Part shown: positions 1 through 64,000 of the stretch, piece after piece
Layout: each line of letters begins with the position of its first letter
Position numbering within the stretch: position 1 is the first letter of the stretch
Origin: Escherichia phage AnYang
Direction: 5' to 3' (one strand)
Sequence record: MK234886
Length of the DNA stretch: 64,000 nucleotides
Made by a program: the position numbers and the translations under genes
The notes under the pieces: model-generated
What the model was told of the DNA's origin: nothing
Seen by the model: only the letters and a program-made list of their open reading frames with translations
Database searches by the model: none

Positions 1-181
1 CAAAGGATTGAGACGTAAATCCAGGTTCTGGCCACTTTTTAATACCGTAGTTCAAACGACGAGTATAAGCCATATGATATACACGTTTCAGAAGCTCGTT
101 ATCCTTTTCACGAGCAATAATAGCTTCTTTAGCTTTAGTAGAATCAATAGCAGCAATTTCGTTTAAAATATCTAAAATCAT
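1..181 (-). CDS. 30: DNA ligase (gene 30), N-terminal fragment; ORF continues beyond window start
   Basis: Manual minus-strand translation MILDILNEIAAIDSTKAKEAIIAREKDNELLKRVYHMAYTRRLNYGIKKWPEPG matches the remembered T4 DNA ligase N-terminus; ATG at 181 preceded by GAGGTGA. Confidence 0.8.
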   Translation of the reverse strand, partial: MILDILNEIAAIDSTKAKEAIIAREKDNELLKRVYHMAYTRRLNYGIKKWPEPGFTSQSF

Positions 182-191
182 AATCACCTCA

Positions 192-470
192 TTAGTCATG
201 GATTCTATTATAAGCCACATCAGCCAAAAGCAAGTCTAATCGCTTATGATAAGAGAACACAAATCTCATTCGCCCGTCGGATTTGAACTTGGACATAAAG
301 TGGACATAAATGAATCCCTGTTCGACGCATTCACGCCAAACAGGATGGTCTTTAGCCGGATTTACATCAAATGAGTAATTATGATTCACATGACGAATAA
401 ACTGGTTTACATGACCATAATCCATTGTAGTGGTAGGACCATAGTCTGAAATTGTATGAACTACAAACAT
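192..470 (-). CDS. hypothetical protein; start moved to internal ATG at 470
   Basis: ORF track 192..521; the ATG at 470 lies just past the upstream stop (TAATATG junction), suggesting translational coupling. Confidence 0.35.
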   Translation of the reverse strand: MFVVHTISDYGPTTTMDYGHVNQFIRHVNHNYSFDVNPAKDHPVWRECVEQGFIYVHFMSKFKSDGRMRFVFSYHKRLDLLLADVAYNRIHD

Positions 471-471
471 A

Positions 472-1110
472 TTAACCTCGAGCAATCCATTCAACTGCGG
501 CATTATTACGAAGGGATTCAATTGCTGCGATATCGTCCCATGAATTAACCTTTACGGCCAAATTAGGTTTAAAGTCGCGTTCACCACGAGCTAACCAATA
601 AACTTGGATATCCATGAGAACATTAGATGCGGCATCACAGTGGTGAGCCAAATCATCAACATAAAACTTAATACGTTTACCGTACGTATTTTTAGCTCTT
701 ATGAAGAGGTCTTCTTTTGATTCTGAATGACCGCACATCAGAATCTCCTTGAATGCGCCAGGGAACAAAGCATTCAAATTGAATTGTCTATTCAGCAGAG
801 CATCAATTGAGTCGCCTAGCGCAGTCACGGCTACAAAATCGAAGTCTTTTTTGAGCTTGTTGATATGTTTTAATGCGTCCATGTAAGGAGACAGATAACG
901 AATAAAATCCGACTGATTATATTTCTCGATTAAACGAGCGCCCAATTCATTATCGCAATTAAACAGCTCGCCTGGAGATAAGAAACGTTCGTCCTGAATC
1001 ATATTCAAAATATGTTCTAAAGGCAAATTATATTTCTGTGCGAAATAAGGCAAGCCGGACTGCCAACTTAAACATACTCCATCGATATCTGTTAAGATAA
1101 CTGGTTTCAT
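472..1110 (-). CDS. HAD-superfamily hydrolase-like protein (putative phosphatase/nucleotidase)
   Basis: N-terminal ILTDIDGV (DxDG motif I), later T, K and YVDDL motifs; ATGA overlap with the upstream NADAR-like ORF. Confidence 0.45.
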   Translation of the reverse strand: MKPVILTDIDGVCLSWQSGLPYFAQKYNLPLEHILNMIQDERFLSPGELFNCDNELGARLIEKYNQSDFIRYLSPYMDALKHINKLKKDFDFVAVTALGDSIDALLNRQFNLNALFPGAFKEILMCGHSESKEDLFIRAKNTYGKRIKFYVDDLAHHCDAASNVLMDIQVYWLARGERDFKPNLAVKVNSWDDIAAIESLRNNAAVEWIARG

Positions 1111-1559
1111 AATAAATCTCTCAATTTGTTTAGGATGTCGATAAACTCTTTTTCAGTTAGTATTGTATCACATTCTGTAAGGTGGCTTGCCATCGAATGC
1201 TTTAAAACTTTACCTTTAGTGGATTGTAACGCATCGCGGAATCCTTTGTTCTGGAGCGCTGCTTCAAAATACGCACTTTCGTAAAGCTCTTTCCACGCTG
1301 TGGAGTATCTTGAAAACGGAGTTCCAAGCCAGAACAACGTGCCACGGTCCTGAGCCCTAGCATAAGCTCGTCCAGCTTTTTGCGCGTCCAACCCAGACAT
1401 CTCAAATATACGTCTTTGCTGTTCAACATTTTTCACCTTACACCCTTGGAGGAATCCTTCGAGTCCACCAAATTGGATACCGTCCATAACGAAAGGCCAT
1501 TTGGCAAAGTTACTTAATGCACATGATGGCCATGGGAAGTTGCTTCTGATTTCAATCAT
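1107..1559 (-). CDS. NADAR/YbiA-like (DUF1768) domain protein
   Basis: Motif LSNFAKWPFVMDGIQFGGLEGFLQGCK resembles the FSNFAAWP..DG..E..Q..K core of E. coli YbiA as I recall it; size 150 aa. Confidence 0.5.
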   Translation of the reverse strand: MIEIRSNFPWPSCALSNFAKWPFVMDGIQFGGLEGFLQGCKVKNVEQQRRIFEMSGLDAQKAGRAYARAQDRGTLFWLGTPFSRYSTAWKELYESAYFEAALQNKGFRDALQSTKGKVLKHSMASHLTECDTILTEKEFIDILNKLRDLL

Positions 1560-1750
1560 AGTCTTTTAAGGCTTTTGATAACTTCTAATTCAGACCCAAT
1601 ACGAACATCTTCAGTTCCATCGACCCATAGGACGGTGTAGGCTTCTTTAATAGTAACATTACCTAATTTAAAAGCAGGTAGAACCTTGGAAATCATACCA
1701 GGAATACCTATACCCTTTAATTGGACTGTTTGCGATAAGAATAGTTGCAT
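1556..1750 (-). CDS. hypothetical protein (64 aa)
   Basis: ORF track; start/stop overlaps with both neighbours. Confidence 0.3.
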   Translation of the reverse strand: MQLFLSQTVQLKGIGIPGMISKVLPAFKLGNVTIKEAYTVLWVDGTEDVRIGSELEVIKSLKRL

Positions 1751-2037
1751 TAGAACCTCATCTGAAAGCCGTGCGATTTAACATTGCCACCATAGATGTC
1801 AGAGGTATTGACTTCACGTGCAGCGCTTGGGTCGATATTGATGTCGTGGTTGAGCTTAGTGATTGCTAGGGTATCACGACCATTAACAGTACGGAATTCT
1901 ACAGGGCATACAACATCGGCATAAGCCTTAATAGATTCACGAGTAGGTTGTTTGTCGGCAGGAACGTCTTTACCTGCTTTAGAGAAAACAACTTCACAGA
2001 AATTTTTACGAGTATCGAAATAAGTGGTCATAAACAT
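1750..2037 (-). CDS. hypothetical protein; start moved to ATG at 2037
   Basis: The ORF-track N-terminal extension covers the promoter/SD region; ATG at 2037 follows a GAGGA Shine-Dalgarno. Confidence 0.4.
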   Translation of the reverse strand: MFMTTYFDTRKNFCEVVFSKAGKDVPADKQPTRESIKAYADVVCPVEFRTVNGRDTLAITKLNHDINIDPSAAREVNTSDIYGGNVKSHGFQMRF

Positions 2038-2068
2038 AATATTTTCCTCATCATTAGTTGATAAATCT

Positions 2069-2097
2069 ATAGTATCATGCCTACCGGAGATGTACAC
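2069..2097 (-). promoter_or_regulatory. T4-type early promoter
   Basis: Minus strand: -35 GTGTAC (2092..2097), 17-nt spacer, -10 TACTAT (2069..2074); followed by the conserved leader AGAxCTATCAACTAATGAGGA. Confidence 0.5.
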
Positions 2098-2115
2098 CCT
2101 TTTTTTAAAGATTTA

Positions 2116-2144
2116 GAAACAAAAATGGGACTCCGAAGAGTCCC
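2116..2144 (-). terminator. intrinsic terminator
   Basis: Minus strand: GGGACTC-TTCG-GAGTCCC hairpin followed by ATTTTTGTTT. Confidence 0.7.
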
Positions 2145-2149
2145 ATAAC

Positions 2150-2311
2150 TTATGCCTGAGGCTTACCAAAGCAAGCAGCATCTGCACGCAATACCGCACG
2201 AGCACGAGCTTGAAGCTTATCAACTACCTGATCGATACGCTTGTTGGACGCACGCTTGTAACCAGCGCGTTTAGAGGTACCGTCAACTACTTTAACTTCT
2301 TTCTTAGCCAT
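2150..2311 (-). CDS. small basic protein (53 aa), not in ORF track
   Basis: Manual translation MAKKEVKVVDGTSKRAGYKRASNKRIDQVVDKLQARARAVLRADAACFGKPQA; followed by an intrinsic terminator. Confidence 0.35.
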   Translation of the reverse strand: MAKKEVKVVDGTSKRAGYKRASNKRIDQVVDKLQARARAVLRADAACFGKPQA

Positions 2312-2578
2312 TTTAAATCTCTTAAATTAGAATGCAGGACTTATTGGCGTTGCCTGCGCAAGCCCTCAAGGGGAACATAGGTTTCAAATATTTAACGACA
2401 GGATAACCGTAAACCTCGTCATCATACCGACCACGACTTAGACAGATAACCTTTTTCTGACGCGTGATAGTACAAAATACATTCAAGAGGTACACCGTAA
2501 AATTGTCGGGGCGGTACTTCTAAAATATACCGATTCGTAAATCGGTAATCAGACAATTCGACGGCTCCTCGATTTAAT

Positions 2579-2827
2579 TTACTTCAGGGTAATAATAAAA
2601 TGACGTACTGCTTTACGAGCCGCTGAAGCCAAAGGCTTAGCAAATTTCAGTTCATCTTTAGCTTCCAGTTCAGCAGCCAGAGTAGCCTGAGCCGGATTAA
2701 GATGTTTGAAATAACGCAGGATTTCCAGTGCTTCGGCTTCAACATCAATAGATGCGCCATAGTTTTCGTGACCGTTGTTCCAAGCGTTGCGTTGCAGTTC
2801 AAGAGCGTGATTCAGTTGTTTGTTCAT
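2579..2827 (-). CDS. rIII: rIII lysis-inhibition accessory protein
   Basis: 82 aa, matches my recollection of T4 rIII; lies between gene 31 and the 30.x-like ORFs as in T4. Confidence 0.75.
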   Translation of the reverse strand: MNKQLNHALELQRNAWNNGHENYGASIDVEAEALEILRYFKHLNPAQATLAAELEAKDELKFAKPLASAARKAVRHFIITLK

Positions 2828-2965
2828 TTTAGTTTCTCAATTCGAGATAAAGATTGGCGAGCACGTTCGTCTCAGTATTTCCAGCTGAGTTGTATCTCGC
2901 CGTATGGAAGAGGCTAACCCCATACACCAACCGAAGTTCTGTATGACATCAACCTCTTCGTAATT

Positions 2966-3289
2966 TTATTTATACAAGCAAGGAATTGCTTTATAATGAC
3001 AGGTAACGAATTTTTGTTTAATTTCTTTAGGCTGCTTAATACCTAGAGCAACTAAAGGATGAGGCACGTTAGCAATCTTACCAACAGGAAGTGGAGTCAA
3101 ATCACCTACTTCACAAAAATCTTCAGGGACATCAGGTCCCACAGAATAAATTTCACAAAGTTCAGGGATTTCGCCTTGATGGAGTTTGCCAATAACGATA
3201 CCAGATGCAGTAGTTTCTTCATCACCAGCTTGTTTTGGTTCGGAAACGAGAATAACATATTCTCCGACCGCTTTAATAGGAAGTTCCAT
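2966..3289 (-). CDS. 31: gp31 co-chaperonin (GroES-like) for capsid protein folding
   Basis: [15 protein letters not shown]...[23 protein letters not shown] is near-identical to remembered T4 gp31. Confidence 0.9.
2967..2974 (-). promoter_or_regulatory. candidate T4 late promoter upstream of rIII
   Basis: TATAAATA on the minus strand overlapping the 3' end of gene 31. Confidence 0.4.
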
Positions 3290-3347
3290 ATTTAATCCAT
3301 ATTGTTTTGTTGATAGATTAATAATAACACGCTATTCTTAAAGCATA

Positions 3348-3644
3348 TTACAGGACAAGCAGAGTTTCGGTCTGAAGGCCGTTAACAGAAATCAGCTTAT
3401 CGAAACGGAATGAACGCCATTGTTGAAGGTCGACATCAAAAACATATAGAGAATTACGTGGACCCTGTTTACCTGTTTGAGATTTGAAGTCTTCCTTTTT
3501 AGGAAGAAGGTCTAAGTCACGAGTGCATTTAAGACGACGGATATTACCATTAATCTTTTCAAACACCACTTCGTGAGTACCCACAGACAAAATAGTCTTG
3601 ACTTTTTCACGGAGACGAATAGTTTCTTGTTCAGTTAAAATCAT
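3348..3644 (-). CDS. hypothetical protein (31.1-like position)
   Basis: ORF track; synteny between 31 and cd. Confidence 0.4.
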   Translation of the reverse strand: MILTEQETIRLREKVKTILSVGTHEVVFEKINGNIRRLKCTRDLDLLPKKEDFKSQTGKQGPRNSLYVFDVDLQQWRSFRFDKLISVNGLQTETLLVL

Positions 3645-3646
3645 AA

Positions 3647-3880
3647 TTATTCCAGAATAGTTTTGATAGTGGTTGCGTTACGCTCTTTTAGAGCTCTTAA
3701 TAGGTTATGACAATTTTCAAGAATAGGCACCGTTTTGTAGTTCATGTTGGCATAAACCCACTCGGATTTATAGTACGATTTCCAACGAGAGAAAAAGTAC
3801 TTTTTATATTCTACTGAATAGGCTATCAGGTTTTCACCTTTTGAGTTCAGACCTGAAAACTTAACTAAACGAAATTTCAT
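3647..3880 (-). CDS. hypothetical protein (31.2-like position)
   Basis: ORF track; synteny. Confidence 0.4.
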   Translation of the reverse strand: MKFRLVKFSGLNSKGENLIAYSVEYKKYFFSRWKSYYKSEWVYANMNYKTVPILENCHNLLRALKERNATTIKTILE

Positions 3881-4425
3881 TATTCACCACAATAGTTTTG
3901 AATTGATTCCCAGTTCAAAGAACGGAGACCTGTACGGTTATACTGGATAACTTCGATGCCTGATTCACGGAGGATATCGTCCCAACCTTCAGGATTTCGG
4001 TCATAGAGCTCAGCATAAACCAATGTTTTAATTCCTGACTGCGCAATAGACTTAGCACAATCAGCGCACGGAGATAATGTCACGTACATCGTAGCGCCAT
4101 CAATAGAACTTCCGGTACGAGCTGCAAACAAAATAGCATTCAGTTCAGCATGGATTTCATTTTTAGATGACCATGCAGCGTGAGCCATACGGTGTTCTTT
4201 AAGAAGAACGGATTTATGCGACATCCGTGTCGGGTCATACACAACACGAGTCCAGTCCTGTTCCACAGCATGGTCGCAACAGTTAACACCACCAGACGGT
4301 GAACCGTTATAGCCTGTAGAGATAATGCGACCATTCTTTTCGATAACCGCACCCACTTTCCATGAACAACATTTTGATTCTTGAGAAATCAGATATGCAA
4401 TCTGAAGGTATGTGCTTGCTTTCAT
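3880..4425 (-). CDS. cd: dCMP deaminase
   Basis: Cytidine/dCMP deaminase zinc motifs HAELNA and PCADC; 181 aa; T4 cd position. Confidence 0.85.
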   Translation of the reverse strand: MKASTYLQIAYLISQESKCCSWKVGAVIEKNGRIISTGYNGSPSGGVNCCDHAVEQDWTRVVYDPTRMSHKSVLLKEHRMAHAAWSSKNEIHAELNAILFAARTGSSIDGATMYVTLSPCADCAKSIAQSGIKTLVYAELYDRNPEGWDDILRESGIEVIQYNRTGLRSLNWESIQNYCGE

Positions 4426-4796
4426 TACATCACCACTAGATAAGCTGTATTATTGGTTTCGACACGATATAAATCGGTACGAAGTTTAGTGATAGATTTC
4501 ACACGTGAGGTTAATATACTATAACCGTCTGGGAAGCGTTTTTGTTTATCGAAAAATACCGCCGCCGGAATTCGATCACCAATTTCAACCGGAAGAACAG
4601 TAGCCAGCACAGCATCATATGTTGAAGTATGGATGCTTTGGAAATCTTCACTCAGTTTAAAAAGGTCTTTGATGTACTGAGTAGCCTTTTCAGAGAGACC
4701 TCGATGGTCTCCGTCTTCGTCAGAATGTAAGGTGGCATTAACTGCCAGTTTTAAATTAAGCATCAATATACACCCGCTGCGCTTCGACCAAACCAT
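4425..4796 (-). CDS. hypothetical protein (cd.x region)
   Basis: ORF track; true start may be internal. Confidence 0.35.
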   Translation of the reverse strand: MVWSKRSGCILMLNLKLAVNATLHSDEDGDHRGLSEKATQYIKDLFKLSEDFQSIHTSTYDAVLATVLPVEIGDRIPAAVFFDKQKRFPDGYSILTSRVKSITKLRTDLYRVETNNTAYLVVM

Positions 4797-4992
4797 CTGA
4801 ACCGAGTTTCAACTGGGTAATCTGGTCGCCATTTTTAGGATTAACGATAACCAATACCGCACGTGGTGATTCCTGAATTACTCGCAGAGTTGCGTCAGGA
4901 AAACGTATAGAAACCTTATTAATCAGGGCCTGAGCAAATTCTTTAACTTTAACTTGGAATTGCTCTACAGTAATAGGTTGTTCGCTCAGCAT
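4756..4992 (-). CDS. hypothetical protein
   Basis: ORF track. Confidence 0.35.
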   Translation of the reverse strand: MLSEQPITVEQFQVKVKEFAQALINKVSIRFPDATLRVIQESPRAVLVIVNPKNGDQITQLKLGSDGLVEAQRVYIDA

Positions 4993-5546
4993 TAGATTGT
5001 CTCCAACTTAAGTTGTTTGGTAGTGGTAGCTTGGGTAACGTCGCCTTTAACAATATAACACACTTGTTGGAACGAACCGGTCAAAAGCTCTTCAGCCTGT
5101 CGATCCGCTTGTTCCTTTGTGTTATGGCGAGAATGAACTTCAATCTTACCATTTTTAACAATAAGCACTTTCCAATCGGCCGGAGTTTTAATAGGTTTGA
5201 TTTCAGGGTTCTGGAAAACTAACTGCAATTCTTTAGGGTCTACCACTTCAATAAAGTATTCGAATTCATGGCTAAAAAAGCCCGCTGAATTAAAAAGAAC
5301 ACTATTTGCATCATCAGGATTACCTGTCATTTTGCTCGGGTCGACAAACATCATCTCGTCATATACACGAATTCGGCTTACGCGTTCACGCCCATTATGA
5401 TAATCAATTTCAACTTCAAACGGATTCATACCCACATACTTAGCAAAAGCTGTATTGAGGCCATAAGCACCGTTATTAGTGAATTTGTTTTTAGTGTATT
5501 CACCAACGAACTTGTAAAACTTACGCTCTTCAAAGAACTTACTCAT
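4992..5546 (-). CDS. hypothetical protein (184 aa)
   Basis: ORF track; early promoter at 5579..5606 upstream. Confidence 0.45.
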   Translation of the reverse strand: MSKFFEERKFYKFVGEYTKNKFTNNGAYGLNTAFAKYVGMNPFEVEIDYHNGRERVSRIRVYDEMMFVDPSKMTGNPDDANSVLFNSAGFFSHEFEYFIEVVDPKELQLVFQNPEIKPIKTPADWKVLIVKNGKIEVHSRHNTKEQADRQAEELLTGSFQQVCYIVKGDVTQATTTKQLKLETI

Positions 5547-5578
5547 TTCGATTTCCTCATTTGTTTCGGTAAGGTCAT

Positions 5579-5606
5579 CATATCACCGTCCTTGGTGAAA
5601 GTAAAC
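5579..5606 (-). promoter_or_regulatory. T4-type early promoter
   Basis: -35 GTTTAC (5601..5606), -10 GATAAT; flanking short inverted repeat. Confidence 0.45.
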
Positions 5607-5613
5607 ACCTTTT

Positions 5614-5892
5614 TTAAATAGCTTCGACAACTACCGTTTGTTTCTGGAAGTCCATTTTGCATGAAATAGCCAAAATGTGGTTATCAATTTTAAATGGAAC
5701 AATTGCAAATGCTGCACCAGGCGTGAGTTGAACAGTGATTGCATCAACTGCATCTGGGAACATGATTTCCAGAATAGCAGACAAACGACCGTGCACTTTT
5801 AGTTCAGTCGACACGTCGACAGTTTCGTATAGATAATCAGATACAATCTGACTAAAAACTACTTTAACAATTTCAGAATAAGTAGGGAACAT
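5614..5892 (-). CDS. hypothetical protein
   Basis: ORF track. Confidence 0.4.
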   Translation of the reverse strand: MFPTYSEIVKVVFSQIVSDYLYETVDVSTELKVHGRLSAILEIMFPDAVDAITVQLTPGAAFAIVPFKIDNHILAISCKMDFQKQTVVVEAI

Positions 5893-5899
5893 AATTACC

Positions 5900-6107
5900 T
5901 CAGTGTACGGTATGGACCTTCACGTTAACAATAAACCGGTCAACGACTTCAGTCAGAGGAACAAACTCAACATAGTACTCGCCTTTGTAACGTTCATTGA
6001 GGTCATTACGAAGGGCCGCTAGTGAGTTAATGAGGGTAGGAGACATATTCTGACCTACCAGTTTCTGAAGCTCTTTATAAGCTTCTTCTTCAACTTCATG
6101 GTGTTTG

Positions 6108-6115
<8 letters not shown>
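5900..6115 (-). CDS. hypothetical protein; start probably internal ATG at 6115
   Basis: ORF track 5900..6220 overlaps the upstream ORF by about 110 nt; an ATG at 6115 follows its stop. Confidence 0.3.
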
Positions 6116-7509
<1,394 letters not shown>

Positions 7510-7543
7510 AATAATTTCCTCAATTTTTATAATCCGTAGGAGC

Positions 7544-7573
7544 ATTATACTCTGCTCCCAAGAGTTTGTAAAC
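7544..7573 (-). promoter_or_regulatory. T4-type early promoter with stem-loop
   Basis: -35 GTTTAC (7568..7573), 18-nt spacer, -10 TATAAT (7544..7549) inside inverted repeat GGAGCA...TGCTCC. Confidence 0.6.
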
Positions 7574-7676
7574 TACTTTCCAAAAATACCATTCATACAC
7601 AGGCTGAACACGATACCAAAGCAAAAGAATGCAGCGCCAAATCTAACGGCATCCCAACCGCAAACACATGTCTCAA

Positions 7677-7967
7677 TCATTTGCACTTCTCCTCTTTTAG
7701 GCCGGAACGATAATAACATAACATAGATTTCTGGTCTTGTACATATCTTTTTACGTCATTCAACCAAATACGATGTTCTTGGGAATCTTCAAATGGCATT
7801 CCAACCCAAGCTTTACCATCGATTACCTTAACCTGCCATTTAACATTATGTTCGGCGATAGGTTGTGGCCATGAAGGATGCAGTTGTTGCTTAGGCACTA
7901 CAGGGATGTCCTGGGCACATCCAACTAACAAGCCAATAGATAATACTACCACAGATAATTTAATCAT
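7677..7967 (-). CDS. o-spanin (Rz1-like outer-membrane lipoprotein; pseT.2 equivalent)
   Basis: Signal peptide with lipobox LLVGC; immediately downstream of the i-spanin candidate; T4 pseT.2/pseT.3 position. Confidence 0.65.
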   Translation of the reverse strand: MIKLSVVVLSIGLLVGCAQDIPVVPKQQLHPSWPQPIAEHNVKWQVKVIDGKAWVGMPFEDSQEHRIWLNDVKRYVQDQKSMLCYYRSGLKEEKCK

Positions 7968-8317
7968 TCTGTAATGCTCCTGAAGTCTTCTGTAAAGGAA
8001 TCGAAGGACTTGTTGATTTGTTTTTCGACCAGTCCTGGCTTACTTGCCACCACGTGCGCCTTCTTCGAATCTTTACGGAGCTTTTCATTTTCTACCTTAA
8101 TTTTATCCATTCGGGCATTCATTTCAGTAGTACGGAATTCAATATCCGAGTATTGGCCACGAAGGTCATCCACGGCTTCGGCGTTCTGTTTGGCCGTTTG
8201 CTGGGTTGTTTTCAGTTCTTCGGTTAATGTATCAATACGGCTTGATTGATACGAAATAAAACCGTAAGCACCTACTGCAATGGCTCCAGCTAAAAGGTAA
8301 ATACTTAATTTAGACAT
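7964..8317 (-). CDS. i-spanin (Rz-like; pseT.3 equivalent)
   Basis: N-terminal transmembrane helix followed by a charged, coiled-coil-like sequence. Confidence 0.65.
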   Translation of the reverse strand: MSKLSIYLLAGAIAVGAYGFISYQSSRIDTLTEELKTTQQTAKQNAEAVDDLRGQYSDIEFRTTEMNARMDKIKVENEKLRKDSKKAHVVASKPGLVEKQINKSFDSFTEDFRSITE

Positions 8318-8820
8318 TTGGTAATAATCTCGATGATGTCATCACGTGACAGGGAATTAATAAGAACTGTTTTAGGATTTTCACACTGAATTTTATATGT
8401 TTCAAACATAAAACAGAGTTCTTCAGCGGTATGGTAAGGACTTGAAATACCAAGGCGATTAAACTTGTCGCTTAATGGGTCACAAATCAAATAGAAAGTG
8501 ATGCCTGAGATTTTAACATTAGGTTGGCTAATATTAATGAACACCTCGGCATCGTACTTGGAAAGGTTATTTTGGAGAAACTCAACCATAGAGTTGACAG
8601 CTTCAGGCATAGCCTCGCGCTTTTCTTCCGCATAACGGGTAGAGTATTCTTTTTGCTTGATTTTCTTTTTAGCATTTTTAGCTAAAGTAACACGAAGATC
8701 GGTCAGGTAACCTACTGCACGAGAACCTTTAAAAACTTGGATACCGTCAGTAGAGTCACCAAAAGCCTTAACAACCATTTCGTTAGTAATCATCTGCATA
8801 TTCATTTGTTTTCTCCTCAT
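8305..8820 (-). CDS. alc: Alc-like protein (transcription-termination factor on cytosine DNA), by synteny
   Basis: 171 aa ORF between rnlA and the spanins, where T4 has alc; early promoter 8835..8863 upstream. Confidence 0.5.
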   Translation of the reverse strand: MRRKQMNMQMITNEMVVKAFGDSTDGIQVFKGSRAVGYLTDLRVTLAKNAKKKIKQKEYSTRYAEEKREAMPEAVNSMVEFLQNNLSKYDAEVFINISQPNVKISGITFYLICDPLSDKFNRLGISSPYHTAEELCFMFETYKIQCENPKTVLINSLSRDDIIEIITKCLN

Positions 8821-8834
8821 TAGTTGGTAAGTCT

Positions 8835-8863
8835 ATACTAACACATCATGAGGAGATGTAAAC
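8835..8863 (-). promoter_or_regulatory. T4-type early promoter
   Basis: -35 GTTTAC (8858..8863), 17-nt spacer, -10 TAGTAT (8835..8840). Confidence 0.6.
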
Positions 8864-10011
8864 TACTCTACCACAATTTCTTTCAAATATTTTTCAGGGA
8901 TTTGGGCTTTATGGTTTTTCAAGAACACAGAGTTAATCTGGTCTACAACCGTATCATAATTAATACCACCCACGTACGCCTGCATAAGAATAGAGAACAA
9001 CCCTGGGAAATCCTTAAGGATTAGCTGTCCGGTAACGGCGTAGTCTTTACGGTCGCGGCCTTTGAGTTGAGAGTAAGCTGCTTCCAACAAAGCCAATGAT
9101 TGTTCTAGGTAATCTAAATGGGTACGTTCAAAGGCATCGATTTTCTCAATAGCAAACGAATCTGTACTGAACAGACCACGAAGGTCATCAGTTCCACCTG
9201 CCACTACAACTTCAAACAACCGTTCGTTATTGTTAATGGAATCTTTGGTATGATGTAGTGCACTGTACCAGGCGGTTTTGAGTTTAAAGAACGTACCATC
9301 TTTCAGTACAAAGATGAAACCTTCAATACCCTCTTGTTTACGGATGTTTTCTACGAAATCACCCTCAGCGAGCTCATAGCTTTCAACCAAATGCTTACGC
9401 AGCGCGCCGTCCTTAAACAATTCAGCATACGGAATATACTCACCTGTTTCATTATTACGAACGTTCAACAGGATGAGGTTTGTTTCTTGGTAAGCCAGCA
9501 CGATACGGTTGGTAGGTGCAACATATTCAAGGTTGCAGGTATACCCAGCTTTGGTGATTTCTTCTAGACGTGCGGCAAAAGCCTCATTCTCAGGGAGACG
9601 AAGGAAACGTAAAGAATCATATACCATCGATGAATGGATAGAGCCTTTAGATTTAACAGAAAGATACTGACGGTCCATGAATGTAGAAATCAGAGAACCA
9701 TCTTCCTTAGCCATTACGAGGTCGATATTTTCTGGCGACAAATCCAGACCGATAGTCAGTGGGTTTTCGTCAAGGTTAAAGAACTTTTGCATAGGACGAG
9801 CAGCAATACGTACCGGACCGTTCTCGTCCATTTCAAACATAATGCCTCGGCACTCTAGTGCTCCGTCCTCCAACCAATCAGAGTATGATGCATAGTTATA
9901 ACTAAAGATGCGATAGTTGACTCCTAGCGCACTCTGAAAGTCTTTAAAGAAGAACTTAGATTTAGTCGAGTTTTTAACCAGGGCCATCAAGTTATCATAT
10001 AATTCAATCAT
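8863..10011 (-). CDS. rnlA: RNA ligase 1
   Basis: Close match to remembered T4 Rnl1 (YRIFSYNYASYSDWL, ALECRGIMFEM, EDGSL). Confidence 0.85.
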   Translation of the reverse strand: MIELYDNLMALVKNSTKSKFFFKDFQSALGVNYRIFSYNYASYSDWLEDGALECRGIMFEMDENGPVRIAARPMQKFFNLDENPLTIGLDLSPENIDLVMAKEDGSLISTFMDRQYLSVKSKGSIHSSMVYDSLRFLRLPENEAFAARLEEITKAGYTCNLEYVAPTNRIVLAYQETNLILLNVRNNETGEYIPYAELFKDGALRKHLVESYELAEGDFVENIRKQEGIEGFIFVLKDGTFFKLKTAWYSALHHTKDSINNNERLFEVVVAGGTDDLRGLFSTDSFAIEKIDAFERTHLDYLEQSLALLEAAYSQLKGRDRKDYAVTGQLILKDFPGLFSILMQAYVGGINYDTVVDQINSVFLKNHKAQIPEKYLKEIVVE

Positions 10012-10015
10012 TGCT

Positions 10016-10429
10016 TTATCCTTTTAATCGGTGTTGGGTATTCCAAGGTGGATTAAATTTCTTTATGAACATTGGCTCTTCAAGAGACATGGTCTCAACT
10101 GACATAGTTCCAAGTTCGTTAGTCATCGACAGATTAAAGCACTGCCGTGCATAGAACTCTACCTTTTTACCTGCCATTAATGCTTCATGAATCAGAATGG
10201 ACTTAGTCGAATCCGACGTTTGGTCCTTACGATTAATAGCGGTTCGGTAGTAGTTGATGCGCTTACGAAGATTTTTAGTCTTCCCGATGTAGACTAGTAT
10301 ATCATCAACCGCTATAGCATATATGACATTTTGTTTATTTGGTGCTGTGAGTGGAGCAATGCTGGCGTCATCTTGGAGTTCTAGGGTGACGTACTTGATA
10401 AAGCTAAATTCGTCTGCGATTTCTTTCAT
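10016..10429 (-). CDS. denA: endonuclease II (GIY-YIG family)
   Basis: 137 aa with VYIGKTKNLRKRINYY; sits between nrdB and rnlA as in T4. Confidence 0.7.
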   Translation of the reverse strand: MKEIADEFSFIKYVTLELQDDASIAPLTAPNKQNVIYAIAVDDILVYIGKTKNLRKRINYYRTAINRKDQTSDSTKSILIHEALMAGKKVEFYARQCFNLSMTNELGTMSVETMSLEEPMFIKKFNPPWNTQHRLKG

Positions 10430-10455
10430 AGCAATAAGGGGCCGAAGCCCCGTCC

Positions 10456-11664
10456 TTAAAAATATTTCTTGTATGATGTCATTACCTTTTCATCAACATC
10501 ATTATCAATTTGTGCTACAAGGTAAGAACTGATTTCCACTTCCTGAGGAGCAGCCTGTACAGCATCAGAGTTCAGGTATTCGCGAATCCAAGGATATGGA
10601 TGGCGGGTAGGAGCATCAGTAATAGGACATGGTAAGCCACACTGCTTCATACGAGAAACTGTCAGGTAATCGACAAAAGCACCCATGTTCTGAGTATTTA
10701 ATCCAGGGCAAGTGCCATCTTTGAACAGGTGAGCGGCCCATTCTTTTTCTTGGCGGTTAACTTCCATGAAAATATCAACTGCTTCTTGTTCACACTCTTG
10801 GGCAATTTTAACCCATTCGTCGCCATCAGTACCAAGTTGAAGCTGACGAATAATGTACTGGGTACCTTTAAGGTGGAGCTGTTCATCACGTGCAATGAAC
10901 TTCATAATCTTGGCATTACCTTCCATGATTTCCATGTTTTTATGGAAGTTAAAGGTACATGCGAAAGATACATAAAAACGAATAGCTTCCAATGCGTTGA
11001 TTACGTGCAGGCAGAGGTAAAGAGAACGCATCAGTTCACGTTTCCAATACATCTCATGCTCTATGGCATCTTCAATATCATCTTCGTCTGCGTTAATTTC
11101 TTTTTGGTACTCAATATCAGCTTTAGCATTCTGCCAATATCTAGTTTTCTTTAAAACATCGTCATAATAACGACCAATGGATTCGGCACGTTTCATGATG
11201 GCGTCATCTAACAGAATTTCATCAAATACCTTAGATGGGTCTGTATAGAGGTTACGCATTATATGGGTATACGAACGTGAGTGAATAGTCTCACTAAAGG
11301 TCCATGTAGCAACCCATGTATCAAGGCTAGGGTCAGAAATCAATGCTTGGAGAGCAGCAGAAGGAGCCCGTCCCTGGATACTATCCAGAAGTGATTGATA
11401 CTTCAGGTTATTGGTAAAAATATTTTGCTGGAATTGTGGAAGCTTATTAAACTGGGCAGCATCCATCATCAAGTTAACTTCTTCTGGTCGCCAGAAAAAA
11501 CTCAACTGCTTTTCACAAAGCTCTTCGAATACTTTATGGCGTTGGATATCATAACGAGCAATACCCAATCCTGAACCAAAGAACATCGGTTCGACTAAAA
11601 CATCAACTGGGGTGGTATTAAAAACTGTAGACATATTATTCTCATTTGTTAGTGACTCATCCAT
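10456..11664 (-). CDS. nrdB: ribonucleotide reductase small subunit, uninterrupted
   Basis: 402 aa ferritin-like R2 protein immediately downstream of nrdA; no intron-sized interruption. Confidence 0.9.
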   Translation of the reverse strand: MDESLTNENNMSTVFNTTPVDVLVEPMFFGSGLGIARYDIQRHKVFEELCEKQLSFFWRPEEVNLMMDAAQFNKLPQFQQNIFTNNLKYQSLLDSIQGRAPSAALQALISDPSLDTWVATWTFSETIHSRSYTHIMRNLYTDPSKVFDEILLDDAIMKRAESIGRYYDDVLKKTRYWQNAKADIEYQKEINADEDDIEDAIEHEMYWKRELMRSLYLCLHVINALEAIRFYVSFACTFNFHKNMEIMEGNAKIMKFIARDEQLHLKGTQYIIRQLQLGTDGDEWVKIAQECEQEAVDIFMEVNRQEKEWAAHLFKDGTCPGLNTQNMGAFVDYLTVSRMKQCGLPCPITDAPTRHPYPWIREYLNSDAVQAAPQEVEISSYLVAQIDNDVDEKVMTSYKKYF

Positions 11665-11687
11665 GAGTCAATTATAATCAGATTTTA

Positions 11688-13943
11688 TTAAAGCTTACAT
11701 GCTGCACAATCGTCGGCTTTAGGAGTTTCGATTTCGTAATCGTCAGTACCAGAACCATCACGGGTATTGTGATAATAGAGATTTTTTCCGCCATAATACC
11801 AGAAATATAGCAGGTCATCAAGCATTACAGACATCGGAACTTTTCCTTTTGGAAAAATCTGCGGGTCATAATAAGTGTTTGCTGATGCCGATTGACAAAC
11901 CCATTTCAACATAATCGCCACCTGCGTAAGATAAGGTTTATTACCTTTCTTAGCGAGGGTCCAAGCGTAATCGTAGAGCCCTTGATTATGTTCTACATTA
12001 GGAACTACCTGCCGGAAGTTACCTTCTTTAGATTCTTTAATACTTACTGGGCCACGCGGAGGTTCGATACCGTTTGTAGAGTTGGAAACCTGGCTGCTTG
12101 ATTCACACGGCATAAGTGCTGATAATGTGCTATTACGGATGCCATGTTTAGCCAAGTCTTCCCGCAACGACGTCCAGTCGCAAACATAGTTAGGGGCTGC
12201 GATTTGGTCAATCTTTTTATTGTACCAGTCGATAGGTAATTCGCCTCGAGACCATTTAGTGTCTGAATAATACTCGCAAGGTCCTTTTTCTTCGGCCAGC
12301 TTGATGGATGCTCGGATAAGTCCATATTGTAATCTCTCAAACAGTTCGTGAGTTAAATCGTTAGCGTCTTCATAAGAAGCAAAGTTGCTTGCCAACCAAG
12401 CAGCGTAGTTCGTAACACCTACACCCAGGTTACGACGTTTCTTAGCCTTAAGAGCTTCAGGAACAGGATAATCTTGGTAGTCCAACAGGTTATCAAGTGC
12501 ACGTACTTGTACTTCAGCCAGCTCATTGATTTTGTCTTGGTCTTGCCAATCGAAGTTATCCAGCACAAATGCAGACAACGTACACAATCCGATTTCAGCG
12601 TCCGGACTATTCACGTCAGTAGTCGGGATAGCAATTTCACAACACAAGTTGCTCTGGCGAATAGGAGCTTTCTCACGAATAAATGGTGTGAAGTTGTTAG
12701 TGTTATCAACGAACTGAGGATAAATTCGTGCAGTGCCTGAACGTTCAGTCATGAACAATTCAAAAAGGTCACGTGCTTTAATACGTTTCTTACGAATACT
12801 AGGGTCTTTTTCAGCAGCTTCATACAATTCACGGAAACGGTCTTGGTCTTCGAAATAAGAATGGTAAAGCTCACCACTCATTTCATGAGGACTAAACAGG
12901 GTAATGTAATCATTTTTGCCGAAACGTTCCATCATAAGGTCATTCAACTGGATTCCGTAGTCCATATGACGAATACGGTTCTCATCGACACCCTTGTTGT
13001 TTTTCAGAACGAGCAGATTCTCAACTTCCAAATGCCAAATAGGATAATAAGCAGTAGCAGCGCCGCCACGGATTCCACCTTGTGAACATGATTTAACAGC
13101 AGTCTGGAAATGTTTCCAGAATGGAATAACACCAGTATGTTTGACTTCGCCCATGCCAATACGAGAACCTTCAGCACGAATCATACCAACGTTGATACCA
13201 ATACCTGCACGTTTAGAAATGTATTCAATTATTGAGTTAGCAGTTTTGTTAATAGATTTCAGTGAGTCGCCTGCTTCAATAACCACACAAGAACTAAATT
13301 GACGGGTTGGTGTACGTGCTCCGGCCATAATAGGAGTAGGCAACGAAACCTGACGAGTACTTACAGCATCATAAAAACGGATAATATGCGCTAAACGATT
13401 ACCCGGCTCTTCTTGGTGCAACGCCATACCAATGCACATAATAGCGAACTGAGGAGTTTCGTAGATTTTACCGGTTGTTTTATCTTTAACCAAATATTTC
13501 TCTTTCAGCTGCATTGCGCCTGCATAGGTCAATTCAAAGTCACGTTCATGCTTGATATGAGATTCTAAGAAAGTAATTTCTTCTGCAGAATATCGAGACA
13601 GCAATTCGGGGTCATATTTACCTTCGTTAACACAATAGGAAATATGGTCGATAAAACTACGTGGTTCAAACTGGCCGTAAACTTCTTTACGCAGTGCAAA
13701 CATCAATTGCTTTGCAGCAACATATTGGTAATCAGGCTCTTCAACCGAAATAAGGTTGGCTGCTACCTTAACAGTCAGATTCTGGATATCTTTGGTAGTC
13801 ATACCATCACGAAGATGAGATTTGATTTCTTCGTATAATTCATAGGGGTCGATTTGGGTTCCTTCACAGCCCCAAGTCAGAACTTTAATAATTTTTTGTG
13901 CGTCAAAATCTTGGGATACACCACTACTTTTTTGTACTTGCAT
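11688..13943 (-). CDS. nrdA: ribonucleotide reductase large subunit
   Basis: 751 aa class I RNR alpha subunit; C-terminal CAACKL-type tail. Confidence 0.9.
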   Translation of the reverse strand: MQVQKSSGVSQDFDAQKIIKVLTWGCEGTQIDPYELYEEIKSHLRDGMTTKDIQNLTVKVAANLISVEEPDYQYVAAKQLMFALRKEVYGQFEPRSFIDHISYCVNEGKYDPELLSRYSAEEITFLESHIKHERDFELTYAGAMQLKEKYLVKDKTTGKIYETPQFAIMCIGMALHQEEPGNRLAHIIRFYDAVSTRQVSLPTPIMAGARTPTRQFSSCVVIEAGDSLKSINKTANSIIEYISKRAGIGINVGMIRAEGSRIGMGEVKHTGVIPFWKHFQTAVKSCSQGGIRGGAATAYYPIWHLEVENLLVLKNNKGVDENRIRHMDYGIQLNDLMMERFGKNDYITLFSPHEMSGELYHSYFEDQDRFRELYEAAEKDPSIRKKRIKARDLFELFMTERSGTARIYPQFVDNTNNFTPFIREKAPIRQSNLCCEIAIPTTDVNSPDAEIGLCTLSAFVLDNFDWQDQDKINELAEVQVRALDNLLDYQDYPVPEALKAKKRRNLGVGVTNYAAWLASNFASYEDANDLTHELFERLQYGLIRASIKLAEEKGPCEYYSDTKWSRGELPIDWYNKKIDQIAAPNYVCDWTSLREDLAKHGIRNSTLSALMPCESSSQVSNSTNGIEPPRGPVSIKESKEGNFRQVVPNVEHNQGLYDYAWTLAKKGNKPYLTQVAIMLKWVCQSASANTYYDPQIFPKGKVPMSVMLDDLLYFWYYGGKNLYYHNTRDGSGTDDYEIETPKADDCAACKL

Positions 13944-14071
13944 AATTTCCTCAATATGTTAGGTTCTATAATTATTCTATCATAGAACCTGTTAAGCATG
14001 GACTGATATTTATAGAATGAAATTCAGTCCGACCATAATAACCAAAAACAGAGTACAGATTATTTGAATTT

Positions 14072-15760
<1,689 letters not shown>

Positions 15761-15785
15761 TTTATTCTCCTTAGTTGATAAGGCT

Positions 15786-15815
15786 ATAGTATCACTACCA
15801 TAGCCTGGTGTAAAC
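15786..15815 (-). promoter_or_regulatory. T4-type early promoter with stem-loop
   Basis: -35 GTTTAC (15810..15815), -10 TACTAT (15786..15791); inverted repeat AGGCTAT...ATAGCCT. Confidence 0.6.
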
Positions 15816-16043
15816 TTATTTTTGAATTAAGCCCATATAAAATTTAGCGTCTTCCGGGTGCATACCGTCACAATACTCGTCAGCCATAAAGCGGGTAAGG
15901 TCTTCAAGAGGACCTTGGACTTCAATTTGCATACTGCAGAATTGCGTATCTTTAATATAGGTCATAACTAAAGAAGGATAACGATTACGGATAACTTCGT
16001 AAGTGTATTCAAAATCAACGATATCAATATTAACCTTAGCCAT
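15816..16043 (-). CDS. hypothetical protein (frd.x position)
   Basis: ORF track; SD GAGGA; promoter 16074..16102 upstream. Confidence 0.4.
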
Positions 16044-16073
16044 TTTATTTTCCTCATGTAGTTGATAGGTTCT

Positions 16074-16102
16074 ATAGTATCATGTTTAAAGGCATTGTAA
16101 AC
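16074..16102 (-). promoter_or_regulatory. T4-type early promoter
   Basis: -35 GTTTAC (16097..16102), 17-nt spacer, -10 TACTAT (16074..16079). Confidence 0.6.
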
Positions 16103-16111
16103 CATTAAATG

Positions 16112-16138
16112 CCAAAAAGGGAAGACCGAAGTCTTCCC
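16112..16138 (-). terminator. intrinsic terminator downstream of gene 32
   Basis: GGGAAGAC-TTCG-GTCTTCCC hairpin followed by a TTTTT run. Confidence 0.75.
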
Positions 16139-16154
16139 ATTATAAATCAATAAC

Positions 16155-17066
16155 TTATAGACCAGCTAACAGGTCGTCCAGACCATCGTCATCAGAAGGA
16201 CTTACTGACGGCTCAGGAGTAGTGGAACGAGCAGGTGTAGACGGTTTGGAATCATATGCATCAAGGTCTGCACTGAATGCGTCCAGGTCATCACCAATCT
16301 TATCAGCGGCTGCAGATGCGACAGCGGCAGCACCACCAAGAGCAGCTGTACCAACAACTTTCTTAAACTTAGCTTCGTTAGTTTCGAATGATTTGAACTC
16401 GAGCAGTTTAGAAAGGTCGTGCATTTCTTCCATCAATTTAGCTTGGTAAGCTTCATCATTGATGTTAGGAATTTCAGACTGACCCATGAATTTGGAATCG
16501 TCATAGTTCTTGAAGTCGCCAACTTTCTTAGATTTCAGTACGAAGTTCGCACCATCAAACGGACATGTTACGTCAACCGGCACTTCACCGATATCAGTAT
16601 CAACTTCAACCATCTGGTTGATTTTATCCATAATTTTCTGACCGAAACGGAATTTAAACACTTTACCTTCGTTAGCAGGCACTGCACTATCCTTAATAAC
16701 AAGGATGTTAGCCCAGAAGGAAGTTTTACGTTTCATCAGTTTGTATTCGGCATTATTAGTATTAAAGGTATCATTCTGGTTCATGTATTTACATACAGGA
16801 CATGAATCGAAATCACCATGAGTAGACGTACATGATTCGATATACCACTGACCATTTTTCTTAAAACCATGGTTAACAAGCTTAACGAATGGGGATGGAT
16901 TAGCTTCGTTTTTCGAAGGAAGGAATCGAATAACTGCGGTTCCTACGCCATTGTCATCTTTCAATTTCCATTCGGATTTGTCATCAGACGAGAAAGAAGA
17001 GCCACCTTTCATTGCAGACAGTTGAGCAGCAAGTTCAGCAGGATTACGGCGTTTAAACATAGACAT
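16155..17066 (-). CDS. 32: gp32 single-stranded DNA-binding protein
   Basis: MFKR..AELAAQ, WKLK, zinc site CxxC and acidic C-terminal DDLL tail; near-identical to remembered T4 gp32. Confidence 0.95.
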
Positions 17067-17110
17067 ATTATTTACCTTATTTGATATATTTAATAAATTT
17101 ATTAACAGTT
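17067..17110 (-). promoter_or_regulatory. candidate gene 32 translational operator (A/U-rich leader)
   Basis: Leader AAUAAAUUUAUUAAAUAUAUCAAAUAAGGUAAAUAAUAUG is A/U-rich and unstructured, as expected for gp32 autoregulation. Confidence 0.4.
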
Positions 17111-17164
17111 GTTGTTATCACGTTTACCTTGATAACTAGGTTTTGAAGATGAAGTAATTATATA

Positions 17165-17809
17165 TCACTTCGAATAAAGCATTTTTAACTTAATGAATTC
17201 AGGGTCATCATTAGGAACCCAACCCTCATTAAATTGTTTAATCATACTCTTTGATGTAGTTTCACTAACATTTATACCAGAGTTAATGAGACGCCTCCAT
17301 CCACAAGCTCTTCCACTAGAATTAATTATACAATAATTAGTATAAGCAATATCACTAAGCATCCAATCTAAAGGGTTTGCTCTAGAAGTTTTCCAAGGAC
17401 GGTAATCGGGTTGATTCATATAGTTAGCAGCTTTCATATGGGCTCTAACTTCAGGACGTTTGGCTGGGTGAGTGCATCCAAAGACTCCAAATCCGCCACC
17501 GGCATAAACCAAATTAAAATAATCATCATTATCTCTAGCTTGAACTTCCAATTGTTCTGAACGTTCAATATTAATAACAATATCAAATGGCGTTATAGCC
17601 AAAATTTCAACAATAGGTTTTTCTTCTTCGAGGGCCTCTTTAAATCTTGATTGCTCGCAAGAGGTCCAATACTCTTTACCTTTACAGTCAATAATCACGC
17701 CATTTTCAAAAGTACAATTAGTTTTAGAACCTATGTACGAAAACGGCTTAATATTATTAGCCTGACGATTAAGCCAAGTCATTTTATAAACTATATTCAA
17801 AATTGACAA
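17165..17809 (-). CDS. hypothetical protein (T4 segG position); possible degenerate GIY-YIG-like N-terminus
   Basis: ORF track start is a TTG; N-terminus IVYKMTWLNRQANNIKPFSYIGS weakly resembles GIY..YIG, but the real start is uncertain. Confidence 0.35.
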   Translation of the reverse strand: MSILNIVYKMTWLNRQANNIKPFSYIGSKTNCTFENGVIIDCKGKEYWTSCEQSRFKEALEEEKPIVEILAITPFDIVINIERSEQLEVQARDNDDYFNLVYAGGGFGVFGCTHPAKRPEVRAHMKAANYMNQPDYRPWKTSRANPLDWMLSDIAYTNYCIINSSGRACGWRRLINSGINVSETTSKSMIKQFNEGWVPNDDPEFIKLKMLYSK

Positions 17810-18450
17810 CTCTTAATAGTCTCAATGAATAATTTTCTTGCCTCTACAGCATCTATTATAAGAATTTTTTTGTAAGCATTTAATTTAGTCGAATACTTAG
17901 ACCACACTAAATCGTTAGTCTTTTCATCGTGCTTATCAATTATACCCATAAATGAATCAAGCAAAATAAACGTTTCGAATGAAATCACATTTGATTGAAG
18001 GAGCTTAAAAATATAGCTCGAGTTAACTTTTTTATTATAATCAAAAATTTCAGAAAGCGCTTGAACTTCCACTTTCTTACTAAAATAATAAATGTTTTTG
18101 ATATCATCCTCAAAAACTTGTTTTATTCTTTTAAGTCTACCGATATATTCTCGGTAAAAGACTAAGGCGTCAGCATCACTGATGTCGCCAATCCATGCGT
18201 CTTGGTTAGCCACCAAGTTACTCATGAAGATAAGAGCAAGCTCTTTCAAAGTGTATTTATCACTCAATTTCTCAAAGAAATATTTGTCACGACGTTTTTG
18301 ATAAGCCGTATCAGAGATTCGCATGACCCAGTTATATTTTATAACGTCGTATTTGGCATTGAAGTGATGTTTAAGTTGCAAATATAAAGAATACACGCTC
18401 TTACCATTCACCATACGATTGCTGTTTGGTGGCATACGAATCTTAATCAT
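17797..18450 (-). CDS. 59: gp59 helicase loader
   Basis: 217 aa, near-identical to remembered T4 gp59. Confidence 0.9.
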   Translation of the reverse strand: MIKIRMPPNSNRMVNGKSVYSLYLQLKHHFNAKYDVIKYNWVMRISDTAYQKRRDKYFFEKLSDKYTLKELALIFMSNLVANQDAWIGDISDADALVFYREYIGRLKRIKQVFEDDIKNIYYFSKKVEVQALSEIFDYNKKVNSSYIFKLLQSNVISFETFILLDSFMGIIDKHDEKTNDLVWSKYSTKLNAYKKILIIDAVEARKLFIETIKSCQF

Positions 18451-19129
18451 GATATTTCCATCCGGTCCACTTATCGCTTTTTAATCTGTAACTAACCAAA
18501 CTATTAGATATTCCGAATTTGGAAGCCACTTCAGAACATGAATCATAACATATTCCATCGATAAGCAATTTCTTTTTGTATAAGTCTTTAAAAGATTGTG
18601 GCCTAGGTCCTGTATTTGCCTTAAGAAGAGCAGCTCTTGTACTATCAGGCATTTTAGGTCCTTTCTTACCTGCTCTGGATTTACTTAGAGCTTTTCGATG
18701 TGCATCGGTAAGATTAATACCTTTATTTGGTGAAGGTATATTTCTAAGTCTTCTTGTTATAGAAACTTTTTTACAAACACTATCAGGTCGTGGAATACCT
18801 AATTTAGATTTACTTATAGCAAGTTTATGTTCTTCAGATATTTTCTTACCAAGTCCACCTTTACCGCCAACAACCAAATTATAAGTATTCGGGTCTGAAA
18901 CAAATTCTTCGTTAACGAGTTCTCGCTCTTTATCAAAGGCCTCCTCTTGGGAATCCATAACAAAGAGAATTTCTTTTTCAAAATTCTCTATACCATGTTT
19001 TAATATAGCCTTCTTAATTAACTTACCTGAACCCATATAATGGTCATGGCGTTTGGTTTCTTTATGCACACCGATATAAATTTTACCATTCAATTTATTG
19101 GTTACTTTATATACGGTGTGTTTAATCAT
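18443..19129 (-). CDS. freestanding GIY-YIG homing endonuclease (Seg-like)
   Basis: YKVTNKLNGKIYIGVHKE GIY-YIG motif with repeated basic NUMOD-like segments; inserted between 59 and 33. Confidence 0.7.
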   Translation of the reverse strand: MIKHTVYKVTNKLNGKIYIGVHKETKRHDHYMGSGKLIKKAILKHGIENFEKEILFVMDSQEEAFDKERELVNEEFVSDPNTYNLVVGGKGGLGKKISEEHKLAISKSKLGIPRPDSVCKKVSITRRLRNIPSPNKGINLTDAHRKALSKSRAGKKGPKMPDSTRAALLKANTGPRPQSFKDLYKKKLLIDGICYDSCSEVASKFGISNSLVSYRLKSDKWTGWKYHD

Positions 19130-19428
19130 AACAAGAAATCCAGAGTATTAGTCTTTTGCGTTCTGGCCATTGAAGGTCGAAGCAAGTTATCATCAATGGC
19201 TTCGTTCATAATTTTATCAATAATTCCTGCAGGCAAATAACGAGCAAAGTTACCTTCAGGGATGCTGTTCTCTTCCAACCATGCGGTAGCCGCTTCGAGG
19301 TAACTACAACCTTCAGCCTCAACAAAGGCCTCAATATCAAGGCCATTCTGTTGTTTGTTTACCAATACATGGACGGGTTCGGAAGCGGTATTAACCGCTC
19401 CATCAAAATCATTCAAAGATTGTGTCAT
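19126..19428 (-). CDS. 33: gp33 late-transcription co-activator
   Basis: C-terminus EENSIPE...IDDNLLRPS..KTNTLDFLL matches remembered T4 gp33. Confidence 0.85.
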   Translation of the reverse strand: MTQSLNDFDGAVNTASEPVHVLVNKQQNGLDIEAFVEAEGCSYLEAATAWLEENSIPEGNFARYLPAGIIDKIMNEAIDDNLLRPSMARTQKTNTLDFLL

Positions 19429-19687
19429 ACAGTTCTACCACTTCAGTTTTTTCGTCTTCGAAACGTTCACGAGTGCCTTTATGGTACAAGGAGAACAGCT
19501 GGTTAAACATTTTACCATCTACACCAAGTTCAGTCTTAGCACGGTCTTTGATATCTTTAATTTCGTCACCGTAAGCTTCCATTTTTAATTTAGTATCGGA
19601 AGCCGACTTAATCAGTTGTGCCAATGTGTTACCATGTTCTTCTTGATTGAATTCAACTTTCACTTTTTCTTTAGCCATTATATTCAC
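19409..19687 (-). CDS. dsbA: DsbA-like double-stranded DNA-binding protein, by synteny
   Basis: About 90 aa between 33 and rnh as in T4. Confidence 0.55.
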   Translation of the reverse strand: MNIMAKEKVKVEFNQEEHGNTLAQLIKSASDTKLKMEAYGDEIKDIKDRAKTELGVDGKMFNQLFSLYHKGTRERFEDEKTEVVELYDTIFE

Positions 19688-19688
19688 C

Positions 19689-20636
19689 TTAATAAAAATC
19701 AGCTACTGTAGCGGTTAGTTTAGACAAACCGGATTTAACGAAATAAGGATAAACTTTAGATTTCGAAGGTTTGTTATACGTATTATATCTTTCAGTAATT
19801 AAAGCAACAATATCATCTGGAATAAAGTCCATATCAATTAAGATTTGGTTTTCACAGAAACGTTCATATTGTTCTTCAGTAAGAAGTGTTTTAATTATAT
19901 CATGGTCATAATAATTAAGAGCAATTGCTTCAAGTTCCTTGGCACGAGTGCTAGGAGTACGTTCGCCTTCAACCATTGTCAACCAGTAATCACCACGAAC
20001 TTTAATACTCGCAACGTTATCTTTACGGTCGCCTTTAACTACTTTAGTTACACAATCAAGCAAGGCATCGCCAGATTTCGTTTTGACGAATTTTTTCTGC
20101 ATTGGAGACCATTGTTTTACCCCAGGGAATTTATGAAGTTGGGTAAAGTCACCATCCGAAGAACCGATCATAACAGGATGGCCTAAAGCCGTGAGGATGC
20201 GAGTCAATACAGCAATATGGTCATCAGCTTCGATTGTATCGATATTCATAACAATATAAGGCATGTTTTGTTCCAGTTCATCAACAATAATATGCATTGC
20301 AGTGAATAAACCTTCCCAATCAAATGGTGATTCGTCACGTGCCTTAGCACGGTTTTTCTTATAATAAGAAGAATAACGACGACGCCAATAACCTGATTTA
20401 GAGTTATCGACACAAATGATTAATTGGTTGTAACCTTGTTTTTTAAAGTCTTTAATGTTTTTCTTAATTGAATTCAACACGAGATGTCGAAGCATTGCTG
20501 TAGTTACTTTAGGAAATCCAGCATTTTCACCAAATTCTTGGAAAGCCGCAGCCATAATGATTTGGCTGAAGTCTAACAACAAGAATCCATCTTTTTGTTG
20601 GTCTTCTTCAGGAAGTAAAAAATCTAAATCGTTCAT
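19689..20636 (-). CDS. rnh: RNase H (5'-3' exonuclease/flap endonuclease)
   Basis: Strong match to remembered T4 RNase H; start set to ATG 20636 because the ORF-track start lies inside the promoter -10. Confidence 0.9.
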   Translation of the reverse strand: MNDLDFLLPEEDQQKDGFLLLDFSQIIMAAAFQEFGENAGFPKVTTAMLRHLVLNSIKKNIKDFKKQGYNQLIICVDNSKSGYWRRRYSSYYKKNRAKARDESPFDWEGLFTAMHIIVDELEQNMPYIVMNIDTIEADDHIAVLTRILTALGHPVMIGSSDGDFTQLHKFPGVKQWSPMQKKFVKTKSGDALLDCVTKVVKGDRKDNVASIKVRGDYWLTMVEGERTPSTRAKELEAIALNYYDHDIIKTLLTEEQYERFCENQILIDMDFIPDDIVALITERYNTYNKPSKSKVYPYFVKSGLSKLTATVADFY

Positions 20637-20667
20637 ATGAACCTCTGTCCAATTAGTGTAGAGGTTC

Positions 20668-20696
20668 ATTATATCATGACCCTAGAAGAAGTAAAC
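20668..20696 (-). promoter_or_regulatory. T4-type early promoter (rnh)
   Basis: -35 GTTTAC (20691..20696), 17-nt spacer, -10 TATAAT (20668..20673). Confidence 0.6.
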
Positions 20697-20703
20697 ACTT
20701 TGC

Positions 20704-20711
20704 TATAAATA
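20704..20711 (+). promoter_or_regulatory. T4 late promoter (gene 34)
   Basis: Exact TATAAATA about 33 nt upstream of the gene 34 ATG. Confidence 0.7.
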
Positions 20712-20743
20712 GTTCTATACCCTGAAAACGAAAAGGAAATAAA

Positions 20744-23700
20744 ATGGCTGATATTTTAAAACCTGCATTCCGTGCTACATCCGGACTCGATGCTGCGGGC
20801 GAGAAAGTTATCAATGTTGCCAAAGCCGATTACAATGTATTAGATGATGGCGTCAACGTTGAATTCTTTATAGATGAGAACACCATCCAGGCGTACGACG
20901 AGACGCGCGGATATAAGAAAGGGTTTGCAGTAATCCATGACCAACGTATCTGGGTTTCTCAACGTGATATCGATGCTCCTGCAGGAACTTTTACTCCGGG
21001 CTATTGGACCGCTACCCGTACCGACCCTAAATGGATTACCGTAGCATCTCCTACACGCCAGCTGGCTTCCGGTGAATATATTGCGGTGGATTCCGCTGCT
21101 AGCTTTACTACATTTACCCTGCCTCCGAACCCTACTGATGGCGATACCGTTGTAATTAAAGATATTGGTGGACGTGTTGGTTATAACGAAATCAAGGTCC
21201 AATCTAGTTCTGCTCCTGGCGGCGGTAACCAGAAAATTGTTCGTTTTGGTAATCAGTTTACTGAGACCTTAATTACGAAGCCTTTTTCTTATAACATGAT
21301 TATCTTTGCTAACCGTCTTTGGCATTTCTGGGAAGCCGGTAATGAAGAACGTGGTATTCGGGTAGAACCGAACATGGCCCAGTTCCAATCACAAGCAGGT
21401 GATAACGTTCTTCGTCGTTATACTTCAGGTGCAGTAATTAAGTTTACCCTTCCTAAGTATGCGAACCAAGGCGATATGATTAAAACCGTTGATATTGATG
21501 GTTTAGGAAGTAAATTCCACTTAATCGTTGAAACGTTTGATGCTTCGTCTGCATTAGGTAAACCTGGTCAGCATAGCATGGAATTCCGTACCTCCGGTGA
21601 TGGATTCTTTGTTTATAACTCTACCGAAAAATTATGGTATGTTTGGGACGGCGACCGTCAAACTCGTTTACGTGTAATTCGTGACGATGTTGAGCTCTTG
21701 GCTAATGAAAGTGTTATTGTTTTTGGCCCTAATAATACAACGCCGCAGACGATTAATATCACATTACCCACAAGCGTAGCGCAGGGCGATACAATTAAAA
21801 TAGCGTTGAACTATCTTCGTAAAGCCCAGACAGTAAATATTAAGGCTGCTGTAGGAGACAAAATAGCTTCTTCGGTTCAATTGCTCCAGTTCCCTAAACG
21901 CTCTGAATATCCGCCGGATACTGAATGGGTTCTGAATGATGTGCTGACCTTCAATGGTAACTTGAGTTATACTCCTGTTATTGAGCTTAGCTATATTGAA
22001 GATTCTACTACAGATGCCAAATATTGGGTTGTGGCTCAGAACGTTCCTACTGTAGAACGTGTGGATTCTAAGGATGATTTAACCCGTGCTCGTCTTGGTG
22101 TTATTGCTCTAGCGTCACAGACCCAAGCAAACGTAGACCATGAAAATAATCCTGAAAAAGAACTGGCTATCACTCCACAGACTTTAGCCAATCGTGTAGC
22201 GACTGAATCACGTCGTGGTATTGCTCGTATTGCTACAACTGCTCAGGTAAACCAGAATACTGGATTTGCATTCCAGGACGATTTGATTATTTCTCCTAAG
22301 AAATTAAACGAACGTACTGCTACCGAAACTCGTCGTGGTGTAGCTGAAATTGCTACGCAACAGGAAACTGATGCAGGTGTTGATGATACAACCATTATCA
22401 CTCCTAAGAAGCTACAGACGCGCCAGGGAACTGAAACCCTGTCCGGTATAGTAAAATACGTATCCACCACAGGAACCACTCCTGCGACTTCTAGAGCAAC
22501 TGTAGGTACTAACGTTTATAATAAGAACACAACTACTTTGGTTATTTCTCCTAAAGCTTTAGACCAATATAAAGCTAACTACGAGAACCAAGGCGCTGTA
22601 TATCTTGCAACTGCCCCGGAAGTTAATGCTGGTACTACTAATCCTGGATTCCAGAATGCTGTAGTTACTCCTGAAATGTTACACCAACGTGTGGCCCTTG
22701 ATAGTCGTACAGGTTTAATTGAAATTGCTACGCAAGCAGAAACTGATACTGGAACTGATTATACTCGTGCGGTAACGCCTAAGACGTTAAATGATAGAAA
22801 GGCTACAGAGACTTTAACGGGTATTGCTCGTATTGGTACTCAAGTAGAATTTGATGCAGGTGTATTAGATAATGTTATTTCAACTCCGTTGAAAGTTAAA
22901 ACAAGATTTAATGATACTGCTAGAACTTCTGTCTCAGCAGCCAGTGGTTTGATTGAATCAGGAACCTTATGGAACCATTATACACTAGATATCCGTGAAG
23001 CAAGTAATACTCAACGTGGTACGGCTCGTTTGGCTACCCAAACTGAAGTTAATACTGGTACTGATGACAAAACAATCATCACTCCACTTAAGCTTCAAGC
23101 TAAAAAGGCTACCGAAAACGCTGAAGGTATTATCCAACTCGCTACTCAGGCCGAAGTTATTGATGGTACGGTAAGTAATAAAGCGTTTAGTCCTAAGCAT
23201 TACAAATATATCGTCCAACAGGAAAAATCCTGGGAAGCTACTTCTGCTCGTAGAGGATATGTTAAATTAACCACAGGTACAGCCACTTGGGAAGGTGACG
23301 ATACTAATGGTTCTGTTGCTAACCTAGCTAAATTTGAAGATAACGGCTTTGCTATTTCCCCTCTTCAAATGAACACTGCTTTAACTCATTATCTTCCGAT
23401 TAAAGGTAAGGCTTTTGACAGTGATAAATTAGATGGATTTGATTCTACGCAGTTTATTCGTCGTGATATAGCACAAGATATTAATGCTAATATGACATTT
23501 AAACAGCCTGTAAGAATTGAAAACACTTTAGCGGTCACCGGTGCGGTTAATTTGAGTGGCTCTGTTATTTCAAATAATACTACATTAACCGGTTCTACTA
23601 CAGTCAATAGCAATTCTACTATGGGTGCTTTGAATTACATTGAGTTCACTTCAGAATCTCAAGGTGCGGGTACTTGGAACTCTCAACACAATAGTAATGT

Positions 23701-24622
23701 TAAAGCTCCTGTATTTTTAAATATAACTACAGGTCCAGGCTCTTCTAAATACGTTCCTATCGTAAAGCAACGGTATAAAACTGGGACATTTAGTTTTGGT
23801 ACTTTAATAAATGAGTCCGAAGCAAGTCCGGACGAAGGTTCATTTGTATTGCATTATATTGATGAAGCCCAGACACAAAGAAGATGGACCTTCCGTAGAG
23901 ACGGTTCCCTACTTTTATCAGCAGGTGACTTAACTCTATACAATGGTAATGCTACTATTAATGGCGGGTTAAGTGTAACTAAAGCATCCGGTATTACTAC
24001 TACGGGATTGGTTGCTTCCTCTTCATCAAGATTTGATGGCAGTGTTGCAATTAATAATACATTAACTGTTCGAGACCCTTTGACAGCTAATGGTGGTTTA
24101 ACGGTTAATTCAAGAATTCGTTCACAAGGTACTAAACCTGCCGACCTTTATTCCAGAAAACCTAATGCAGATAATACCGGTTTCTGGTCCGTTGACGTTA
24201 ATGATTCAGCTACATATAATCAGTTCCCAGGTTATTTTAAAATGGTTGAAAAAACTAACGAAGTAACAGGACTGCCGTATTTGGTTCGTGGTGAAGAAGT
24301 TAAATCGCCTGGTACGTTAACTCAGTTCGGTAACACTCTGAATTCGCTTTACCAAGATTGGATTACCTATCCAAATACTGCAGACGGAAGCACTACTCGT
24401 TGGACTCGTACTTGGCAGCAAAATAAAAATGCTTGGTCTGGATTTGTTCAGGTATTTGATGGCGGTAACCCACCACAACCGTCCGATATCGGTGCTTTGC
24501 CTTCTGACAACGCTTCAATGAGTAACTTGACCATTCGTGATTGGTTACGTATCGGTAACGTACGTATGGTTCCGGACCCGGTAACTCGTTCTGTTAAATT
24601 CGAATGGATTGATACACCATAA
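20744..24622 (+). CDS. 34: gp34 long tail fibre proximal subunit
   Basis: 1292 aa; N-terminus resembles T4 gp34; late promoter 20704..20711; internal repeat motifs. Confidence 0.9.
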   Translation: MADILKPAFRATSGLDAAGEKVINVAKADYNVLDDGVNVEFFIDENTIQAYDETRGYKKGFAVIHDQRIWVSQRDIDAPAGTFTPGYWTATRTDPKWITVASPTRQLASGEYIAVDSAASFTTFTLPPNPTDGDTVVIKDIGGRVGYNEIKVQSSSAPGGGNQKIVRFGNQFTETLITKPFSYNMIIFANRLWHFWEAGNEERGIRVEPNMAQFQSQAGDNVLRRYTSGAVIKFTLPKYANQGDMIKTVDIDGLGSKFHLIVETFDASSALGKPGQHSMEFRTSGDGFFVYNSTEKLWYVWDGDRQTRLRVIRDDVELLANESVIVFGPNNTTPQTINITLPTSVAQGDTIKIALNYLRKAQTVNIKAAVGDKIASSVQLLQFPKRSEYPPDTEWVLNDVLTFNGNLSYTPVIELSYIEDSTTDAKYWVVAQNVPTVERVDSKDDLTRARLGVIALASQTQANVDHENNPEKELAITPQTLANRVATESRRGIARIATTAQVNQNTGFAFQDDLIISPKKLNERTATETRRGVAEIATQQETDAGVDDTTIITPKKLQTRQGTETLSGIVKYVSTTGTTPATSRATVGTNVYNKNTTTLVISPKALDQYKANYENQGAVYLATAPEVNAGTTNPGFQNAVVTPEMLHQRVALDSRTGLIEIATQAETDTGTDYTRAVTPKTLNDRKATETLTGIARIGTQVEFDAGVLDNVISTPLKVKTRFNDTARTSVSAASGLIESGTLWNHYTLDIREASNTQRGTARLATQTEVNTGTDDKTIITPLKLQAKKATENAEGIIQLATQAEVIDGTVSNKAFSPKHYKYIVQQEKSWEATSARRGYVKLTTGTATWEGDDTNGSVANLAKFEDNGFAISPLQMNTALTHYLPIKGKAFDSDKLDGFDSTQFIRRDIAQDINANMTFKQPVRIENTLAVTGAVNLSGSVISNNTTLTGSTTVNSNSTMGALNYIEFTSESQGAGTWNSQHNSNVKAPVFLNITTGPGSSKYVPIVKQRYKTGTFSFGTLINESEASPDEGSFVLHYIDEAQTQRRWTFRRDGSLLLSAGDLTLYNGNATINGGLSVTKASGITTTGLVASSSSRFDGSVAINNTLTVRDPLTANGGLTVNSRIRSQGTKPADLYSRKPNADNTGFWSVDVNDSATYNQFPGYFKMVEKTNEVTGLPYLVRGEEVKSPGTLTQFGNTLNSLYQDWITYPNTADGSTTRWTRTWQQNKNAWSGFVQVFDGGNPPQPSDIGALPSDNASMSNLTIRDWLRIGNVRMVPDPVTRSVKFEWIDTP
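22190..23170 (+). repeat. tandem degenerate peptide repeats inside gp34
   Basis: Recurrent about 40-aa units: TESRRGIARIATTAQV, TETRRGVAEIATQQETD, LDSRTGLIEIATQAETD, TETLTGIARIGTQVEFD, NTQRGTARLATQTEVN, ENAEGIIQLATQAEV. Confidence 0.6.
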
Positions 24623-24630
24623 GAGGTAAT

Positions 24631-25755
24631 ATGGAAAGATTTATGGCTGAATTTGGACAAGATTATGTTCAAATTCCTGTACTATCTGAAAATAATGCCG
24701 TTAGTTATAAACTTAGTATAGCAGGGAGCTGTACTAAGTCCACTAAAAAGGCTTATATCAAATTTCAAGATGAGGACTTCGGTCCTCAGAATTTCCAATC
24801 TGGCCTAAATTTGGTTGAAATAGACCCGACAAATAACACAATAGTAACTACAAAATCATACGCATTTACCAAAGACCATGATGTTATTTCCCAAGCGTTT
24901 ATAACTTATATTTCGTCTATACCTGCCGGTAGAATTGTTTGCTTTATTTCTTCCGGTAAATTAAACGCCTCACAGATATTAATTGATTGGTTTAGAGCTT
25001 CCGGTTCTGCAGCGTTTCCAGATAAATGGCTTATTGATAAAGTGGATACTTCTTATTCAGCTTTTTATGTTTCAGGAAGAAATGCTATTGTAATGGAACA
25101 TGTGCTTTATAACGATGGCGTTTTGGTAGAAGACGTTTCCACCCCATTAGAAGTCGTTTATGACAACTTTAATGATGTAGGAGGAACTGGGTTCCCTGTT
25201 AGAGTCGTTGAAGATGAAAACACTTACTATAGTGGAGCTACTCAAGAAATTAAAAGGTTTCCTACCGAATCCACTATAACTCCTTGTGCCGGTTATAATA
25301 TGGTTCCTGGAGATTTCTTTTATCTTAAATTCCAAATGACCTATGACCAGGCTTTAAAAGATTTAGGGACGACCCAGATGTCCATACGTTTTTTTAATGG
25401 TCAGGAAATGCTTCAATCCACTGATATCAATATTCCTGTAGGAGCGGGCTCTCCACCTGCAGGCGCATGGATGTCTTTTGAGCGCGTAATAGAAGTTCCG
25501 CCGAATGCTAATGGTTTTACATTATATTGTAGAAAAACTGTCTCAGGCGGAGTAGGAGGTGTTAGGAATGTTATGTTTGGTGAAATAGCTAGACCTGAAG
25601 ATACACCTAAATCCGCTGAAATTGGTGTTAATGGTATTCGTATGAGCTATGGTACCGAAACCCGTTCAATGGGTAATGTTATTGCACAATTGAATGATAA
25701 ATCATCTGGTAATGCAGGTAAAGTATTTGTTCAAGAATTTAAAGAAAAATATTAA
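24631..25755 (+). CDS. 35: gp35 long tail fibre hinge protein
   Basis: 374 aa, coupled to gene 34; synteny and size. Confidence 0.8.
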   Translation: MERFMAEFGQDYVQIPVLSENNAVSYKLSIAGSCTKSTKKAYIKFQDEDFGPQNFQSGLNLVEIDPTNNTIVTTKSYAFTKDHDVISQAFITYISSIPAGRIVCFISSGKLNASQILIDWFRASGSAAFPDKWLIDKVDTSYSAFYVSGRNAIVMEHVLYNDGVLVEDVSTPLEVVYDNFNDVGGTGFPVRVVEDENTYYSGATQEIKRFPTESTITPCAGYNMVPGDFFYLKFQMTYDQALKDLGTTQMSIRFFNGQEMLQSTDINIPVGAGSPPAGAWMSFERVIEVPPNANGFTLYCRKTVSGGVGGVRNVMFGEIARPEDTPKSAEIGVNGIRMSYGTETRSMGNVIAQLNDKSSGNAGKVFVQEFKEKY

Positions 25756-25777
25756 GGGACCTTACGGTCCCTTTTTG
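25756..25777 (+). terminator. intrinsic terminator downstream of gene 35
   Basis: GGGACC-TTAC-GGTCCC hairpin followed by TTTTTG. Confidence 0.7.
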
Positions 25778-25778
25778 C

Positions 25779-25786
25779 TATAAATA
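25779..25786 (+). promoter_or_regulatory. T4 late promoter (genes 36-38)
   Basis: Exact TATAAATA about 26 nt upstream of the gene 36 ATG, just after the gene 35 terminator. Confidence 0.7.
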
Positions 25787-25811
25787 CGTTATCTAATAAA
25801 GAGGAATAACT

Positions 25812-26459
25812 ATGGCTGATTTAAAATTAGGCTCAACTGCTGGAGGTTCCGTTATATGGCACCAAGGTAACTTTCCGTTGACGCCGGTATCAAATGATAT
25901 TTTATATAAGACCTACAAAATCTATACCGAATTTAATAAGCCTCAAGCCGCAGATAACGACTTTGTTTCTAAAGCAGCAGGTGGTTCTTACAAAGGGACT
26001 GTTAACTTTGAAAAGGGATTAATGTTTAATGATTCCACTGGTTATGGAATCAAACTTGGTGCAAGAAATGGCGGACAACCTTTTACTGCTTCATTTAAGA
26101 TTAAAGGGCCTTTTGGCTTTGAAACTGAAACAGGAACCCCGTTTGTAATCTTTGACCCAACCACTACGGTAGGAGCTAACCGACTTACTGTAATGGGTGA
26201 TATCCTAGGTCGTCAAATTAAAGACGAATCTGGAAGAGTATTTTCTCCAGGGAATACTCCTACTAAGGCCCAGGTGGGTTTAAGCGATGTAGATAACGCA
26301 AAACAGGTCCAAATAAATAATAGTAACATACAATCCATGGCTGGTGTTCTTTCAGCCCCGAATTTCATATCTAGGAACCCAGGAACATTGAACGAACACG
26401 TTCCTCGTATTGACCAGGTTGTTCTTAGAGGTACATCTGAAGATTTTGGATATTATTAA
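25812..26459 (+). CDS. 36: gp36 long tail fibre distal connector
   Basis: 215 aa; late promoter 25779..25786; synteny and size. Confidence 0.8.
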   Translation: MADLKLGSTAGGSVIWHQGNFPLTPVSNDILYKTYKIYTEFNKPQAADNDFVSKAAGGSYKGTVNFEKGLMFNDSTGYGIKLGARNGGQPFTASFKIKGPFGFETETGTPFVIFDPTTTVGANRLTVMGDILGRQIKDESGRVFSPGNTPTKAQVGLSDVDNAKQVQINNSNIQSMAGVLSAPNFISRNPGTLNEHVPRIDQVVLRGTSEDFGYY

Positions 26460-26467
26460 GAGGCATT

Positions 26468-29400
26468 ATGGCTACTTTAAAATCGATACAATTTAAAAGA
26501 AGTAAAATAGCAGGAGCCAAGCCTACTGCAGCTCAGTTAGATGAAGGCGAACTGGCTATTAACTTGCGTGACCGCACTATTTTTACCAAGTCAGACCAGG
26601 GACAGATTATTGATTTAGGTTTTGCGAAGGGTGGAACTATTGATGGGGATGTTCTTCAAAACGGGACATTTAACCTTAACGGTAACCAATTTGTTTATGC
26701 CGGTAAATATATTGAATTTTTACCTAAGACTGCCGGTAACGGTGCCTGGGCTAACCAACATCTGAATAAAGCCCCTATCTTTACAGATTTGAGTTCAACT
26801 ACTTCAACTTCTGAATACCACCCTTTGATTAAGCAACGTTATAAAGACGGCACTTTTTCAGCAGGTACATTAGTAAGCGAAGGCAGTTTTAAATTCCATT
26901 ATATCAATGAAACGGGTGATTCAAAATATTGGACGTTTAATCGTAATGGTAGTTTTATTGTAGATAATGGCAATATTGAGGTCCGCGCAGGTAATATTAA
27001 CTCGGCCAATGGTGTTATCACTGGTCCTGAAATTGTTACTAAAAATATTAATTTCAGTACAAAACCCTTTGTAGCTAATGCCAACATCGGCTATGACTGG
27101 GTTTCTTTGCCCACCTGGGTTTATAACCCACCAGCTGATGGTTCTGATGATACTACTAACGGTTTAAACTATTTGCGTAAATTACGCGCATCAAGTGCAT
27201 CAAGTATTTTCCATGAAATTGCTGATTGTCGCAAAGGTAAGCCACAAGAAATTTCTTGGTGGACTGGTGTCGGTCCTTCGTCTTTCCAATGGGCTTTTGA
27301 TAACTCTGGACGTATTACTGCAGGTAAATCTATTTCTGTCGGTCTTCCTGATAATGGTGCAAATGGACGTTATCCACTTGAGTCTGCAATTTCTATTGGT
27401 ATTGCAATTGGTGATAACGATACTGGTATTAAATGGGTCCGTGACGGTGTTTATGACCTGATGGCTAATGGTATTTCATCTGCTACCATTTTGAATAACG
27501 GTATTAATAGCACTAAGAAATTGATGGTTGGTTATAGCCGTGATTCGGGTACTACATGGGATTTCCCAAATACCAACCAGGCTATGTTCACTGCACGTAC
27601 TGATGTTGATGGCAATAATAACGGTGATGGTCAGACTCATATCGGTTATAGCAGCAATGCCAAGATGTATCACTATTTCCGTGGCACGGGTCGTATGTCT
27701 GTTAGCATGGGTGATGGACTTCTTGTTGAGCCAGGTATTTTAGATATTAAAACCGGTACTAATACGTTATCTTTCCGCGCCGATGGTACCGTAGCTTCAA
27801 CACAAAGAACAAAATTTGATAATGGCCTAATGCTTAACTCTAATACCAGAAATGACGGTATTACATTTACTGCTGCTTCATCCATTGACGGCACTAAACA
27901 GATTTTATGGGAAGGCGGTACTCGAGCAGGTCAGAATAAGAGTTATGTAACTGTTAAAGCATGGGGTAATTCATTTAACGCCACTGGCGATAAATATCGT
28001 GAAACTGTATTTGAAGTTAGTGACGGGCAAGGATACCATTTTTATTCTCAACGGGGCGCGCCTACAAATGATGAAACTGTTGGCCCTGTATTAATGCAAA
28101 TTGCAGGTTCTTTAAATGCAAGAGGAACATTAAACACTGATAGCAATCTTTATGTGAAAGGATTAAGTACACATGAAGGTACCGTAACCATGAATAACGG
28201 CCTTCGCTTAACAGGCGGCGCTAATATAAGTGGCCAAGTTAAAATTGGCGGTGTTAATGATGCATTGAGAATTTGGAACGACCGATATGGTGCCGTTTTC
28301 CGTCGCTCAGAAACATCATTACATATTATCCCAACCAATGAAAATGAAGGGGAAAACGGTCCGATAAGCAACCTTCGTCCGTTTAGTATTGAATTAGGTA
28401 CCGGTGCCATTAATATAGGCCATTCTTTAATGATAGGCAACTCGGCACGCGCCGATGGCCTGTTGAATATTGATACCAAAGCATTCTTGATTACAATTAA
28501 CAGTCATTCGAAAATTAACCCTAACTATCGTATGGACCTGGAAAACGGTGCTTATATAAATGCTTTGATGGATTCAAATGGTCGTTCAGCTGGTGCAGGT
28601 TCATTTGCTTCCCAGAATAACGAAAACGTCCGCGCGCCATTTTATATGAATATCGACCGTGATGATACCAGCACTTATGTTCCTATGATAAAACAACGTT
28701 ATGTTCAGGGCAATGGTTGTTTTTCGATAGGTACTTTGCTTAATAACGGTAATTTCCGTGTTCATTACCATGCAGGCGGCGATGGTGGTTCTACCGGTGC
28801 TCAGATTGCTGATTACGGTTGGGAATTCACTAAATCCGGTGATTTTGTATCCCCTAAACGCGTTTCTGCTGGTGGTACAGTTTATCTTGGCACCGATGGT
28901 AATATTACGGGTGGTTCATTACCTAACTTTGCTAACTTGAACTTGACATTAGACCGTAAAGTCAATACCCGAATGGTTTCTTATTCAGGTACTGGCGGTT
29001 GGTATAAATTAGCCACTGTAACAATGCCACAATCCACTTCAACCGTCACATTCGAAATTGCTGGTGGAAATGGTTATAATATTAACACTCCACACCAATG
29101 CGTTACTTCGAAAATTGTTTTAAGAACTTCGAATAACAATCCGAAAGGTGTTAACGCGGTTGTTTGGTCGATGGATGTTGCTCAAGGTATTAAAAATGTC
29201 GCAACTGTTAATACATCAGGTGATGTTTATGACATTTATGTAAATGTAGGTACATATGCTCAGGCTCTAGCAGTTTCTTATTATGCTACTCCTAATGCAA
29301 CCATCAACCAGATATTTGCTTCAGATTCATCCGGCGCAACAGAAACTGCAGTTGAACTTCCAGCCGAGGCTATCCAAGGGGTGGTTGCTAGTGTTCTGAA

Positions 29401-30439
29401 TAACTTGGCTCCTACCCCGACCGGCGTGAAGCGTTATGAAGCTGATTCCGAAATAGCTATTAACAACCAAACCGGTATTCGTATCAGAAGTAACTACGAT
29501 AAAGCGGGTTCTAATGCTTTAATGATGCGAAATGATGGTGGAAGTTTTTATATTCTTATAACTGATAAAAACGCAACCGATGGCGCTGCAACAGTTAACG
29601 GTGATTGGAACTCATTGCGTCCTTTTACAATAAGCATGACTACCGGTGAAGTATCAATGAATAATGGTACAATTCATCGTGGTTCCTCTTTGTTCTACAA
29701 TGGCATAAACGTCAAAGATAACGGTTCGATTAACTTTGATAAATCAGGCGCAAACCCGAGAAACATGCGTATATTCCATGCTGGTGATGGCACACGCGGA
29801 AACCGTATTGAAATTGCTGATGACTCAAGCTATATTGTTTATTTCGAAAAAACTCCGGCCGGAGCAAACCGTTCTTCATATAATAGCTGCGAAGTTAACG
29901 GTATAACTACCCTTAGCGTCGGAACTAAGATTAACACCCCACAAATTGGAGCATTTGGTGTCAATACAACAAATGGATGGGGTGGTAACTCCATTGCAAT
30001 TGGTGATAGCGATACAGGTTTCAGACAAGTTGGTGATGGTCTTTTAGAAGCTTGGGCTAACAACGTTAAAGTTGTACGTTTTACTTCTAGTGAAGTATAC
30101 TCCGAGAAAAACGTCAATGCTCCTAACGTTTATATTCGTTCTGATATCAGATTGAAATCAAACTTCAAGCCTATTGAAAATGCTCTTGAAAAGGTTGAAC
30201 AGCTCGACGGTTTAATCTATGATAAAGCAGAGTATATTGGCGGTGAAGCGGTTCAAACTGAAGCAGGTGTTATTGCTCAGAAACTTAAAGAAGTATTACC
30301 TGAAGCAGTGCATGAATCTTTAGATTCGCAGGAAAATATGGTTCTGACAGTTTCGACTCAGGCACAAGTTGCTCTGTTAATTGAAGCAGTTAAAACCCTG
30401 TCGGCTAAAGTTAGAGAACTTGAAGCTAAATTAAATTAA
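26468..30439 (+). CDS. 37: gp37 long tail fibre distal subunit with C-terminal intramolecular-chaperone-like domain
   Basis: 1323 aa; last about 99 aa (SDIRLKSNFKPIENALEKV...) resemble peptidase S74 / endosialidase-chaperone domains. Confidence 0.85.
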   Translation: MATLKSIQFKRSKIAGAKPTAAQLDEGELAINLRDRTIFTKSDQGQIIDLGFAKGGTIDGDVLQNGTFNLNGNQFVYAGKYIEFLPKTAGNGAWANQHLNKAPIFTDLSSTTSTSEYHPLIKQRYKDGTFSAGTLVSEGSFKFHYINETGDSKYWTFNRNGSFIVDNGNIEVRAGNINSANGVITGPEIVTKNINFSTKPFVANANIGYDWVSLPTWVYNPPADGSDDTTNGLNYLRKLRASSASSIFHEIADCRKGKPQEISWWTGVGPSSFQWAFDNSGRITAGKSISVGLPDNGANGRYPLESAISIGIAIGDNDTGIKWVRDGVYDLMANGISSATILNNGINSTKKLMVGYSRDSGTTWDFPNTNQAMFTARTDVDGNNNGDGQTHIGYSSNAKMYHYFRGTGRMSVSMGDGLLVEPGILDIKTGTNTLSFRADGTVASTQRTKFDNGLMLNSNTRNDGITFTAASSIDGTKQILWEGGTRAGQNKSYVTVKAWGNSFNATGDKYRETVFEVSDGQGYHFYSQRGAPTNDETVGPVLMQIAGSLNARGTLNTDSNLYVKGLSTHEGTVTMNNGLRLTGGANISGQVKIGGVNDALRIWNDRYGAVFRRSETSLHIIPTNENEGENGPISNLRPFSIELGTGAINIGHSLMIGNSARADGLLNIDTKAFLITINSHSKINPNYRMDLENGAYINALMDSNGRSAGAGSFASQNNENVRAPFYMNIDRDDTSTYVPMIKQRYVQGNGCFSIGTLLNNGNFRVHYHAGGDGGSTGAQIADYGWEFTKSGDFVSPKRVSAGGTVYLGTDGNITGGSLPNFANLNLTLDRKVNTRMVSYSGTGGWYKLATVTMPQSTSTVTFEIAGGNGYNINTPHQCVTSKIVLRTSNNNPKGVNAVVWSMDVAQGIKNVATVNTSGDVYDIYVNVGTYAQALAVSYYATPNATINQIFASDSSGATETAVELPAEAIQGVVASVLNNLAPTPTGVKRYEADSEIAINNQTGIRIRSNYDKAGSNALMMRNDGGSFYILITDKNATDGAATVNGDWNSLRPFTISMTTGEVSMNNGTIHRGSSLFYNGINVKDNGSINFDKSGANPRNMRIFHAGDGTRGNRIEIADDSSYIVYFEKTPAGANRSSYNSCEVNGITTLSVGTKINTPQIGAFGVNTTNGWGGNSIAIGDSDTGFRQVGDGLLEAWANNVKVVRFTSSEVYSEKNVNAPNVYIRSDIRLKSNFKPIENALEKVEQLDGLIYDKAEYIGGEAVQTEAGVIAQKLKEVLPEAVHESLDSQENMVLTVSTQAQVALLIEAVKTLSAKVRELEAKLN

Positions 30440-30444
30440 GAAAA

Positions 30445-30470
30445 GGGCCTTCGGCCCTCTAAGGATTTTT
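30445..30470 (+). terminator. hairpin / weak terminator downstream of gene 37
   Basis: GGGCC-TTCG-GCCC hairpin; the T-run is displaced by about 8 nt. Confidence 0.35.
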
Positions 30471-30472
30471 TA

Positions 30473-31261
30473 ATGGCAATTGTAGGAATACCTGGTTGGA
30501 TTGGTGAATCTGCAGTGAATGAAACTGGACAACGCTGGATGGATGCTGCTATGCGTGATGTGCGAGTTGCAGTACCGGGTTGGATGGGTTCGATGGCTAA
30601 CCAATCAAAAGAAATTTACTTATCTATAGGGGCTAATAACTCTTATGACAGAAATACGCTAATTAATTGGATGAGAGCCCAAGGCGGTGCGCCTGTGGTT
30701 ATTACTATAACCGGGAATATAGTATCAAATAGCCGTGGAAACCCGTGTCTGGAATTCCCTAGCAACTTACCTAATGCTTATATACAACTTAATATTAATA
30801 GTGGTGTAACCGTTTATGGTCGAGGAGGTAATGGTTCTACTAATGGTACTGCAGGCCAAGCAGGCGGTACAGCAATCCATAACGCCGCTGGAACCAAATT
30901 GCGTATTCGAAACAATGGTGCTATCGCTGGCGGTGGCGGCGGTGGCGGTGCTGTATCGTTACAGAACAGCTATCCGACTAACGGTACCTGTGGCGGCGGT
31001 GGTGGTAGACCATTCGGCGTCGGTGGGAAAATAGGGTCTGATGCCATATTGTCCGGTGCAAACGCATCTCTAACTGCCGCTGGCTCAGGTGGTACCACGG
31101 TCCAATACGGTGCAGGTAACGGCGGTAATGTTGGTGCTGGCGGTGGACGAGGATGGGGCAAAAACGTTTATACCTCTGCAGGCGGTTCAGCTGGTGCAGC
31201 CGTTACAGGCAATGCTCCTTCTTGGCAGAACGTAGGAACCATCTACGGAAGCCGTGTGTAA
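30473..31261 (+). CDS. 38: gp38 receptor-recognising adhesin, T2-type with glycine-rich motifs
   Basis: 262 aa; MAIVGIPGWIGESAVNETGQRW N-terminus and GGGGGG tracts match remembered T2-type gp38. Confidence 0.85.
   Translation: MAIVGIPGWIGESAVNETGQRWMDAAMRDVRVAVPGWMGSMANQSKEIYLSIGANNSYDRNTLINWMRAQGGAPVVITITGNIVSNSRGNPCLEFPSNLPNAYIQLNINSGVTVYGRGGNGSTNGTAGQAGGTAIHNAAGTKLRIRNNGAIAGGGGGGGAVSLQNSYPTNGTCGGGGGRPFGVGGKIGSDAILSGANASLTAAGSGGTTVQYGAGNGGNVGAGGGRGWGKNVYTSAGGSAGAAVTGNAPSWQNVGTIYGSRV
30890..31150 (+). repeat. glycine-rich motif repeats in gp38 (GGC/GGT codon tracts)
   Basis: Runs GGGGGGG and GGGGG with short variable segments between them. Confidence 0.6.
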
Positions 31262-31272
31262 TACTTCTGTAT

Positions 31273-31280
31273 TATAAATA
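31273..31280 (+). promoter_or_regulatory. T4 late promoter (holin t)
   Basis: Exact TATAAATA 19 nt upstream of the t ATG. Confidence 0.7.
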
Positions 31281-31298
31281 TCTTTAAAGGAGAAAAGT

Positions 31299-31952
31299 AT
31301 GGAACCAAAAGTAGGATTTTCATTATCAGACCTACTTTTTGGACTTCTTGATAGAATTTTTAAAGATACTTCTTCCGGGAAAGTAGTTTTTTCCCGGGTC
31401 CTAGTCGTGGTATTATTGTTCTTTATGGCACTGGTTTGGTATAAAGGCGAGTATATTCTAAACTTTTACAAAGAGACAACTTATGCCTCTTATACTGAAA
31501 TGATTAGACAAGACCAGGACAATAGATTTAAAATTGCGGCTATCGAGCAGCTCCGAATAGTGCATTCTTCTTCAGGCGCAGACTTCACAGCAATATATTC
31601 TTTTAGACCAACCAACATGAATTATTTTGTGGATATGGTGGCTTACGAGGGTAAATTACCGGAAACGGTAGACGCAAAAAACACGGGAGGGTTTCCAATT
31701 GACAAAACGTCAATAGAATATATGGCGGGAGTTAACGGGAACTATTTTGAATCAAGTACTGAAACTGTATTTCTTCCTACAAAGAAGAAAACACAATTCA
31801 CGTATATGTTTTCGTGCCCGTTTTTTAATTTGGATAACGTCTACGCCGGCTCGATATCGTTGTACTGGTATGATATCAAACCGGATTTAGGATTTCCTAG
31901 ACTTTCGTCTATGTGCGGTCAAGCCGGAAGGACATTAGGTCGAACACGTTAG
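31299..31952 (+). CDS. t: holin T
   Basis: 217 aa; LSDLLFGLLDRIFKD, one transmembrane segment, matches remembered T4 gpt; late promoter 31273..31280. Confidence 0.9.
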   Translation: MEPKVGFSLSDLLFGLLDRIFKDTSSGKVVFSRVLVVVLLFFMALVWYKGEYILNFYKETTYASYTEMIRQDQDNRFKIAAIEQLRIVHSSSGADFTAIYSFRPTNMNYFVDMVAYEGKLPETVDAKNTGGFPIDKTSIEYMAGVNGNYFESSTETVFLPTKKKTQFTYMFSCPFFNLDNVYAGSISLYWYDIKPDLGFPRLSSMCGQAGRTLGRTR

Positions 31953-32224
31953 AAATTGGAGGTATACATCATTAAATAACGGTGTATATCTTCATACCCT
32001 TCATTAAATTGCTCAATAAGAGTTTCACGCTCATCTTCAGTTAAAGACTTAAATAATTTGTTATAAGACAAACCATTAAGTTCCTTTCCATGTTCATTAC
32101 GAATACCTAACTCATTCAAAAAGGCAATAAACTCATCACGACGTTGCATGATGTCTTCACAATCCGTTTTAATCAAAATGGAAACAATAGTGGCAATTTC
32201 GGAAACGATTTCAATTTTAGTCAT
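31949..32224 (-). CDS. asiA: AsiA anti-sigma70 factor
   Basis: 91 aa, matches remembered T4 AsiA (ASILIK, FIAFLNE, FNEG..YRYL.MYT). Confidence 0.9.
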   Translation of the reverse strand: MTKIEIVSEIATIVSILIKTDCEDIMQRRDEFIAFLNELGIRNEHGKELNGLSYNKLFKSLTEDERETLIEQFNEGYEDIHRYLMMYTSNF

Positions 32225-32265
32225 AATATTCTCTTCAATTCAGTACGACATTATCTGATAGGGCT

Positions 32266-32294
32266 ATACTAACATATCCTTAGGGATTGTAAAC
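32266..32294 (-). promoter_or_regulatory. T4-type early promoter (asiA)
   Basis: -35 GTTTAC (32289..32294), 17-nt spacer, -10 TAGTAT (32266..32271). Confidence 0.6.
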
Positions 32295-32527
32295 ATGTTC
32301 TTCGTTCTTTTTAACATATTCCTGATACATCTCTTCTATTGGTTCCTGGAACTTAAAATCAGCTCCCAGGAATTCCTCAAAGCACTCCTGCTCACGCGTA
32401 CGCATGCCTGTTACGGTATTCTCTAAGTTATGGCTCATAGCCTTTACCCTTATGTTTCTGTTTGCGATTGGACTCTTTAAAATTTTTCTTCTTGTCCTTA
32501 TGGACAGAAGCCTTATTGAAATCGTGC

Positions 32528-32809
32528 TTAGCTACCAGATTGTTCACGTAATTTCCTTAATTGATATTCAAGAGAGCTGATAATTTCTTTATTAGTTGCA
32601 ATATACATATCACGTAGGAACGGCTTCAAACCTTCCATATTCCCATGGATTGTCTTAGAACTAATATTCTTTATATATTCGTGGTCTAAAGCATCCCAAG
32701 CCGGTTGGTTGACATAAGTTCCCCAATTATCTTCCACCATAACAATCAGACGTTTAATATGGTTAATATGGGCTTCGATTGCATCAATCTGGAGTTGTTT
32801 AAGATTCAT
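32528..32809 (-). CDS. hypothetical protein at the position of T4 arn
   Basis: 93 aa ORF directly after asiA; assignment is by position only. Confidence 0.35.
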   Translation of the reverse strand: MNLKQLQIDAIEAHINHIKRLIVMVEDNWGTYVNQPAWDALDHEYIKNISSKTIHGNMEGLKPFLRDMYIATNKEIISSLEYQLRKLREQSGS

Positions 32810-33297
32810 TAGTAAAGGTCCTCAGAGTAAAGTTCTTTTTCACTACCACCACGTTCAATACGTACTTGTCCAGCGTAAGTTGCAATAATCATTGCTTCTT
32901 CGCGAGTCCAATAGTTTGAATATTGGTCAATAAATCCTTGGTCGTCACCACAAACATGGTCCGACACAAGTTTATCACTTACCTGGTCAAGCACTTCTGC
33001 CATATCTTTAGAATAATGACGAGCGCCAGGAATAACCAGAGTCCCACCATCTTTTAACTTAAAGCGGTTGGCTGCACACACAATCCGACGCTGATATTTT
33101 TCATTATTGTTCCAATAGGCAATCTGCCAACAGATTTCAGGAACCTCTTCTAAAACATCCTCTTCTGTATATTCGGTGTAGTCGCCATAGGCCTGTAATT
33201 TAGCTGCTAAGCTTTCAGGCGTCTCACGAGAAAGAGCTTTATCTAACAAGGCCATACGGTCTTTAAAGGATAATTCTTTGCCTTTTAATGGATTCAT
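32809..33297 (-). CDS. hypothetical protein (162 aa)
   Basis: ORF track. Confidence 0.4.
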
Positions 33298-33641
33298 TTG
33301 AAAATCACCTTATGGCCGTTATCTTTAGCGAATTCTTGAATTTTAGTGGCGGTTTCAATTAAATCACCTTTATAATAGGATGATAATTTAATATCAACTG
33401 TTTGGCCTTCGCCATACGAAGTTATATTTACTTTTTCTATAAAAATAATCTCAAGAAATCGCAATAACTGCATACCAAATTCAAGATGAACATTATCAAT
33501 CTGGAGATTAAGTTGGTAAATTTTCTTAATACCACTTACCAGAGCTACGCGCTCGTCCCAATCATTACGCTGCTCTTCAATCAATTTAAGGGAATGACCT
33601 TCACCGTCCCAGTCAAGTTCCATAGGAATCATTTGAACCAT
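33294..33641 (-). CDS. hypothetical protein (115 aa)
   Basis: ORF track. Confidence 0.4.
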
Positions 33642-33958
33642 CCTTTAACACGCTGCCATAAAGTTTTCTGTTGAGCTTTATTAACACCAATTGAACGAAT
33701 AACCGGCTGTGATTCCTGGTATTCTTTATAGTCGGCTTTATAAACTTCATAAGCGGCCGGAACAAAGGTGCTGATTGCTGCCATAAAGTTCTTACGAATT
33801 CCCATAGAAGCTTCAGAACCACCACGGATGATTAAGTATTTACCTGCTTTAATCTTAACAATAGTGCCGAGATAAGCGCCATGGTACCAAATGTCCCAAC
33901 CTTCTTGAGTAGGTTCTGCACAACGACGAAGTTCATTAACAATATTCAGCTTGTTCAT
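33629..33958 (-). CDS. hypothetical protein (109 aa)
   Basis: ORF track. Confidence 0.4.
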   Translation of the reverse strand: MNKLNIVNELRRCAEPTQEGWDIWYHGAYLGTIVKIKAGKYLIIRGGSEASMGIRKNFMAAISTFVPAAYEVYKADYKEYQESQPVIRSIGVNKAQQKTLWQRVKGWFK

Positions 33959-33976
33959 AATAATTTCCTCAGTCAG

Positions 33977-34609
33977 TTAAATTGCGTTGGTTACGGTTTT
34001 GATAACTTCAGATGATACGTTTTGGAAGTCGATATAAGTATTCTTACCACCAGTCTTAATCTTAACATCAAGATTCAAGGAAGTAAACACTTGTTTTTCT
34101 TTATCAGTCATATTATAACCGAAGATGCGCATCATTCCGTCACGACGGACTTCGATTTGACGAATACCATTGGTACGTTTGGCGAATCGAACTTCAAGGT
34201 TGCTACGGTTTTCAGCAATTTCACGAATCTCGATACGGTCTTCTAATAAAGCTTTAACTTCATCAGCCAGTGTTACCATTTCAGGAGTAACACCACGTGA
34301 ACTACGCGTTTTACGTTTTTCCAACATCTCTGGGGCATTTTCAGAAGCGAACAGGTCAGCAGCTTTTTGAACTAGGTCCATTGCTTCACCCGTAGCCACT
34401 AAACCATCACCAGATTTTTCGATGAATCCTTTCTTAATCAATACACCGATGTTAGAGTTAACTACCGCAGCACTAAATTGCTCACTCAGGGCTTCACGGA
34501 CTTCGCCTGAAGTGATGAAGTTATGCTTGATGATATGTACTAAGATCGAAGCAGTTTTTTCATTCAGGACGTCTTCAGAAGCTTTGATGATATAAGTAAT
34601 TTTAGACAT
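33977..34609 (-). CDS. motA: MotA middle-promoter transcription activator
   Basis: MSKITYIIKAS.DVLNEKTA...GVLIKKG..EKSGDGL; strong match to remembered T4 MotA. Confidence 0.9.
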   Translation of the reverse strand: MSKITYIIKASEDVLNEKTASILVHIIKHNFITSGEVREALSEQFSAAVVNSNIGVLIKKGFIEKSGDGLVATGEAMDLVQKAADLFASENAPEMLEKRKTRSSRGVTPEMVTLADEVKALLEDRIEIREIAENRSNLEVRFAKRTNGIRQIEVRRDGMMRIFGYNMTDKEKQVFTSLNLDVKIKTGGKNTYIDFQNVSSEVIKTVTNAI

Positions 34610-34682
34610 TTTAATCTCCGATAACCATTTATTTGATAGGTCTATAATAACATTATCATAGACCTTTGTATATAATTTTTAA

Positions 34683-34922
34683 TTAAATTGCGCTTTTAAC
34701 ATAATCAACATAAGCTTCAACAACTTTCTTAGAAGAAATTTTAGCTTGACCACGACCATTACCAGTTTTTAAATTTTTCTTAACAACCACTTTATCTGAC
34801 TTAACACCCCATACATGGATATAAGTATCTAAATCACAATCAAAGAACATTGCATGATCGGTATTAGCGTTGTAGAAAAAAGAATTAATATTTAAGGTTT
34901 TCATTTTGTATCTCCATTTCAC
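34683..34922 (-). CDS. hypothetical protein (79 aa)
   Basis: ORF track; promoter 34943..34971 upstream. Confidence 0.4.
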   Translation of the reverse strand: MKWRYKMKTLNINSFFYNANTDHAMFFDCDLDTYIHVWGVKSDKVVVKKNLKTGNGRGQAKISSKKVVEAYVDYVKSAI

Positions 34923-34942
34923 TCTGTTGTTTTGATAGGTCT

Positions 34943-34971
34943 ATAGTATCATGTTTAAAGCAGAAGTAAAC
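34943..34971 (-). promoter_or_regulatory. T4-type early promoter
   Basis: -35 GTTTAC (34966..34971), 17-nt spacer, -10 TACTAT (34943..34948). Confidence 0.6.
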
Positions 34972-34987
34972 ACTTTTTTTCACTAAA

Positions 34988-35013
34988 CCCAAAAAAGGAA
35001 CCCGAAGGTTCCT
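34988..35013 (-). terminator. intrinsic terminator downstream of gene 52
   Basis: GGAACC-TTCG-GGTTCC hairpin followed by TTTTTTGGG. Confidence 0.7.
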
Positions 35014-35117
35014 TACTTTTTAAAGTGGGCCGCTATTAAACCTATAGCTAAGCCTGTCGCCAGGCCTAGAATAACAGCAAAGATACAGAGTAACAAGAAC
35101 TCGACTCCAAGGCTCAT
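35013..35117 (-). CDS. small hydrophobic peptide (34 aa), not in ORF track
   Basis: Manual translation MSLGVEFLLLCIFAVILGLATGLAIGLIAAHFKK; ATGA overlap with the gene 52 stop; terminator immediately downstream. Confidence 0.3.
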   Translation of the reverse strand: MSLGVEFLLLCIFAVILGLATGLAIGLIAAHFKK

Positions 35118-36442
35118 AGAGCCTCCAAATCTTTAACATACTCAGTTACCACATCAGTGGTTTTCCAGTATTGGTGCTCTTCTTTCTTAGCTTTAGCTTC
35201 GAGGGCCAGTTTCTTGGCTTCATCGGATGTGATATGGAAAATGTTCATTGCAACCAGTTTATCGGCATATTCGCCATAGACTTTATTACCAGCCAATTCT
35301 TCGGTTAAAACCTTACGAGTCTTACCTTGGATAACCACTACGCCATCAATAACATCTTTGATGAATGTAGCTTTAGCCAATGCCAGTTTAAAAGCTTCTT
35401 CGGTTTCGATGATTTTACCATCAATACGTTTCTGTACAAAGGTCTTACGGACCTCAACGAAATCACGAATCAGTTCAACTGCATCTTCGTAAACCTTAAG
35501 TTTACCTTTTTCATTAATGACGGTCAGGTTTTGTGAACGACGTTCGATTAACCCGAAGTCCTTCATGATTTTTTCGTGCTTCTTATTTTCTTCGGTAGGC
35601 AATTCGTATTCTTTACGAATCTTAACCTTGAAGCCAAAACCGTTCTCGTCACAGTCATCATCATATGTGATATACCCTTTGTCTTCCAGAGGGTCTAATA
35701 TCTTGGCCACATATGTTTCACGGTCATACTTATACGGAATTTCCGTGATATGCATTTGGGTTCGAGATGTGAACTTATACGTTCCACGAATCTCATAACT
35801 ACCAGGCTCAATCTCAACAACTTCACCACGGAATTCAGGATAAGCCACTTTGGGTTTGGTTACTCGTTTTTCCTGAAGAACTTGCAATACAGCTTTCTTA
35901 ACAGAATCAAAACTATGAGGAAGAATATTAGTTGCATAACCAGTTGCAATACCGGAAACGCCATTAAGAAGAACAGTAGGAATAATAGGCAGATAAAAAG
36001 CCGGTGGCTTATGTTCGACATCCGCATGAACCGGAGCATATTCTGTGTCCTTATAAACTTTTGCAAAGTTACTTCCTATACGAGCAAAAATATAACGAGA
36101 GGCCGCAGCTTTTTGAACCAATCGGGAACCAAAGTTACCTTGACCGTCTAACAATGGATAGTTGTTGTTCCATGTGTTGGCCATCAAAGCCCCTGCTTCC
36201 TGAGCAGAACCTTCGCCGTGGTGATATCCAAGGTCGGCTACGCCGCCAGCAATAGAAGCTAGTTTGTGGAATTTTTCTTTATTACCACGAGCCATATCAA
36301 GACAACGAGCCACTACAAAACGTTGTACAGGTTTAAAGCCATCAATCATATTTGGAATGGCTCGGTTTTCGACAGTATACATTGCATAAGCCAATGCTTC
36401 ATTGTCGATAATACTTTTTAAACCACGAGATGTTAATTCCAT
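35114..36442 (-). CDS. 52: gp52 topoisomerase II medium subunit (GyrA-like)
   Basis: 442 aa; N-terminus AYAMYTVENRAIP..DGFKPVQR is a type IIA topoisomerase signature. Confidence 0.9.
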   Translation of the reverse strand: MELTSRGLKSIIDNEALAYAMYTVENRAIPNMIDGFKPVQRFVVARCLDMARGNKEKFHKLASIAGGVADLGYHHGEGSAQEAGALMANTWNNNYPLLDGQGNFGSRLVQKAAASRYIFARIGSNFAKVYKDTEYAPVHADVEHKPPAFYLPIIPTVLLNGVSGIATGYATNILPHSFDSVKKAVLQVLQEKRVTKPKVAYPEFRGEVVEIEPGSYEIRGTYKFTSRTQMHITEIPYKYDRETYVAKILDPLEDKGYITYDDDCDENGFGFKVKIRKEYELPTEENKKHEKIMKDFGLIERRSQNLTVINEKGKLKVYEDAVELIRDFVEVRKTFVQKRIDGKIIETEEAFKLALAKATFIKDVIDGVVVIQGKTRKVLTEELAGNKVYGEYADKLVAMNIFHITSDEAKKLALEAKAKKEEHQYWKTTDVVTEYVKDLEAL

Positions 36443-36446
36443 AATT

Positions 36447-36587
36447 TTACCATACTAGTGAATGAATAGCCATAATAACATCGGAAATAAAAAGCACAAC
36501 TTGGATAAGTCCGAACATTACTCCATAATACAGTGCTACTAATAAAGCAGCAAGGGCTAACGAGTAGCCCAAGATTTTCTTAATCAT
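36447..36587 (-). CDS. small membrane peptide (46 aa), not in ORF track
   Basis: Manual translation MIKKILGYSLALAALLVALYYGVMFGLIQVVLFISDVIMAIHSLVW. Confidence 0.3.
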   Translation of the reverse strand: MIKKILGYSLALAALLVALYYGVMFGLIQVVLFISDVIMAIHSLVW

Positions 36588-36741
36588 TTTTAATCATCTT
36601 AAGTAAACCGACAGAAGTAGAAAGAACCCAGCCAATAAACAGAAAACTTAAGAATATCGGACCAGGGGTCCACACACCTAAAAAGAAGCAAACTGAACAG
36701 ACAATAGCCATAATAAGTTCAATAAAAACTAGGATAATCAT
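36580..36741 (-). CDS. small membrane protein (53 aa), not in ORF track; ac-like position
   Basis: Manual translation MIILVFIELIMAIVCSVCFFLGVWTPGPIFLSFLFIGWVLSTSVGLLKMIKND; SD GAGGA. Confidence 0.35.
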   Translation of the reverse strand: MIILVFIELIMAIVCSVCFFLGVWTPGPIFLSFLFIGWVLSTSVGLLKMIKND

Positions 36742-36751
36742 ATTTTCCTCA

Positions 36752-36829
36752 TTAGCGTCCGAAGACGCCTTTAGTTTTAAGATTGTTACGATAGAACTGC
36801 ATCACATGTTCGTTATGGAAATTGCTCAT
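36752..36829 (-). CDS. stp: Stp peptide (25 aa)
   Basis: Manual translation [25 protein letters not shown] matches the remembered T4 Stp peptide; ATG overlaps the ndd stop. Confidence 0.7.
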
Positions 36830-37278
36830 TAGTACGCCTGCAGAATGAATTTAAAGTTATCAGCCAACATACGGTTCATTTCTTCTAGTGTCTGGAGGTC
36901 GGAACTATGATTACGAGTGAAAGCCATTGCAATTTGACCCTTACCAAAACCTGTAGTCAGAGGTTTCATCTTAGAAGCTGGTACATAAAGAACTTCATAC
37001 ACAACACCGTTCACTGCCATAGTGCGGGCTGATTGAGAACGTTTCTTACGAATGTTAGCCACGATACCATCAAGACCTTGAGCCGAACGTTGATTACCGA
37101 CATAAAAACGAGCCGCTACGACACGAGAATCAGCTCCACCTTTAACAAAGAAGTAGAAGCCTGGCTGGGCAGAGATTTCTTTAGAAGGTTTACCATTTTG
37201 GTATTCACCGTTCTTAACATAAGCAACAGTAGTAGCACCAGCAGACAGAACGTTACGGCGAGTCATATAAGTATTCAT
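36829..37278 (-). CDS. ndd: Ndd nucleoid-disruption protein
   Basis: C-terminal half ([41 protein letters not shown]) matches remembered T4 Ndd. Confidence 0.85.
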
Positions 37279-37327
37279 ATCAATTTCCTCAGTAGATTAA
37301 TGTTTTGTTATCCAGTCAACGAGAACC

Positions 37328-37356
37328 ATTATAACATGATTCTCGAGGTTGTAAAC
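37328..37356 (-). promoter_or_regulatory. T4-type early promoter with stem-loop (ndd)
   Basis: -35 GTTTAC (37351..37356), 17-nt spacer, -10 TATAAT (37328..37333); inverted repeat GAGAA...TTCTC. Confidence 0.6.
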
Positions 37357-37724
37357 TATTTTTGTAGCTGTTCTAAAATAAATCCGCTCGTATAAAAGGT
37401 AGCATTATAAACCTTGTTCAGCGGGTTCAAAGCACGTCCATAGGTATCACATAATTCTTTGATAACATTTTCATAACTCACATAATAGCCGCTATGATAA
37501 TACGGGTCCATACTCATACGAAATTTAATGAACCGATAAAAGCCTGTTTCCGGGTCTTGAACGAAAACGAAATCAGCACTCATCATAATTTTTGAATCTA
37601 CGCCAGGAATCATACTTTGATTGAATGCCACCGATGCATCCTGAAGGCTGAGTTGTTTAAAGAACATTACCTTAGCATTACCAAAAAAGATTTTAGACAT
37701 GATAATTTCCTTATTCAGCGTCAA
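37356..37724 (-). CDS. hypothetical protein (122 aa)
   Basis: ORF track. Confidence 0.4.
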   Translation of the reverse strand: MTLNKEIIMSKIFFGNAKVMFFKQLSLQDASVAFNQSMIPGVDSKIMMSADFVFVQDPETGFYRFIKFRMSMDPYYHSGYYVSYENVIKELCDTYGRALNPLNKVYNATFYTSGFILEQLQK

Positions 37725-37923
37725 CAGAAATAGCCATCAGTTCATCAACAGTAAGACACTGTACACTAGGGCCTACGCAAAAACGCTTAGTTGAATCATA
37801 AAGGTCTGTAGCATTTACAGGCTGTAATTCACCACCAACTTGCAAAGGAGAAATGCGAATCAGTTGTTGACCATTATGTAATACAAAGCTCTCACCAACT
37901 GCAACATCTTTAAAAAGTTTCAT
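37711..37923 (-). CDS. hypothetical protein; start moved to ATG 37923
   Basis: ORF-track extension covers the SD and promoter leader; SD GAGGA. Confidence 0.4.
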   Translation of the reverse strand: MKLFKDVAVGESFVLHNGQQLIRISPLQVGGELQPVNATDLYDSTKRFCVGPSVQCLTVDELMAISVDAE

Positions 37924-37933
37924 AATATTTTCC

Positions 37934-38044
37934 TCAGAAGTTAAAGAATACACGTATATGGTCAATCATAAAAACGATTGGGAAAATGCTCAATACCATT
38001 AACAACACAAACATGTTCCAAATTGCTTTAAGTAAGTTTTTCAT
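37934..38044 (-). CDS. small hydrophobic peptide (36-38 aa), not in ORF track
   Basis: Manual translation M(IM)KNLLKAIWNMFVLLMVLSIFPIVFMIDHIRVFFNF downstream of the promoter at 38071..38099. Confidence 0.25.
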   Translation of the reverse strand: MKNLLKAIWNMFVLLMVLSIFPIVFMIDHIRVFFNF

Positions 38045-38070
38045 AATCATCTCCATTAGTTGATAGGTCT

Positions 38071-38099
38071 ATAGTATCATGATTAATGGAGATGTATAC
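38071..38099 (-). promoter_or_regulatory. T4-type early promoter with stem-loop
   Basis: -35 GTATAC (38094..38099), -10 TACTAT (38071..38076); 11-bp inverted repeat CATCTCCATTA/TAATGGAGATG encloses the -10. Confidence 0.5.
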
Positions 38100-38189
38100 T
38101 GATTTATGCCAATTTCCACAACAATAAACTAAAACATACGCAAATCACTGGGATACAGGCCAACCAAATAAGGCACCACATTTTGCTAC

Positions 38190-38456
38190 TCAAAACACCA
38201 CCTCTTTTATCTCAATCAATCCCCTGTACAATGCAGTGCGGAGGTCATAAAGAATATCTATGCCATCAACATTATCCAGTTTTCCATCAATAAGCTTTTT
38301 TAAATCTTCCTTGGATGCGATTAAGGGACGGAGAAATTTACAATCAGACAGAGATAACTCTGTAGTAACATCATCACCTTCGCCTGACGCGTCATACATA
38401 GCGGCAACAACCATACCTGTAACTTTGTGTTTAGCGTAATATAATTTGATATCCAT
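38190..38456 (-). CDS. hypothetical protein; start moved to ATG 38456
   Basis: Promoter 38485..38514 and SD GAGGA precede the internal Met. Confidence 0.4.
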   Translation of the reverse strand: MDIKLYYAKHKVTGMVVAAMYDASGEGDDVTTELSLSDCKFLRPLIASKEDLKKLIDGKLDNVDGIDILYDLRTALYRGLIEIKEVVF

Positions 38457-38484
38457 TTTGTTCTCCTCATTAGTTGATAGGAAG

Positions 38485-38514
38485 ATAGTAACACCATCCA
38501 TGGCGTATGTAAAC
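38485..38514 (-). promoter_or_regulatory. T4-type early promoter
   Basis: -35 GTTTAC (38509..38514), 18-nt spacer, -10 TACTAT (38485..38490). Confidence 0.6.
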
Positions 38515-38526
38515 ACTTATTTTAAA

Positions 38527-39108
38527 TTATAAGGCGAGATACCAGCCGTTGTAATTGCTCTTACGGACTAGCTTTTTGATGGCTTCTCTGTCACCAGAGA
38601 ACTTAGGAGTGAACAGGATGTCGCCTGCCTCATTTACTGAAGTGTCGAATATGATTATACAGTCTGCAACTTTATGATTCAAGAGCGGTCCCAGGTTAAT
38701 CCCTGTTCCATAAGGGAAGTCACCAGAGTATCCTGTAGTGCAGGAAATCCACTTAGAATCTGATTGGTGAGTCTTGACCTCTACACGTAGTCCACAATAC
38801 ATAGGATGGGCTAAAACATCCCATGCATAGGTATAAGGGTCGTCATGGTCTTCTAGACCACTGTTAACGTATCCTTTCAACCAATCGGCAACCATGTACT
38901 CGGCATACGTTGCAATGACACACCGAGTCAATACTTCTTTCTTATCTTGGGACGGGTCTTGGCTTAAGGAATACAATACGGTATCCTTAATCTTAACCTT
39001 CATTTCGCCTGTTAAATCAGATGTCTTCAGGGTAAATGTCGGCATCGCTGCCAATCGGAGTAGTCCCGGGTTCGTCTTCACCATAAATGCCTCGAATATG
39101 AAGTTCAC
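38527..39108 (-). CDS. hypothetical protein (near the T4 denB position)
   Basis: ORF track; overlaps the upstream ORF, so the true start is probably internal. Confidence 0.4.
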   Translation of the reverse strand: MNFIFEAFMVKTNPGLLRLAAMPTFTLKTSDLTGEMKVKIKDTVLYSLSQDPSQDKKEVLTRCVIATYAEYMVADWLKGYVNSGLEDHDDPYTYAWDVLAHPMYCGLRVEVKTHQSDSKWISCTTGYSGDFPYGTGINLGPLLNHKVADCIIIFDTSVNEAGDILFTPKFSGDREAIKKLVRKSNYNGWYLAL

Positions 39109-39325
39109 CGTAATAAATTCGGTCGTCGGGTTCTAAAGTATCAGAATCAATTAAAGGAAATTCACCTTCGACCACCTCATCGCATTCTAAAAAAGCGTAA
39201 TGAACATCGCCAGGGTGTTTAACGAGCTTAGCACAATAAACAGTACCTGCTTTATGGAACCCACGCAAATTAGAAATCTTGATATCACGTTCGCCGACAT
39301 TTAGGTAATTAATCATTTTACTCAC
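39017..39325 (-). CDS. hypothetical protein (102 aa)
   Basis: ORF track. Confidence 0.4.
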   Translation of the reverse strand: MSKMINYLNVGERDIKISNLRGFHKAGTVYCAKLVKHPGDVHYAFLECDEVVEGEFPLIDSDTLEPDDRIYYGELHIRGIYGEDEPGTTPIGSDADIYPEDI

Positions 39326-39515
39326 CGAAATAAGAAATACGAACTTCTAAACAATGAGCATAAGCACCCATCGCATCCAGTTGTGCAATCAGTAACCCTT
39401 GTTGACGAACATCTAGAGTTTCAAAAACACCACCTTTAATAAAGGTTTCTAGTGCATTAATTTTAAGAACCAATTGGTCGTATTCTTCAACTACACGTGC
39501 TTGGTAACCTAACAT
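39318..39515 (-). CDS. hypothetical protein (65 aa)
   Basis: ORF track; SD AAGAGGA. Confidence 0.35.
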   Translation of the reverse strand: MLGYQARVVEEYDQLVLKINALETFIKGGVFETLDVRQQGLLIAQLDAMGAYAHCLEVRISYFGE

Positions 39516-39551
39516 AATTTCCTCTTAGGAGGCCGAAGCCTCCATTTAGTT

Positions 39552-40583
39552 TTAACGTAAATCTGATTTAAACTGATCGGTAACGTCTTCCAGAACTTCA
39601 TAATAACATACGCGCATTTTAGCATCACCATAATCAACAGGAATACTAACAACATCACGTGGGTTAACTTTACACGAAACTACACGGTTGTTTGAATTAC
39701 CGAATGCGCCGATATAGCTACGAGAGCAAACGTGCAGACCACTTGAACAAGTTACTTCATCATCGTCATTTACACGAGAACGTGGCATTTTAACCGGTTT
39801 GCCTGGTGAGTTATCAAATGTACCGGTACGGCAGTCGGTGTAATCAGAGTTAACTACCTTCCACGTAATAAAGTGACCATCTTCGGTGATTTTGATATCG
39901 TTTGCAACCAGGAAGTCGAACAAACGTTGTACAGCTTTTTCGCTTGGGTTTTCTAACAGGTTTTCAAGGAAAGGCAGGTAGAATTCGAAGTCTTCACCAT
40001 TTTCCATTGAAGCAATAATACGGTCGATTAACCCTGAACGAAGTTCGATACCTTGATACATCAAGCGTCCACCTTCAATACGAACGTTGCCTTTAACAAA
40101 TGCCTTAACAGCTTCTTTAATGGAAATCAGTTTAATCGCATCATCAAAACGGGATTCTTTAAGAGCCTGTACGATGGCATCAAAATGTTTGTTCTTATTA
40201 GTGGTGTTCCATACTGTACGGCCTTCAGTGATGGACACGAATTTAGAACTAGCGTTCCAAATAATTTCTGGACGAGAACCGCCAATAGTAACTTCAACAG
40301 GAACTGCACGAGGCTCGTTAGGAACCGTTACTTTGATATTTCCGGTAATAACCACTTCTGTTGGGGCATTAAGAGGTACAGTAGGTGCTTTTTTAAGAGA
40401 TTCGGCCAAAGAATTAGCCACTTGAGAACGTTTAGCTTCTTCAGCATTTTTCAGGACTTTACGAATGGTATCAACCGAAACACTATACCAGTCAGCTAGT
40501 TCTTGCTGAGTATAATTACCGGATTTATAGAGGGAAACTACTTTCTCTTGTTCAGATTTAGCCAGACACTTAATATTGTACAT
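39552..40583 (-). CDS. rIIB: rIIB
   Basis: Extensive match to remembered T4 rIIB (MYNIKCL, GNYTQQELADW, FEFYLPFLENLLENPS, HVCS.SYI). Confidence 0.9.
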   Translation of the reverse strand: MYNIKCLAKSEQEKVVSLYKSGNYTQQELADWYSVSVDTIRKVLKNAEEAKRSQVANSLAESLKKAPTVPLNAPTEVVITGNIKVTVPNEPRAVPVEVTIGGSRPEIIWNASSKFVSITEGRTVWNTTNKNKHFDAIVQALKESRFDDAIKLISIKEAVKAFVKGNVRIEGGRLMYQGIELRSGLIDRIIASMENGEDFEFYLPFLENLLENPSEKAVQRLFDFLVANDIKITEDGHFITWKVVNSDYTDCRTGTFDNSPGKPVKMPRSRVNDDDEVTCSSGLHVCSRSYIGAFGNSNNRVVSCKVNPRDVVSIPVDYGDAKMRVCYYEVLEDVTDQFKSDLR

Positions 40584-40597
40584 AATATTTCCTTAGA

Positions 40598-42808
40598 TTA
40601 AGCCGCTTCCACGGCTTTCATGAATTTAACGATTTGAGCTACAGAAGCCTCGGTAATGGATGTTCCACGACGATACATGTAGTCCGAAACTAAATGGTAA
40701 TCAGATTCAAACTGTACAGTCATTTTATCATTGTTACTTGAAGCATTATTGGTTAACGTATTAAACGTATTGTTACAAATTCTCTTGGTGATATTCAATT
40801 TATCATCAGTGATATATCCATGGAAATTCATATAACGGAATATATCATAGAAATTACTCAGACGAGTATATGCTTCAGTCACCGGCTTATCACTAAAATA
40901 CTTGGTCATGAAACCGAGCTCAGGGAACTTGGCAATAATTTCAAGGTAATACCGAGCACGGGTATTACTACCAAGGTAATCATCAACATCTACCGCATCT
41001 AGAGCTTCGGTATAGGCTTCTAATGTAGCTTCCATCAAGCATTCACACTGGCCTAACTTTTTAATCTTTTTGGCAATCTGAGGGCGAATGATATGGAATT
41101 CTGTTACACCAATCAAATTAGCCATACGACACATAGTAGTGGTGTTGATGTCAAAGATACCATAAGCTTCGTCCATACCAAAGATATCAGAACGACTGCC
41201 AAACAGCACGTAACCTGTAATTTCTTCTGCTTCTGCGGCGGTCAAATACATGGTCTCTGTTTGCCAACGCCCATCTTTAATGAACCAACGATAAGCACTT
41301 GGTGTTTTAGGACGAGGTTCTGATGAGCGAACAGTAACCGGAATCCATGGCTTAACAATTTTATTCAGTTCAGAGACTTTATAAAAATGAATTGTGTCAC
41401 CTTTAAAAAGTTCTTTAACCTTTTCAAGCTGCTGCATTTGCAGCAAAGAATTAGGGTCGACAAAAATAAGGTCTGTTCCGTATTTAGGAATATTGTGCTC
41501 TTTAACAATTTTCTTGGCTGAAGCACTGCTGTCCATTGCCAGGGCCCAAAGTCCTCGAACTAATGGCACACGGCCCTTTTCATCATCATAAACAACATGG
41601 ATTTCTTTCTTATTAATGCCTAATAAACTACTAAGTCCTGCTACTGAAGAAGTATTACCACTCGGCTTAATTCGTTTCAAACGTGGGTCCATACAAACTT
41701 CATAAACAACGCCTAAATTAAGAAGGTCGTTTTGGAGTGTATAACGCTGGTATAATTTCTCGTATGTTAATTTTTCAGTTGTGAACTGTTTAGTAATGCC
41801 TCTTTTAGAAAGATAATCACGGGCACTATAACCGAGATTAGAAAGGTCACGATAAACATGACGTGGATTATCGGATTCAACCCATTCCTTCGTATCATTT
41901 TTAAAGACCACTGCATCCAGTGCTTCGATACGGGTTGCAATATTTTCCATCGTGCGTTTATCAAGAGACAGCACTTCACGAGACGGAGCAATATCCAGTG
42001 AACCCATAGGGAACTTAATATAAACTACGTCATGTCGAGTACGCATCCATGTGCCTTTATTATAAGCTGAATCTAATGGGTAGACAATACCACCATAAAC
42101 AGCATAAAGACCACTTCGTTCGAAATCACCATAACCTGTATCGGTTACTGGGTAGTAGTCTTCGAATTCAGGGAAATAATCAACTTCAACGCCATCAACA
42201 TCACCAAGACCAACAAATGGGCGCATGATATAACGAATTTCGGTTTCAAACTTACGGAAATCCGATTCATCTACAGGAACTGTGATTTCAATGCCTGTTT
42301 TATCATCAGGGCCCATAGGCTCTACAAATGTAGGTTTAATCTGTGGACCATCACCGTCCATATAAGCTACGTAACCACGAACTTCACCGTTATGCCATGA
42401 CGTGATATTAAACGTTTCCGTATAACTGAACGGAGATTTTGAACCAAGGCCAAATCCACCGATGAAATCGTTAGAAGAGGTTTTAGAAGAAGCAAAATAA
42501 GAATTATACAGACCTGGTTCTTCATCATTACCACGAATCTGGAAATCACTCATGCCTGGACCGAAATCACGGCATACGAAACGTGGGTCCAGTTTACCAG
42601 GAACCTGTACTTTCCAGCGTTCTGTATTGCCATTCAGCATATGGGCATCAATCATGTTAGTAATTAGTTCACGTACTACAGCACGTACTTTATTACTATA
42701 AAGGTCTGATGACAGAATTTTAAAGACCTTAGGCGAGGCCTGGATAGTAAACCCTGTGGACTTAGCACCATTACCAATGATTTGTTCTTTTTCGGTTTCA
42801 ATAATCAT
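40598..42808 (-). CDS. rIIA: rIIA
   Basis: 736 aa directly upstream of rIIB; size and synteny match T4 rIIA. Confidence 0.9.
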   Translation of the reverse strand: MIIETEKEQIIGNGAKSTGFTIQASPKVFKILSSDLYSNKVRAVVRELITNMIDAHMLNGNTERWKVQVPGKLDPRFVCRDFGPGMSDFQIRGNDEEPGLYNSYFASSKTSSNDFIGGFGLGSKSPFSYTETFNITSWHNGEVRGYVAYMDGDGPQIKPTFVEPMGPDDKTGIEITVPVDESDFRKFETEIRYIMRPFVGLGDVDGVEVDYFPEFEDYYPVTDTGYGDFERSGLYAVYGGIVYPLDSAYNKGTWMRTRHDVVYIKFPMGSLDIAPSREVLSLDKRTMENIATRIEALDAVVFKNDTKEWVESDNPRHVYRDLSNLGYSARDYLSKRGITKQFTTEKLTYEKLYQRYTLQNDLLNLGVVYEVCMDPRLKRIKPSGNTSSVAGLSSLLGINKKEIHVVYDDEKGRVPLVRGLWALAMDSSASAKKIVKEHNIPKYGTDLIFVDPNSLLQMQQLEKVKELFKGDTIHFYKVSELNKIVKPWIPVTVRSSEPRPKTPSAYRWFIKDGRWQTETMYLTAAEAEEITGYVLFGSRSDIFGMDEAYGIFDINTTTMCRMANLIGVTEFHIIRPQIAKKIKKLGQCECLMEATLEAYTEALDAVDVDDYLGSNTRARYYLEIIAKFPELGFMTKYFSDKPVTEAYTRLSNFYDIFRYMNFHGYITDDKLNITKRICNNTFNTLTNNASSNNDKMTVQFESDYHLVSDYMYRRGTSITEASVAQIVKFMKAVEAA

Positions 42809-42815
42809 ATTTTTC

Positions 42816-43019
42816 TCAATTCAGGTTACGTTTAAAAAGGTCTGCCACTTCAAGGAGCTCGTCCTTAGTAGCGATGTCGTTGAGTATTTTATATCTGATT
42901 TCTTTAAAGCGTTCTTTAAAATCCTCAGCCGCATTGATATCAAAAAATCGCTGGATTAATCGGAATTCTTTATGGACTGCTTTATCGAACAAATCAATAT
43001 TCACTTTAAAGTTTGTCAT
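42816..43019 (-). CDS. hypothetical protein (rIIA.1-like position)
   Basis: ORF track. Confidence 0.4.
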   Translation of the reverse strand: MTNFKVNIDLFDKAVHKEFRLIQRFFDINAAEDFKERFKEIRYKILNDIATKDELLEVADLFKRNLN

Positions 43020-43329
43020 TTTTAACTACCTCATGTTGAACATATTCTCTGGTAGAACCAAGTTCAGCCAGAATTCTTCTCATAGAACCCATTGTACTTT
43101 TGTGCTCTCTGTGGCGATACATTATCTCTAAAACCTTTTCCTGGACCACAGGAGAGAGCGCCTGGTTATCTTTAATCTTTAAGGCAATAGATTTTACAGC
43201 CTTAAGGTATTCAAGTCCCTTACCGCTTGTAGTCACTACTCCTTCATCTTTACAGTTACGAATAGCCGTTTCCATAAAGGATAAAGCCAGGTTGTCAGTA
43301 TTCACTATACTGTTATCTTGCATAATCAT
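43006..43329 (-). CDS. hypothetical protein
   Basis: ORF track trimmed to the ATG after SD GAGGTGA. Confidence 0.4.
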   Translation of the reverse strand: MIMQDNSIVNTDNLALSFMETAIRNCKDEGVVTTSGKGLEYLKAVKSIALKIKDNQALSPVVQEKVLEIMYRHREHKSTMGSMRRILAELGSTREYVQHEVVKNDKL

Positions 43330-43375
43330 ATTCTCACCTCTAGATAATCCTATCACAGTTTTGTTATGTTGTAAA

Positions 43376-43397
43376 CCCCGAAAAGGGCCCGAAGGCC
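43376..43397 (-). terminator. intrinsic terminator
   Basis: GGGCC-TTCG-GGCCC hairpin followed by TTTTCGGGG; an early promoter follows. Confidence 0.55.
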
Positions 43398-43402
43398 CTT
43401 AA

Positions 43403-43555
43403 TTATTCAATTTTGTAGACTTGTCCTCGAACTTGATAAAATTCGCCTTCCCAGGTTTCTACCATAATGGTCACGTACTCTGCGAACAAAGGTCTCTTCT
43501 CAGCCCAGAGATATCCAAATTCACCGGTGGCTAGCGTTATCCAGTACTTTCTCAT
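43403..43555 (-). CDS. hypothetical small protein (about 50 aa)
   Basis: ORF track 43403..43690 overlaps gene 39; the internal Met downstream of the gene 39 stop is the likely start; terminator follows. Confidence 0.3.
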   Translation of the reverse strand: MRKYWITLATGEFGYLWAEKRPLFAEYVTIMVETWEGEFYQVRGQVYKIE

Positions 43556-43598
43556 AAAGTCTCCTAATTGTATGGCACTCATGTACCATACATATTTA

Positions 43599-45416
43599 TT
43601 ACGACATCCAGGCCTTACGGAGTTGAGGGTCATTTCCGAGGAGCATTTCGAACTGTTCTTTCCAATCTTCAGGCAATTGAACCACATCAAATTTAGGGTC
43701 TTGAATCATTCGACGGTATTCAGCCTTCTCAAGAGAACCTAGTCCTTTGATATAACGAATAGAATGTTTTGGTAGAGAGTCCTTAGCTTTGGTATAACTA
43801 GGAACATCATAGAACCATTCCTGTTCTTTACCAACCTGGGCAATAATCACCGGAGTTTTACAGAATCGTACTCGACCCTGTTCGAACAATTCAGGCCATT
43901 GACTAAAGAAGGCTAGCAATGATGGATAAATCGAACCAGTACCATCCACATCAGCATCAGTCATGATAGCGATATTACGATAGTTAGTTTTCTCTGCGGG
44001 TTCGCCAATAACCAGTCCAGTGATTGCACAGATATCAAATAGTTCCTTGTTCTTCATGATATCTGTTGCTGTCATTCCCCAGGTATTCATAACCTTACCA
44101 CGTAATGGATACCCGCCTTGAAGGTCTTTATTACGAACTTCAATGAAAGGACCCATAGCGGAATCACCTTCGGTTAGGAACAGGGTTGTATCAGCATCTT
44201 TGCCGTATAAGTTAGCTTTAATATGCTTATGGACCTTGGCTTTAGAAGCTTTCTTAGCGGCTTTAGTTTCGGCAGCCTTTTCAGCTGCTAATTTACGTGC
44301 TAAAGCAGCTTCAACGATAGGCATAATCAACCCTTCGTCTTTAAGAATATACTGTGAGATTTTCTTTGCATCAATTTGAATATGGTTACGAATTTCACCG
44401 AATGGTGACGTCAAACGTTCTTTAGTCTGGGAATCAAAACGCATATTACTCATATCGCGAATGAACATCAGCATAGTTAAGCATTCTTTAACTCGTGCCT
44501 TACTTACTTCGATGCCTTTATATTTCTTCTTGATGCCTGGCAAGAGATGTTCGCAGATATCATCAAACACACATTCAACATGATGACCACCGTTCTTAGT
44601 ATGAATATTGTTCACATAAGTTAGGTGACGGAATCCATCTGGAGATGTAGTAAATGCCAATGAGACATTATCGGTTTCTTGAATTACTACATCTTTACCA
44701 AATTGATTGGCATACTTTTTAAAGTTGCCATCTACTTTTTTACCATTAAAAGTAAATTGAATATCAGGATAAATTACAGCTAGAGTTTTAAGACGATCTA
44801 GAGTAATATCCAGATAAATTTGTGATAGAGAGTTCTCTTCAAAATGATTAAAGTCTGGAGTGAATATAACCGAAGTACCCTTACCTTTAGATTTCTTAGT
44901 AGACCAACCTTTGTTTTCCATTCCATTGGAACAGTTAACTGTAATTTCATTCTCGCCATCAGAGGTGATGCCTGTGAACAAAACAGAGAAGATATTAGTT
45001 AAACTACTACCGACACCATTCATGCCGCCTGTCTTACGCTCTGCATCATCTCCAAAGTTACCACCTGCCTTTGGGATAGTCCATGCAGCTACAGGACCTG
45101 GGATTTGTTCACCATTTTGATCGATGACCATTGCTTGTGGAATACCACGACCATTATCAGAAACTGAAACCTGGTTATTCTTAATTTGAACATCAATTTT
45201 ATTTGCGAACTTAAAATTGGTGCGAATAGCTTCATCGACAGAGTTATCAATGATTTCGTCAATTAATTTAACCAGTCCAGGAACATAGTTCACCTGAGTA
45301 AAATTACCAAACAGGAATCGACCGTGAGCTTCATTAGCACTGGAGCCAATATACATCCCACTACGTTTTTTGATATGTTCAATGTCGGACAGTACTTTAA
45401 TTTCATTCTTAATCAT
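43599..45416 (-). CDS. 39: gp39 topoisomerase II large subunit (GyrB-like ATPase), unsplit
   Basis: 605 aa single ORF with GHKL ATPase and TOPRIM features; no gene 60 split. Confidence 0.9.
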   Translation of the reverse strand: MIKNEIKVLSDIEHIKKRSGMYIGSSANEAHGRFLFGNFTQVNYVPGLVKLIDEIIDNSVDEAIRTNFKFANKIDVQIKNNQVSVSDNGRGIPQAMVIDQNGEQIPGPVAAWTIPKAGGNFGDDAERKTGGMNGVGSSLTNIFSVLFTGITSDGENEITVNCSNGMENKGWSTKKSKGKGTSVIFTPDFNHFEENSLSQIYLDITLDRLKTLAVIYPDIQFTFNGKKVDGNFKKYANQFGKDVVIQETDNVSLAFTTSPDGFRHLTYVNNIHTKNGGHHVECVFDDICEHLLPGIKKKYKGIEVSKARVKECLTMLMFIRDMSNMRFDSQTKERLTSPFGEIRNHIQIDAKKISQYILKDEGLIMPIVEAALARKLAAEKAAETKAAKKASKAKVHKHIKANLYGKDADTTLFLTEGDSAMGPFIEVRNKDLQGGYPLRGKVMNTWGMTATDIMKNKELFDICAITGLVIGEPAEKTNYRNIAIMTDADVDGTGSIYPSLLAFFSQWPELFEQGRVRFCKTPVIIAQVGKEQEWFYDVPSYTKAKDSLPKHSIRYIKGLGSLEKAEYRRMIQDPKFDVVQLPEDWKEQFEMLLGNDPQLRKAWMS

Positions 45417-45464
45417 GTTATTTCCTCATGTAGTAGGAGAATATTATCCCATTTCACTTAAAGC

Positions 45465-45482
45465 ATAAAAGGGCCGAAGCCC
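45465..45482 (-). terminator. intrinsic terminator downstream of the lipoprotein gene
   Basis: GGGC-TTCG-GCCC hairpin followed by TTTT. Confidence 0.5.
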
Positions 45483-45743
45483 TTAATCAAATCGAATGGT
45501 CGACTTTTTAAAGAATAACCCGGAACAAACTGTCCCTTCAACCCTTTTACCTGTCGGCCCTACAGCAATAAAGCCTGTACGTTGGAAATCATCTTCAGAG
45601 CAGCCAAATAGGTTGTATCCTGTGATTTGGATTTGTTCGTAGCCATTTGCATCCAATACACGGGTAGCATTATCGGCATCAGTACAACCAACCAACGAAA
45701 CTGCTAGTACAAGAGCTGCAATAGAACGATTAATATATTTCAT
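45483..45743 (-). CDS. putative lipoprotein (86 aa)
   Basis: Signal peptide with lipobox LVGC; terminator hairpin downstream. Confidence 0.5.
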   Translation of the reverse strand: MKYINRSIAALVLAVSLVGCTDADNATRVLDANGYEQIQITGYNLFGCSEDDFQRTGFIAVGPTGKRVEGTVCSGLFFKKSTIRFD

Positions 45744-45749
45744 AATTTC

Positions 45750-45926
45750 TCACTTAGTCAGCAGGTCGTAAAACCCACCATTAACATGTTTAGGGGCCGA
45801 GACTAACCGAACAGCCAGCCGATGGCAATCAGGACAAACATCATTATCTCTTTCAGAGATTTTCTTGATTTTTTCGTATTCTTTTGCACAGTCTTCAGAT
45901 TGGCATTTATAATCATAAAGTGGCAT
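45750..45926 (-). CDS. FmdB-like zinc-ribbon protein (58 aa), not in ORF track
   Basis: Manual translation MPLYDYKCQSEDCAKEYEKIKKISERDNDVCPDCHRLAVRLVSAPKHVNGGFYDLLTK; CxxxxC...CPxC; SD AAGGAA. Confidence 0.4.
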   Translation of the reverse strand: MPLYDYKCQSEDCAKEYEKIKKISERDNDVCPDCHRLAVRLVSAPKHVNGGFYDLLTK

Positions 45927-45927
45927 A

Positions 45928-46335
45928 TTATTCCTTAAAGTGAGCTTTCAACATCTGGTAAACGGTCCAGGCTTCAGAGTTATTAGAGATAGTGATTTTA
46001 GTCAAAGGGAAATCACTCGGTTCGGACGGTTCATCACTATCATCGTAGTCATAATCACGGTCTTCATCCAATTCTTCGTCGCACTCAACTTCAACCATTT
46101 CGGTAAAAAATTTCCTCTCACTAGCGTATATAACCATATCTTTATTATCGCCGTAAACCAGGTCGAAGTTGGTTACACATCCATTTGAAATTTTAACCGG
46201 GGAAAAACCTTCACCTTCAATAATAACATCGGCTACAATATTATTGATACCTCTACGACGGAATTCAGCTTCTGCCGCATCATCTTTAAAATAGTACCAT
46301 TTACCTTTTTCAAATTCAGGTTCTTGATTAAGCAT
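45928..46335 (-). CDS. hypothetical protein with strongly acidic C-terminal segment
   Basis: ORF track trimmed to internal Met; C-terminal DEELDEDRDYDYDDSDEPSEPSDF. Confidence 0.4.
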   Translation of the reverse strand: MLNQEPEFEKGKWYYFKDDAAEAEFRRRGINNIVADVIIEGEGFSPVKISNGCVTNFDLVYGDNKDMVIYASERKFFTEMVEVECDEELDEDRDYDYDDSDEPSEPSDFPLTKITISNNSEAWTVYQMLKAHFKE

Positions 46336-46546
46336 TGTAAGTTTCCTTCCAGAAGTCGGTGCCTTCAGCAGTGATTTCACGGAACACTGCATAGATAGGG
46401 GTTTTATCGCCTTGATTTTCGTATACATAAACCGACGATAAATGAGAAAACGTATCAGAATGTTCCTTTTGAACCACGATTAAATCCGGGTTGAACAGAA
46501 CATCTTCAAATTCTTCACGAGTCGAGTTCACAGTAACTTTAGCCAT
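46328..46546 (-). CDS. hypothetical protein (72 aa)
   Basis: ORF track. Confidence 0.4.
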   Translation of the reverse strand: MAKVTVNSTREEFEDVLFNPDLIVVQKEHSDTFSHLSSVYVYENQGDKTPIYAVFREITAEGTDFWKETYNA

Positions 46547-46620
46547 TTTATTTTCCTCTCATTTGTTGATAGGGTAATCTTATCACTACCCTACCATATT
46601 GTATACTGTTTTTTTAAACT

Positions 46621-47187
46621 TTATGCGCGATGAATATTGGCATATTCAACAATAAAGCTTTCAGGGACCACCTTAAAGGTTCCAAGGAATACGATGTTAT
46701 AGAGTTTAACACCTTCTTCAACCCATTGGTCTGTGATATAACCGGACATGCTAGTGGTTTCATAAGTACCGAAAATTTCGTCATAGTATTCAAACGGCTT
46801 AGGGGAAACGAAAAAGACACCCGCGCCTAATTCCCATTTAAAATGGACACCCACATGAGACTGGTCAATAGTTTCAACGTCTTGAGCTACTACGCCACGG
46901 ATATCATTGCTTTCACATACATACCCATCATGGGATTCAACTTCTTCAACTACAGGAGCGATGTATCCAGTGAATTCAGTTGATTCCAAGAATTTAGCAC
47001 GCACATAAGCGAATTGAGTTTCAGTCTGGCCATTTTTAGGAATGATACGCACTTTTACTTCAGAATTTTCTTCACTGATACCTTCTTTAAGTTGGATGCT
47101 AACAACTTCAACTAAATGGCCTGCAGCTTTTGAACGAGACTTTTTGGATACACGAACAATACCGCCGATATCGGAAATAGTAATCAT
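46621..47187 (-). CDS. hypothetical protein, paralog A of a tandem pair
   Basis: C-terminal GYITDQWVEEGVKLYNIVFLGTFKVVPE shared with the adjacent ORF; own early promoter 47229..47257. Confidence 0.45.
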   Translation of the reverse strand: MITISDIGGIVRVSKKSRSKAAGHLVEVVSIQLKEGISEENSEVKVRIIPKNGQTETQFAYVRAKFLESTEFTGYIAPVVEEVESHDGYVCESNDIRGVVAQDVETIDQSHVGVHFKWELGAGVFFVSPKPFEYYDEIFGTYETTSMSGYITDQWVEEGVKLYNIVFLGTFKVVPESFIVEYANIHRA

Positions 47188-47228
47188 AATTTTCTCTCTT
47201 GGTTAAAAGTTTATTCTCCGTAAGAGCC

Positions 47229-47257
47229 ATTATAACATGGCTCTCGATAAAGTAAAC
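47229..47257 (-). promoter_or_regulatory. T4-type early promoter with stem-loop
   Basis: -35 GTTTAC (47252..47257), 17-nt spacer, -10 TATAAT (47229..47234); inverted repeat AGAGCCAT/ATGGCTCT. Confidence 0.6.
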
Positions 47258-47259
47258 TA

Positions 47260-47808
47260 CTAATTCAATACATTAACCACTGCATTACGAGGTACTACAC
47301 TAAAATCACCTGCATGGACAACGTTCAGCAGCTCAACACCGTCTTCAACCCACTGGTCTGTTACCCAACCACAGATAGGATTATCAAAAGGACGACGGAT
47401 AGACACAGCAACACACAGCAGGTCAGTAGGGTCTTGTTCTTCAACTTCTTGGAACAGGATGAACTCTGCTTCATAAACCAAGATTTTCTCTATTTTGTTA
47501 TTATCTAATCGACGGCCGTGGATGACGTAAGATTTGGCAAACCAGTCACTTTTGGTAAATTCTTCAACAATAAATTCGCCTTCGCCAAAAACATCAGTCA
47601 GAGTTTTATGGCCGGAAATCAAGGCATTAGTTTTAATTTCAGGTTCAACCAGTTTATAGGTTTTGCCGATTTTGATAGTCTGAGTAGTCATAGTGGTTTC
47701 CTTAATTTCCAGTGGTTTAACAGGGCATACATAAGTGCTTAAAACATCAAAATCAATCAGTTTAGCTGCCGGATTTGGAGTGTATTTAGGGTTGTAATTA
47801 AATTTCAT
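47260..47808 (-). CDS. hypothetical protein, paralog B of a tandem pair
   Basis: C-terminal CGWVTDQWVEDGVELLNVVHAGDFSVVPR shared with paralog A. Confidence 0.45.
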   Translation of the reverse strand: MKFNYNPKYTPNPAAKLIDFDVLSTYVCPVKPLEIKETTMTTQTIKIGKTYKLVEPEIKTNALISGHKTLTDVFGEGEFIVEEFTKSDWFAKSYVIHGRRLDNNKIEKILVYEAEFILFQEVEEQDPTDLLCVAVSIRRPFDNPICGWVTDQWVEDGVELLNVVHAGDFSVVPRNAVVNVLN

Positions 47809-48314
47809 ATTGTTCTCAATTCAATAAAATCTACGAGTTCAGCATGGGATTTGCGGAACATTACTTGGCGGCCACCAATGACAACCTCATCTTCTGGTAT
47901 TTCGTAAACAGCAAGATAGAATCCTTTAGAAGATAATTCAGCACGCTCTTCACGAGTAAACCAGCGCATCATATCATACTCGCTGGCAAAGGCAAAATGG
48001 TAGAGGTTAACAAACCAACCTGGAATGTAGTTATCTACACCTTTATAATCTTCATGTTCGAATTTGGTTTTAATTACCATATTAGAATTTTTAACCAACA
48101 ATTCGTCTTGACTTGGTAGTGGAATATTTTTATTATTGGTATGATGGTGTCTAAAATTAGGTCTGTCGAAACCTACTTCCAATAACCAACCTTCACTCCA
48201 TTCGTCAAATGAGCCTCTATACGGGGTTAATTGGCGGCATTGTTGACGAGTGATTGCGATAACATCGCTGTTGTCTAGGATACTGAACGATGACTCCACT
48301 CGATAAATTTTCAT
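47805..48314 (-). CDS. hypothetical protein (169 aa)
   Basis: ORF track; promoter 48342..48370. Confidence 0.45.
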   Translation of the reverse strand: MKIYRVESSFSILDNSDVIAITRQQCRQLTPYRGSFDEWSEGWLLEVGFDRPNFRHHHTNNKNIPLPSQDELLVKNSNMVIKTKFEHEDYKGVDNYIPGWFVNLYHFAFASEYDMMRWFTREERAELSSKGFYLAVYEIPEDEVVIGGRQVMFRKSHAELVDFIELRTI

Positions 48315-48341
48315 TTTGTTCTCCTCATGTTGATAGGGTAG

Positions 48342-48370
48342 ATAATATCATGTCATGAGGAGAAGTAAAC
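48342..48370 (-). promoter_or_regulatory. T4-type early promoter with stem-loop
   Basis: -35 GTTTAC (48365..48370), -10 TATTAT; inverted repeat CTCCTCATG/CATGAGGAG. Confidence 0.5.
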
Positions 48371-48374
48371 ACTT

Positions 48375-49049
48375 TTATCGATTTTTTACACTTAACGGGT
48401 CAGGATTCTCAGGGACATCTTCCAGGCCCAAGGCGTATCGTTGGGCATATTTAAGCATCAAGATATCCTTAGCACAGTCATGGATGGAGTCATGAGCAAC
48501 AAAGCCGTTCAATGTTCCGTTAGGCAGAGGACACATGCTCAATCCACGAGTCAATGAATATGCTTCAATAGCCGTACGGATGTCACGTTGGTTCCAGAAT
48601 TTAACCGGTTCTAATTTGCTGGTATCGATTTCATTCTCAGGGACACCTTCAGAACGATAAGCATCGCGAATAAGGTCGACTAAGATAGGAAAGTCAAATG
48701 ACATTCCACGACACCACATCTGTGATTTCCATTGGTCCACTTCGTTTTTACGGCAGTATTCCAGGAAATTACCAAGGCCGATAGAAGTGCTCACATCAAT
48801 TTCAGATGGCGCCAGGTTTTTACGTGCTTCAGGCCCTTGCTCTTTCCACCACTGTAACGTGCTTTTAGAAAACAGTCGTCTATCACGTTGAGAAGCGAGG
48901 TCAAATTTAATACGAAGGCCCCGTCGAGTAAGCTCTTCAAACGTTTCTACAACCTCTGGATTAGGGTCATAAGCAATTACCGCGAGGTCGATAACCGCCG
49001 CGTTTTGGGTAGTGGCAAAGGTTTCAAAGTCAATAATTATATCTTTCAT
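48375..49049 (-). CDS. dexA: DexA-like 3'-5' exonuclease A
   Basis: 224 aa with DnaQ-like N-terminus IIDFETF; located upstream of dda as in T4. Confidence 0.65.
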   Translation of the reverse strand: MKDIIIDFETFATTQNAAVIDLAVIAYDPNPEVVETFEELTRRGLRIKFDLASQRDRRLFSKSTLQWWKEQGPEARKNLAPSEIDVSTSIGLGNFLEYCRKNEVDQWKSQMWCRGMSFDFPILVDLIRDAYRSEGVPENEIDTSKLEPVKFWNQRDIRTAIEAYSLTRGLSMCPLPNGTLNGFVAHDSIHDCAKDILMLKYAQRYALGLEDVPENPDPLSVKNR

Positions 49050-49285
49050 TTAACATACCTCATAAGGTCACGGATTTGACCGACGGTGTAGTCTTCAATA
49101 TAAACCGAAGAGATATTGTCGTCCATCAGTTTTTGTACAGCAATAAAATCGTATTCAATCTCTTTAAGAGAATGCAAGACCTTATGAGCCTTGCCACGGA
49201 TATTGGTATCGTCTTGGTTGACCTTAATAATATATTCTGTTTCAAATTTCAACTTATAAAATTGGTCTTTAGTTACTTTAATCAT
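49046..49285 (-). CDS. hypothetical protein; start probably ATG 49285
   Basis: ORF track 49046..49336 overlaps the dda 3' end; an internal Met lies just past the dda stop. Confidence 0.35.
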   Translation of the reverse strand: MIKVTKDQFYKLKFETEYIIKVNQDDTNIRGKAHKVLHSLKEIEYDFIAVQKLMDDNISSVYIEDYTVGQIRDLMRYVK

Positions 49286-49292
49286 ATTTTCC

Positions 49293-50624
49293 TCAAACGT
49301 AATAAGCATCAGTACGAGCACGAGTAATACTAACATAAGCTAGCTGTGAAGCTAAACTCACATCAGCCATATGCATACACGGCGTATAGATGAAACTGTT
49401 CTGGACCGTGAGGCCTTGGGATTTATGAACAGTGCTCACAGGAAGAGCTCGAACCTTAGTAAACATTCTCTTAGCTTTCCAAAAATCAGCCCACTTAGGT
49501 TTCTTACCACTACCACGCATGGCTTTGTACTCAGTAGCAACCTTAGCCAAGAAATAATGGAACTTCTCAACCGAAGCCTCATCAATAACCTTTAAGTGCT
49601 CTACGTAATACTCATCATCTTCATCGATAGATTCTACTTGGAGGTCCCAGTAATTAATCATTTGTCGAGTGCCTACATCCTTAGCAGACAAGAACAATGA
49701 GGTGTGGTTCACATCTAGAATACGAACCATTTGACCATTATTAAAAATGGTTTCAGAGAATTTCTTACCGTCGTATTCAAGTTCCTTCATAAAAGGCTCT
49801 TGCATTACCAGGATTTCACCTTTGATATAAGGTGCATCGGTTTCGTAAAGCTTTTTACGAATAATGCTATTCAGCTTTTCAACCGATTTATTTGTATAAG
49901 CAAACATCCTATTTTCAAATAAGGCATCCGCGTCTTTTACAATGGAAAAATAATTCATCATAAAATCTTTTAAAGCGGTTTGGGATTTAAAGCCATGAAC
50001 ACCATGTCCTTCGAATACACAATCTCTAAACCATCCACCATTACGGATTTCAGTAGCAACCTCAATGATAGGAGCATTACTACGCATTACTTCGGTCAAA
50101 TGCAATTGCTTGATTTTTGGATGAGTAAAGAACGGAGACAACTGTGGACTACCATCACTTCCAGGTTCCACTGGCTGTAGCTGAGCTCTGTCGCCAATCC
50201 CTAATACAGTACACCATGGAGGCACGGAAGATTCAATAATCTTAAACAGCTTACCGTCAATCATCGAGCCTTCATCAACAACTAGCACATTACATTTACT
50301 CAAATCAGGAGCTTCGCGTTGTTCAAAGATGTCCTGGTCTTCGTATGTGGTAGGGTTAATCTTTAAGATTCTATGGATTGTTGATGCTTCTTGACCTGCG
50401 AGTTTCGACAACACCTTTTTGGCCGCATGAGTGGGTGCAGTCAAAATAACTCCGAGTTCACCATTCTTGACTAGATGGTCAAGAATAAATTTGGTAAGGG
50501 TTGTTTTACCCGTACCGGCTGGACCGTTCAATGTAATCCATTCGCCCTTACGTCGTTTAATAGCTTCAATGATTTCTTTAAAAGCCGTCCTCTGGCCAAT
50601 GTTCAAGTCTTCAAATGTAATCAT
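49293..50624 (-). CDS. dda: Dda DNA helicase (SF1B)
   Basis: 443 aa; Walker A GPAGTGKTT; close match to remembered T4 Dda throughout. Confidence 0.9.
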   Translation of the reverse strand: MITFEDLNIGQRTAFKEIIEAIKRRKGEWITLNGPAGTGKTTLTKFILDHLVKNGELGVILTAPTHAAKKVLSKLAGQEASTIHRILKINPTTYEDQDIFEQREAPDLSKCNVLVVDEGSMIDGKLFKIIESSVPPWCTVLGIGDRAQLQPVEPGSDGSPQLSPFFTHPKIKQLHLTEVMRSNAPIIEVATEIRNGGWFRDCVFEGHGVHGFKSQTALKDFMMNYFSIVKDADALFENRMFAYTNKSVEKLNSIIRKKLYETDAPYIKGEILVMQEPFMKELEYDGKKFSETIFNNGQMVRILDVNHTSLFLSAKDVGTRQMINYWDLQVESIDEDDEYYVEHLKVIDEASVEKFHYFLAKVATEYKAMRGSGKKPKWADFWKAKRMFTKVRALPVSTVHKSQGLTVQNSFIYTPCMHMADVSLASQLAYVSITRARTDAYYV

Positions 50625-50920
50625 GCCAATTTTACTCGCTTAACATATAAAGTGTCTAAAACTAATTTAAGTTCTCGGGCTCGTTCTTCGGTAGGATACA
50701 CGGTTTTGGTTTCCCACTTGTTAAACCACCATTTTCTAGGTGTGCACACTGTTTCAATGCGTCCCCTACTTAAATATTGTTTTGTATTGTATGAATACCC
50801 AGCGCATTCGAAATCAGCAGCGGCTTTTGTGGAATATAAGGTCACCTTTCCGTCATATTCCAATGGAATTTCATACCCGTCTTTGTCCTTGTGAACCAAT
50901 ACATATGCGTAATACATCAC
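50621..50920 (-). CDS. hypothetical protein (dda.1-like position)
   Basis: ORF track. Confidence 0.4.
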   Translation of the reverse strand: MMYYAYVLVHKDKDGYEIPLEYDGKVTLYSTKAAADFECAGYSYNTKQYLSRGRIETVCTPRKWWFNKWETKTVYPTEERARELKLVLDTLYVKRVKLA

Positions 50921-50921
50921 G

Positions 50922-51671
50922 TTAACCTCTAATCAGTGAAAAAATTGAAGCATTCAGCGGAAGACCTTTTTTCAACTTCAATTTGTCAATAAAAGAAAGG
51001 TGTTCTAAACGCTCCAGACCTTGAATAATTTTATCATACATATCGTAACGCGTTTCTGCTTCAGACAATTTAAACTTGACGCGCCAATCAGGCCCACCAA
51101 TTAAAGATTTAAGGCCTTTTTCCATAGTACCGATTGAAGCATTAGAACCATGGATACGAGCTTTAACCGCGATGACAGAAGGGGTCTTATCAGTAGCTCC
51201 TGATTTAATAAGGTCCTTAAGACGTTTTTCACGCTTTTTAAGGCCTCTTTGGGTATCTTTAATATTTTTAACGATTTTACGAATTTTATAATAATTATCG
51301 GGGGTAACTTTAAAACTATTAGGCATTTTAGAACTACCTGAAATACGGGACGCTAAACGAGTCTGTGCACGTTTCAATTCATCTAAAGACAAATCAGCGC
51401 GCAACCAGTTGTACTTAACTTTAACCGGGATTACATTACCTTCGATATAACCTATATCGTTGTTAAAGCGTTCAAAAGAAATCTTATCACTATCTGAATT
51501 CTCATCAAAGCGCTCGCCTGAATATGCACACACTTTTTGTTCAAGAAGTCTACGAACGTACTTACTAGACAGGTTAAAGTCCTTACCACGTTTTTTGGCA
51601 GAGGCTTTAGTGTGTTCGCGACGTTTGTAAACCTTTAACTCAAATTCATCAGTAGTTTTAATAGTAGGCAT
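50922..51671 (-). CDS. hypothetical protein at the T4 srd position
   Basis: 249 aa between dda.1 and the ModA/B-like genes; promoter 51712..51740; call by synteny only. Confidence 0.45.
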   Translation of the reverse strand: MPTIKTTDEFELKVYKRREHTKASAKKRGKDFNLSSKYVRRLLEQKVCAYSGERFDENSDSDKISFERFNNDIGYIEGNVIPVKVKYNWLRADLSLDELKRAQTRLASRISGSSKMPNSFKVTPDNYYKIRKIVKNIKDTQRGLKKREKRLKDLIKSGATDKTPSVIAVKARIHGSNASIGTMEKGLKSLIGGPDWRVKFKLSEAETRYDMYDKIIQGLERLEHLSFIDKLKLKKGLPLNASIFSLIRG

Positions 51672-51711
51672 AATATTTTTCTCATCTTACGGACGATTAG
51701 TTGATAGGTCT

Positions 51712-51740
51712 ATAGTATCACGTTGCTTGATAAAGTAAAC
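51712..51740 (-). promoter_or_regulatory. T4-type early promoter
   Basis: -35 GTTTAC (51735..51740), 17-nt spacer, -10 TACTAT (51712..51717). Confidence 0.6.
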
Positions 51741-51809
51741 ACTTTTTTGCTTTAAATTTTCGACGGTATAATGAATCAAGGACTTTGCCTTTCAATTAAA
51801 CCGGGTGGT

Positions 51810-52424
51810 TCAGTAAGAAAGAACGGAAAGATTCCAAATGGTGTAATTATTCCATTTAGGATTTCTCTCAATAGAGTCTACGCGCAGCGTAGTTCCCGCA
51901 GGGAACATCATCTCATCTTCATCATTTATTAATTGTAAGTTTGCTACACGGGTAGATTCAGGAAATGCGCCTGGGAACTCTTCAGGGGGTGCGGCACATA
52001 ACATTTTAAAGATTTCTTCCTGATAATTGTACACAAATGGTGCATCATTAATACAAAAGATATTAAATGTGCCGTAGAAGTTATAAGATGCGAAGTTACG
52101 AGCTACATTGAAATCTTTTGAGAAGCTCATTACTCGGTCGAATTCAATTACGGCACCTACACACATTGTGGACTCTAGATACTTCATAGTCTTTTTAGAT
52201 ATACCGCGATAGAGCTTATCAGGCACTACAGAAGTCAGGTTCTTACGAATAATTTTGTTCAGAGTTTCCTGGATATTATCTGGTTTATTTTCCATGCACT
52301 GCCAGAGCGTGCTCTGTTCTAAATCAGAATAAACCTCATCAATTTCTATCTGAGTATTCTCACGGAAATCATCGCATTTGGCGTTGTTGATAAATTCTGC
52401 TAATTTATGGCTCGGATATAACAT
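51810..52424 (-). CDS. ModA/ModB-like mono-ADP-ribosyltransferase (R-S-E class)
   Basis: LYRGIS (Arg), MSFSKD (Ser-x-Ser), EDEMMF (Glu); about 204 aa; paralog of the adjacent gene. Confidence 0.65.
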   Translation of the reverse strand: MLYPSHKLAEFINNAKCDDFRENTQIEIDEVYSDLEQSTLWQCMENKPDNIQETLNKIIRKNLTSVVPDKLYRGISKKTMKYLESTMCVGAVIEFDRVMSFSKDFNVARNFASYNFYGTFNIFCINDAPFVYNYQEEIFKMLCAAPPEEFPGAFPESTRVANLQLINDEDEMMFPAGTTLRVDSIERNPKWNNYTIWNLSVLSY

Positions 52425-52449
52425 ATTATTCTCCTCAGTTGGTAGAAAG

Positions 52450-52479
52450 ATAGTACCACAAGCTTCCTTGCCTGTAAAC
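52450..52479 (-). promoter_or_regulatory. T4-type early promoter
   Basis: -35 GTTTAC (52474..52479), 18-nt spacer, -10 TACTAT (52450..52455). Confidence 0.55.
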
Positions 52480-53048
52480 TAAAAATCCAACATTTTTAAA
52501 TGAATTGTTTTGTACTCGATTTCGCACGGGTCTCTTTTGACGGTTTCGATTTCAACAATCTCGAATCGTGATAGGCCGGAGACCATGAACTCACATTCAG
52601 TTTCAACCATATCATAGAGGTCAATACGAGTTTCATCAATTTCAAGGTCGTCTACATTCCCTGCAAGAACAAGGTCGATAGCATGGTTGTAGTAGTCGAA
52701 AATGAACGGTGCATTCCTGAGACTTAAAATGGTTTTGGTTCCGTATTCCCATGCCCCTGCGAACTGACGAGCCTGAGAGTATTGTGTACTAAAAGAAGTA
52801 ACGCGACCAGGAGACCATTGACAACCTACTGAAAGGAGCTCTAATTGCTCAAGTTCTCTGGTGGTAATCCCACGATACAACTCTACCGGAACCGCTGAAG
52901 TAACATGCTTACGGACTAGTTTGTCGAGGTCGTAATGGAAGTTAGGGTCCTTTTTAGCATCCAGACATTTCTCTAACAACGCTTGTTCAGATTTTGAAAA
53001 TTTGGAATTGATTCGGTCTTGATAAAGACATTTTTGTTCGATGTTCAT
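52479..53048 (-). CDS. ModA/ModB-like mono-ADP-ribosyltransferase (R-S-E class)
   Basis: LYRGIT, TSFST, ECEFMV; about 189 aa; promoter 53073..53101. Confidence 0.65.
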   Translation of the reverse strand: MNIEQKCLYQDRINSKFSKSEQALLEKCLDAKKDPNFHYDLDKLVRKHVTSAVPVELYRGITTRELEQLELLSVGCQWSPGRVTSFSTQYSQARQFAGAWEYGTKTILSLRNAPFIFDYYNHAIDLVLAGNVDDLEIDETRIDLYDMVETECEFMVSGLSRFEIVEIETVKRDPCEIEYKTIHLKMLDF

Positions 53049-53072
53049 ATGACCTCCAGTGATTTAGAGGTC

Positions 53073-53101
53073 ATTATAACATGAAGGGAGGAGGTGTAAA
53101 C
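53073..53101 (-). promoter_or_regulatory. T4-type early promoter with stem-loop
   Basis: -35 GTTTAC (53096..53101), 17-nt spacer, -10 TATAAT (53073..53078); inverted repeat GACCTC/GAGGTC. Confidence 0.6.
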
Positions 53102-53337
53102 TACTTAAACACACCAAGTGGGACGCCAAACACTGCAATGTCAGCAGCCATGCCTAATGAGGATTGGGTATATGAAGTATAGGAGCTTTTTGATTCATAA
53201 GAGCTTTTTGTTTCTGGCGCCTTGGCCGTAATCTTAGGAGCTTTTGCCTGAATATTTTTTTGCTCGATTTCCTTACGAGCTTGTTTACGGTCGATATCCA
53301 ACGTCGATGTAGGTATATTAGTTAGCCAATTCATCAT
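53101..53337 (-). CDS. hypothetical protein
   Basis: ORF track; start uncertain. Confidence 0.35.
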   Translation of the reverse strand: MMNWLTNIPTSTLDIDRKQARKEIEQKNIQAKAPKITAKAPETKSSYESKSSYTSYTQSSLGMAADIAVFGVPLGVFK

Positions 53338-53522
53338 TTTACCCAAGGAGCCCATGGAGGAGGGTCTAAGTAATAAGAAGCTAGGTCGCTAAGAGCATCT
53401 TTAGGCAACTTAAAACCATGCTTCTGTATAATCATATCAAGCTCATTGACGAGGTCAACAGGCGGCTCCTGAGTTGTTTCAGGCTCAGGGTCCGGAATGA
53501 CAAACATATCAAATAGGTCCAT
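53334..53522 (-). CDS. hypothetical protein (62 aa)
   Basis: ORF track. Confidence 0.35.
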   Translation of the reverse strand: MDLFDMFVIPDPEPETTQEPPVDLVNELDMIIQKHGFKLPKDALSDLASYYLDPPPWAPWVK

Positions 53523-54013
53523 TAGTAACCACCGATAGGACCGTACTCGTACATACGAGCTCGCACCTTAGCATCAAAAATAGCGTCTTCAGTCATGGTA
53601 AAGCGCAATCCAATATCAAAGTGTTTCCAAATCTGACGTTCGACTTCAGTAAGGTCTTCGGTAGCGGAAATCAGATAAGTACGACCTTTAAGACGTTCGT
53701 TGGACATTCTATCGGTATCTTTATAGAAAATATCCATTGTTCCTTCGGTATATGGGTCTGCCGGATAACGATAACCCTTGATATGTAATGCTTCAGCCAG
53801 GCTAAAAGGACAACCTTCAGCAACATCAACATTTTTGTTATGGTAAGCCTTCATCATAATATTTTCTGGCAGCTTAATATCTTTTAATCGTGTTTCTAAC
53901 TGGGTTATAGAATTCGTACCATTATCGACAAGGATAAGACACGCCGTAGCATCATAAGGACGCGTTTGTCCTGCAGAATCACGAACAAAGAATTCTAGTT
54001 CATAAACTTTCAT
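53522..54013 (-). CDS. hypothetical protein (163 aa)
   Basis: ORF track. Confidence 0.45.
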
Positions 54014-54163
54014 TATGTTTTCCTCTTCTTAGTTTACCTACTAAAGGACCATCCGGAATTTTATTTTCTTGGATGTATTTCTCGTTTTCTTCCATCATTT
54101 TACTACCAATTTTAAGAAGCAAATCTAATGCCTCTTTAGCACGTTCTTCAGCCTCTTTAATAG

Positions 54164-54364
54164 TCATGATTTATCCCCATAGATATCACGCATAATCCTA
54201 AGGGCTTCGCGTTCTAATTTCTTTTCGCGTTCTTCACGGATACCTTTAAGAATCCATTCTTCGGAGTCACGTTTCATTTCTGCATTGGCTTGGTCTAACC
54301 ATCCGTCATCAAGATAATCACCAGGACGATCTAGCCAATCTTTAAGCCATGATAAAGGTTTCAT
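54164..54364 (-). CDS. hypothetical protein (66 aa)
   Basis: ORF track. Confidence 0.35.
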
Positions 54365-54681
54365 TAATCACACGAGCTGGACGATGAGCCACAGCTTCCC
54401 GAGTCAGAATAAGACGAATCGCCGGTCCATGAACTAACAGCTGCCGCAACCATAATAGGAGTAGTATCAATATGGCTTGTGCGACGAGCTTCTAGATGTT
54501 CTTTAAACTTTTTAGAATTCAAAGGAAGAGCGCCTGGCCCCACATTACCAGCTTTTTCAGGTTGACGGGTAACTTCTTCCATCATACCATCGCCCACATA
54601 AACATATTCCTTCGGACCTGAGATAGGAACCATCCCTTCACCGGGTTTGGTCTTGAAAAAATTCTTAAGCCAACGAATCAT
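54364..54681 (-). CDS. hypothetical protein with Ser/Cys-rich C-terminus
   Basis: ORF track; C-terminal SSYSDSGSCGSSSSSCD. Confidence 0.4.
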   Translation of the reverse strand: MIRWLKNFFKTKPGEGMVPISGPKEYVYVGDGMMEEVTRQPEKAGNVGPGALPLNSKKFKEHLEARRTSHIDTTPIMVAAAVSSWTGDSSYSDSGSCGSSSSSCD

Positions 54682-54895
54682 AGGAAACCTCGTTTAAATT
54701 CAACTTTATCGATATCATCAGTCTCGTGACGGATTTCGGCATTAAATTCGATAGAACCGTCTTCATGCATCATAAATGAATGGACAATAACTTCGGTATA
54801 CCAAGGCGTATAGAAGTACTTTTTCAATACGTGGTTAGCTATAATTTCATCCAGACCTTTATTAGGTTTAATCCAACGATTTAACATAGTGTTCT
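54678..54895 (-). CDS. hypothetical protein; start trimmed to internal Met
   Basis: ORF-track N-terminus overlaps soc and the terminator hairpin. Confidence 0.35.
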
Positions 54896-54949
54896 CCTCT
54901 ATAAGATAAGACCATCTTAACACAACCTTCCTGGAAAGTAAACCCTTAA

Positions 54950-54975
54950 AACCAAAAAAGGAACCCGAAGGTTCC
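54950..54975 (-). terminator. intrinsic terminator downstream of soc
   Basis: GGAACC-TTCG-GGTTCC hairpin followed by TTTTTTGG. Confidence 0.7.
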
Positions 54976-54981
54976 TTATAA

Positions 54982-55215
54982 TTAAACAATATCAGTTGGC
55001 GTAAACATCGCCGCGTTTTTGGTCTTCCAGTCAGCAGCATCAGTCACTACGGTTGAGTAGGCTGCAACGGCTGAAGGGAAAGTCTGATAATGAGCATTAG
55101 CGATACGATGTTCGTTAGAATAGATTTCAAACGGGACAGAAACCTCGGTACCTTTAACTTCTTTACCTTCACCAGCCGGATGCGTAAAGGTTTTGATATT
55201 AACGAAACCACCCAT
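54982..55215 (-). CDS. soc: Soc small outer capsid protein
   Basis: GFVNIKTF...AHYQTFPS..AAYSTV matches remembered T4 Soc; late promoter at 55247..55254; terminator downstream. Confidence 0.8.
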   Translation of the reverse strand: MGGFVNIKTFTHPAGEGKEVKGTEVSVPFEIYSNEHRIANAHYQTFPSAVAAYSTVVTDAADWKTKNAAMFTPTDIV

Positions 55216-55246
55216 AATAAACTCCTTTGTTGTTTAATTACAGGTG

Positions 55247-55254
55247 TATTTATA
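55247..55254 (-). promoter_or_regulatory. T4 late promoter (soc)
   Basis: Plus-strand tatttata is TATAAATA on the minus strand, about 32 nt upstream of the soc start. Confidence 0.6.
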
Positions 55255-55945
55255 TATCTCTAAAAGAGTATATTAAATTTTTGAGAGCACTTGCGGTAAC
55301 GTCATATTTACCTTTAAGTTCTTTGACTACAGGACCTGTAGTTGGTTTACCTAATGAAAGCCAAATATTATAGATTTCGCTTTTCAATGGTTCATGCCAA
55401 TGAGGAGCAGTTCGTTGAGCTTTAGAAGTGGCTTCAGATATTAATTTATTCCCACCATTCTCATAAAACTCTTTCATTATTTCTGATTGACGAGCTTTAC
55501 GTTCAGGCCTATTCTGAGCTATAGCTTGAGCCTTCCTCATTTTAATCTTAGTTTCAGGTTTATTTAATCTAAGCTTGTGCTCTATACACTGTTCTTCAGT
55601 CCATTTATGTCCTTCGCTGCCAGCGCCACCTGGTAATATATTCAAGCATTCGTTAGGATGCTTTTCTCTTATTTTGGCTATTAAAAGTCTTTCATGATTA
55701 AAAGATTCTTCTAAATTTTGGTGGCCTACAAACCAACGTATTTTATATTTTAGACCATACTTTTTATACATATTCCATAAGATTTTGCCAGAACCTGGAT
55801 ATCTATCTTTATTTGGATTTAGTATAAAGGTTTCATGTTTACCACCATACCAAAAGACGCCTTTCGGCGTCCTAATTTTTATCAAATAAGTTCTATAAAA
55901 CTTAGCCTTAATAGCCACGGTCCTGCCTTGCAAAGTTTTCAGCAT
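55250..55945 (-). CDS. freestanding GIY-YIG-like homing endonuclease (segF-like position)
   Basis: YLIKIRTPKGVFWYGGKHE N-terminus with basic helix-rich C-terminal half; adjacent to gene 56 as T4 segF. Confidence 0.55.
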   Translation of the reverse strand: MLKTLQGRTVAIKAKFYRTYLIKIRTPKGVFWYGGKHETFILNPNKDRYPGSGKILWNMYKKYGLKYKIRWFVGHQNLEESFNHERLLIAKIREKHPNECLNILPGGAGSEGHKWTEEQCIEHKLRLNKPETKIKMRKAQAIAQNRPERKARQSEIMKEFYENGGNKLISEATSKAQRTAPHWHEPLKSEIYNIWLSLGKPTTGPVVKELKGKYDVTASALKNLIYSFRDI

Positions 55946-56426
55946 TCTTCAGATAATAAAGTTTAAACATTTCTTCAGCCGACATATTCAGGCCAATAGC
56001 CATATTGAATACGAAGTGCATAATATCAATGAGTTCAAATTTAATTTCAAGCTGGTCTTCAGGAGACATTTCTGAAATAGGTTTGGCTTGTGCTTCCGGG
56101 TAACGGGCTTTCCATTTTTTCCATACAGCAGATGCATCTTTCTCACCTTTAGACATTTCACCGAGGGAAGTCAGAAGTTCACGGAATTCATCGTCAATAC
56201 AATCTTTCTGTTCACGCATCCAAGCAACAACATCACCGGCTGTCGCTAATTTGTCCGGATGGTAACAATATTCACGGTCATTAGCCAAACGGACCTGTAA
56301 TGATTTCTGCATATCAAGCATAACCTGCAGAGGGTCTTTATCTTCGTGAATCAGAGCATTAAAATAAGCTTCCTCAGCTTTATCAACACCGTCAATCAGG
56401 TTTGCGCATTCGTTAAAGTATGCCAT
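55908..56426 (-). CDS. 56: gp56 dCTPase/dUTPase (MazG-like)
   Basis: 172 aa; size and position match T4 gp56; EE-rich MazG-type motifs. Confidence 0.85.
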   Translation of the reverse strand: MAYFNECANLIDGVDKAEEAYFNALIHEDKDPLQVMLDMQKSLQVRLANDREYCYHPDKLATAGDVVAWMREQKDCIDDEFRELLTSLGEMSKGEKDASAVWKKWKARYPEAQAKPISEMSPEDQLEIKFELIDIMHFVFNMAIGLNMSAEEMFKLYYLKNAENFARQDRGY

Positions 56427-56519
56427 TATATTTTTTCCTTTTTCAATTCATTAGTAAGTTAGATAATTATAAACTGTTTAGATTAAAGCGAATAAATATT
56501 AATTTAACAGGAGGATAAC

Positions 56520-56720
56520 ATGGGTAGTATTTTTTACCAAATCTGGAAATTGGCCGAAAAGAAAGACAAGAAAATGATGTTAGGTTTTCTTGCGCTAGAC
56601 GTATTCCTTTGGAATCTTCTGGTAGTTCCTGTAGCCGCTAGCCAAGGTATAATTTTACCAGCGGTTACAATGGAACACGTGTTAAGCATAATTGGATTCT
56701 TTACCGGAATCCACGCTTAA
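56520..56720 (+). CDS. small hydrophobic protein (66 aa) on the plus strand
   Basis: Strong SD AGGAGGATAACATG; predicted membrane helices; the only plus-strand ORF with an SD in a minus-strand block. Confidence 0.35.
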   Translation: MGSIFYQIWKLAEKKDKKMMLGFLALDVFLWNLLVVPVAASQGIILPAVTMEHVLSIIGFFTGIHA

Positions 56721-57745
56721 ATTTTGGAATATTTTGAAAGTCTCATTTTTGCCATTAGACCTTGGGCGATATTTGCTTTCATATATGCCAGTACATCATT
56801 TATATCGGCTTTATCTTTCATAACCATATCATTTATATCTTTAGAAGGCCATGGAGCCTTGTCCCAGAATAGAACCCTTTCGCCAGCATCAACTAATCGT
56901 TGCATACGCTTAATTGTGTCAGGATGGCGGGGTTCATTGTCCATTACCCAGGCACGAGTTTCTTTACACGGAACCATAGCCAAGTCCAACGACCCACCAG
57001 TAATTGCTATTGCATTAGGTACGAATAATGAATCAATAGGACCTTCCATTACCCACACCAACTGACGTTCGTCAACTGTATCCATTCCATATATTTTTGT
57101 AGCTTGGTCATGAGCTTTTATTGTAATATATTTTTGTGGAGCATCTTTACGTAAGGCTCGACCCTGAAAACTTTCAATTTGTTTATTCTTATTGAAAATT
57201 GGAATAACCAAACGAGGTTCAGGCATTTCTTTAGAATAGGTCCCTGGATTCACAGAGTTAACTAATGCAGGCCATTCTTTAGTAAACCATAGCCGATTCC
57301 ATTTGTTTTCAGGAATGCAACGTAGTGTTACGTATTTGATGATAGGATGGTCCTTTGGCATCCTATCTAATCGTTCACAGAAATTAAGCTTTTCGATGAC
57401 AGGCATCTTAGCTTTAATTTTTTCAGATATCTCCACCTTAGGTGCAGCTTGTCTCCCGAACGATTGCTCTTTATGTTTCTCAAGAATATATTCACGATAT
57501 AAATCAGGCTCGTATTCGTATAGATACTTCTTAATTCCTGCTGAATAGTCACAGTTAAAACAGTGCAGCATTACGGAGCCGTCATTAGCAGGATAGGCCC
57601 AAAAACGAGCTTTGTTCTCATCTTTTAGGGAGTCACCGCATACACGACAACGACAGTTTAATTTAAAATCACTACCAGTTACTTGTCTGAATTTAGGTTG
57701 GTAATTCAAGGCACGTACAGCAAATTCTCTATCGACATATGACAT
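56717..57745 (-). CDS. 61: gp61 DNA primase
   Basis: 342 aa; N-terminal zinc ribbon CRCRVCGDS...CFNC; size identical to T4 gp61. Confidence 0.9.
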   Translation of the reverse strand: MSYVDREFAVRALNYQPKFRQVTGSDFKLNCRCRVCGDSLKDENKARFWAYPANDGSVMLHCFNCDYSAGIKKYLYEYEPDLYREYILEKHKEQSFGRQAAPKVEISEKIKAKMPVIEKLNFCERLDRMPKDHPIIKYVTLRCIPENKWNRLWFTKEWPALVNSVNPGTYSKEMPEPRLVIPIFNKNKQIESFQGRALRKDAPQKYITIKAHDQATKIYGMDTVDERQLVWVMEGPIDSLFVPNAIAITGGSLDLAMVPCKETRAWVMDNEPRHPDTIKRMQRLVDAGERVLFWDKAPWPSKDINDMVMKDKADINDVLAYMKANIAQGLMAKMRLSKYSKI

Positions 57746-57783
57746 TATTTTTCCTTGGGCTCTAAATTAATAGAGCCATTATA

Positions 57784-57945
57784 TCATTCGTTTTCGGATT
57801 TTTCTTTACGCTTTTTAGATGGGATTTGTTCAGGCCCTTTGTTGACGACCGCGCCTGAGGTAGTTCCGGAGGCAATAGCAGTAGGATTACCACCTGCATC
57901 ACCTGCGACCATATCTTCGTTCATAACTTCTTTAAAAGATTTCAT
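57784..57945 (-). CDS. small hydrophilic protein (53 aa), not in ORF track
   Basis: Manual translation MKSFKEVMNEDMVAGDAGGNPTAIASGTTSGAVVNKGPEQIPSKKRKEKSENE; SD AGGAG; TATAAATA late-promoter motif just upstream. Confidence 0.3.
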   Translation of the reverse strand: MKSFKEVMNEDMVAGDAGGNPTAIASGTTSGAVVNKGPEQIPSKKRKEKSENE

Positions 57946-57958
57946 AGGCTCCTGGCCT

Positions 57959-57966
57959 TATTTATA
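57959..57966 (-). promoter_or_regulatory. candidate T4 late promoter
   Basis: TATAAATA on the minus strand 14 nt upstream of the 53-aa ORF 57784..57945. Confidence 0.4.
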
Positions 57967-58153
57967 TTACGAAAATAGCTTTATCACCATTTGCATCAGT
58001 GACTTCATAGGTATCTTCGTTGTAAAGTGGAATAATCCAAGTCACACCATCACCAGCAATAATATGGATAGCTTCTTGGTCTTTTGATACGATTTCATAT
58101 TCTTCGAATAATTCGAATACAGAAATCTTAGAGCCCGTACACATTGCACTCAT
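57962..58153 (-). CDS. hypothetical protein (63 aa)
   Basis: ORF track. Confidence 0.35.
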   Translation of the reverse strand: MSAMCTGSKISVFELFEEYEIVSKDQEAIHIIAGDGVTWIIPLYNEDTYEVTDANGDKAIFVI

Positions 58154-58349
58154 ATTGTTCCCTTCTTTTAATCAGTTGACGATGAGCCTTTTTAAGTTTG
58201 CGAAGCTGACGTTTAGTTGGCCGCGCAACATAAGCTTGAGTAGTTACTCGTCCAAAAACACCGTACTTAGGTGAAGGAGAATCGATAAAGACTTCCCACT
58301 GACAAGAGTAACTATACACTGCTTTAGAGAATTGAGTTAAGACAAACAT
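58128..58349 (-). CDS. small basic protein, paralog of 59137..59376
   Basis: Shared C-terminal PTKRQ[IL]R basic motif with the 79-aa ORF. Confidence 0.4.
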   Translation of the reverse strand: MFVLTQFSKAVYSYSCQWEVFIDSPSPKYGVFGRVTTQAYVARPTKRQLRKLKKAHRQLIKRREQYECNVYGL

Positions 58350-58350
58350 A

Positions 58351-58791
58351 TTAACCTCGATTCATAAAGGCATTAAAAATCTGGTCATCGATTGAATAAA
58401 CCGGGGCCTCCAGAATTTTCAACAGACTATTTTTGATGTACTTGCTAGGGATATCCATATTAACGCCGTCATTCAATTCGTTGTCCGGGAGGATGTCTTT
58501 AAATTCAAATCCATCAAACTCAACCTTGTCGGGAATACCTTCAGCGAAAAAATAAACCAATTGGTGCATTGCATTGCACGAAAATAATTTAGACCTCACC
58601 GCAATAAGTTCTTGCCAATGGTTTAATTCTCTGTTAAGAAGTTTATGAGCCATTGTAATTCTATCATCACTATCAACAAGAAAATAACCTAGGTATTGGT
58701 GGTCGTCGCTCCAATACATCCGGTATGCTTGTGCATTTGGATTTTTACAACGAAGTTTTTTGATAACTAAATTTCTGTTAATCTTATTCAC
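58351..58791 (-). CDS. hypothetical protein (146 aa)
   Basis: ORF track. Confidence 0.45.
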   Translation of the reverse strand: MNKINRNLVIKKLRCKNPNAQAYRMYWSDDHQYLGYFLVDSDDRITMAHKLLNRELNHWQELIAVRSKLFSCNAMHQLVYFFAEGIPDKVEFDGFEFKDILPDNELNDGVNMDIPSKYIKNSLLKILEAPVYSIDDQIFNAFMNRG

Positions 58792-59077
58792 CTGTCACCT
58801 CTTTAACGATATTTTTGTTATCGAAATTGGCATCGCAATACAAAACATAGTTATATTGCATAACACCACCTGAAGCTAATTGGTCTGACACTTCTTTAGC
58901 CATATTAGGGCGGTCGCGTTTAGTGATGTTCATGATATCGGCATAAATCTGGTGTTCAACCGATTCTTGGTCTGCAGTCATAGACCATTCACAAAGGTCT
59001 TTATCCAATCCAGCCGTAACTGGAGCCGTACCACATGATGCTACTGTAAGGATTGCTGCGATTAATAACTTTTTCAT
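58784..59077 (-). CDS. putative secreted lipoprotein; start moved to ATG 59077
   Basis: MKKLLIAAILTVASCG signal peptide with lipobox; promoter 59106..59135. Confidence 0.45.
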   Translation of the reverse strand: MKKLLIAAILTVASCGTAPVTAGLDKDLCEWSMTADQESVEHQIYADIMNITKRDRPNMAKEVSDQLASGGVMQYNYVLYCDANFDNKNIVKEVTGE

Positions 59078-59105
59078 TTTTAACTCCTCGTTAGTTGATA
59101 GGTCT

Positions 59106-59135
59106 ATAGTATCACTACCATAGACCGTTGTAAAC
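59106..59135 (-). promoter_or_regulatory. T4-type early promoter with stem-loop
   Basis: -35 GTTTAC (59130..59135), 18-nt spacer, -10 TACTAT (59106..59111); inverted repeat GGTCTAT/ATAGACC. Confidence 0.6.
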
Positions 59136-59136
59136 A

Positions 59137-59376
59137 CTATTTCAGCGAATCTTCCAAATAAATTTTACGGAATTTACGTTTTGTCTGACGAATCTGACGC
59201 TTAGTAGGCTTCACAGGAAAATCGAAGAACTCTACGTATTCTTGTTCATAATCGTTGTGACCGACTGAAAGAACCAGTTCCCAGTTGCTTACAGTACGTT
59301 GGATAAACATATTATGCTTACCAAAGGATTTATTCCAAAAAGAACTAGGAGTTGGTTTCATTAATACAATATTCAT
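59137..59376 (-). CDS. small basic protein, paralog of 58128..58349
   Basis: C-terminal VKPTKRQIRQTKRKFRK. Confidence 0.4.
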   Translation of the reverse strand: MNIVLMKPTPSSFWNKSFGKHNMFIQRTVSNWELVLSVGHNDYEQEYVEFFDFPVKPTKRQIRQTKRKFRKIYLEDSLK

Positions 59377-59517
59377 TTATTCCTCGCCTTCATGTTTATG
59401 GGCAATTTCTTCGAATTCGCTGTCACAGTCTAAACAGGTTGCGTTATCCCAAGCATCAAATACCGCTTGGTCTTCGCAGACCGAACAACCACATACTACA
59501 CATTCAAATTCTTCCAT
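59377..59517 (-). CDS. Cys-rich acidic peptide (46 aa), not in ORF track
   Basis: Manual translation MEEFECVVCGCSVCEDQAVFDAWDNATCLDCDSEFEEIAHKHEGEE; start abuts the dmd stop. Confidence 0.35.
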   Translation of the reverse strand: MEEFECVVCGCSVCEDQAVFDAWDNATCLDCDSEFEEIAHKHEGEE

Positions 59518-59721
59518 TTAGATTTCCTCAATGCGGGCATCATATTCAAAAACTTTATTGTCATCAACAAAGGCTTTCACCAGCGCATTATTCACTTCTG
59601 CATACTGCACTGTAACCCATTCAATCATATTTTGGTCACTAACATCCAGAACGGTTTCTTTGGTAAACATATTACCATTTTCAAACCAACCAATAAACAC
59701 TACTTTCTCTAATTTAGGCAT
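59518..59721 (-). CDS. dmd: Dmd-like antitoxin (inhibitor of RnlA/LsoA toxins)
   Basis: KVVFIGWFENGNMFTKE...QYAEVNNALVKAF.DD matches my recollection of T4 Dmd; about 67 aa. Confidence 0.7.
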   Translation of the reverse strand: MPKLEKVVFIGWFENGNMFTKETVLDVSDQNMIEWVTVQYAEVNNALVKAFVDDNKVFEYDARIEEI

Positions 59722-60039
59722 TTAGATTTCCTCACAGAAAGCCCATTCGGCATGATAAACCGTAGCGCCTTTAGTATCATTTAAACAAACCACATCTACC
59801 GGAGCAATTACACGATAAAGACGGGGTTCTCCTCCCACTGAACGAGCTGCACGTCCAGCATAAATCTTAGCCAAACCGATATCTTCAGTAAAGAACACAC
59901 GATTTAGGTTTTTCTTACGACCGGTTTCAGACAAAACTCCTGTTTCCTCAGGAGGACAAAGCATATTACCGATATTAGCAACACTACAACTTCCATGATA
60001 ATACACTTTATATTCTGCTTTACAGTCGATGGTTTTCAT
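59722..60039 (-). CDS. Arr-like minimal ADP-ribosyltransferase candidate (H-Y-[ED] class)
   Basis: YYHGSCSVANIGNML / RVFFTEDIGLAKIYAG / RLYRVIAPVD align by eye with the Arr rifampin ADP-ribosyltransferase core as I recall it; own promoter 60064..60092. Confidence 0.5.
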   Translation of the reverse strand: MKTIDCKAEYKVYYHGSCSVANIGNMLCPPEETGVLSETGRKKNLNRVFFTEDIGLAKIYAGRAARSVGGEPRLYRVIAPVDVVCLNDTKGATVYHAEWAFCEEI

Positions 60040-60063
60040 TTTGTTCTCCAAGTTGATAGGTCT

Positions 60064-60092
60064 ATAGTATCACGCCTACAGGAGATGTAAAC
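60064..60092 (-). promoter_or_regulatory. T4-type early promoter (drives the Arr-like ORF and dmd)
   Basis: -35 GTTTAC (60087..60092), 17-nt spacer, -10 TACTAT (60064..60069). Confidence 0.6.
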
Positions 60093-60099
60093 CCTTAAA

Positions 60100-60122
60100 A
60101 ACAAAAAAGGAGCCGAAGCTCC
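60100..60122 (-). terminator. intrinsic terminator downstream of gene 41
   Basis: GGAGC-TTCG-GCTCC hairpin followed by TTTTTTG. Confidence 0.7.
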
Positions 60123-61562
60123 TTAAAATTTGATAGATGCGGCTAAATCGTCCAAATCACTTCTATTAACACGCGTCTGTCGATTGACCTCGGCTTGACG
60201 ATTCATCTCACCTGTAGCCTCACGAACAGTGTTCACTGGACCTGGATTGGAATCATCTTCAACTTCGTACCAACGTTGATTTCCTTTCTTAACACCAATC
60301 TTAAATTTGTTGTAGTAGCTCTTATCACCATAACGAGATTTAAGCTGCTTAACCATCTGCATACCCATTTGGGCAAACTCTTCTGTCTCGACCACACCTA
60401 ACATGAAGTCTGCAGTATGTGCAATACCAAAGGATTCGGCAATATCAGCCATATCGATTTCGGCTGCAACGTTCGCACCACGAGTAGTCTGGGCTGCAGT
60501 CCACAACAATAATTTCTTTTCTACTGCAAGTCCACGTAGTTCTTCGGCTACCATCTTAATCAATCCGTAACTGTTTTCAGAGAAAACTTTCGTACGAGAC
60601 GATGCACAGATGGCCAAGTAGTCGACGATAACGACCTGTGGGACAAAGTTTTGTTTGAGCTTATATTCGTTTAATAATGCACGGAATGTATCGGCATTAG
60701 CACCACCAGTAGGGTACTGTTTAATCTTTAAACGTCCTAAGGTAGCAGTCGAACGCCATTTATCCATCTTAGCTTTATATTCAGGCCATGATACGTGACC
60801 ATCATCGATATCATCCAGTGACACATCCAGAAGGTTGGCATCGATACGCTTAGCACATACTTCCTCTGCCATCTCCATGGAGATATAAAGAACATCGTAA
60901 CCAGATTGAAGGTAATCAGCAGCCAATGAACACAGACCAAGAGACTTACCTACGTTTGTTCCTGCCAACAATACGTTTTCAGTACCAAACTCGGCACCAC
61001 CTTTAGTAATCTTATTCAGAATATTAAGACGGAACGGAACCTTACGTGCTTTATCGGAATAACTTTTGAATCGTTCTTCATAGTCATCCATCCAGTCATG
61101 ACCTAATTCAGAATCGAAACAAATCGATAATGCATCACGCATGATATCTGGAATAGCGCCAATACCTGGAAGTTTTCTATTTTGTTGCTCAACCGGAAGG
61201 TCTGCATTAGTTTGGATTTCAATGATTTTTGAAGTTGCATTATACATCGCTGCTTTCTGAACGTATTTCTCCGTCTCTTTAACCAACCATTCTTGGTCTT
61301 CAGGTCCAGCATTCAGTGAGCTTAAAAGCTCTTTAGCTCCTTGATGTTCGACTTCTGAAAGCGTGCTGTTATCTAATGCAATGCTCAATGCGTTCTTAGA
61401 AGGCACTGCATTATATTCATTGACGTGTTTTTTAATTTCTTTGAAAAGGGTCTTTGCAGGACCCTGGTCAAAATAAGAATCATTCATATAAGGCCAGACC
61501 TTAGTGAAATAATCACTATTGCCTAGCAGTTGAGCCAAAATAGTTTCTACCACTTCCACCAC
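60123..61562 (-). CDS. 41: gp41 replicative DNA helicase (DnaB-like)
   Basis: 479 aa; RecA-like helicase motifs (GTNVGKS Walker A); size and synteny with 61 and uvsX. Confidence 0.9.
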   Translation of the reverse strand: MVEVVETILAQLLGNSDYFTKVWPYMNDSYFDQGPAKTLFKEIKKHVNEYNAVPSKNALSIALDNSTLSEVEHQGAKELLSSLNAGPEDQEWLVKETEKYVQKAAMYNATSKIIEIQTNADLPVEQQNRKLPGIGAIPDIMRDALSICFDSELGHDWMDDYEERFKSYSDKARKVPFRLNILNKITKGGAEFGTENVLLAGTNVGKSLGLCSLAADYLQSGYDVLYISMEMAEEVCAKRIDANLLDVSLDDIDDGHVSWPEYKAKMDKWRSTATLGRLKIKQYPTGGANADTFRALLNEYKLKQNFVPQVVIVDYLAICASSRTKVFSENSYGLIKMVAEELRGLAVEKKLLLWTAAQTTRGANVAAEIDMADIAESFGIAHTADFMLGVVETEEFAQMGMQMVKQLKSRYGDKSYYNKFKIGVKKGNQRWYEVEDDSNPGPVNTVREATGEMNRQAEVNRQTRVNRSDLDDLAASIKF

Positions 61563-61876
61563 CTCTTAGATTTAATTTTATCCAGTTCTTCTTGTATTTG
61601 CATTGTAACACATTTTTCTACATGAAGCGCTAGCTCTTCTTTTCGGTCTTCGGAAGGTGTTCCGAAATCAACCGACACTTTTCCATCTTTCTCAATAACA
61701 ATATTCATCACATAAACGATGTGAGCAGTGCCATCCGGTAAAGTAAGCATAATTTCCTGCTTAACAGAACCCATTGACTTACGGATTATATCTAATGATT
61801 TCTCATAATAACGAGGGTCACTAGGACCCTCTTCGGCATCTTTAACAAAATTATCTAAATCAGATAAATCAGTCAT
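61547..61876 (-). CDS. hypothetical protein at the T4 gene 40 position
   Basis: 109 aa between 41 and uvsX; synteny only. Confidence 0.4.
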   Translation of the reverse strand: MTDLSDLDNFVKDAEEGPSDPRYYEKSLDIIRKSMGSVKQEIMLTLPDGTAHIVYVMNIVIEKDGKVSVDFGTPSEDRKEELALHVEKCVTMQIQEELDKIKSKRWWKW

Positions 61877-63050
61877 GGTCGCTCACAAAATTCATGTTTT
61901 CTAAATCGCTTTCGATGTCAGCGGCGCTTTGGGTATTTCCACCTAATTTAACAGCAACGTTTTTAGAGACACGAGAGTTAATAAGGTCGTTCACTGCATC
62001 GTCAACTTCTTTAATAGAATTAATTGCACCAAGCTTATACTTATTCTCGATTGCTTCACGGAACGGAGCGTGTTTAAACAGAGGTCCCCAGAACTCAACA
62101 CAATCGGTAGCTTTAGCACGCCATGCTTTTTCTTCTTGAACCATTTCACCTGTGGTTTCGTCAAGGAATGCACGATTATACCAACCAGCTTTAGGTTTCA
62201 CGACAAAGCCGATATCGGTAGCCATTTCAAGCAGACCAGAGAACGGGTCGATACCACCTTCGAAGTTAACGGTGATAGGGAACGTTGATTTCTCTTTAAC
62301 CGTACGAGATTTCTCTGCTTTCAGTGTGAAGTCATAACCAGTGAGCTCAGTACCATCTTTAACTTGGCGTTTAGAGATAAAGAACACGGTAGAAGCAGAG
62401 TACAGAATACCAGTACCACCACCCATAATCTCTTTAGGATACATTCCACCAATTTCCATAGCCGTGTGGTTAATTGCTACGCAAGGGATATCCTTGATGG
62501 TCAGATAAGGTGTTACGATACGGAACAGAGATTTCAGTGACTTAGCACGAGTCATATCACCTACAACTTTCTCGTTCAAAGCATCTTCGGTTTCTTTCTT
62601 AGAAGCAGTGTTACCAATGGAGTCGATAAAGATAATAACCTTTTCGCCACGAGTAATTTCTTCTAACTGGTTGGTCATATCAACTTTAAGCTGTTCGACT
62701 GACTGGATTGGTGTATGAACCACACGTTCCAAATCAACACCCATCGAACGGAAATAAGATTCTGAAGCACCAAACTCAGAGTCATAGAACAAACAAATTG
62801 CGTCTGGATATTTCTTCATATATGCCGCAACCATGGTAAGTCCAAACAACGTTTTAAAGTGTTTAGATGGGGCAGCAAAGATTGTCAAACCTGATTGTAA
62901 GCCTGCATTCAATGCACCGCCTAATGCAATATTCAGCATAGGGATACGAGTAGGAACTTCGTCACGACCATTAAACAATTTAGATTTGGTCAGGTCGGCA
63001 GTCATTTTAGAAGTAGAAGCTTTAATCAAACGGGATTTTAAATCGGACAT
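61869..63050 (-). CDS. uvsX: UvsX recombinase (RecA/Rad51-like)
   Basis: 393 aa; RecA-fold with Walker A region; size and position match T4 UvsX. Confidence 0.9.
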   Translation of the reverse strand: MSDLKSRLIKASTSKMTADLTKSKLFNGRDEVPTRIPMLNIALGGALNAGLQSGLTIFAAPSKHFKTLFGLTMVAAYMKKYPDAICLFYDSEFGASESYFRSMGVDLERVVHTPIQSVEQLKVDMTNQLEEITRGEKVIIFIDSIGNTASKKETEDALNEKVVGDMTRAKSLKSLFRIVTPYLTIKDIPCVAINHTAMEIGGMYPKEIMGGGTGILYSASTVFFISKRQVKDGTELTGYDFTLKAEKSRTVKEKSTFPITVNFEGGIDPFSGLLEMATDIGFVVKPKAGWYNRAFLDETTGEMVQEEKAWRAKATDCVEFWGPLFKHAPFREAIENKYKLGAINSIKEVDDAVNDLINSRVSKNVAVKLGGNTQSAADIESDLENMNFVSDHD

Positions 63051-63127
63051 TATATTTTTCCATAGGCACCATTATATTTTACTCACGTTTTAAGATAGGG
63101 TAATTATATCACTTCACATTTACAGCG

Positions 63128-63991
63128 TTAAAGGACCACGTCCTCATAACTTGGCATTTCGTGCTCAGAATGGATGTGGGCACCGAAATAAATGAATTCA
63201 GCCAGTCCAGGATGGAATACTAAACCAGGATTCTCATGATAAATGATATGAGGTCTTGATTTCAGAATCTGGTAATATTCAACCTTACTCGGTTTGAATT
63301 TAATAATCTCTACATCAGGACGATAGTCTTCACGTTTAAATGAATCATTCGGATCGGTGATATAAAGACGAGCACCTTCAGCCGCAGCTTGGTCTACAAC
63401 TCTTTCGAATTGATAACACTTATCAGAGATACGGAACGGATGGAAAATACCATCAATTTTAATAGGCGCTAGACCTTCAGAGTAACGCTCAATTACTGCG
63501 GGATTAATTACCTTTTGGTCTACAAAAATCTTATCAGAGGACGCACCTCGTGACACCAGGACGTCTTTCTGACATTGATTCAGGACTGTAGTATAAATCG
63601 AACGTTCAACTGAAGACACGTCGATATCAATGAACTCATCAATATAATAACGAGGAACTTCAGGGTCCATTGTAATGTTAAAGTTGAATTGTACAGTCTG
63701 AGTGCCATCATAACCTGTGATATCGGTTACTAATCCTGAGCAGTCATAGTATTCGATTAATGAATCAACGACGAACTCGTTTTCAGACCAAAAATGTTTA
63801 CGGGTTTCATAAGCATTTTCTTTATACCAAAGCGGCACAAAATTCAGTTCAGGAAACAATTCAATACATTCTTTGATATCGCTCGAATTTCTAGGATAAG
63901 CCAGATAATCACCTGGGCGAGCACGGTTTAAATGGAGTTGAAAATTGCCGTCCTTAAGGACGGCATATTCACCTGTTTCGTAACTACGCAT
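63128..63991 (-). CDS. hypothetical protein at the T4 beta-gt position; may extend beyond window end
   Basis: 287 aa ORF with no resemblance to my recollection of T4 beta-glucosyltransferase; first Met is 10 nt from the window edge. Confidence 0.45.
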   Translation of the reverse strand: MRSYETGEYAVLKDGNFQLHLNRARPGDYLAYPRNSSDIKECIELFPELNFVPLWYKENAYETRKHFWSENEFVVDSLIEYYDCSGLVTDITGYDGTQTVQFNFNITMDPEVPRYYIDEFIDIDVSSVERSIYTTVLNQCQKDVLVSRGASSDKIFVDQKVINPAVIERYSEGLAPIKIDGIFHPFRISDKCYQFERVVDQAAAEGARLYITDPNDSFKREDYRPDVEIIKFKPSKVEYYQILKSRPHIIYHENPGLVFHPGLAEFIYFGAHIHSEHEMPSYEDVVL

Positions 63992-64000
63992 ACTGAAAAT

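What the first reader, a model, noticed from the sequence alone, without database searches (positions are those of the whole stretch)
472..1559. Translationally coupled NADAR/YbiA-like and HAD-like ORFs near DNA ligase
The 150-aa ORF contains LSNFAKWPFVMDGIQFGGLEGFLQGCK, resembling the YbiA/NADAR core. NADAR proteins have been reported as ADP-ribosyl hydrolases that remove guanine ADP-ribosylation made by DarT-type toxins, so a phage copy is a candidate counter-defence enzyme. It overlaps by ATGA with a HAD-type ORF (DIDGV, YVDDL), suggesting a two-enzyme nucleotide or ADP-ribose processing unit.
Basis: partly seen in the sequence, partly recalled or inferred. Interest (0 to 1): 0.6.

Follow-up and report, generated by a model that had tools for sequence, protein, structure and literature searches.

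The report
Known phage anti-DarT enzyme AdfN
The 150-aa gene is this T4-like phage's copy of adfN (T4 gene 30.3), an enzyme already shown to strip toxic ADP-ribose off phage DNA and defeat the bacterial DarTG1 defence. The neighbouring HAD-type phosphatase gene (30.2) is real but shows no sign of being its partner.

Summary
Two minus-strand ORFs, 1107-1559 (150 aa) and 472-1110 (212 aa), overlap by ATGA and lie upstream of 30.1 and DNA ligase in a T4-like phage (Dhakavirus, 96.6% nt identity to IME08).

The 150-aa protein is the ortholog of T4 gp30.3, 85% identical over its full length. T4 gp30.3 was renamed AdfN and shown by experiment to be a NADAR guanine-ADP-ribosyl-DNA glycohydrolase, necessary and sufficient against DarTG1 (Nat Commun 2025;16:1598; Toxins 2024;16:208). 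The window's copy keeps E34, K41 and H121 and an intact C-terminal helix. Its AlphaFold model matches only the three solved NADAR structures.

The 212-aa protein is a confident C1-capped HAD fold with all four catalytic motifs invariant. It belongs to an orphan, phage-restricted family and is weakly closest to 5'(3')-deoxyribonucleotidases.

The "two-enzyme unit" is not supported:
- In T4 transposon sequencing under DarTG1, 30.3 insertions vanish (log2FC -7.25) while 30.2 insertions are unaffected (-0.12).
- Only 15 of 80 distant gp30.3 loci have a 30.2 homolog within 4 kb.
- No NADAR-HAD fusions were seen among 10 multidomain relatives.
- ATGA overlaps occur at 12 of 102 junctions in this window.

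Verdict: already known, low interest.

The parts
1107..1559 (-). adfN (T4 gene 30.3 ortholog): 150-aa stand-alone NADAR core domain, guanine-ADP-ribosyl-DNA glycohydrolase
   Evidence: PF08010 E 3e-65, full length. 85% identity to T4 gp30.3/AdfN. AF2 pLDDT 96.5. Foldseek top hits are the three solved NADARs 2b3w, 8bau and 8bat. Family profile hits YbiA at E 1.8e-4.
1458..1460 (-). codon for catalytic Glu34 (T4 AdfN E36; E36A is inactive)
   Evidence: Alignment A1. E in 73 of 74 family members. Mutant data in PMC11257639. Aligns to the YbiA Glu.
1437..1439 (-). codon for catalytic Lys41 (T4 AdfN K43; K43A is inactive)
   Evidence: (66 K and 5 R of 74).
1197..1199 (-). codon for His121, the phage-NADAR replacement of the third catalytic Glu (YbiA family) or Asp (DarG1 family)
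   Evidence: H in 73 of 74 family members. His is described as the hallmark of gp30.3-type phage NADARs in PMC11125620, PMC11543638 and PMC12945103. That His121 is that position is inferred from its location just after the last beta-strand of the model; the YbiA alignment stops short of it.
1110..1154 (-). last 15 codons (residues 136-150), the C-terminal helix whose loss inactivates the RB69 allele; intact here
   Evidence: Helix 136-149 in the model. Full-length alignment to T4. RB69 truncation described in PMC11257639 and seen in L008.
472..1110 (-). gene 30.2 ortholog: 212-aa C1-capped HAD-superfamily phosphatase, substrate unknown
1075..1089 (-). HAD motif I, D8-I-D10-G-V12 (nucleophile Asp and general acid/base Asp)
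   Evidence: D8, D10 and G11 invariant in 65 homologs. Located at the end of strand 1 in the model.
652..657 (-). HAD motif IV, D152-D153 (Mg2+ ligands). Motif II T96 is at 823-825 and motif III K132 at 715-717
   Evidence: D152, D153 and K132 invariant, T96 at least 90%. Positions at strand ends or a helix start fit canonical HAD topology.
1107..1110 (-). ATGA stop/start overlap between adfN and 30.2
   Evidence: The same 4-nt overlap is in T4. It is a generic feature here: 12 of 102 junctions.
1556..1559 (-). ATGA overlap between 30.5 and adfN; also the junction of a clean deletion of gene 30.4 that created a new adfN start (MIEI... instead of MSELEI...)
   Evidence: DNA alignment A6 with IME08 and T4. 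tblastn mapping of T4 and IME08 genes.
1556..1750 (-). gene 30.5 homolog (64 aa), immediately upstream of adfN
   Evidence: 64% identity to T4 gp30.5, 89% to IME08 gp30.5. phrog_1690.
192..470 (-). gene 30.1 homolog (DUF3045, 92 aa from the ATG at 470), between 30.2 and ligase
   Evidence: PF11243 E 6e-16. 42% identity to T4 gp30.1. The 30.2 stop at 472-474 lies 1 nt before this ATG.
1..180 (-). 5' end of gene 30 (ATP-dependent DNA ligase), running off the window
   Evidence: Read: translation MILDILNEIAAIDSTKAKEAI... Ligase is annotated under the match in related phages.

Best explanation
The region is the conserved early-gene block 30.5-30.3-30.2-30.1-30 of a T4-like (Dhakavirus) phage.

Gene 30.3 is adfN. 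It encodes a minimal, core-only NADAR glycohydrolase that cleaves the N-glycosidic bond between ADP-ribose and guanine N2 on phage DNA. This reverses the modification installed by the DarT1 toxin of the host DarTG1 toxin-antitoxin defence, so phage DNA replication can proceed. In effect it is an orphan antitoxin carried by the phage. Shown for the T4 ortholog: necessity and sufficiency against DarTG1, in-vitro removal of G-ADPr from DNA, loss of function with E36A or K43A, and inactivity of the C-terminally truncated RB69 allele. Inferred for this copy, from 85% identity, conserved E34/K41/H121, an intact C-terminal helix and a NADAR fold: the same activity.

Gene 30.2 encodes an independent Mg2+-dependent HAD phosphatase with a helical C1 cap, which in this superfamily normally means a small-molecule phosphomonoester substrate. 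Its weakly closest relatives are 5'(3')-deoxyribonucleotidases, so the substrate is most plausibly a nucleotide. This is inferred with low confidence, and the gene is non-essential in T4.

The two genes are co-transcribed neighbours in a tightly packed early cluster. They are not a dedicated two-enzyme module.
For: Identity and orthology:
- PF08010 at 218.6 bits.
- 85% identity to T4 gp30.3 over the full length, in the same position between 30.4/30.5 and 30.2.

Published function of the ortholog:
- PMC11257639 and PMC11825919; in-vitro assays in PMC11125620 and PMC12945103.
- Independent genome-wide confirmation by HIDEN-SEQ: 30.3 log2FC -7.25, padj 0 under DarTG1.

NADAR membership tested here:
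- The family profile hits YbiA 2b3w at E 1.8e-4, with Glu and Lys aligned.
- 13 of 75 family members hit PF08719.
- An AF2 model at pLDDT 96.5 has as its only significant PDB matches 2b3w, 8bau and 8bat.
- E34, K41 and H121 are conserved in 73, 66(+5R) and 73 of 74 members.

gp30.2 as HAD:
- Invariant D8/D10/G11/K132/D152/D153 and near-invariant T96.
- Weak NT5C hits in 9 of 65 members and to PDB 2jao.

Independence of the two genes:
- T4 30.2 log2FC -0.12, p 0.61 over 71 TA sites under DarTG1.
- Purified AdfN alone is active in vitro.
- 65 of 80 distant gp30.3 loci have no 30.2 within 4 kb.
- In Aeromonas, Vibrio and Klebsiella phages the NADAR gene sits elsewhere, for example inside tRNA clusters.
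- No HAD fusion among 10 multidomain family members.
Against: - No experiment exists on this particular allele. Its N-terminus differs (MIEI instead of MSELEI) because of the 30.4 deletion, and 15% of residues differ from T4.
- The single sequence does not reach Pfam NADAR or the TIGR02464 threshold (E 0.035, 14.4 bits against a cut-off of 73.7).
- AdfN-T4 works fully only during T-even infection and an unknown phage co-factor has been proposed, so the mechanism is not completely understood.
- The HIDEN-SEQ DarTG1 comparison appears to rest on one library pair, judging from the 'R1' file names, and was done in T4, not in this phage.
Confidence: 0.88

Rival explanations
1. One reading: gp30.3 (NADAR) and gp30.2 (HAD) form a translationally coupled two-enzyme unit that jointly processes ADP-ribose or nucleotides. 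For example, the NADAR releases ADP-ribose and the HAD dephosphorylates a product, or gp30.2 is the unidentified T-even 'potentiating factor' that AdfN needs.
For: - ATGA overlap, conserved in T4.
- The two genes are adjacent in Tevenvirinae and some Acinetobacter phages, and always in the same order and strand when linked.
- Both are near-universal in T4-like phages (1509 and 1436 records).
- The published open question of a T-even-specific co-factor for AdfN.
- RB69, used for the 'sufficiency' test, carries its own intact 30.2, so that test did not exclude a helper.
Against: - T4 30.2 insertions are not depleted under DarTG1 (log2FC -0.12, p 0.61, 71 sites), whereas 30.3 is at -7.25.
- AdfN alone is active in vitro.
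- 65 of 80 distant gp30.3 loci have no 30.2 within 4 kb, and only about 5 are adjacent.
- No NADAR-HAD fusions were found.
- ATGA overlaps are generic (12 of 102 junctions).
- Free ADP-ribose is not an obvious HAD phosphomonoesterase substrate (general enzymology, inference).
Confidence: 0.06
2. gp30.3 acts mainly on soluble substrates rather than on DNA. These could be low-molecular-weight ADP-ribose derivatives used as immune signals, or riboflavin-pathway intermediates as for YbiA-type N-glycosidases. DarTG1 evasion would then be a side activity.
For: - A weak TIGR02464 (riboflavin-intermediate N-glycosidase) match.
- Iyer et al. 2022 predicted that phage NADARs mostly target soluble ADPr derivatives (PMC9503650).
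- AdfN-T4 does not detoxify DarT1 in uninfected cells.
Against: - Direct removal of ADPr from DNA in vitro, catalytic-dead controls, and a 4-5 log DarTG1 phenotype of adfN deletions.
- The genome-wide screen singles out 30.3 under DarTG1.
- The third catalytic residue is His rather than the YbiA-family Glu.
Confidence: 0.05
3. gp30.2 is a nucleic-acid end-healing 3'-phosphatase, like the HAD domain of T4 polynucleotide kinase/phosphatase. It would work with the adjacent DNA ligase rather than on free nucleotides.
For: - It lies two genes upstream of ligase.
Against: - Only 125-129 residues align, the core only, at 9-11% identity.
- gp30.2 has a roughly 70-residue helical C1 cap (residues about 16-86), which Pnkp-type capless HADs lack and which generally restricts access to small substrates (established HAD-superfamily knowledge).
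- The best full-length matches are small-molecule phosphatases and nucleotidases.
Confidence: 0.08
4. The window's adfN is a decayed or inactive allele, like RB69's, so the phage would be DarTG1-sensitive.
For: The 5' end has been remodelled by the 30.4 deletion. Truncated or split 30.3 fragments are common in databases (one search lists many 83-126-aa entries).
Against: - The full-length 150-aa ORF carries all conserved catalytic and structural residues and an intact C-terminal helix.
- Only residues 1-3 differ at the N-terminus.
- The new start keeps an ATGA coupling to 30.5.
Confidence: 0.03

Closest known systems
T4 AdfN (gp30.3), anti-DarT factor NADAR; Pfam PF08010 Phage_30_3
   Same: Ortholog: 85% identity over the full length and the same genomic slot upstream of 30.2-30.1-ligase. 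Same catalytic E/K/H, same core-only NADAR fold, intact C-terminal helix.
   Different: The N-terminal three residues differ because gene 30.4 is deleted, so translation is coupled to 30.5 instead. The host phage is a Dhakavirus rather than a Tequatrovirus. No direct assay of this allele exists.
DarG1-type NADAR antitoxins (E. coli C7, Geobacter/Trichlorobacter lovleyi; PDB 8bat)
   Same: Same fold and the same reaction, hydrolysis of guanine-N2-ADP-ribose on DNA. Conserved Glu and Lys.
   Different: DarG1 has an N-terminal extension and Asp as the third catalytic residue, and is encoded next to DarT1. The phage enzyme is core-only, uses His, and is an orphan. AdfN-T4 cannot replace DarG1 in uninfected cells.
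E. coli YbiA (PDB 2b3w; TIGR02464 / PF08719)
   Same: Best structural match (Foldseek E 5e-5, TMq 0.68) and the only PDB sequence-profile hit (E 1.8e-4). The shared motif is SNF...DG...E..Q..K.
   Different: 19% identity. YbiA has Glu at the third catalytic position and is linked to riboflavin-intermediate N-glycosidase activity and swarming. The window protein falls below the family cut-offs.
5'(3')-deoxyribonucleotidases of the NT5C family (human cdN/mdN, S. epidermidis 3bwv) and generic HAD-IA phosphatases, as the nearest relatives of gp30.2

Membership tests
AdfN / Phage_30_3 (PF08010) | Full-length match to PF08010 above the gathering score | tested here: met
   218.6 bits against a cut-off of 36; residues 10-148 cover model positions 2-138 of 138.
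AdfN / Phage_30_3 (PF08010) | Orthology to the characterised T4 protein (high identity, conserved locus) | tested here: met
   85% identity over the full length. Same order 30.5/30.4-30.3-30.2-30.1-30.
AdfN / Phage_30_3 (PF08010) | Catalytic Glu and Lys (T4 E36, K43) present | tested here: met
   Window E34 and K41. Mutant data in PMC11257639.
AdfN / Phage_30_3 (PF08010) | Intact C-terminal helix (the last 15 residues are missing in the inactive RB69 allele) | tested here: met
   Full-length C-terminus aligned to T4. Helix 136-149 in the model.
AdfN / Phage_30_3 (PF08010) | Guanine-ADPr DNA glycohydrolase activity and protection from DarTG1 | not testable with these tools
   Shown only for the T4 and T2 orthologs.
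NADAR superfamily (PF08719 and relatives) | Sequence-profile relationship to bona fide NADARs | tested here: met
   The single sequence has no PF08719 hit, and TIGR02464 is at E 0.035, below cut-off. The 75-sequence family profile hits YbiA at E 1.8e-4, and 13 of 75 members hit PF08719 (best 3.5e-6).
NADAR superfamily (PF08719 and relatives) | NADAR alpha+beta fold (helical core flanked by small beta-hairpins) | tested here: met
   AF2 pLDDT 96.5. The only Foldseek PDB hits with prob at least 0.99 are 2b3w, 8bau and 8bat.
NADAR superfamily (PF08719 and relatives) | [quoted passage not shown] | tested here: met
   H121 is conserved in 73 of 74 members, matching the phage-NADAR hallmark. Its spatial equivalence is inferred from sequence position, not from a superposition.
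HAD superfamily (gp30.2) | Rossmannoid HAD core fold with cap | tested here: met
HAD superfamily (gp30.2) | Four catalytic motifs: DxD, S/T, K, DD | tested here: met
   D8/D10/G11, K132 and D152/D153 invariant, T96 at least 90%, in 65 homologs. The positions fit the strand ends in the model.
HAD superfamily (gp30.2) | Match to a curated HAD Pfam model above threshold | tested here: not met
   NT5C at 13.4 bits against a cut-off of 24.8. Only sub-threshold Hydrolase, NT5C and HAD_2 hits in 12, 9 and 4 of 65 members.
NT5C 5'(3')-deoxyribonucleotidase family (gp30.2) | Specific sequence or structure affinity over other HAD-IA families | tested here: inconclusive
Proposed NADAR-HAD two-enzyme module | Gene neighbourhood conserved across the NADAR family | tested here: not met
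   A 30.2 homolog lies within 4 kb in 15 of 80 distant loci, and about 5 are adjacent. The genes are unlinked in L004, L005 and L007.
Proposed NADAR-HAD two-enzyme module | Both genes required for the same phenotype | tested here: not met
   Published T4 HIDEN-SEQ table under DarTG1: 30.3 at -7.25 (padj 0), 30.2 at -0.12 (p 0.61).
Proposed NADAR-HAD two-enzyme module | Domain fusions (Rosetta stone) | tested here: not met
   10 multidomain gp30.3-family proteins carry ASCH, LRR_5, LGT or unassigned regions, and none carries HAD. Only a sample of the 779 hits was examined.
Proposed NADAR-HAD two-enzyme module | Physical interaction of the two proteins | not tested

The most novel reading that the evidence does not exclude
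gp30.2 remains an uncharacterised, catalytically intact HAD phosphatase, conserved in more than 1400 T4-like phage genomes and dispensable in every condition tested so far. The most novel reading not excluded is that it cooperates with AdfN, or acts on phosphorylated ADP-ribose or nucleotide immune signals, under conditions the T4 screens did not probe: other DarT1 variants, other hosts, or redundancy with another phage factor. It could even be a redundant component of the unidentified T-even 'potentiating factor' that AdfN needs outside T-even infection.
Probability: 0.06. Interest if true: 0.55.

Novelty: already known. Interest (0 to 1): 0.15.

Why it matters
The finding correctly rediscovers, from raw sequence alone, a real phage counter-defence enzyme. 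That enzyme was characterised in 2023-2025 (AdfN, versus DarTG1), so this copy only adds another intact ortholog, in a Dhakavirus.

Two small points have some value.
- This phage has naturally lost gene 30.4 and re-coupled adfN to 30.5. That argues that the weaker 30.4 signal in the T4 DarTG1 transposon screen is polarity on adfN rather than a co-factor requirement.
- The partner gene 30.2 is a clearly active-looking HAD phosphatase, near-universal in T4-like phages, with no known substrate. It can now be deprioritised as AdfN's proposed potentiating factor.

Tried and rejected
- Direct single-sequence searches gave no usable result for gp30.3 against PDB, Pfam NADAR or PADLOC, and only a sub-threshold TIGR02464 hit. 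A family profile and a structure model were needed.
- The word-indexed homolog search for gp30.3 returned only 22 close relatives. The exhaustive representative search supplied the diversity.
It was rebuilt as A5.
- Profile search of gp30.2 against PDB sequences gave only noise-level hits. The fold searches were decisive for superfamily but not for substrate.
- No paper in the library mentions 'gp30.2'.
- gp30.2 was considered as AdfN's co-factor and rejected on HIDEN-SEQ data and synteny.
- gp30.2 was considered as a Pnkp-like end-healing phosphatase and judged unlikely because of its C1 cap.
- The internal 30.3' ORF (1202-1429) was considered as a conserved overlapping gene. It is open in window, T4 and IME08 but broken in RB69 and in distant relatives, and 9% of synonymous shuffles give an ORF as long, so the evidence is weak.
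- Promoter and terminator scans found nothing separating 30.3 from 30.2.
Full report
**Observation**

ORF 1107..1559 encodes 150 aa and contains LSNFAKWPFVMDGIQFGGLEGFLQGCK at residues 15-41. ORF 472..1110 encodes 212 aa and contains DIDGV and YVDDL. The two overlap by ATGA at 1107-1110.

The window is a T4-like phage. The first 4.5 kb are 96.6% identical to Escherichia phage IME08 (Straboviridae, Tevenvirinae, Dhakavirus). In the direction of transcription the gene order is 30.6, 30.5, 30.3, 30.2, 30.1, then gene 30 (DNA ligase), whose ATG is at position 180 and which runs off the window. "Near DNA ligase" is therefore correct.

**What the 150-aa ORF is**

It is a full-length, very strong match to Pfam PF08010 "Bacteriophage protein GP30.3" (218.6 bits, cut-off 36). 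It is 85% identical over its whole length to T4 gp30.3.

The literature settles the function of that ortholog.
- Schuller et al. 2023 (PMC11543638) showed that NADARs reverse guanine ADP-ribosylation made by DarT1, and noted a phage NADAR group in which a catalytic Glu is replaced by His.
- Cihlova et al. 2024 (PMC11125620) named these "gp30.3 proteins" and showed that the T4 enzyme hydrolyses G-ADPr DNA in vitro.
- Johannesman, Carlson and LeRoux (bioRxiv 2024, PMC11257639; Nat Commun 2025;16:1598, PMC11825919) renamed gene 30.3 adfN, for anti-DarT factor NADAR. They showed it is necessary and sufficient for T2/T4 resistance to DarTG1, and that E36A and K43A kill it. They also showed that RB69 is DarTG1-sensitive because a frameshift removes the last 15 residues.
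- An independent genome-wide transposon screen in T4 (HIDEN-SEQ, bioRxiv 10.1101/2025.11.20.689424) found 30.3 insertions lost under DarTG1.
- A 2026 paper adds that the T4 enzyme removes G-ADPr but not C-ADPr and consists of the NADAR core only (PMC12945103).

**Tests on the window's own copy**

- T4 E36 and K43 correspond to window E34 and K41, and both are present.
- In a 74-sequence alignment of diverse family members taken from an exhaustive search of 1.84 billion representatives (779 hits), the following are near-invariant, and the window has all of them: N17 (74/74), S16 (73), E34 (73), K41 (66 K, 5 R), R84 (72), H121 (73).
- The C-terminus is full length, unlike RB69.
- The single sequence does not hit Pfam NADAR, and reaches only E 0.035 against TIGR02464.
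- The family profile, however, hits E. coli YbiA (PDB 2b3w) at E 1.8e-4 with the Glu and Lys aligned. In addition, 13 of 75 members individually hit PF08719.
- An AlphaFold2 model (pLDDT 96.5, pTM 0.90) has exactly three credible PDB neighbours: YbiA 2b3w, Phytophthora NADAR with ADP-ribose 8bau, and Geobacter DarG1-type NADAR 8bat. Every other hit has probability 0.05 or lower.

It is simply already known.

**What the 212-aa ORF is**

It is the ortholog of T4 gene 30.2: 72-74% identical over residues 1-194. T4 carries an extra C-terminal tail of about 70 aa. It belongs to phrog_420 (unknown function) and to no Pfam family above threshold. NT5C scores 13.4 bits against a cut-off of 24.8.

In 65 homologs, D8, D10, G11, K132, D152 and D153 are invariant and T96 is nearly so. 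These are the four HAD motifs. The AlphaFold2 model is confident (pLDDT 94.8) and puts each motif at the canonical strand end or helix start. A helical C1 cap of about 70 residues is inserted after motif I.

The conclusion is an active-looking Mg2+-dependent phosphatase acting on a small molecule, possibly a nucleotide. The substrate is unknown. No paper in the library mentions gp30.2. T4 30.2 is non-essential on E. coli K-12.

**Is it a two-enzyme unit?**

Four independent lines say no.

1. *Genetics.* In the T4 HIDEN-SEQ table for control versus DarTG1, 30.3 has log2FC -7.25 (padj 0). Gene 30.2, with 71 TA sites and about 250 reads per site in both conditions, has log2FC -0.12 (p 0.61). The only other significant gene is the upstream 30.4 (-1.79, padj 0.014).
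2. *Biochemistry.* Purified AdfN alone removes ADPr from DNA.
3. *Synteny.* The pair is adjacent in Tevenvirinae (T4, IME08, RB69) and in an Acinetobacter phage. It is separated by three small ORFs in Klebsiella K14-2, and unlinked in Aeromonas Riv-10, Vibrio D479 and Klebsiella Roth16. In 80 IMG/VR loci carrying distant gp30.3 homologs (35-46% identity), a 30.2 homolog lies within 4 kb in only 15, and directly adjacent in about 5.
4. *Fusions.* Ten multidomain members of the gp30.3 family carry ASCH, BspA-LRR, LGT or unassigned regions, never HAD.

The ATGA overlap itself is generic. It occurs at 12 of 102 minus-strand junctions in this window, and 33 of 102 junctions have gaps of 10 nt or less. 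The 30.5/30.3 junction is also ATGA.

One caveat is worth stating. The Nat Commun paper reports that AdfN-T4 works fully only in T-even infection, that DNA modification is not the reason, and that an unknown T-even "potentiating factor" is likely. RB69, used for the sufficiency test, has its own 30.2. The HIDEN-SEQ result makes 30.2 an unlikely sole candidate, but redundancy is not excluded.

**A local peculiarity**

Relative to IME08 and T4, this phage has a clean deletion of the whole 30.4 gene. The window also lacks 30.7 and 30.8. The deletion joins the end of 30.5 to about codon 4 of adfN and creates a new ATG overlapping the 30.5 stop, so the protein starts MIEI... instead of MSELEI.... 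An intact adfN thus exists naturally without 30.4. This suggests that the modest 30.4 signal in the T4 DarTG1 screen reflects polarity on adfN rather than a co-factor role. That is an inference.

**Mechanism, stated plainly**

Shown in T4 and inferred here: on infection of a DarTG1 host, DarT1 ADP-ribosylates guanine N2 in phage DNA and blocks replication. The early protein AdfN hydrolyses the ribose-guanine bond using Glu34 and Lys41 (T4 E36 and K43), with His121 in place of the third acidic residue. This releases ADP-ribose and restores the template. It does not bind DarT1 and does not act on thymine-ADPr (DarTG2) or cytidine-ADPr.

gp30.2 most likely acts separately, as a small-molecule (possibly nucleotide) phosphatase in the early metabolic programme.

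**Verdict**

The feature is already known and of low interest, apart from the still-orphan gp30.2.

Noticed in passing
window 1556-1559 and 1500-1800 (compare L001 3058-3270 and L002 4759-4965): Gene 30.4 is cleanly deleted relative to IME08 and T4, and 30.7 and 30.8 are also absent from the whole 64-kb window. The deletion creates a new adfN start codon coupled to 30.5. T4 30.4 is the only other significant DarTG1 hit in HIDEN-SEQ (log2FC -1.79), which this natural deletion suggests is a polar effect.
   Followed up: yes
window 1202-1429 (-): The 75-aa internal out-of-frame ORF 30.3' annotated in T4 is also open here and in IME08 (55% aa identity to T4). It is interrupted in RB69 and not conserved in distant relatives, and 9% of synonymous-codon shuffles give an alternative-frame ORF at least as long. 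Evidence for a real overlapping gene is weak.
   Followed up: partly
window 2125-2146 (-) and 2036-2064 (-): A strong terminator-like hairpin (ATGGGACTCTTCGGAGTCCCAT followed by a T-run) lies just after 30.9. A sigma-70-like promoter match lies just before 30.6. This is where T4 carries 30.7 and 30.8, and it may delimit the transcription unit that includes adfN.
   Followed up: no
window 192-521 (-): The mechanically listed 109-aa TTG ORF is gene 30.1 (DUF3045). Its likely start is the ATG at 470, one base after the 30.2 stop, giving 92 aa.
   Followed up: partly
L007 3001-3450 (Klebsiella phage Roth16, PQ657790.1): The gp30.3/NADAR homolog (39% identity) is annotated there as 'anti-CBASS protein acb1'. 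This looks like a database misannotation.
   Followed up: no
L004 (Aeromonas phage Riv-10), L006 (Klebsiella K14-2), L007 (Klebsiella Roth16): In L004 and L007 the NADAR gene sits inside or beside the phage tRNA cluster. In L004 it directly follows a grcA-like (glycyl-radical cofactor) gene, and L006 carries a grcA gene about 1.4 kb upstream of it. In L004 and L007 it is not near 30.2 or ligase.
   Followed up: partly
proteins P0143, P0145, P0147, P0151, P0175, P0204, P0210: Metagenomic gp30.3-family domains occur in tandem copies (2-3 per protein) and fused to ASCH, BspA-type LRR and prolipoprotein diacylglyceryl transferase (LGT) domains. The family therefore reaches well beyond stand-alone phage proteins.
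   Followed up: partly
window 472-1110 versus L002 3475-4311: T4 gp30.2 (278 aa) has a C-terminal tail of about 70 aa rich in aromatic, Pro and Asn residues, which the window's 212-aa form lacks. Homologs fall into short (about 200-220 aa) and long (about 260-310 aa) classes.
   Followed up: no

Follow-up and report, generated by a model that had tools for sequence, protein, structure and literature searches.

The 64,000-nucleotide window analyzed here, from Escherichia phage AnYang (sequence record MK234886), belongs to a T4-type Dhakavirus with the gene order gp31...uvsX and carries 22 copies of a cassette in which what is very probably a strong T4-like early promoter is joined to a short, conserved leader and in most cases also to an RNA hairpin or a terminator. 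This early promoter or "PeSL" cassette type is already known from T4-type phages; the finding is real and ordinary. All 22 copies lie on the minus strand and share the order A-rich tract, GTTTAC, 17- to 18-nt spacer, TG-extended TAYWAT, and start codon. The genes under the cassettes are alc, asiA, motA, ndd, cef, motB, srd, modA, modB, sp, rnh, and small ORFs. Cassettes and adjoining intrinsic terminators are listed below; for each core, the plus-strand coordinates give first where the -10 ends and then where the -35 starts.

2035..2112 (-), core 2069-2097: cassette upstream of a 95-aa ORF in the gp30-rIII region; GTGTAC -35, TACTAT -10, leader AUCAACUAAUGAUGAGG, without embedded hairpin (z=0.08)
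2125..2146 (-): intrinsic terminator, UUCG loop and T-run, immediately 5' of the 2069 promoter
5544..5621 (-), core 5577-5606: cassette upstream of a 184-aa ORF; TATGAT -10, two small hairpins (z=-1.6)
7507..7588 (-), core 7544-7573: cassette upstream of a 99-aa ORF adjoining pseT; hairpin GGGAGC/GCUCC around TATAAT (z=-2.9)
8803..8878 (-), core 8835-8863: alc cassette; spacer arm UCUCCUCAU pairs with SD AUGAGGAGA (z=-3.9)
15758..15830 (-), core 15786-15815: frd.1 cassette; 11-bp hairpin with GUGA loop that absorbs the -10 (z=-2.8), RegB-type SD GGAGAAUAAAA, a perfect match
16041..16117 (-), core 16074-16102: frd.3 cassette, without embedded hairpin
16119..16138 (-): intrinsic terminator, UUCG loop, immediately 5' of the 16074 promoter
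20634..20711 (-), core 20668-20696: rnh cassette; hairpin GAACCUCU/AGAGGUUC from the discriminator to the SD and AUG (-13.8 kcal/mol, z=-1.5)
32222..32309 (-), core 32266-32294: asiA cassette; TAGTAT -10, hairpin-less
34607..34688 (-), core 34644-34673: motA cassette; ATATAC/TATTAT, 12-bp hairpin around the -10 (z=-3.2), RegB-type SD GGAGAUUAAAA
34902..34986 (-), core 34943-34971: cassette of a variable 73-aa ORF (phrog_13302)
34995..35014 (-): intrinsic terminator, UUCG loop, immediately 5' of the 34943 promoter; sequence identical to 54958-54977
37276..37371 (-), core 37328-37356: ndd cassette; 10-bp hairpin, loop GUUAUA, around TATAAT (z=-1.9)
38042..38114 (-), core 38071-38099: cassette preceding a 36-aa membrane ORF; SD paired with spacer arm CAUCUCCAUUA (z=-3.8)
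38454..38529 (-), core 38485-38514: cassette of an 88-aa ORF; full leader CUAUCAACUAAUGAGGAGAACAAAAUG (LSTNEENKM)
46544..46621 (-), core 46577-46606: cef cassette; 12-bp hairpin around the -10 (z=-4.4)
47185..47272 (-), core 47229-47257: motB cassette; hairpin AGAGCCAU/AUGGCUCU (z=-3.6)
48312..48385 (-), core 48342-48370: motB.2 cassette; spacer arm UUCUCCUCAUG pairs with SD CAUGAGGAGAA (-19.4 kcal/mol, z=-5.4), RegB consensus perfect
51669..51755 (-), core 51712-51740: srd cassette, hairpin-less
52422..52494 (-), core 52450-52479: modA cassette; hairpin overlapping the -35 and spacer (z=-2.2)
53046..53116 (-), core 53073-53101: modB cassette; hairpin AUGACCUC/GAGGUCAU from the -10/discriminator to the SD and AUG (z=-3.6)
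54885..54957 (-), core 54914-54943: cassette of a 69-aa ORF (mrh.2-like); TAAGAT -10, hairpin-less
54958..54977 (-): intrinsic terminator, UUCG loop, immediately 5' of the 54914 promoter
59075..59150 (-), core 59106-59135: sp (spackle) cassette; 11-bp hairpin with GUGA loop that absorbs the -10 (z=-3.7)
60037..60106 (-), core 60064-60092: cassette of a 105-aa ORF upstream of dmd; weak spacer-SD pairing, RegB consensus perfect, GGAGAACAAAA
60107..60124 (-): intrinsic terminator, UUCG loop, immediately 5' of the 60064 promoter

The initial annotation of this DNA had proposed a minus-strand family of about 20 copies between 2060 and 60095; all nine positions that it named are among the 22, and the first and last copies fit its span. 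The consensus search that it had suggested was run on the window with a strict pattern and with a weight matrix, and nearly all matches fell on the minus strand. The pattern GTTTAC-N16-19-TAYWAT matched 14 times, always on the minus strand, where shuffled sequence gives an expectation of 0.39, in agreement with the proposed series of GTTTAC, 17- to 18-nt spacer, -10, and leader running into a start codon. A two-block weight matrix found 19 to 23 matches on the minus strand of the window versus 0 to 1 on the plus strand, and 432 on the early strand versus 11 on the other when the window was pooled with 98 loci of T4-like phages. Each copy leads into an SD and an ATG, 24 to 49 nt past the -10. 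T4 early promoters are of the UP/-35/TGn/-10 type (PMC2988021), and the T4/PST consensus TTTACW-N17-TAYWAT (PMC4122927) is the one recovered in the window. Host sigma70 RNA polymerase would read an A-rich UP-like tract, the GTTTAC -35, the spacer, and the TG-extended -10, and transcription would start about 7 nt past the -10, at the A of AUCAAC (assumed +1).

A dispersed family of about 22 copies with 50 to 100 bp of similarity, some of them flanking variable ORFs, might instead be a small non-autonomous mobile element spread by transposition, its promoter likeness being incidental. This is extremely unlikely, because copies are found at the starts of orthologous genes in different genera, T4 included (cef, motB, motB.2, srd, modA, and modB), all have a single orientation, that of the early genes, each keeps a precise spacing to the SD and ATG, and none has terminal inverted repeats or target duplications. 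The suggestion that the promoters cluster at accessory ORFs holds for some of them, but the downstream genes also include several conserved immediate-early regulators (alc, asiA, motA, ndd, modA, modB, motB, and srd).

The leader AGACCTATCAACTAATGAGGA occurs five times at up to three mismatches (0.01 expected), and about 16 of the 22 copies carry a looser ...CCTATCAAC... version. It accounts, as had been proposed, for the LSTN-type peptides in the reading frames; the 9-mer LSTNEENKM described as recurring is found exactly once, at 38480, with LSTN variants at six other elements. The 3' part of the leader fits the strong RegB/S1 consensus with two mismatches or fewer in 13/22 copies versus 1/84 other gene starts (p=4e-10), and four leaders match the RegB cleavage consensus GG*AGRAYARAA (PMC3014915) exactly. 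The regB gene is not in the window.

Of the 22 copies, 12 to 14 encode a stable hairpin around the -10. Folding, also suggested by the initial annotation, upheld its report of an inverted repeat around the -10 in many copies: the fold is significantly stable in 10 (z -2.8 to -5.4) and moderately so in 4 more. Since the arms are located in the spacer and in the discriminator (-6 to -1), early leader, or SD, a promoter's own transcript would lack at least the upstream arm, and it is mainly RNA reading through from upstream that would fold. A left arm pairs better with the right arm of its own copy than with right arms from elsewhere in the family (permutation p=0.00035). Among 356 promoters of T4-like phages, helices of at least 10 Watson-Crick pairs occur in 29% versus 5% of chimeric controls, and stems in fixed register to the -10 number 55 to 67 versus 7 to 16 after permutation. 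In cef-promoter orthologues from 30 phages, 10 of 11 pairs have changed on both sides; the covariation score is 0.391 versus 0.176 when shuffled (0/500 reach 0.391) and at most 0.18 in slid registers, while the RNAalifold consensus on this alignment is weak (-0.52 kcal/mol). Compensatory change is also seen in UUCUCCUCAUG/CAUGAGGAGAA versus UUCUCCUCUGGUU/AACCAGAGGAGAA, and the position of the motB stem holds different stems in other genera. Internal mismatches on the sense strand are biased toward G.U over A.C in real helices (79 vs 21) compared with chimeric ones (262 vs 266; p=5e-8), a bias that is not significant in a very coarse cluster-level count (16 vs 9). Together, the compensatory changes and the G.U bias across these 356 promoters show selection on the predicted hairpin.

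These data bear on the idea that the inverted repeat is a functionless by-product of concerted evolution and of a promoter consensus that is itself partly palindromic (cATGaTAcTATag...). The stems of TACTAT copies do consist partly of consensus bases (AUGGUA with UACUAU; AUAG with CUAU), and chimeric controls reach 6 to 7 pairs fairly often. We nevertheless consider this account very improbable: long stems are far rarer in column-preserving permutations and chimeras, the stems that orthologous promoters have at this position are unrelated and differ on both sides, and the repeat is rarer next to a terminator. In the window, all five UUCG terminators that precede an element sit at hairpin-less copies (5/8 vs 0/14), and three copies (32266, 38485, and 51712) have neither device. 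In the large set, too, hairpin and upstream intrinsic terminator nearly exclude each other (8/47 vs 179/308, odds ratio 0.15, p=9e-8). A U tract after the embedded hairpins was mostly not found (at least 5 T in 8 nt in just 2.7%), which makes canonical intrinsic termination unlikely. The hairpin, present in about two thirds of the cassettes, may stand in for a terminator on read-through RNA, ending or attenuating the upstream message or capping its 3' end.

In T4, the genes e, soc, 49, and I-TevI have a late promoter inside an SD-occluding hairpin, and late or middle promoters rescue translation from untranslatable early read-through RNA. By the same logic, the hairpin could serve generally to hide the SD in read-through RNA, such that the gene is translated from its own promoter only. 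The upstream arm indeed pairs with the SD or AUG in seven window copies (8835, 38071, 48342, 53073, 20668, 60064, and 2069) and in T4 modB and motB.2, in part with the compensatory changes described above, and 27% of real promoters, versus 8% of shuffled-upstream controls, show a drop of more than 0.3 in the unpaired probability of the SD-AUG region. However, most hairpins close within the spacer, discriminator, and early leader and leave the SD open, and mean SD accessibility in read-through RNA over all promoters is not below that with shuffled upstream sequence (0.46 vs 0.48, p=0.09). SD hiding can therefore serve a subset only, and as a general purpose it is unlikely. As in the T4 e, soc, 49, and I-TevI system, transcription of the class II/III copies (8835, 38071, 48342, 53073, and 20668) would start between the arms, so that only longer transcripts could hide the SD; unlike in that system, the promoter is itself early and occlusion affects a minority of copies.

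Eleven of 36 indels relative to related phages touch an element. Four events have element copies at both cassette ends, and two events show a crossover within the shared leader/SD-ATG. Eight relatives carry a 625- to 1,019-bp cassette between two copies of the 16074 (frd.3) element, the 38071 element is duplicated around a +275-bp cassette in two relatives, and the 38485 element is duplicated around +253 bp in one. Relatives also have an additional 444 to 474 bp at 7497-7510, by the 7544 cassette; the 34943 cassette flanks a cassette missing or replaced in relatives, and ORF 53101-53355, just upstream of the modB cassette, is missing in six. The proposal that the elements mark recombination points stands as a set of examples, in that seven of the nine copies first named (15786, 16074, 34943, 38071, 47229, 53073, and 59106) coincide with the edge of an indel or replacement in one or more relatives, but breakpoints at elements exceed those at gene junctions in general only marginally (p=0.057 with one null) and not significantly with a two-junction null.

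The flanking copies and the crossovers within the element would also fit stem-loops that act as DNA, as cruciforms or single-strand hairpins bound by a recombination protein, with the cassettes primarily recombination signals. A DNA-level role was floated for the GGGG...CCCC stems of PeSLs in a study that reports PeSL-to-PeSL mini-circles and raises the speculative possibility of a specific DNA-binding protein (PMC2839356). For the elements in this window such a role is improbable: stem sequence varies freely among copies and lineages with pairing alone kept, the excess of G.T over A.C wobbles on the sense strand is unexpected for a double-strand cruciform, the hairpins are exclusive with upstream RNA terminators, and 25 of the 36 indels lie away from elements.

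PeSLs are defined by an AT-rich region, sigma70-like -35 and -10 boxes, a stem-loop mostly between the boxes or overlapping the -10, an SD, and an ATG (PMC2839356). Each of these sequence-level features is found in the window cassettes, in keeping with the identity proposed in the initial annotation. As in the PeSLs of Arbiol 2010 (PMC2839356) and Comeau 2014 (PMC4122927), the elements are intergenic and lie scattered beside variable ORFs. Their stem-loop either covers the -10 or sits between the boxes, as in the phi1/RB49 type, or directly precedes the promoter, as in the PST type, and indels between close relatives have their crossovers between the -10 and ATG. Unlike the G-run/C-run stems of phi1/RB49, the stems here are copy specific, and the -10 hexamer is often taken up into a hairpin with a GUGA or GUUAUA loop. 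Also different are the modest association with indels and the many cassettes that drive conserved regulators rather than ORFans. For JS98-type phages, there is just a brief mention of PeSL-like sequences near g43 (PMC2839356, PMC4122927). T4 early promoters (Hinton 2010, PMC2988021) share the recognition elements and, among others, the genes motA, asiA, ndd, alc, modA, modB, motB, and cef. The orthologous T4 sites score with the window matrix and carry the same kind of hairpin, at -20 to -24 kcal/mol for modB, motB.2, motB, and cef. The Dhakavirus copies are more uniform in discriminator and leader (AGACCUAUCAACUAA) than the pooled T4-like set. RegB/S1 sites in T4 early mRNA SDs (Uzan and Miller 2010, PMC3014915) likewise combine GGAG with an A-rich run, a likeness of sequence, and the motA leader has a RegB-type site here as in T4.

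Taken together, the sequence evidence makes it quite likely that these elements are immediate-early promoter cassettes of a T4-type phage, in which promoter, leader, hairpin, and recombination roles are combined. The 17- to 42-nt leader ends in a GGAG plus A-rich SD of the type targeted by the RegB endoribonuclease, and as this SD type is a known RegB target, early messages could be shut off fast by its predicted cleavage. In about a quarter of cases, the hairpin in read-through RNA would also bury the downstream SD and restrict translation to messages from the gene's own promoter. Because copies have 50 to 100 bp in common, the cassettes may serve as occasional substrates for homologous recombination, and an exchange between two copies would delete, insert, or swap the intervening ORF.

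In a megablast search with positions 30000-50000, Dhakavirus phages (JS98/Bp7 group, Tevenvirinae) matched the window at 91 to 96% identity. Its gene order was read from the annotation of phage dhabil, which makes the minus strand the early/middle one, as it is in T4.

Gene order of the window by strand.
First minus-strand block: gp31, cd, pseT, alc, rnlA, denA, nrdB, nrdA, td, frd, 32, 59, 33, dsbA, rnh
Plus-strand block: tail-fibre genes 34-38 and t
Second minus-strand block, first half: asiA, arn, motA, 52, ndd, denB, rIIB, rIIA, 39, goF, cef, motB
Second minus-strand block, second half: dexA, dda, srd, modA, modB, mrh, soc, 56, 61, sp, dmd, 41, 40, uvsX

The strict pattern GTTTAC-N16-19-TAYWAT has 14 matches in the window, all on the minus strand, compared with 0.39 expected. 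This consensus search of the window, of a kind that the initial annotation had proposed for the whole genome, bears out its dispersed family of about 20 early-promoter cassettes. A weight matrix of two blocks (A-tract plus -35; TG-extended -10) found 19 to 23 minus-strand sites in the window and 0 to 1 plus-strand sites at widely differing thresholds. Twenty-two copies, named here by the plus-strand coordinate of the end of their -10, were accepted, with an upstream A-tract, GTTTAC, a 17- to 18-nt spacer, and TAYWAT, and an SD and start codon lie 24 to 49 nt past the -10 in every one of them. All coordinates in the initial annotation fall within this catalogue. The early-promoter consensus is aaaaAnnGTTTAC...caTGnTAnnAT, also written aaaaA-nn-GTTTAC ... 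caTGnTAnnAT. When the same matrix was applied to the window and 98 loci of diverse T4-like phages, it gave 432 early-strand hits and 11 hits on the opposite strand. Orthologous promoters precede the same genes across genera, T4 included, and the T4 sites score with the same matrix. The named downstream genes (alc, asiA, motA, ndd, cef, motB, motB.2, srd, modA, modB, sp, rnh, frd.1, and frd.3) are typical immediate-early genes, and several small ORFs also sit downstream of elements. Weak matrix matches at 8684, 16630, 34059, and 59669 (intragenic) and at 31386 (plus strand) have neither leader nor start codon and were set aside as chance. An Rfam scan of the whole window returned no family at the gathering score, and the fetched stretch of the T4 GenBank record AF158101, where mapped early promoters were sought, carries no promoter features.

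T4 early promoters are UP/-35/TGn/-10 promoters (PMC2988021), and the promoter-early stem-loop (PeSL) cassettes of T4 and PST have the consensus TTTACW-N17-TAYWAT, which the window consensus equals (PMC4122927). All 22 copies have a sigma70-like early promoter (-35, ∼17-nt spacer, -10) with an AT-rich upstream region, and all 22 fill the intergenic space as far as the SD and start codon of the gene that follows, with which they end. The stable stem-loop of a PeSL can fall between the boxes, on the -35 or the -10, upstream, or just downstream. In the window it lies in or beside the promoter, as an embedded hairpin in 14 copies and as a UUCG terminator directly upstream in 5 others; 3 of the 22 have neither. 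The UP element, -35, TGn, -10, location on the early strand, and early genes downstream are likewise those of T4-type early promoters. At the level of sequence, every defining feature of PeSLs and of T4 early promoters is present, in agreement with the initial annotation, which had read the copies as PeSLs. The finding is correct and ordinary, as the element type is already known: it has been described in T4, PST, RB49/phi1, and KVP40/nt-1, and PeSL-like JS98 sequences are mentioned in passing (PMC2839356, PMC4122927). What is added here is quantitative, namely, stem covariation, a strand-specific wobble bias, terminator exclusivity, a geometry that straddles the start site, and RegB-site enrichment, together with a sober estimate of how often cassettes coincide with indels. 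Locating the predicted immediate-early promoters of the window aids annotation by indicating true start codons and outlining transcription units, and the comparative results yield clear predictions for transcript-end mapping in any T4-like phage.

The leader, AGACCTATCAACTAATGAGGA, has five matches in the window at three or fewer mismatches (0.01 expected), and looser versions occur in about 16 copies. The consensus of strong RegB/S1 sites, whose GGAG lies in the translation initiation region, is GG*AGRAYARAA (PMC3014915). Four leaders contain it exactly, as GGAGAACAAAA (38485, 48342, and 60064) or GGAGAAUAAAA (15786), and 13 of 22 come within two mismatches of it, compared to 1 of the 84 other gene starts on the minus strand (P = 4e-10). 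In its 3' half, the leader forms a predicted RegB-type SD, consistent with the known rapid inactivation of early messages. The regB gene, widespread among T4-related phages (PMC3014915), is absent within the window. The leader's 5' half, AUCAACUAA, begins at the predicted +1 and is conserved across genera with lower information content. Predicted positions +1 to +9 read as a conserved AUCAAC(U)AA (e.g., 59091-59099 and 38470-38478), a stretch that the hairpin does not include and that precedes the SD. The initial annotation had also explained a recurring LSTNEENKM peptide by the leader. This peptide is CTATCAACTAATGAGGAGAACAAAATG read in frame, and LSTN variants are found at six more elements, but the exact 9-mer occurs only once. 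As N-terminal extensions in ORF tracks, the LSTN... peptides are artefacts.

For indels, the window was compared with three Dhakavirus genomes from GenBank and with parts of five genomes from IMG/VR. OR842557 (phage 04086), with ∼200-bp overlap duplications repeated at regular intervals, and IMGVR_UViG_2974741249, with many ∼100-bp deletions or gaps, look like assembly artefacts and were excluded. The tail-fibre block (23133-31270, plus strand, genes 34-38) diverges from other Dhakavirus genomes far more than any other part of the window does, with replacements of 0.6 to 4.6 kb and alignable stretches that are 65 to 75% identical, as expected of a host-range module. Outside this block, there are 36 distinct indel or replacement events, 33 of them at gene boundaries and 11 touching an element. 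The initial annotation had proposed the cassettes as likely recombination points, and published PeSLs are linked to indels or replacements between close relatives, with crossovers within the element. Four events (16040-16102, 38075-38104, 38471-38504, and 34653/34902) carry a both-ends signature, in which one window element aligns to both ends of the extra cassette or two elements are merged into one in the relative. In sequence alignments, the 16074 element of the window is the upstream copy of dhabil (terminator, promoter, and leader) joined to the gene of the downstream copy, with the crossover within the shared GAGGAAA..AAAAUGG, and in PSD9 a 34943-type promoter and leader are fused straight to the motA ATG. 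Judged from such alignments, recombination has demonstrably taken place between a few of the cassettes, with crossovers in the leader/SD-ATG. A strong enrichment of breakpoints at elements is not supported: the 11 of 36 events exceed uniform placement (P = 0.003), but the excess is only marginal with gene junctions, 20% of which carry an element, as the null (P = 0.057).

Other indels have other causes, including three free-standing homing endonuclease genes, each a window-specific insertion missing from all Dhakavirus comparators, and events at MotA-box middle-promoter cassettes.

Homing endonuclease genes and MotA-box cassettes at indels.
17165-17809, minus strand: homing endonuclease gene (phrog_7504) between 32 and 59
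18443-19129, minus strand: homing endonuclease gene (GIY-YIG enzyme with I-TevI-type DNA-binding domain) between 59 and 33
55250-55945, minus strand: homing endonuclease gene (phrog_314) adjoining gene 56
13968-14030, minus strand: MotA-box cassette upstream of td, boundary of a +287 bp indel in relatives
45427-45484, minus strand: MotA-box cassette upstream of gene 39, boundary of a +707 bp indel in relatives
63100-63135, minus strand: MotA-box cassette upstream of uvsX, boundary of a +129 bp indel in relatives

These three MotA-box cassettes resemble the "PmSL" variant named in PMC4122927. The hairpin of the td cassette, GGTTCTAT/ATAGAACC, encloses its -10, and the gene 39 cassette sits after a UUCG terminator. 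Four small window-specific ORFs are missing from some or all relatives; only 53101-53355 adjoins an early promoter element.

Small window-specific ORFs.
4425-4796, minus strand: phrog_2063
33294-33641, minus strand: no family
53101-53355, minus strand: phrog_14077
58128-58349, minus strand: DUF7279

The initial annotation had placed stem-loops in many of the cassettes. Each cassette was folded as RNA from the -35 through the start codon, and a hairpin was found in 14 of 22 (10 with z of -2.8 or lower); the remaining 8 did not fold.

Folding of the cassettes.
Strong folds (z of -2.8 to -5.4), 10 copies: 7544, 8835, 15786, 34644, 38071, 46577, 47229, 48342, 53073, 59106
Moderate folds, 4 copies: 52450, 37328, 5577, 20668
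No fold: 2069, 16074, 32266, 34943, 38485, 51712, 54914, 60064

The left arm lies in the spacer, at times reaching the -35, or in the -10/discriminator, and the right arm occupies one of three sites. The first comprises the discriminator and first leader bases, so that the -10 falls within the loop or is even part of the stem, as in 59106 (GGUCUAUGGUA-GUGA-UACUAUAGACC) and 47229 (AGAGCCAU-GUUAUA-AUGGCUCU). The second is the SD, which pairs with a spacer arm (8835, 38071, and 48342), and the third is the SD plus AUG, whose partner is a left arm within the -10/discriminator (20668 and 53073). With transcription assumed to start ∼7 nt past the -10, RNA from the cassette's own promoter would therefore lack the left arm and often both arms.

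Duplex energies between a copy's own arms are better than those across copies (P = 0.00035), and helices of at least 10 Watson-Crick pairs occur in 29% of 356 non-redundant promoters versus 5% of chimeras. Relative to the -10, stems occupy either of two fixed registers, at 4 to 8 times the level of column-preserving permutations. Between orthologous promoters, the stems differ and their position stays the same, as in the cef-promoter stems GGUAGGGUA/UACCCUAUC, GGUAGAAGAC/GUCUUCUACC, GGUAGGAGC/GCUCCUACC, GAGGGCUAU/AUAGCCCU, and AGAUGGAUUC/GAAUCCAUCU. Both sides changed in 10 of 11 pairs of the 30-sequence cef alignment, and its covariation score was 0.391, compared to 0.176 for shuffled alignments (0 of 500 reached the observed score) and at most 0.18 for slid registers. 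RNAalifold gave a weak partial consensus for the cef promoters (-0.52 kcal/mol), which we attribute to stem lengths and registers that vary between lineages; covariation was taken from the named-structure count in its place. At internal non-Watson-Crick positions, G.U outnumbers A.C by 79 to 21, while chimeric control helices have 262 and 266 (P = 5e-8), which rules out composition as the source of the bias. A very coarse cluster-level count is 16 versus 9 and not significant, so the weight of the bias varies with the degree of independence ascribed to the promoters. The G.U bias points to selection on the sense-strand transcript and not on a DNA cruciform.

The minus strand of the window carries seven strong terminators with a UUCG loop. 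Five are directly upstream of an element, and the elements concerned (2069, 16074, 34943, 54914, and 60064) are all hairpin-less, so that an upstream terminator accompanies 5 of 8 hairpin-less copies versus 0 of 14 hairpin copies. In the large promoter set, 8 of the 47 promoters preceded by a terminator have an embedded helix of at least 8 pairs, versus 179 of the 308 others (odds ratio, 0.15; P = 9e-8). Because the two are nearly exclusive, we read them as functionally equivalent, with either the terminator or the embedded hairpin dealing with RNA from upstream. This agrees with the terminator/attenuator role that the PeSL authors saw in the stem-loop (PMC2839356). The stem-loops appear to be selected as sense-strand RNA structures and to take the place of terminators. 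The terminators at 34995-35014 and 54958-54977 share one sequence (AAGGAACCTTCGGGTTCCTTTTTTGG) at a distance of 20 kb, and each immediately precedes an early promoter; the repeated cassette therefore reaches beyond the promoter. Two strong minus-strand terminators do not precede an element.

10438-10451, minus strand: UUCG-loop terminator-like hairpin between nrdB and denA, followed by no early promoter
45469-45484, minus strand: terminator at gene 39

Canonical intrinsic termination by the embedded hairpins was rejected as unlikely because they lack a U tract: only 2.7% of embedded helices have at least five T in the next 8 nt, while the separate upstream UUCG hairpins do have the features of an intrinsic terminator, being G+C-rich with a U-rich tract directly after them. 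The embedded hairpin may act by attenuation or by pausing, or it may shield the 3' end of the upstream message once the RNA has been cleaved farther downstream. Occlusion of the SD was also considered. The probability that the SD-AUG is unpaired was 0.64 in own transcripts, 0.46 in read-through RNA (arriving from an upstream promoter), and 0.48 with shuffled upstream sequence (P = 0.09). The read-through mean thus equals its control, and occlusion was rejected as the general role of the hairpin. The probability fell by more than 0.3 in 27% of promoters versus 8% of controls, and SD occlusion is real but restricted to this subset.

It is possible, if rather doubtful, that the hairpins act only on read-through RNA and replace intrinsic terminators in compact intergenic spaces. 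Because the predicted promoter start lies within or past the hairpin, the phage could on this reading distinguish transcripts by origin. At about a quarter of T4-like early promoters, translation of the gene, and its exposure to RegB, would be confined to transcripts of its own promoter, which is silenced quickly, and at the remaining ones the hairpin would cap the upstream message. The PeSL papers discuss the stem-loops as terminators and possible recombination signals and do not spell out a design rule. If action on read-through RNA is indeed their role, then hairpin-terminator exclusivity and covariation would describe a design rule that holds generally for early transcription units of the T4 type.

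Follow-up and report, generated by a model that had tools for sequence, protein, structure and literature searches.

The proximal long tail fibre subunit gp34 of phage T4 contains two beads, P3 (residues 945-1013) and P4 (residues 1048-1104), each a five-stranded antiparallel sheet with a triangular core, and contact with gp35/gp36 is thought to be made by the gp34 cap (PMC5537660). The distal subunit gp37 is joined to gp36 and not to the kneecap (bioRxiv 10.64898/2026.03.06.709160). Similarities between gp34, gp37 and gp12 of T4 have been described; they comprise gp37 486-513 and gp34 971-998, gp12-type alpha/beta repeats and the collar (PMC3004832). The swapping of interchangeable fibrous motifs is an established principle (PMC3157838). 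The defence system PD-T2-1 is triggered by gp34, gp37 and gp12 of T2, all of which carry a T4 gp34-type domain (PMC12236752).

Phage AnYang is a Dhakavirus-like T-even phage, and its gene order 34-35-36-37-38-t is that of T-even fibre loci. Table 1 lists the features found in the window, which is the complete stretch of 64,000 nt that was analysed. The gp34 and gp37 encoded there are 100% identical to the AnYang proteins (P0124 and P0002). AnYang gp34 was matched to T4 gp34 in the PDB (9x3r_M, E = 0, aa 5-1290) and is highly similar to the T4 C-terminus from aa ~1117 on. AnYang gp37 is collinear with T4 gp37 (48% identity, aa 1-839 vs 1-813), and its C-terminal chaperone region also matches the C-terminus of S16 gp37 (6f45).

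Table 1. Long tail fibre features of phage AnYang (positions refer to the window).
Feature	Residues	Position	Strand	Basis
gp34, proximal long tail fibre subunit	1292 aa	20744..24622	+	ORF and translation
gp34 variable cassette slot, with module A and beta-helix-like flanks inside	aa ~898-1116	23434..24091	+	IME08 comparison
Module A, gp34 copy	aa 954-1084	23603..23995	+	HMM iE 1.9e-49
Conserved "knee" block	gp34 P5 and cap (aa 1117-1292), gp35, gp36, gp37 aa 1-61	24092..26652	+	Continuous DNA block vs IME08, 93.6%
gp35		24631..25755	+	ILEI domain found
gp36		25812..26459	+	Inside knee block
gp37, distal long tail fibre subunit	1323 aa	26468..30439	+	ORF; T4 gp37 homology
Module A, gp37 N-terminal copy (A1)	aa 69-187	26672..27028	+	HMM iE 3e-56
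Gp34_trimer-like cassette B in gp37, adjoining A2 upstream	aa 472-657	27881..28438	+	jackhmmer iE 2.2e-67
Module A, gp37 internal copy (A2)	aa 684-825	28517..28942	+	HMM iE 5e-49
Two more Gp34_trimer-like stretches, T2-type C-terminal part of gp37	aa 955-1068 and 1103-1188	29330..30031	+	jackhmmer iE 1.5e-24 and 4.9e-07
Peptidase_S74 intramolecular chaperone domain of gp37	aa 1225-1282	30140..30313	+	Pfam PF13884 E 1.1e-15
gp38, T2/S16-type tip adhesin		30473..31261	+	Pfam GP38 E 8e-80, Gp38_N E 3.8e-16

Similarity of the three module A copies

The original prediction was that a module of roughly 70 residues occurs at the C-terminus of gp34, at the N-terminus of gp37 and again in the middle of gp37. 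Three copies are indeed present at these positions. In BLASTP searches, gp34 939-1098 was aligned with gp37 55-210 (36% identity, E 2e-24), gp34 932-1075 with gp37 645-816 (31%, E 4e-13), and gp37 79-164 with gp37 693-794 (36%, E 5e-11). The corresponding Smith-Waterman scores (243, 151 and 127) compare with shuffled means of ~31 (sd ~5), which gives z-values of 40, 24 and 17. Low complexity had been named as what might explain the similarity away. The module has a Shannon entropy of 4.0 bits with 18-20 residue types and is thus not of low complexity, and both this and chance are excluded as the source by the composition-adjusted E-values and the shuffles. The three copies are confirmed as one homologous domain, which we refer to as module A.

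The predicted motif proved to be real, with 26 columns invariant across the three AnYang copies and the T4 copy (G.G..Q..AP..S.Y.P..KQRY..G..S.GTL..G.F..HY..W.F...G), but the domain is larger than supposed, as the HMM envelopes delimit a homologous unit of ~105-140 aa. Nor is the gp34 copy C-terminal, since 208 residues come after aa 1084. When the module HMM was run over all six frames of the window, no fourth copy was found (next best E-value 0.2).

Variable slots in gp34 and gp37

The DNA of AnYang and IME08 is 94.1% identical up to nt 23433, and identity resumes at 24092 (93.6%); the block 23434-24091 in between has no similarity. Accordingly, gp34 has 96-100% aa identity to IME08 outside of this block and 6-30% within it. 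The slot corresponds to P3 and P4 of T4 gp34. While T4, T2 and IME08 have a Gp34_trimer (P3/P4) cassette there, AnYang has module A instead, and Pfam PF21446 (Gp34_trimer) has no match in AnYang gp34. The block 23434-24091 is a replacement of the T4-type P3/P4 cassette by module A. The junction motifs FIRRDIAQ and GGLTVNSRIRSQGTK are common to gp34 proteins with module A and with cassette B. Among 120 gp34 homologue clusters, module A was found in 18, cassette B in 62, neither in 40 and both in none, always at the same position, with frequencies that are biased because the samples were ranked by similarity to AnYang.

Two slots are evident in gp37. At the A1 position, AnYang, T2 and dhaeg have module A, and T4, IME08 and ECO07P3 have an unrelated cassette, "LWFENADGTERGVIY". 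In the comparison with gp37 of T4 and T2, which the original prediction had proposed, T4 has the internal copy only (gp37 660-799, the same place as A2) and T2 has A1. The T4 equivalents of the gp34 copy and of A1 are unrelated cassettes of similar length. No other part of gp37 is as well conserved between AnYang and T4 as A2 (76-86% aa identity), and nt 28589-28855 have the highest DNA identity to T4 in the locus (80.9%). As homology to T4 gp37 stops at aa 839, A2 is the last conserved domain ahead of the variable receptor-binding region. The C-terminal region beyond this point is of the T2 type and contains additional Gp34_trimer-like domains as well as the Peptidase_S74 chaperone. PF21446 matches aa 962-1055, and all of its matches in gp37 are outside of module A.

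A2 was found in 71 of 120 gp37 homologues and was missing from 50, the sample being biased in the same way as that for gp34. In two homologues without A2 that were scanned (P0061 and P0041), the slot is filled by Pfam gp37_trimer (PF20744), which is thus an alternative cassette; this domain is listed only for gp37 homologues that lack A2. PF20744 has no match in AnYang gp37, and of 41 module A segments only two gave a marginal match to it (E 0.002).

Cassette B of gp37 was found by a jackhmmer search seeded with T4 gp34 940-1110. In the PDB search, gp37 438-661 matches T4 gp34 905-1112. This resemblance is the already known similarity between gp34 and gp37 (PMC3004832).

We consider it likely, with a probability of about 80%, that module A is a self-contained shaft domain that serves as a slot-swappable cassette, its copies being ancient paralogues of slot-specific lineages. 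The long tail fibres of T-even phages have defined slots, each of which can be filled by several unrelated cassettes of similar length. Module A is an option in all three. In the gp34 slot (aa ~900-1115) its alternatives are the Gp34_trimer cassette and others, in the first gp37 slot (aa ~62-190) the T4-type cassette, and in the second (aa ~660-830) the gp37_trimer cassette. Cassettes would move between phages by recombination in the conserved flanks, and AnYang happens to have module A in all three slots. A2 is in the archetypal position of the family, directly ahead of the receptor-binding region, and marks the constant/variable boundary in gp37.

Fold, knee flanks and age of the copies

No domain model for module A was found in Pfam, PHROGs or NCBIfam, PHROGs giving whole-protein fibre families only. 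PDB sequence searches with narrow and broad module profiles and with one distant homologue did not find a fibre structure. Three candidate relationships were rejected on the basis of HHalign probabilities, namely remote homology to Gp34_trimer (P3/P4, cassette B; 0.8%), to P5 (PF21560, Gp34_2nd; 0.1%), which matches gp34 downstream of module A at aa 1140-1238, and to the N-terminal cassette of T4 gp37 (<1%).

Structure prediction, as recommended in the original prediction, gave a five-stranded antiparallel sheet. In the AF2 monomer of the gp34 copy (pLDDT 86.1, pTM 0.74) it is a meander of five consecutive strands (aa 1002-1011, 1014-1022, 1034-1040, 1045-1050 and 1056-1059) with short loops between them, so that the predicted sheet spans aa 1002-1059 (nt 23747-23920). 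Triangular beta-prism beads form a class that includes T4 gp34 P3/P4, the P22 tailspike, T7 gp17 and T5 pb1, and the antiparallel sheet of about five strands expected of such beads is what is predicted for the module A monomer. When two AF2 monomer models (pLDDT 70.9 and 86.1) were used for fold searches, all matches were to generic beta-sheets. Each chain most likely contributes one such sheet, and three sheets would pack round a three-fold axis, resulting in a bead (triangular prism) stacked between stretches of triple beta-helix, as in P3 and P4 of T4 gp34. The trimeric bead is proposed by analogy to these, and its role is presumed to be structural only.

In an exhaustive search of representatives, 141 representative clusters among 1.84 billion proteins match module A. 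Among them are P2-like fibres, where module A stands directly ahead of the Collar domain, a position equivalent to that of A2 in T4 gp37. Across the family, the median number of residues after module A is 119. Two distant homologues (P0132 and P0155) have been named pyocin knob domain by NCBI. NCBIfam has no match for the AnYang proteins or for these two homologues, and no pyocin fibre was found when the PDB was searched by sequence with P0132 and the module profiles.

It is rather unlikely that module A has a specific binding function, be it as a carbohydrate or secondary receptor-binding domain, in fibritin/whisker docking upon retraction or as a folding nucleus recognized by gp57A. In favour of such a function, A2 is conserved above the rest of gp37, members of the family typically occur just ahead of receptor-binding tips, and the collar fibritins of T4 clamp gp37 between domains 6 and 7. 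In addition, the broad profile weakly matches ricin-B-type lectin QxW repeats in the PDB (full-sequence E 2e-5), but each stretch has an i-E of only ~1. A ricin-B-type lectin (beta-trefoil) identity was rejected, as none of 41 members matches any Pfam ricin family at E <= 1. That unrelated cassettes freely replace module A in every slot argues against an indispensable partner, and if A2 serves as a structural junction and recombination linker, its conservation is explained equally well. As a counterpoint, a segment conserved this strongly could have a specific function, for instance in chaperone-assisted folding or in the docking of fibritin.

According to the original prediction, the gp34 copy and A1 are the regions that contact the hinge, and A2 arose by a later duplication or recombination which lengthened the distal half-fibre. 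We regard this as very improbable. The two copies are placed symmetrically about the knee block 24092-26652, each being the variable cassette closest to it on its side, and both occur in AnYang and dhaeg. However, they flank this block and are not contact surfaces. The gp34 copy ends at aa 1084 and is separated from the knee proteins by the conserved P5 and cap (aa 1117-1292), the cap being the proposed contact in T4. A1 starts at aa 69, beyond the conserved N-terminal 61 residues of gp37, and gp36 stands between gp37 and gp35. The gp34 copy occurs without A1 in ECO07P3, A1 without the gp34 copy in T2, and neither is found in T4 and IME08, so the two are not a required pair. With all four combinations among seven phages, an obligate pairing was rejected, and the occupied module A slots are combined independently in these phages.

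As to lengthening of the fibre, the polarity is the reverse of that proposed. A2 is the sole copy in T4, where it lies within the collinear alignment, and the extra length of AnYang gp37 (1323 vs 1026 aa in T4) is found after aa 839. Recombination has shaped the distribution of module A, as had been suspected, but a duplication behind the third copy that lengthened the distal fibre is unsupported.

The preferred reading, slot-swappable cassettes of ancient origin, agrees with the age of the copies. Between the AnYang copies, aa identity is 31-40% and DNA identity 43-50%, and the longest identical runs have 8-9 nt. Copies from the same slot in other phages are far closer (A2 75% to T4, A1 70% to T2, gp34 copy 69% to ECO07P3). 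In an NJ tree, the copies cluster by slot across phages and not by phage; those of Bp7 fit the slot clades poorly. The low DNA identity and the slot-wise grouping identify the copies as old paralogues. A recent intragenomic duplication or gene conversion in the AnYang lineage can be practically dismissed on these grounds, even though the three copies lie within one 6-kb locus and recombination is efficient in T-even phages (PMC3157838), and so can a DNA-level repeat or recombination substrate.

Comparison with known systems

In summary, the AnYang case is ordinary tail-fibre mosaicism that involves an unannotated domain family. The view of fibre function is unchanged because mosaicism of fibrous motifs at this locus has long been established. 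What is provided is a coordinate-level map of where T-even fibres are cut and re-joined, with three slots, sharp natural breakpoints and length-matched cassettes. It helps fibre engineering and the annotation of the numerous fibre proteins still lacking assigned domains, and it flags a family of 141 representative clusters without an entry in Pfam, NCBIfam or the PDB.

A more far-reaching reading, to which we give little weight, is that module A is an unannotated and structurally unsolved trimeric domain that marks the constant/variable junction across unrelated myoviruses (T-even and P2-like) and was redeployed in T-even phages as a length-matched cassette flanking the knee. The content of the slots might then be selected, for stiffness, geometry or escape from PD-T2-1. 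AnYang gp34 does not have the T4 gp34-type domain.

The closest counterparts of module A are the P3/P4 beads of T4 gp34 (PF21446; PDB 5NXF, 5NXH and 4UXE), with which it has in common the gp34 slot, the conserved flanks, a similar length and, for the monomer, a predicted five-stranded antiparallel sheet. Like the Gp34_trimer cassette, it is common to gp34 and gp37. As in the T4 gp34/gp37/gp12 similarities, one structural motif is reused across fibre proteins of a single phage; however, the latter concern other modules, and module A, being single in T4, is absent from that list (PMC3004832).

As in the swapping of distal fibres and adhesins among T-even phages (Tetart et al. 1996, 1998; Trojet et al. 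2011), exchange occurs at conserved motifs that flank divergent segments, and the locus is mosaic. While those cases concern the adhesin and the C-terminal specificity region, the AnYang units, probably shaft beads, lie far from the receptor-binding tip, one of them in the proximal half-fibre. Fibres of the P2/Mu type (PF12571 N-terminus, Phage_fiber_2 repeats, Collar) have module A ahead of the Collar/tip, as in T4 gp37 (E 1e-19 to 1e-18), but, unlike AnYang, they have a single copy in a much shorter protein, with a core identity of 39-54%.

Module A in the long tail fibre locus

A domain which we term module A occurs three times in AnYang, once in gp34 and twice in gp37 (A1, the N-terminal copy, and A2, the internal copy), so that this part of the original prediction is borne out. 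BLASTP aligns gp34 939-1098 with gp37 55-210 (36% identity, E 2e-24), gp34 932-1075 with gp37 645-816 (31%, E 4e-13) and gp37 79-164 with gp37 693-794 (36%, E 5e-11). When the Smith-Waterman scores of the copy pairs were compared to 1000 shuffles, z values of 40, 24, and 17 were obtained and, with an entropy of 4.0 bits, the similarity is neither due to low complexity nor insignificant. Exactly three copies, and no fourth one, were found in the window when all six frames were searched with a module HMM. While the copies had been correctly located, the unit comprises about 105-140 aa rather than 70 aa, and the gp34 copy, which had been assigned to the C-terminus, is followed by another 208 residues.

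The locus (gp34-gp35-gp36-gp37-gp38-holin t) is that of a T-even phage. The window proteins gp34 and gp37 match their counterparts in Escherichia phage AnYang at 100% identity. In the phage collection, the Dhakaviruses dhaeg, IME08/IME341, and JS98 come closest, with a DNA identity of 80-94%. The region upstream of gp34 carries small leftward genes, and G+C is down to 0.35-0.36 at 16001-20000, compared to about 0.40 elsewhere. An ILEI/PANDER-like domain is found in gp35 (aa 57-128; Pfam PF15711, E 2e-8); the same domain has recently been described for the T4 kneecap protein (bioRxiv 10.64898/2026.03.06.709160). Two ORFs inside gp37 in another frame or strand, 27195-27461 (+) and 28150-28479 (-), with 88 and 109 aa, are most likely spurious.

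Features of the long tail fibre locus (module A positions are HMM envelopes)
Feature	Residues	Window position	Strand	Remark
gp34	1292 aa	20744-24622	+	
Module A, gp34 copy	gp34 aa 954-1084	23603-23995	+	
gp35		24631-25755	+	
gp36		25812-26459	+	
gp37	1323 aa	26468-30439	+	
Module A, A1	gp37 aa 69-187	26672-27028	+	
Gp34_trimer-like stretch 1	gp37 aa 472-657	27881-28438	+	
Module A, A2	gp37 aa 684-825	28517-28942	+	
Gp34_trimer-like stretch 2	gp37 aa 955-1068	29330-29671	+	
Gp34_trimer-like stretch 3	gp37 aa 1103-1188	29774-30031	+	
Peptidase_S74 domain	gp37 C-terminal end	30140-30313	+	intramolecular chaperone
gp38		30473-31261	+	T2/S16-type adhesin
holin t				follows gp38

Cassette slots in gp34 and gp37

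The gp34 proteins of AnYang and T4 align end-to-end except for aa ~920-1110, which contain module A in AnYang but, according to the solved structure, beta-helix, P3, beta-helix, and P4 (cassette B, Pfam Gp34_trimer) in T4, with P3 at 945-1013 and P4 at 1048-1104 (PMC5537660). The slot of IME08 is also filled by a Gp34_trimer cassette. The borders of the exchanged DNA relative to this phage are sharp: identity is 94.1% as far as nt 23433, no similarity exists at 23434-24091, and 93.6% identity resumes from nt 24092 to 26652, a stretch referred to as the knee block. At the protein level, identity is 6-30% within the variable block and 96-100% outside. The slot is flanked by motifs common to A- and B-type gp34 (FIRRDIAQ upstream, GGLTVNSRIRSQGTK downstream), and the swapped cassettes are similar in length, with gp34 having 1289-1299 aa in T4, AnYang, and IME08. 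In gp34, module A is a replacement for cassette B. A small patch within the alpha/beta repeat rod (gp34 aa ~616-660, window ~22589-22723) has 56-73% identity to IME08 with flanks of ~100%, and may represent another exchange site of smaller size.

The gp37 proteins of AnYang (1-839) and T4 (1-813) align collinearly at 48% identity; within this alignment, aa ~62-190 are unrelated, representing A1 in AnYang and 'LWFENADGTERGVIY...' in T4. The single module A copy of T4 (gp37 660-799) is the counterpart of A2, which is the most conserved stretch of the entire gp37 between the two phages (76-86% aa identity); within A2, nt 28589-28855 reach the locus maximum of 80.9% DNA identity.

Slot content in seven phages (strong copies; A, module A; B, Gp34_trimer cassette)
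Phage	gp34 slot	gp37 N-terminal slot	gp37 internal slot
AnYang, dhaeg	A	A	A
ECO07P3	A	not A	A
Bp7	divergent A	not A	divergent A
T2	B	A	A
T4	B	not A	A
IME08	B	not A	not A

Among these phages, the three slots assort independently. The gp34 slot is always found at aa ~945-1115 in 120 homologue clusters; it contains A in 18, B in 62, and neither in 40, and the two never occur together (0 of 120). Among the best 120 gp37 homologues, A1 is present in all and A2 in 71, 50 being devoid of A2, but this sample is biased towards A1 because homologues were ranked by similarity. In both scanned gp37 homologues without A2, Pfam domain gp37_trimer fills the slot.

We consider it likely (probability about 0.8) that the fibre shaft contains a set of length-matched slots, for which unrelated domains of a presumed bead architecture would be alternative fillers. 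The conserved flanks would act as recombination sites by which cassettes are exchanged, and in AnYang module A would just happen to occupy all three slots.

Other explanations for the three copies

The C-terminal half of module A (e.g. window 23843-23920) shows weak PDB matches to the QxW repeats of ricin-B-type lectins. With a broad module A profile, the full-sequence E is 2e-5 but each stretch has an i-E of only ~1; the resemblance likely reflects the common hairpin motif W-x-F-x-x-D-G. This similarity and the high conservation of A2 would fit a specific binding or folding function of module A, which we regard as unlikely; Pfam does not support the ricin-B similarity, with a ricin family match in 0 of 41 module A members.

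It had been proposed that two copies contact the hinge and that the internal copy lengthened the distal fibre, which is now highly improbable given the T4, knee block, and slot comparisons. In T4 gp34, a beta-helix and the P5 domain (1146-1238) come after the slot, and the chain ends in a cap, the proposed contact region for gp35/gp36 (PMC5537660). The kneecap gp35 links (gp34)3 to (gp36)3-(gp37)3 (bioRxiv 10.64898/2026.03.06.709160) and therefore gp37 meets gp36, not the hinge. The conserved knee block of AnYang consists of gp34 aa 1117-1292, gp35, gp36, and gp37 aa 1-61. The first variable cassette met on one side of it is the gp34 copy, and on the other side A1. As they flank this block, their placement near the hinge was fair, but they are neither the contact regions, since the knee block intervenes, nor an obligate pair, since the slots assort independently.

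With respect to fibre length, the polarity is reversed. Homology to T4 gp37 ends just beyond A2, and the extra 300 residues of AnYang gp37 are located past it. This C-terminal region is of the T2 type and contains the Peptidase_S74 chaperone as well as two more Gp34_trimer-like stretches. Because A2 is T4's own copy and the extra length lies beyond it, A2 did not lengthen the fibre. In total, relatives of the T4 gp34 P3/P4 cassette occur at three places in gp37, a second domain repeated in this protein, and these repeats explain part of the extra length of this T2-type gp37. With the Peptidase_S74 chaperone at the end of gp37 and a T2/S16-type gp38 adhesin encoded next to it, the fibre tip is of the T2/S16 kind, unlike that of T4.

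A recent intragenomic duplication is the least probable origin and, like gene conversion, is contradicted by a codon-aligned DNA identity of just 43-50% among the AnYang copies, longest identical runs of 8-9 nt, and a neighbour-joining tree in which copies cluster by slot, not by phage. Within one slot, AnYang shares 75% identity with T4 (A2), 70% with T2 (A1), and 69% with ECO07P3 (gp34 copy), compared to 35-44% between slots within AnYang. The three copies are ancient paralogues.

Distribution of module A and relation to known systems

When 1.84 billion representative proteins were searched exhaustively with the HMM (cut-off E <= 1e-3), module A was found in 141 clusters, including gp37 of Serratia phage X20 and prophage fibre proteins of 300-700 aa with a P2-type N-terminus (PF12571). 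In 133 segments, it lies roughly two-thirds of the way along the protein and is followed by a median of 119 residues. Given this family-wide placement, the A2-type position, where the module is the last constant domain ahead of the receptor-binding tip, is typical; the gp34 and A1 positions are derived uses. An N-F-D-x-R-Y-type motif occurs at or just past the C-terminal end of the module in 48 of 133 segments of other fibre proteins, and ~120 residues remain beyond it in distant fibre homologues, which suggests that the module marks a constant/variable junction in P2-like fibres too. In P2-type prophage fibres the module immediately precedes a Collar domain, as in T4 gp37 (660-799, then Collar 816-863).

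In summary, the original observation is correct but its interpretation is partly wrong, and what is seen here is tail-fibre mosaicism of a well-known kind. What is new is that an unannotated domain family has been defined and three natural cassette slots have been precisely mapped. The PD-T2-1 defence is triggered by T2 gp34, gp37, and gp12 (PMC12236752), and it may be speculated that slot content is linked to escape from fibre-sensing defence. The reading as exchangeable cassette slots agrees with the established picture in which this locus owes much of its plasticity to the swapping of interchangeable fibrous motifs (PMC3157838), and also with T4, where gp12, gp34, and gp37 are known to reuse motifs (PMC3004832).
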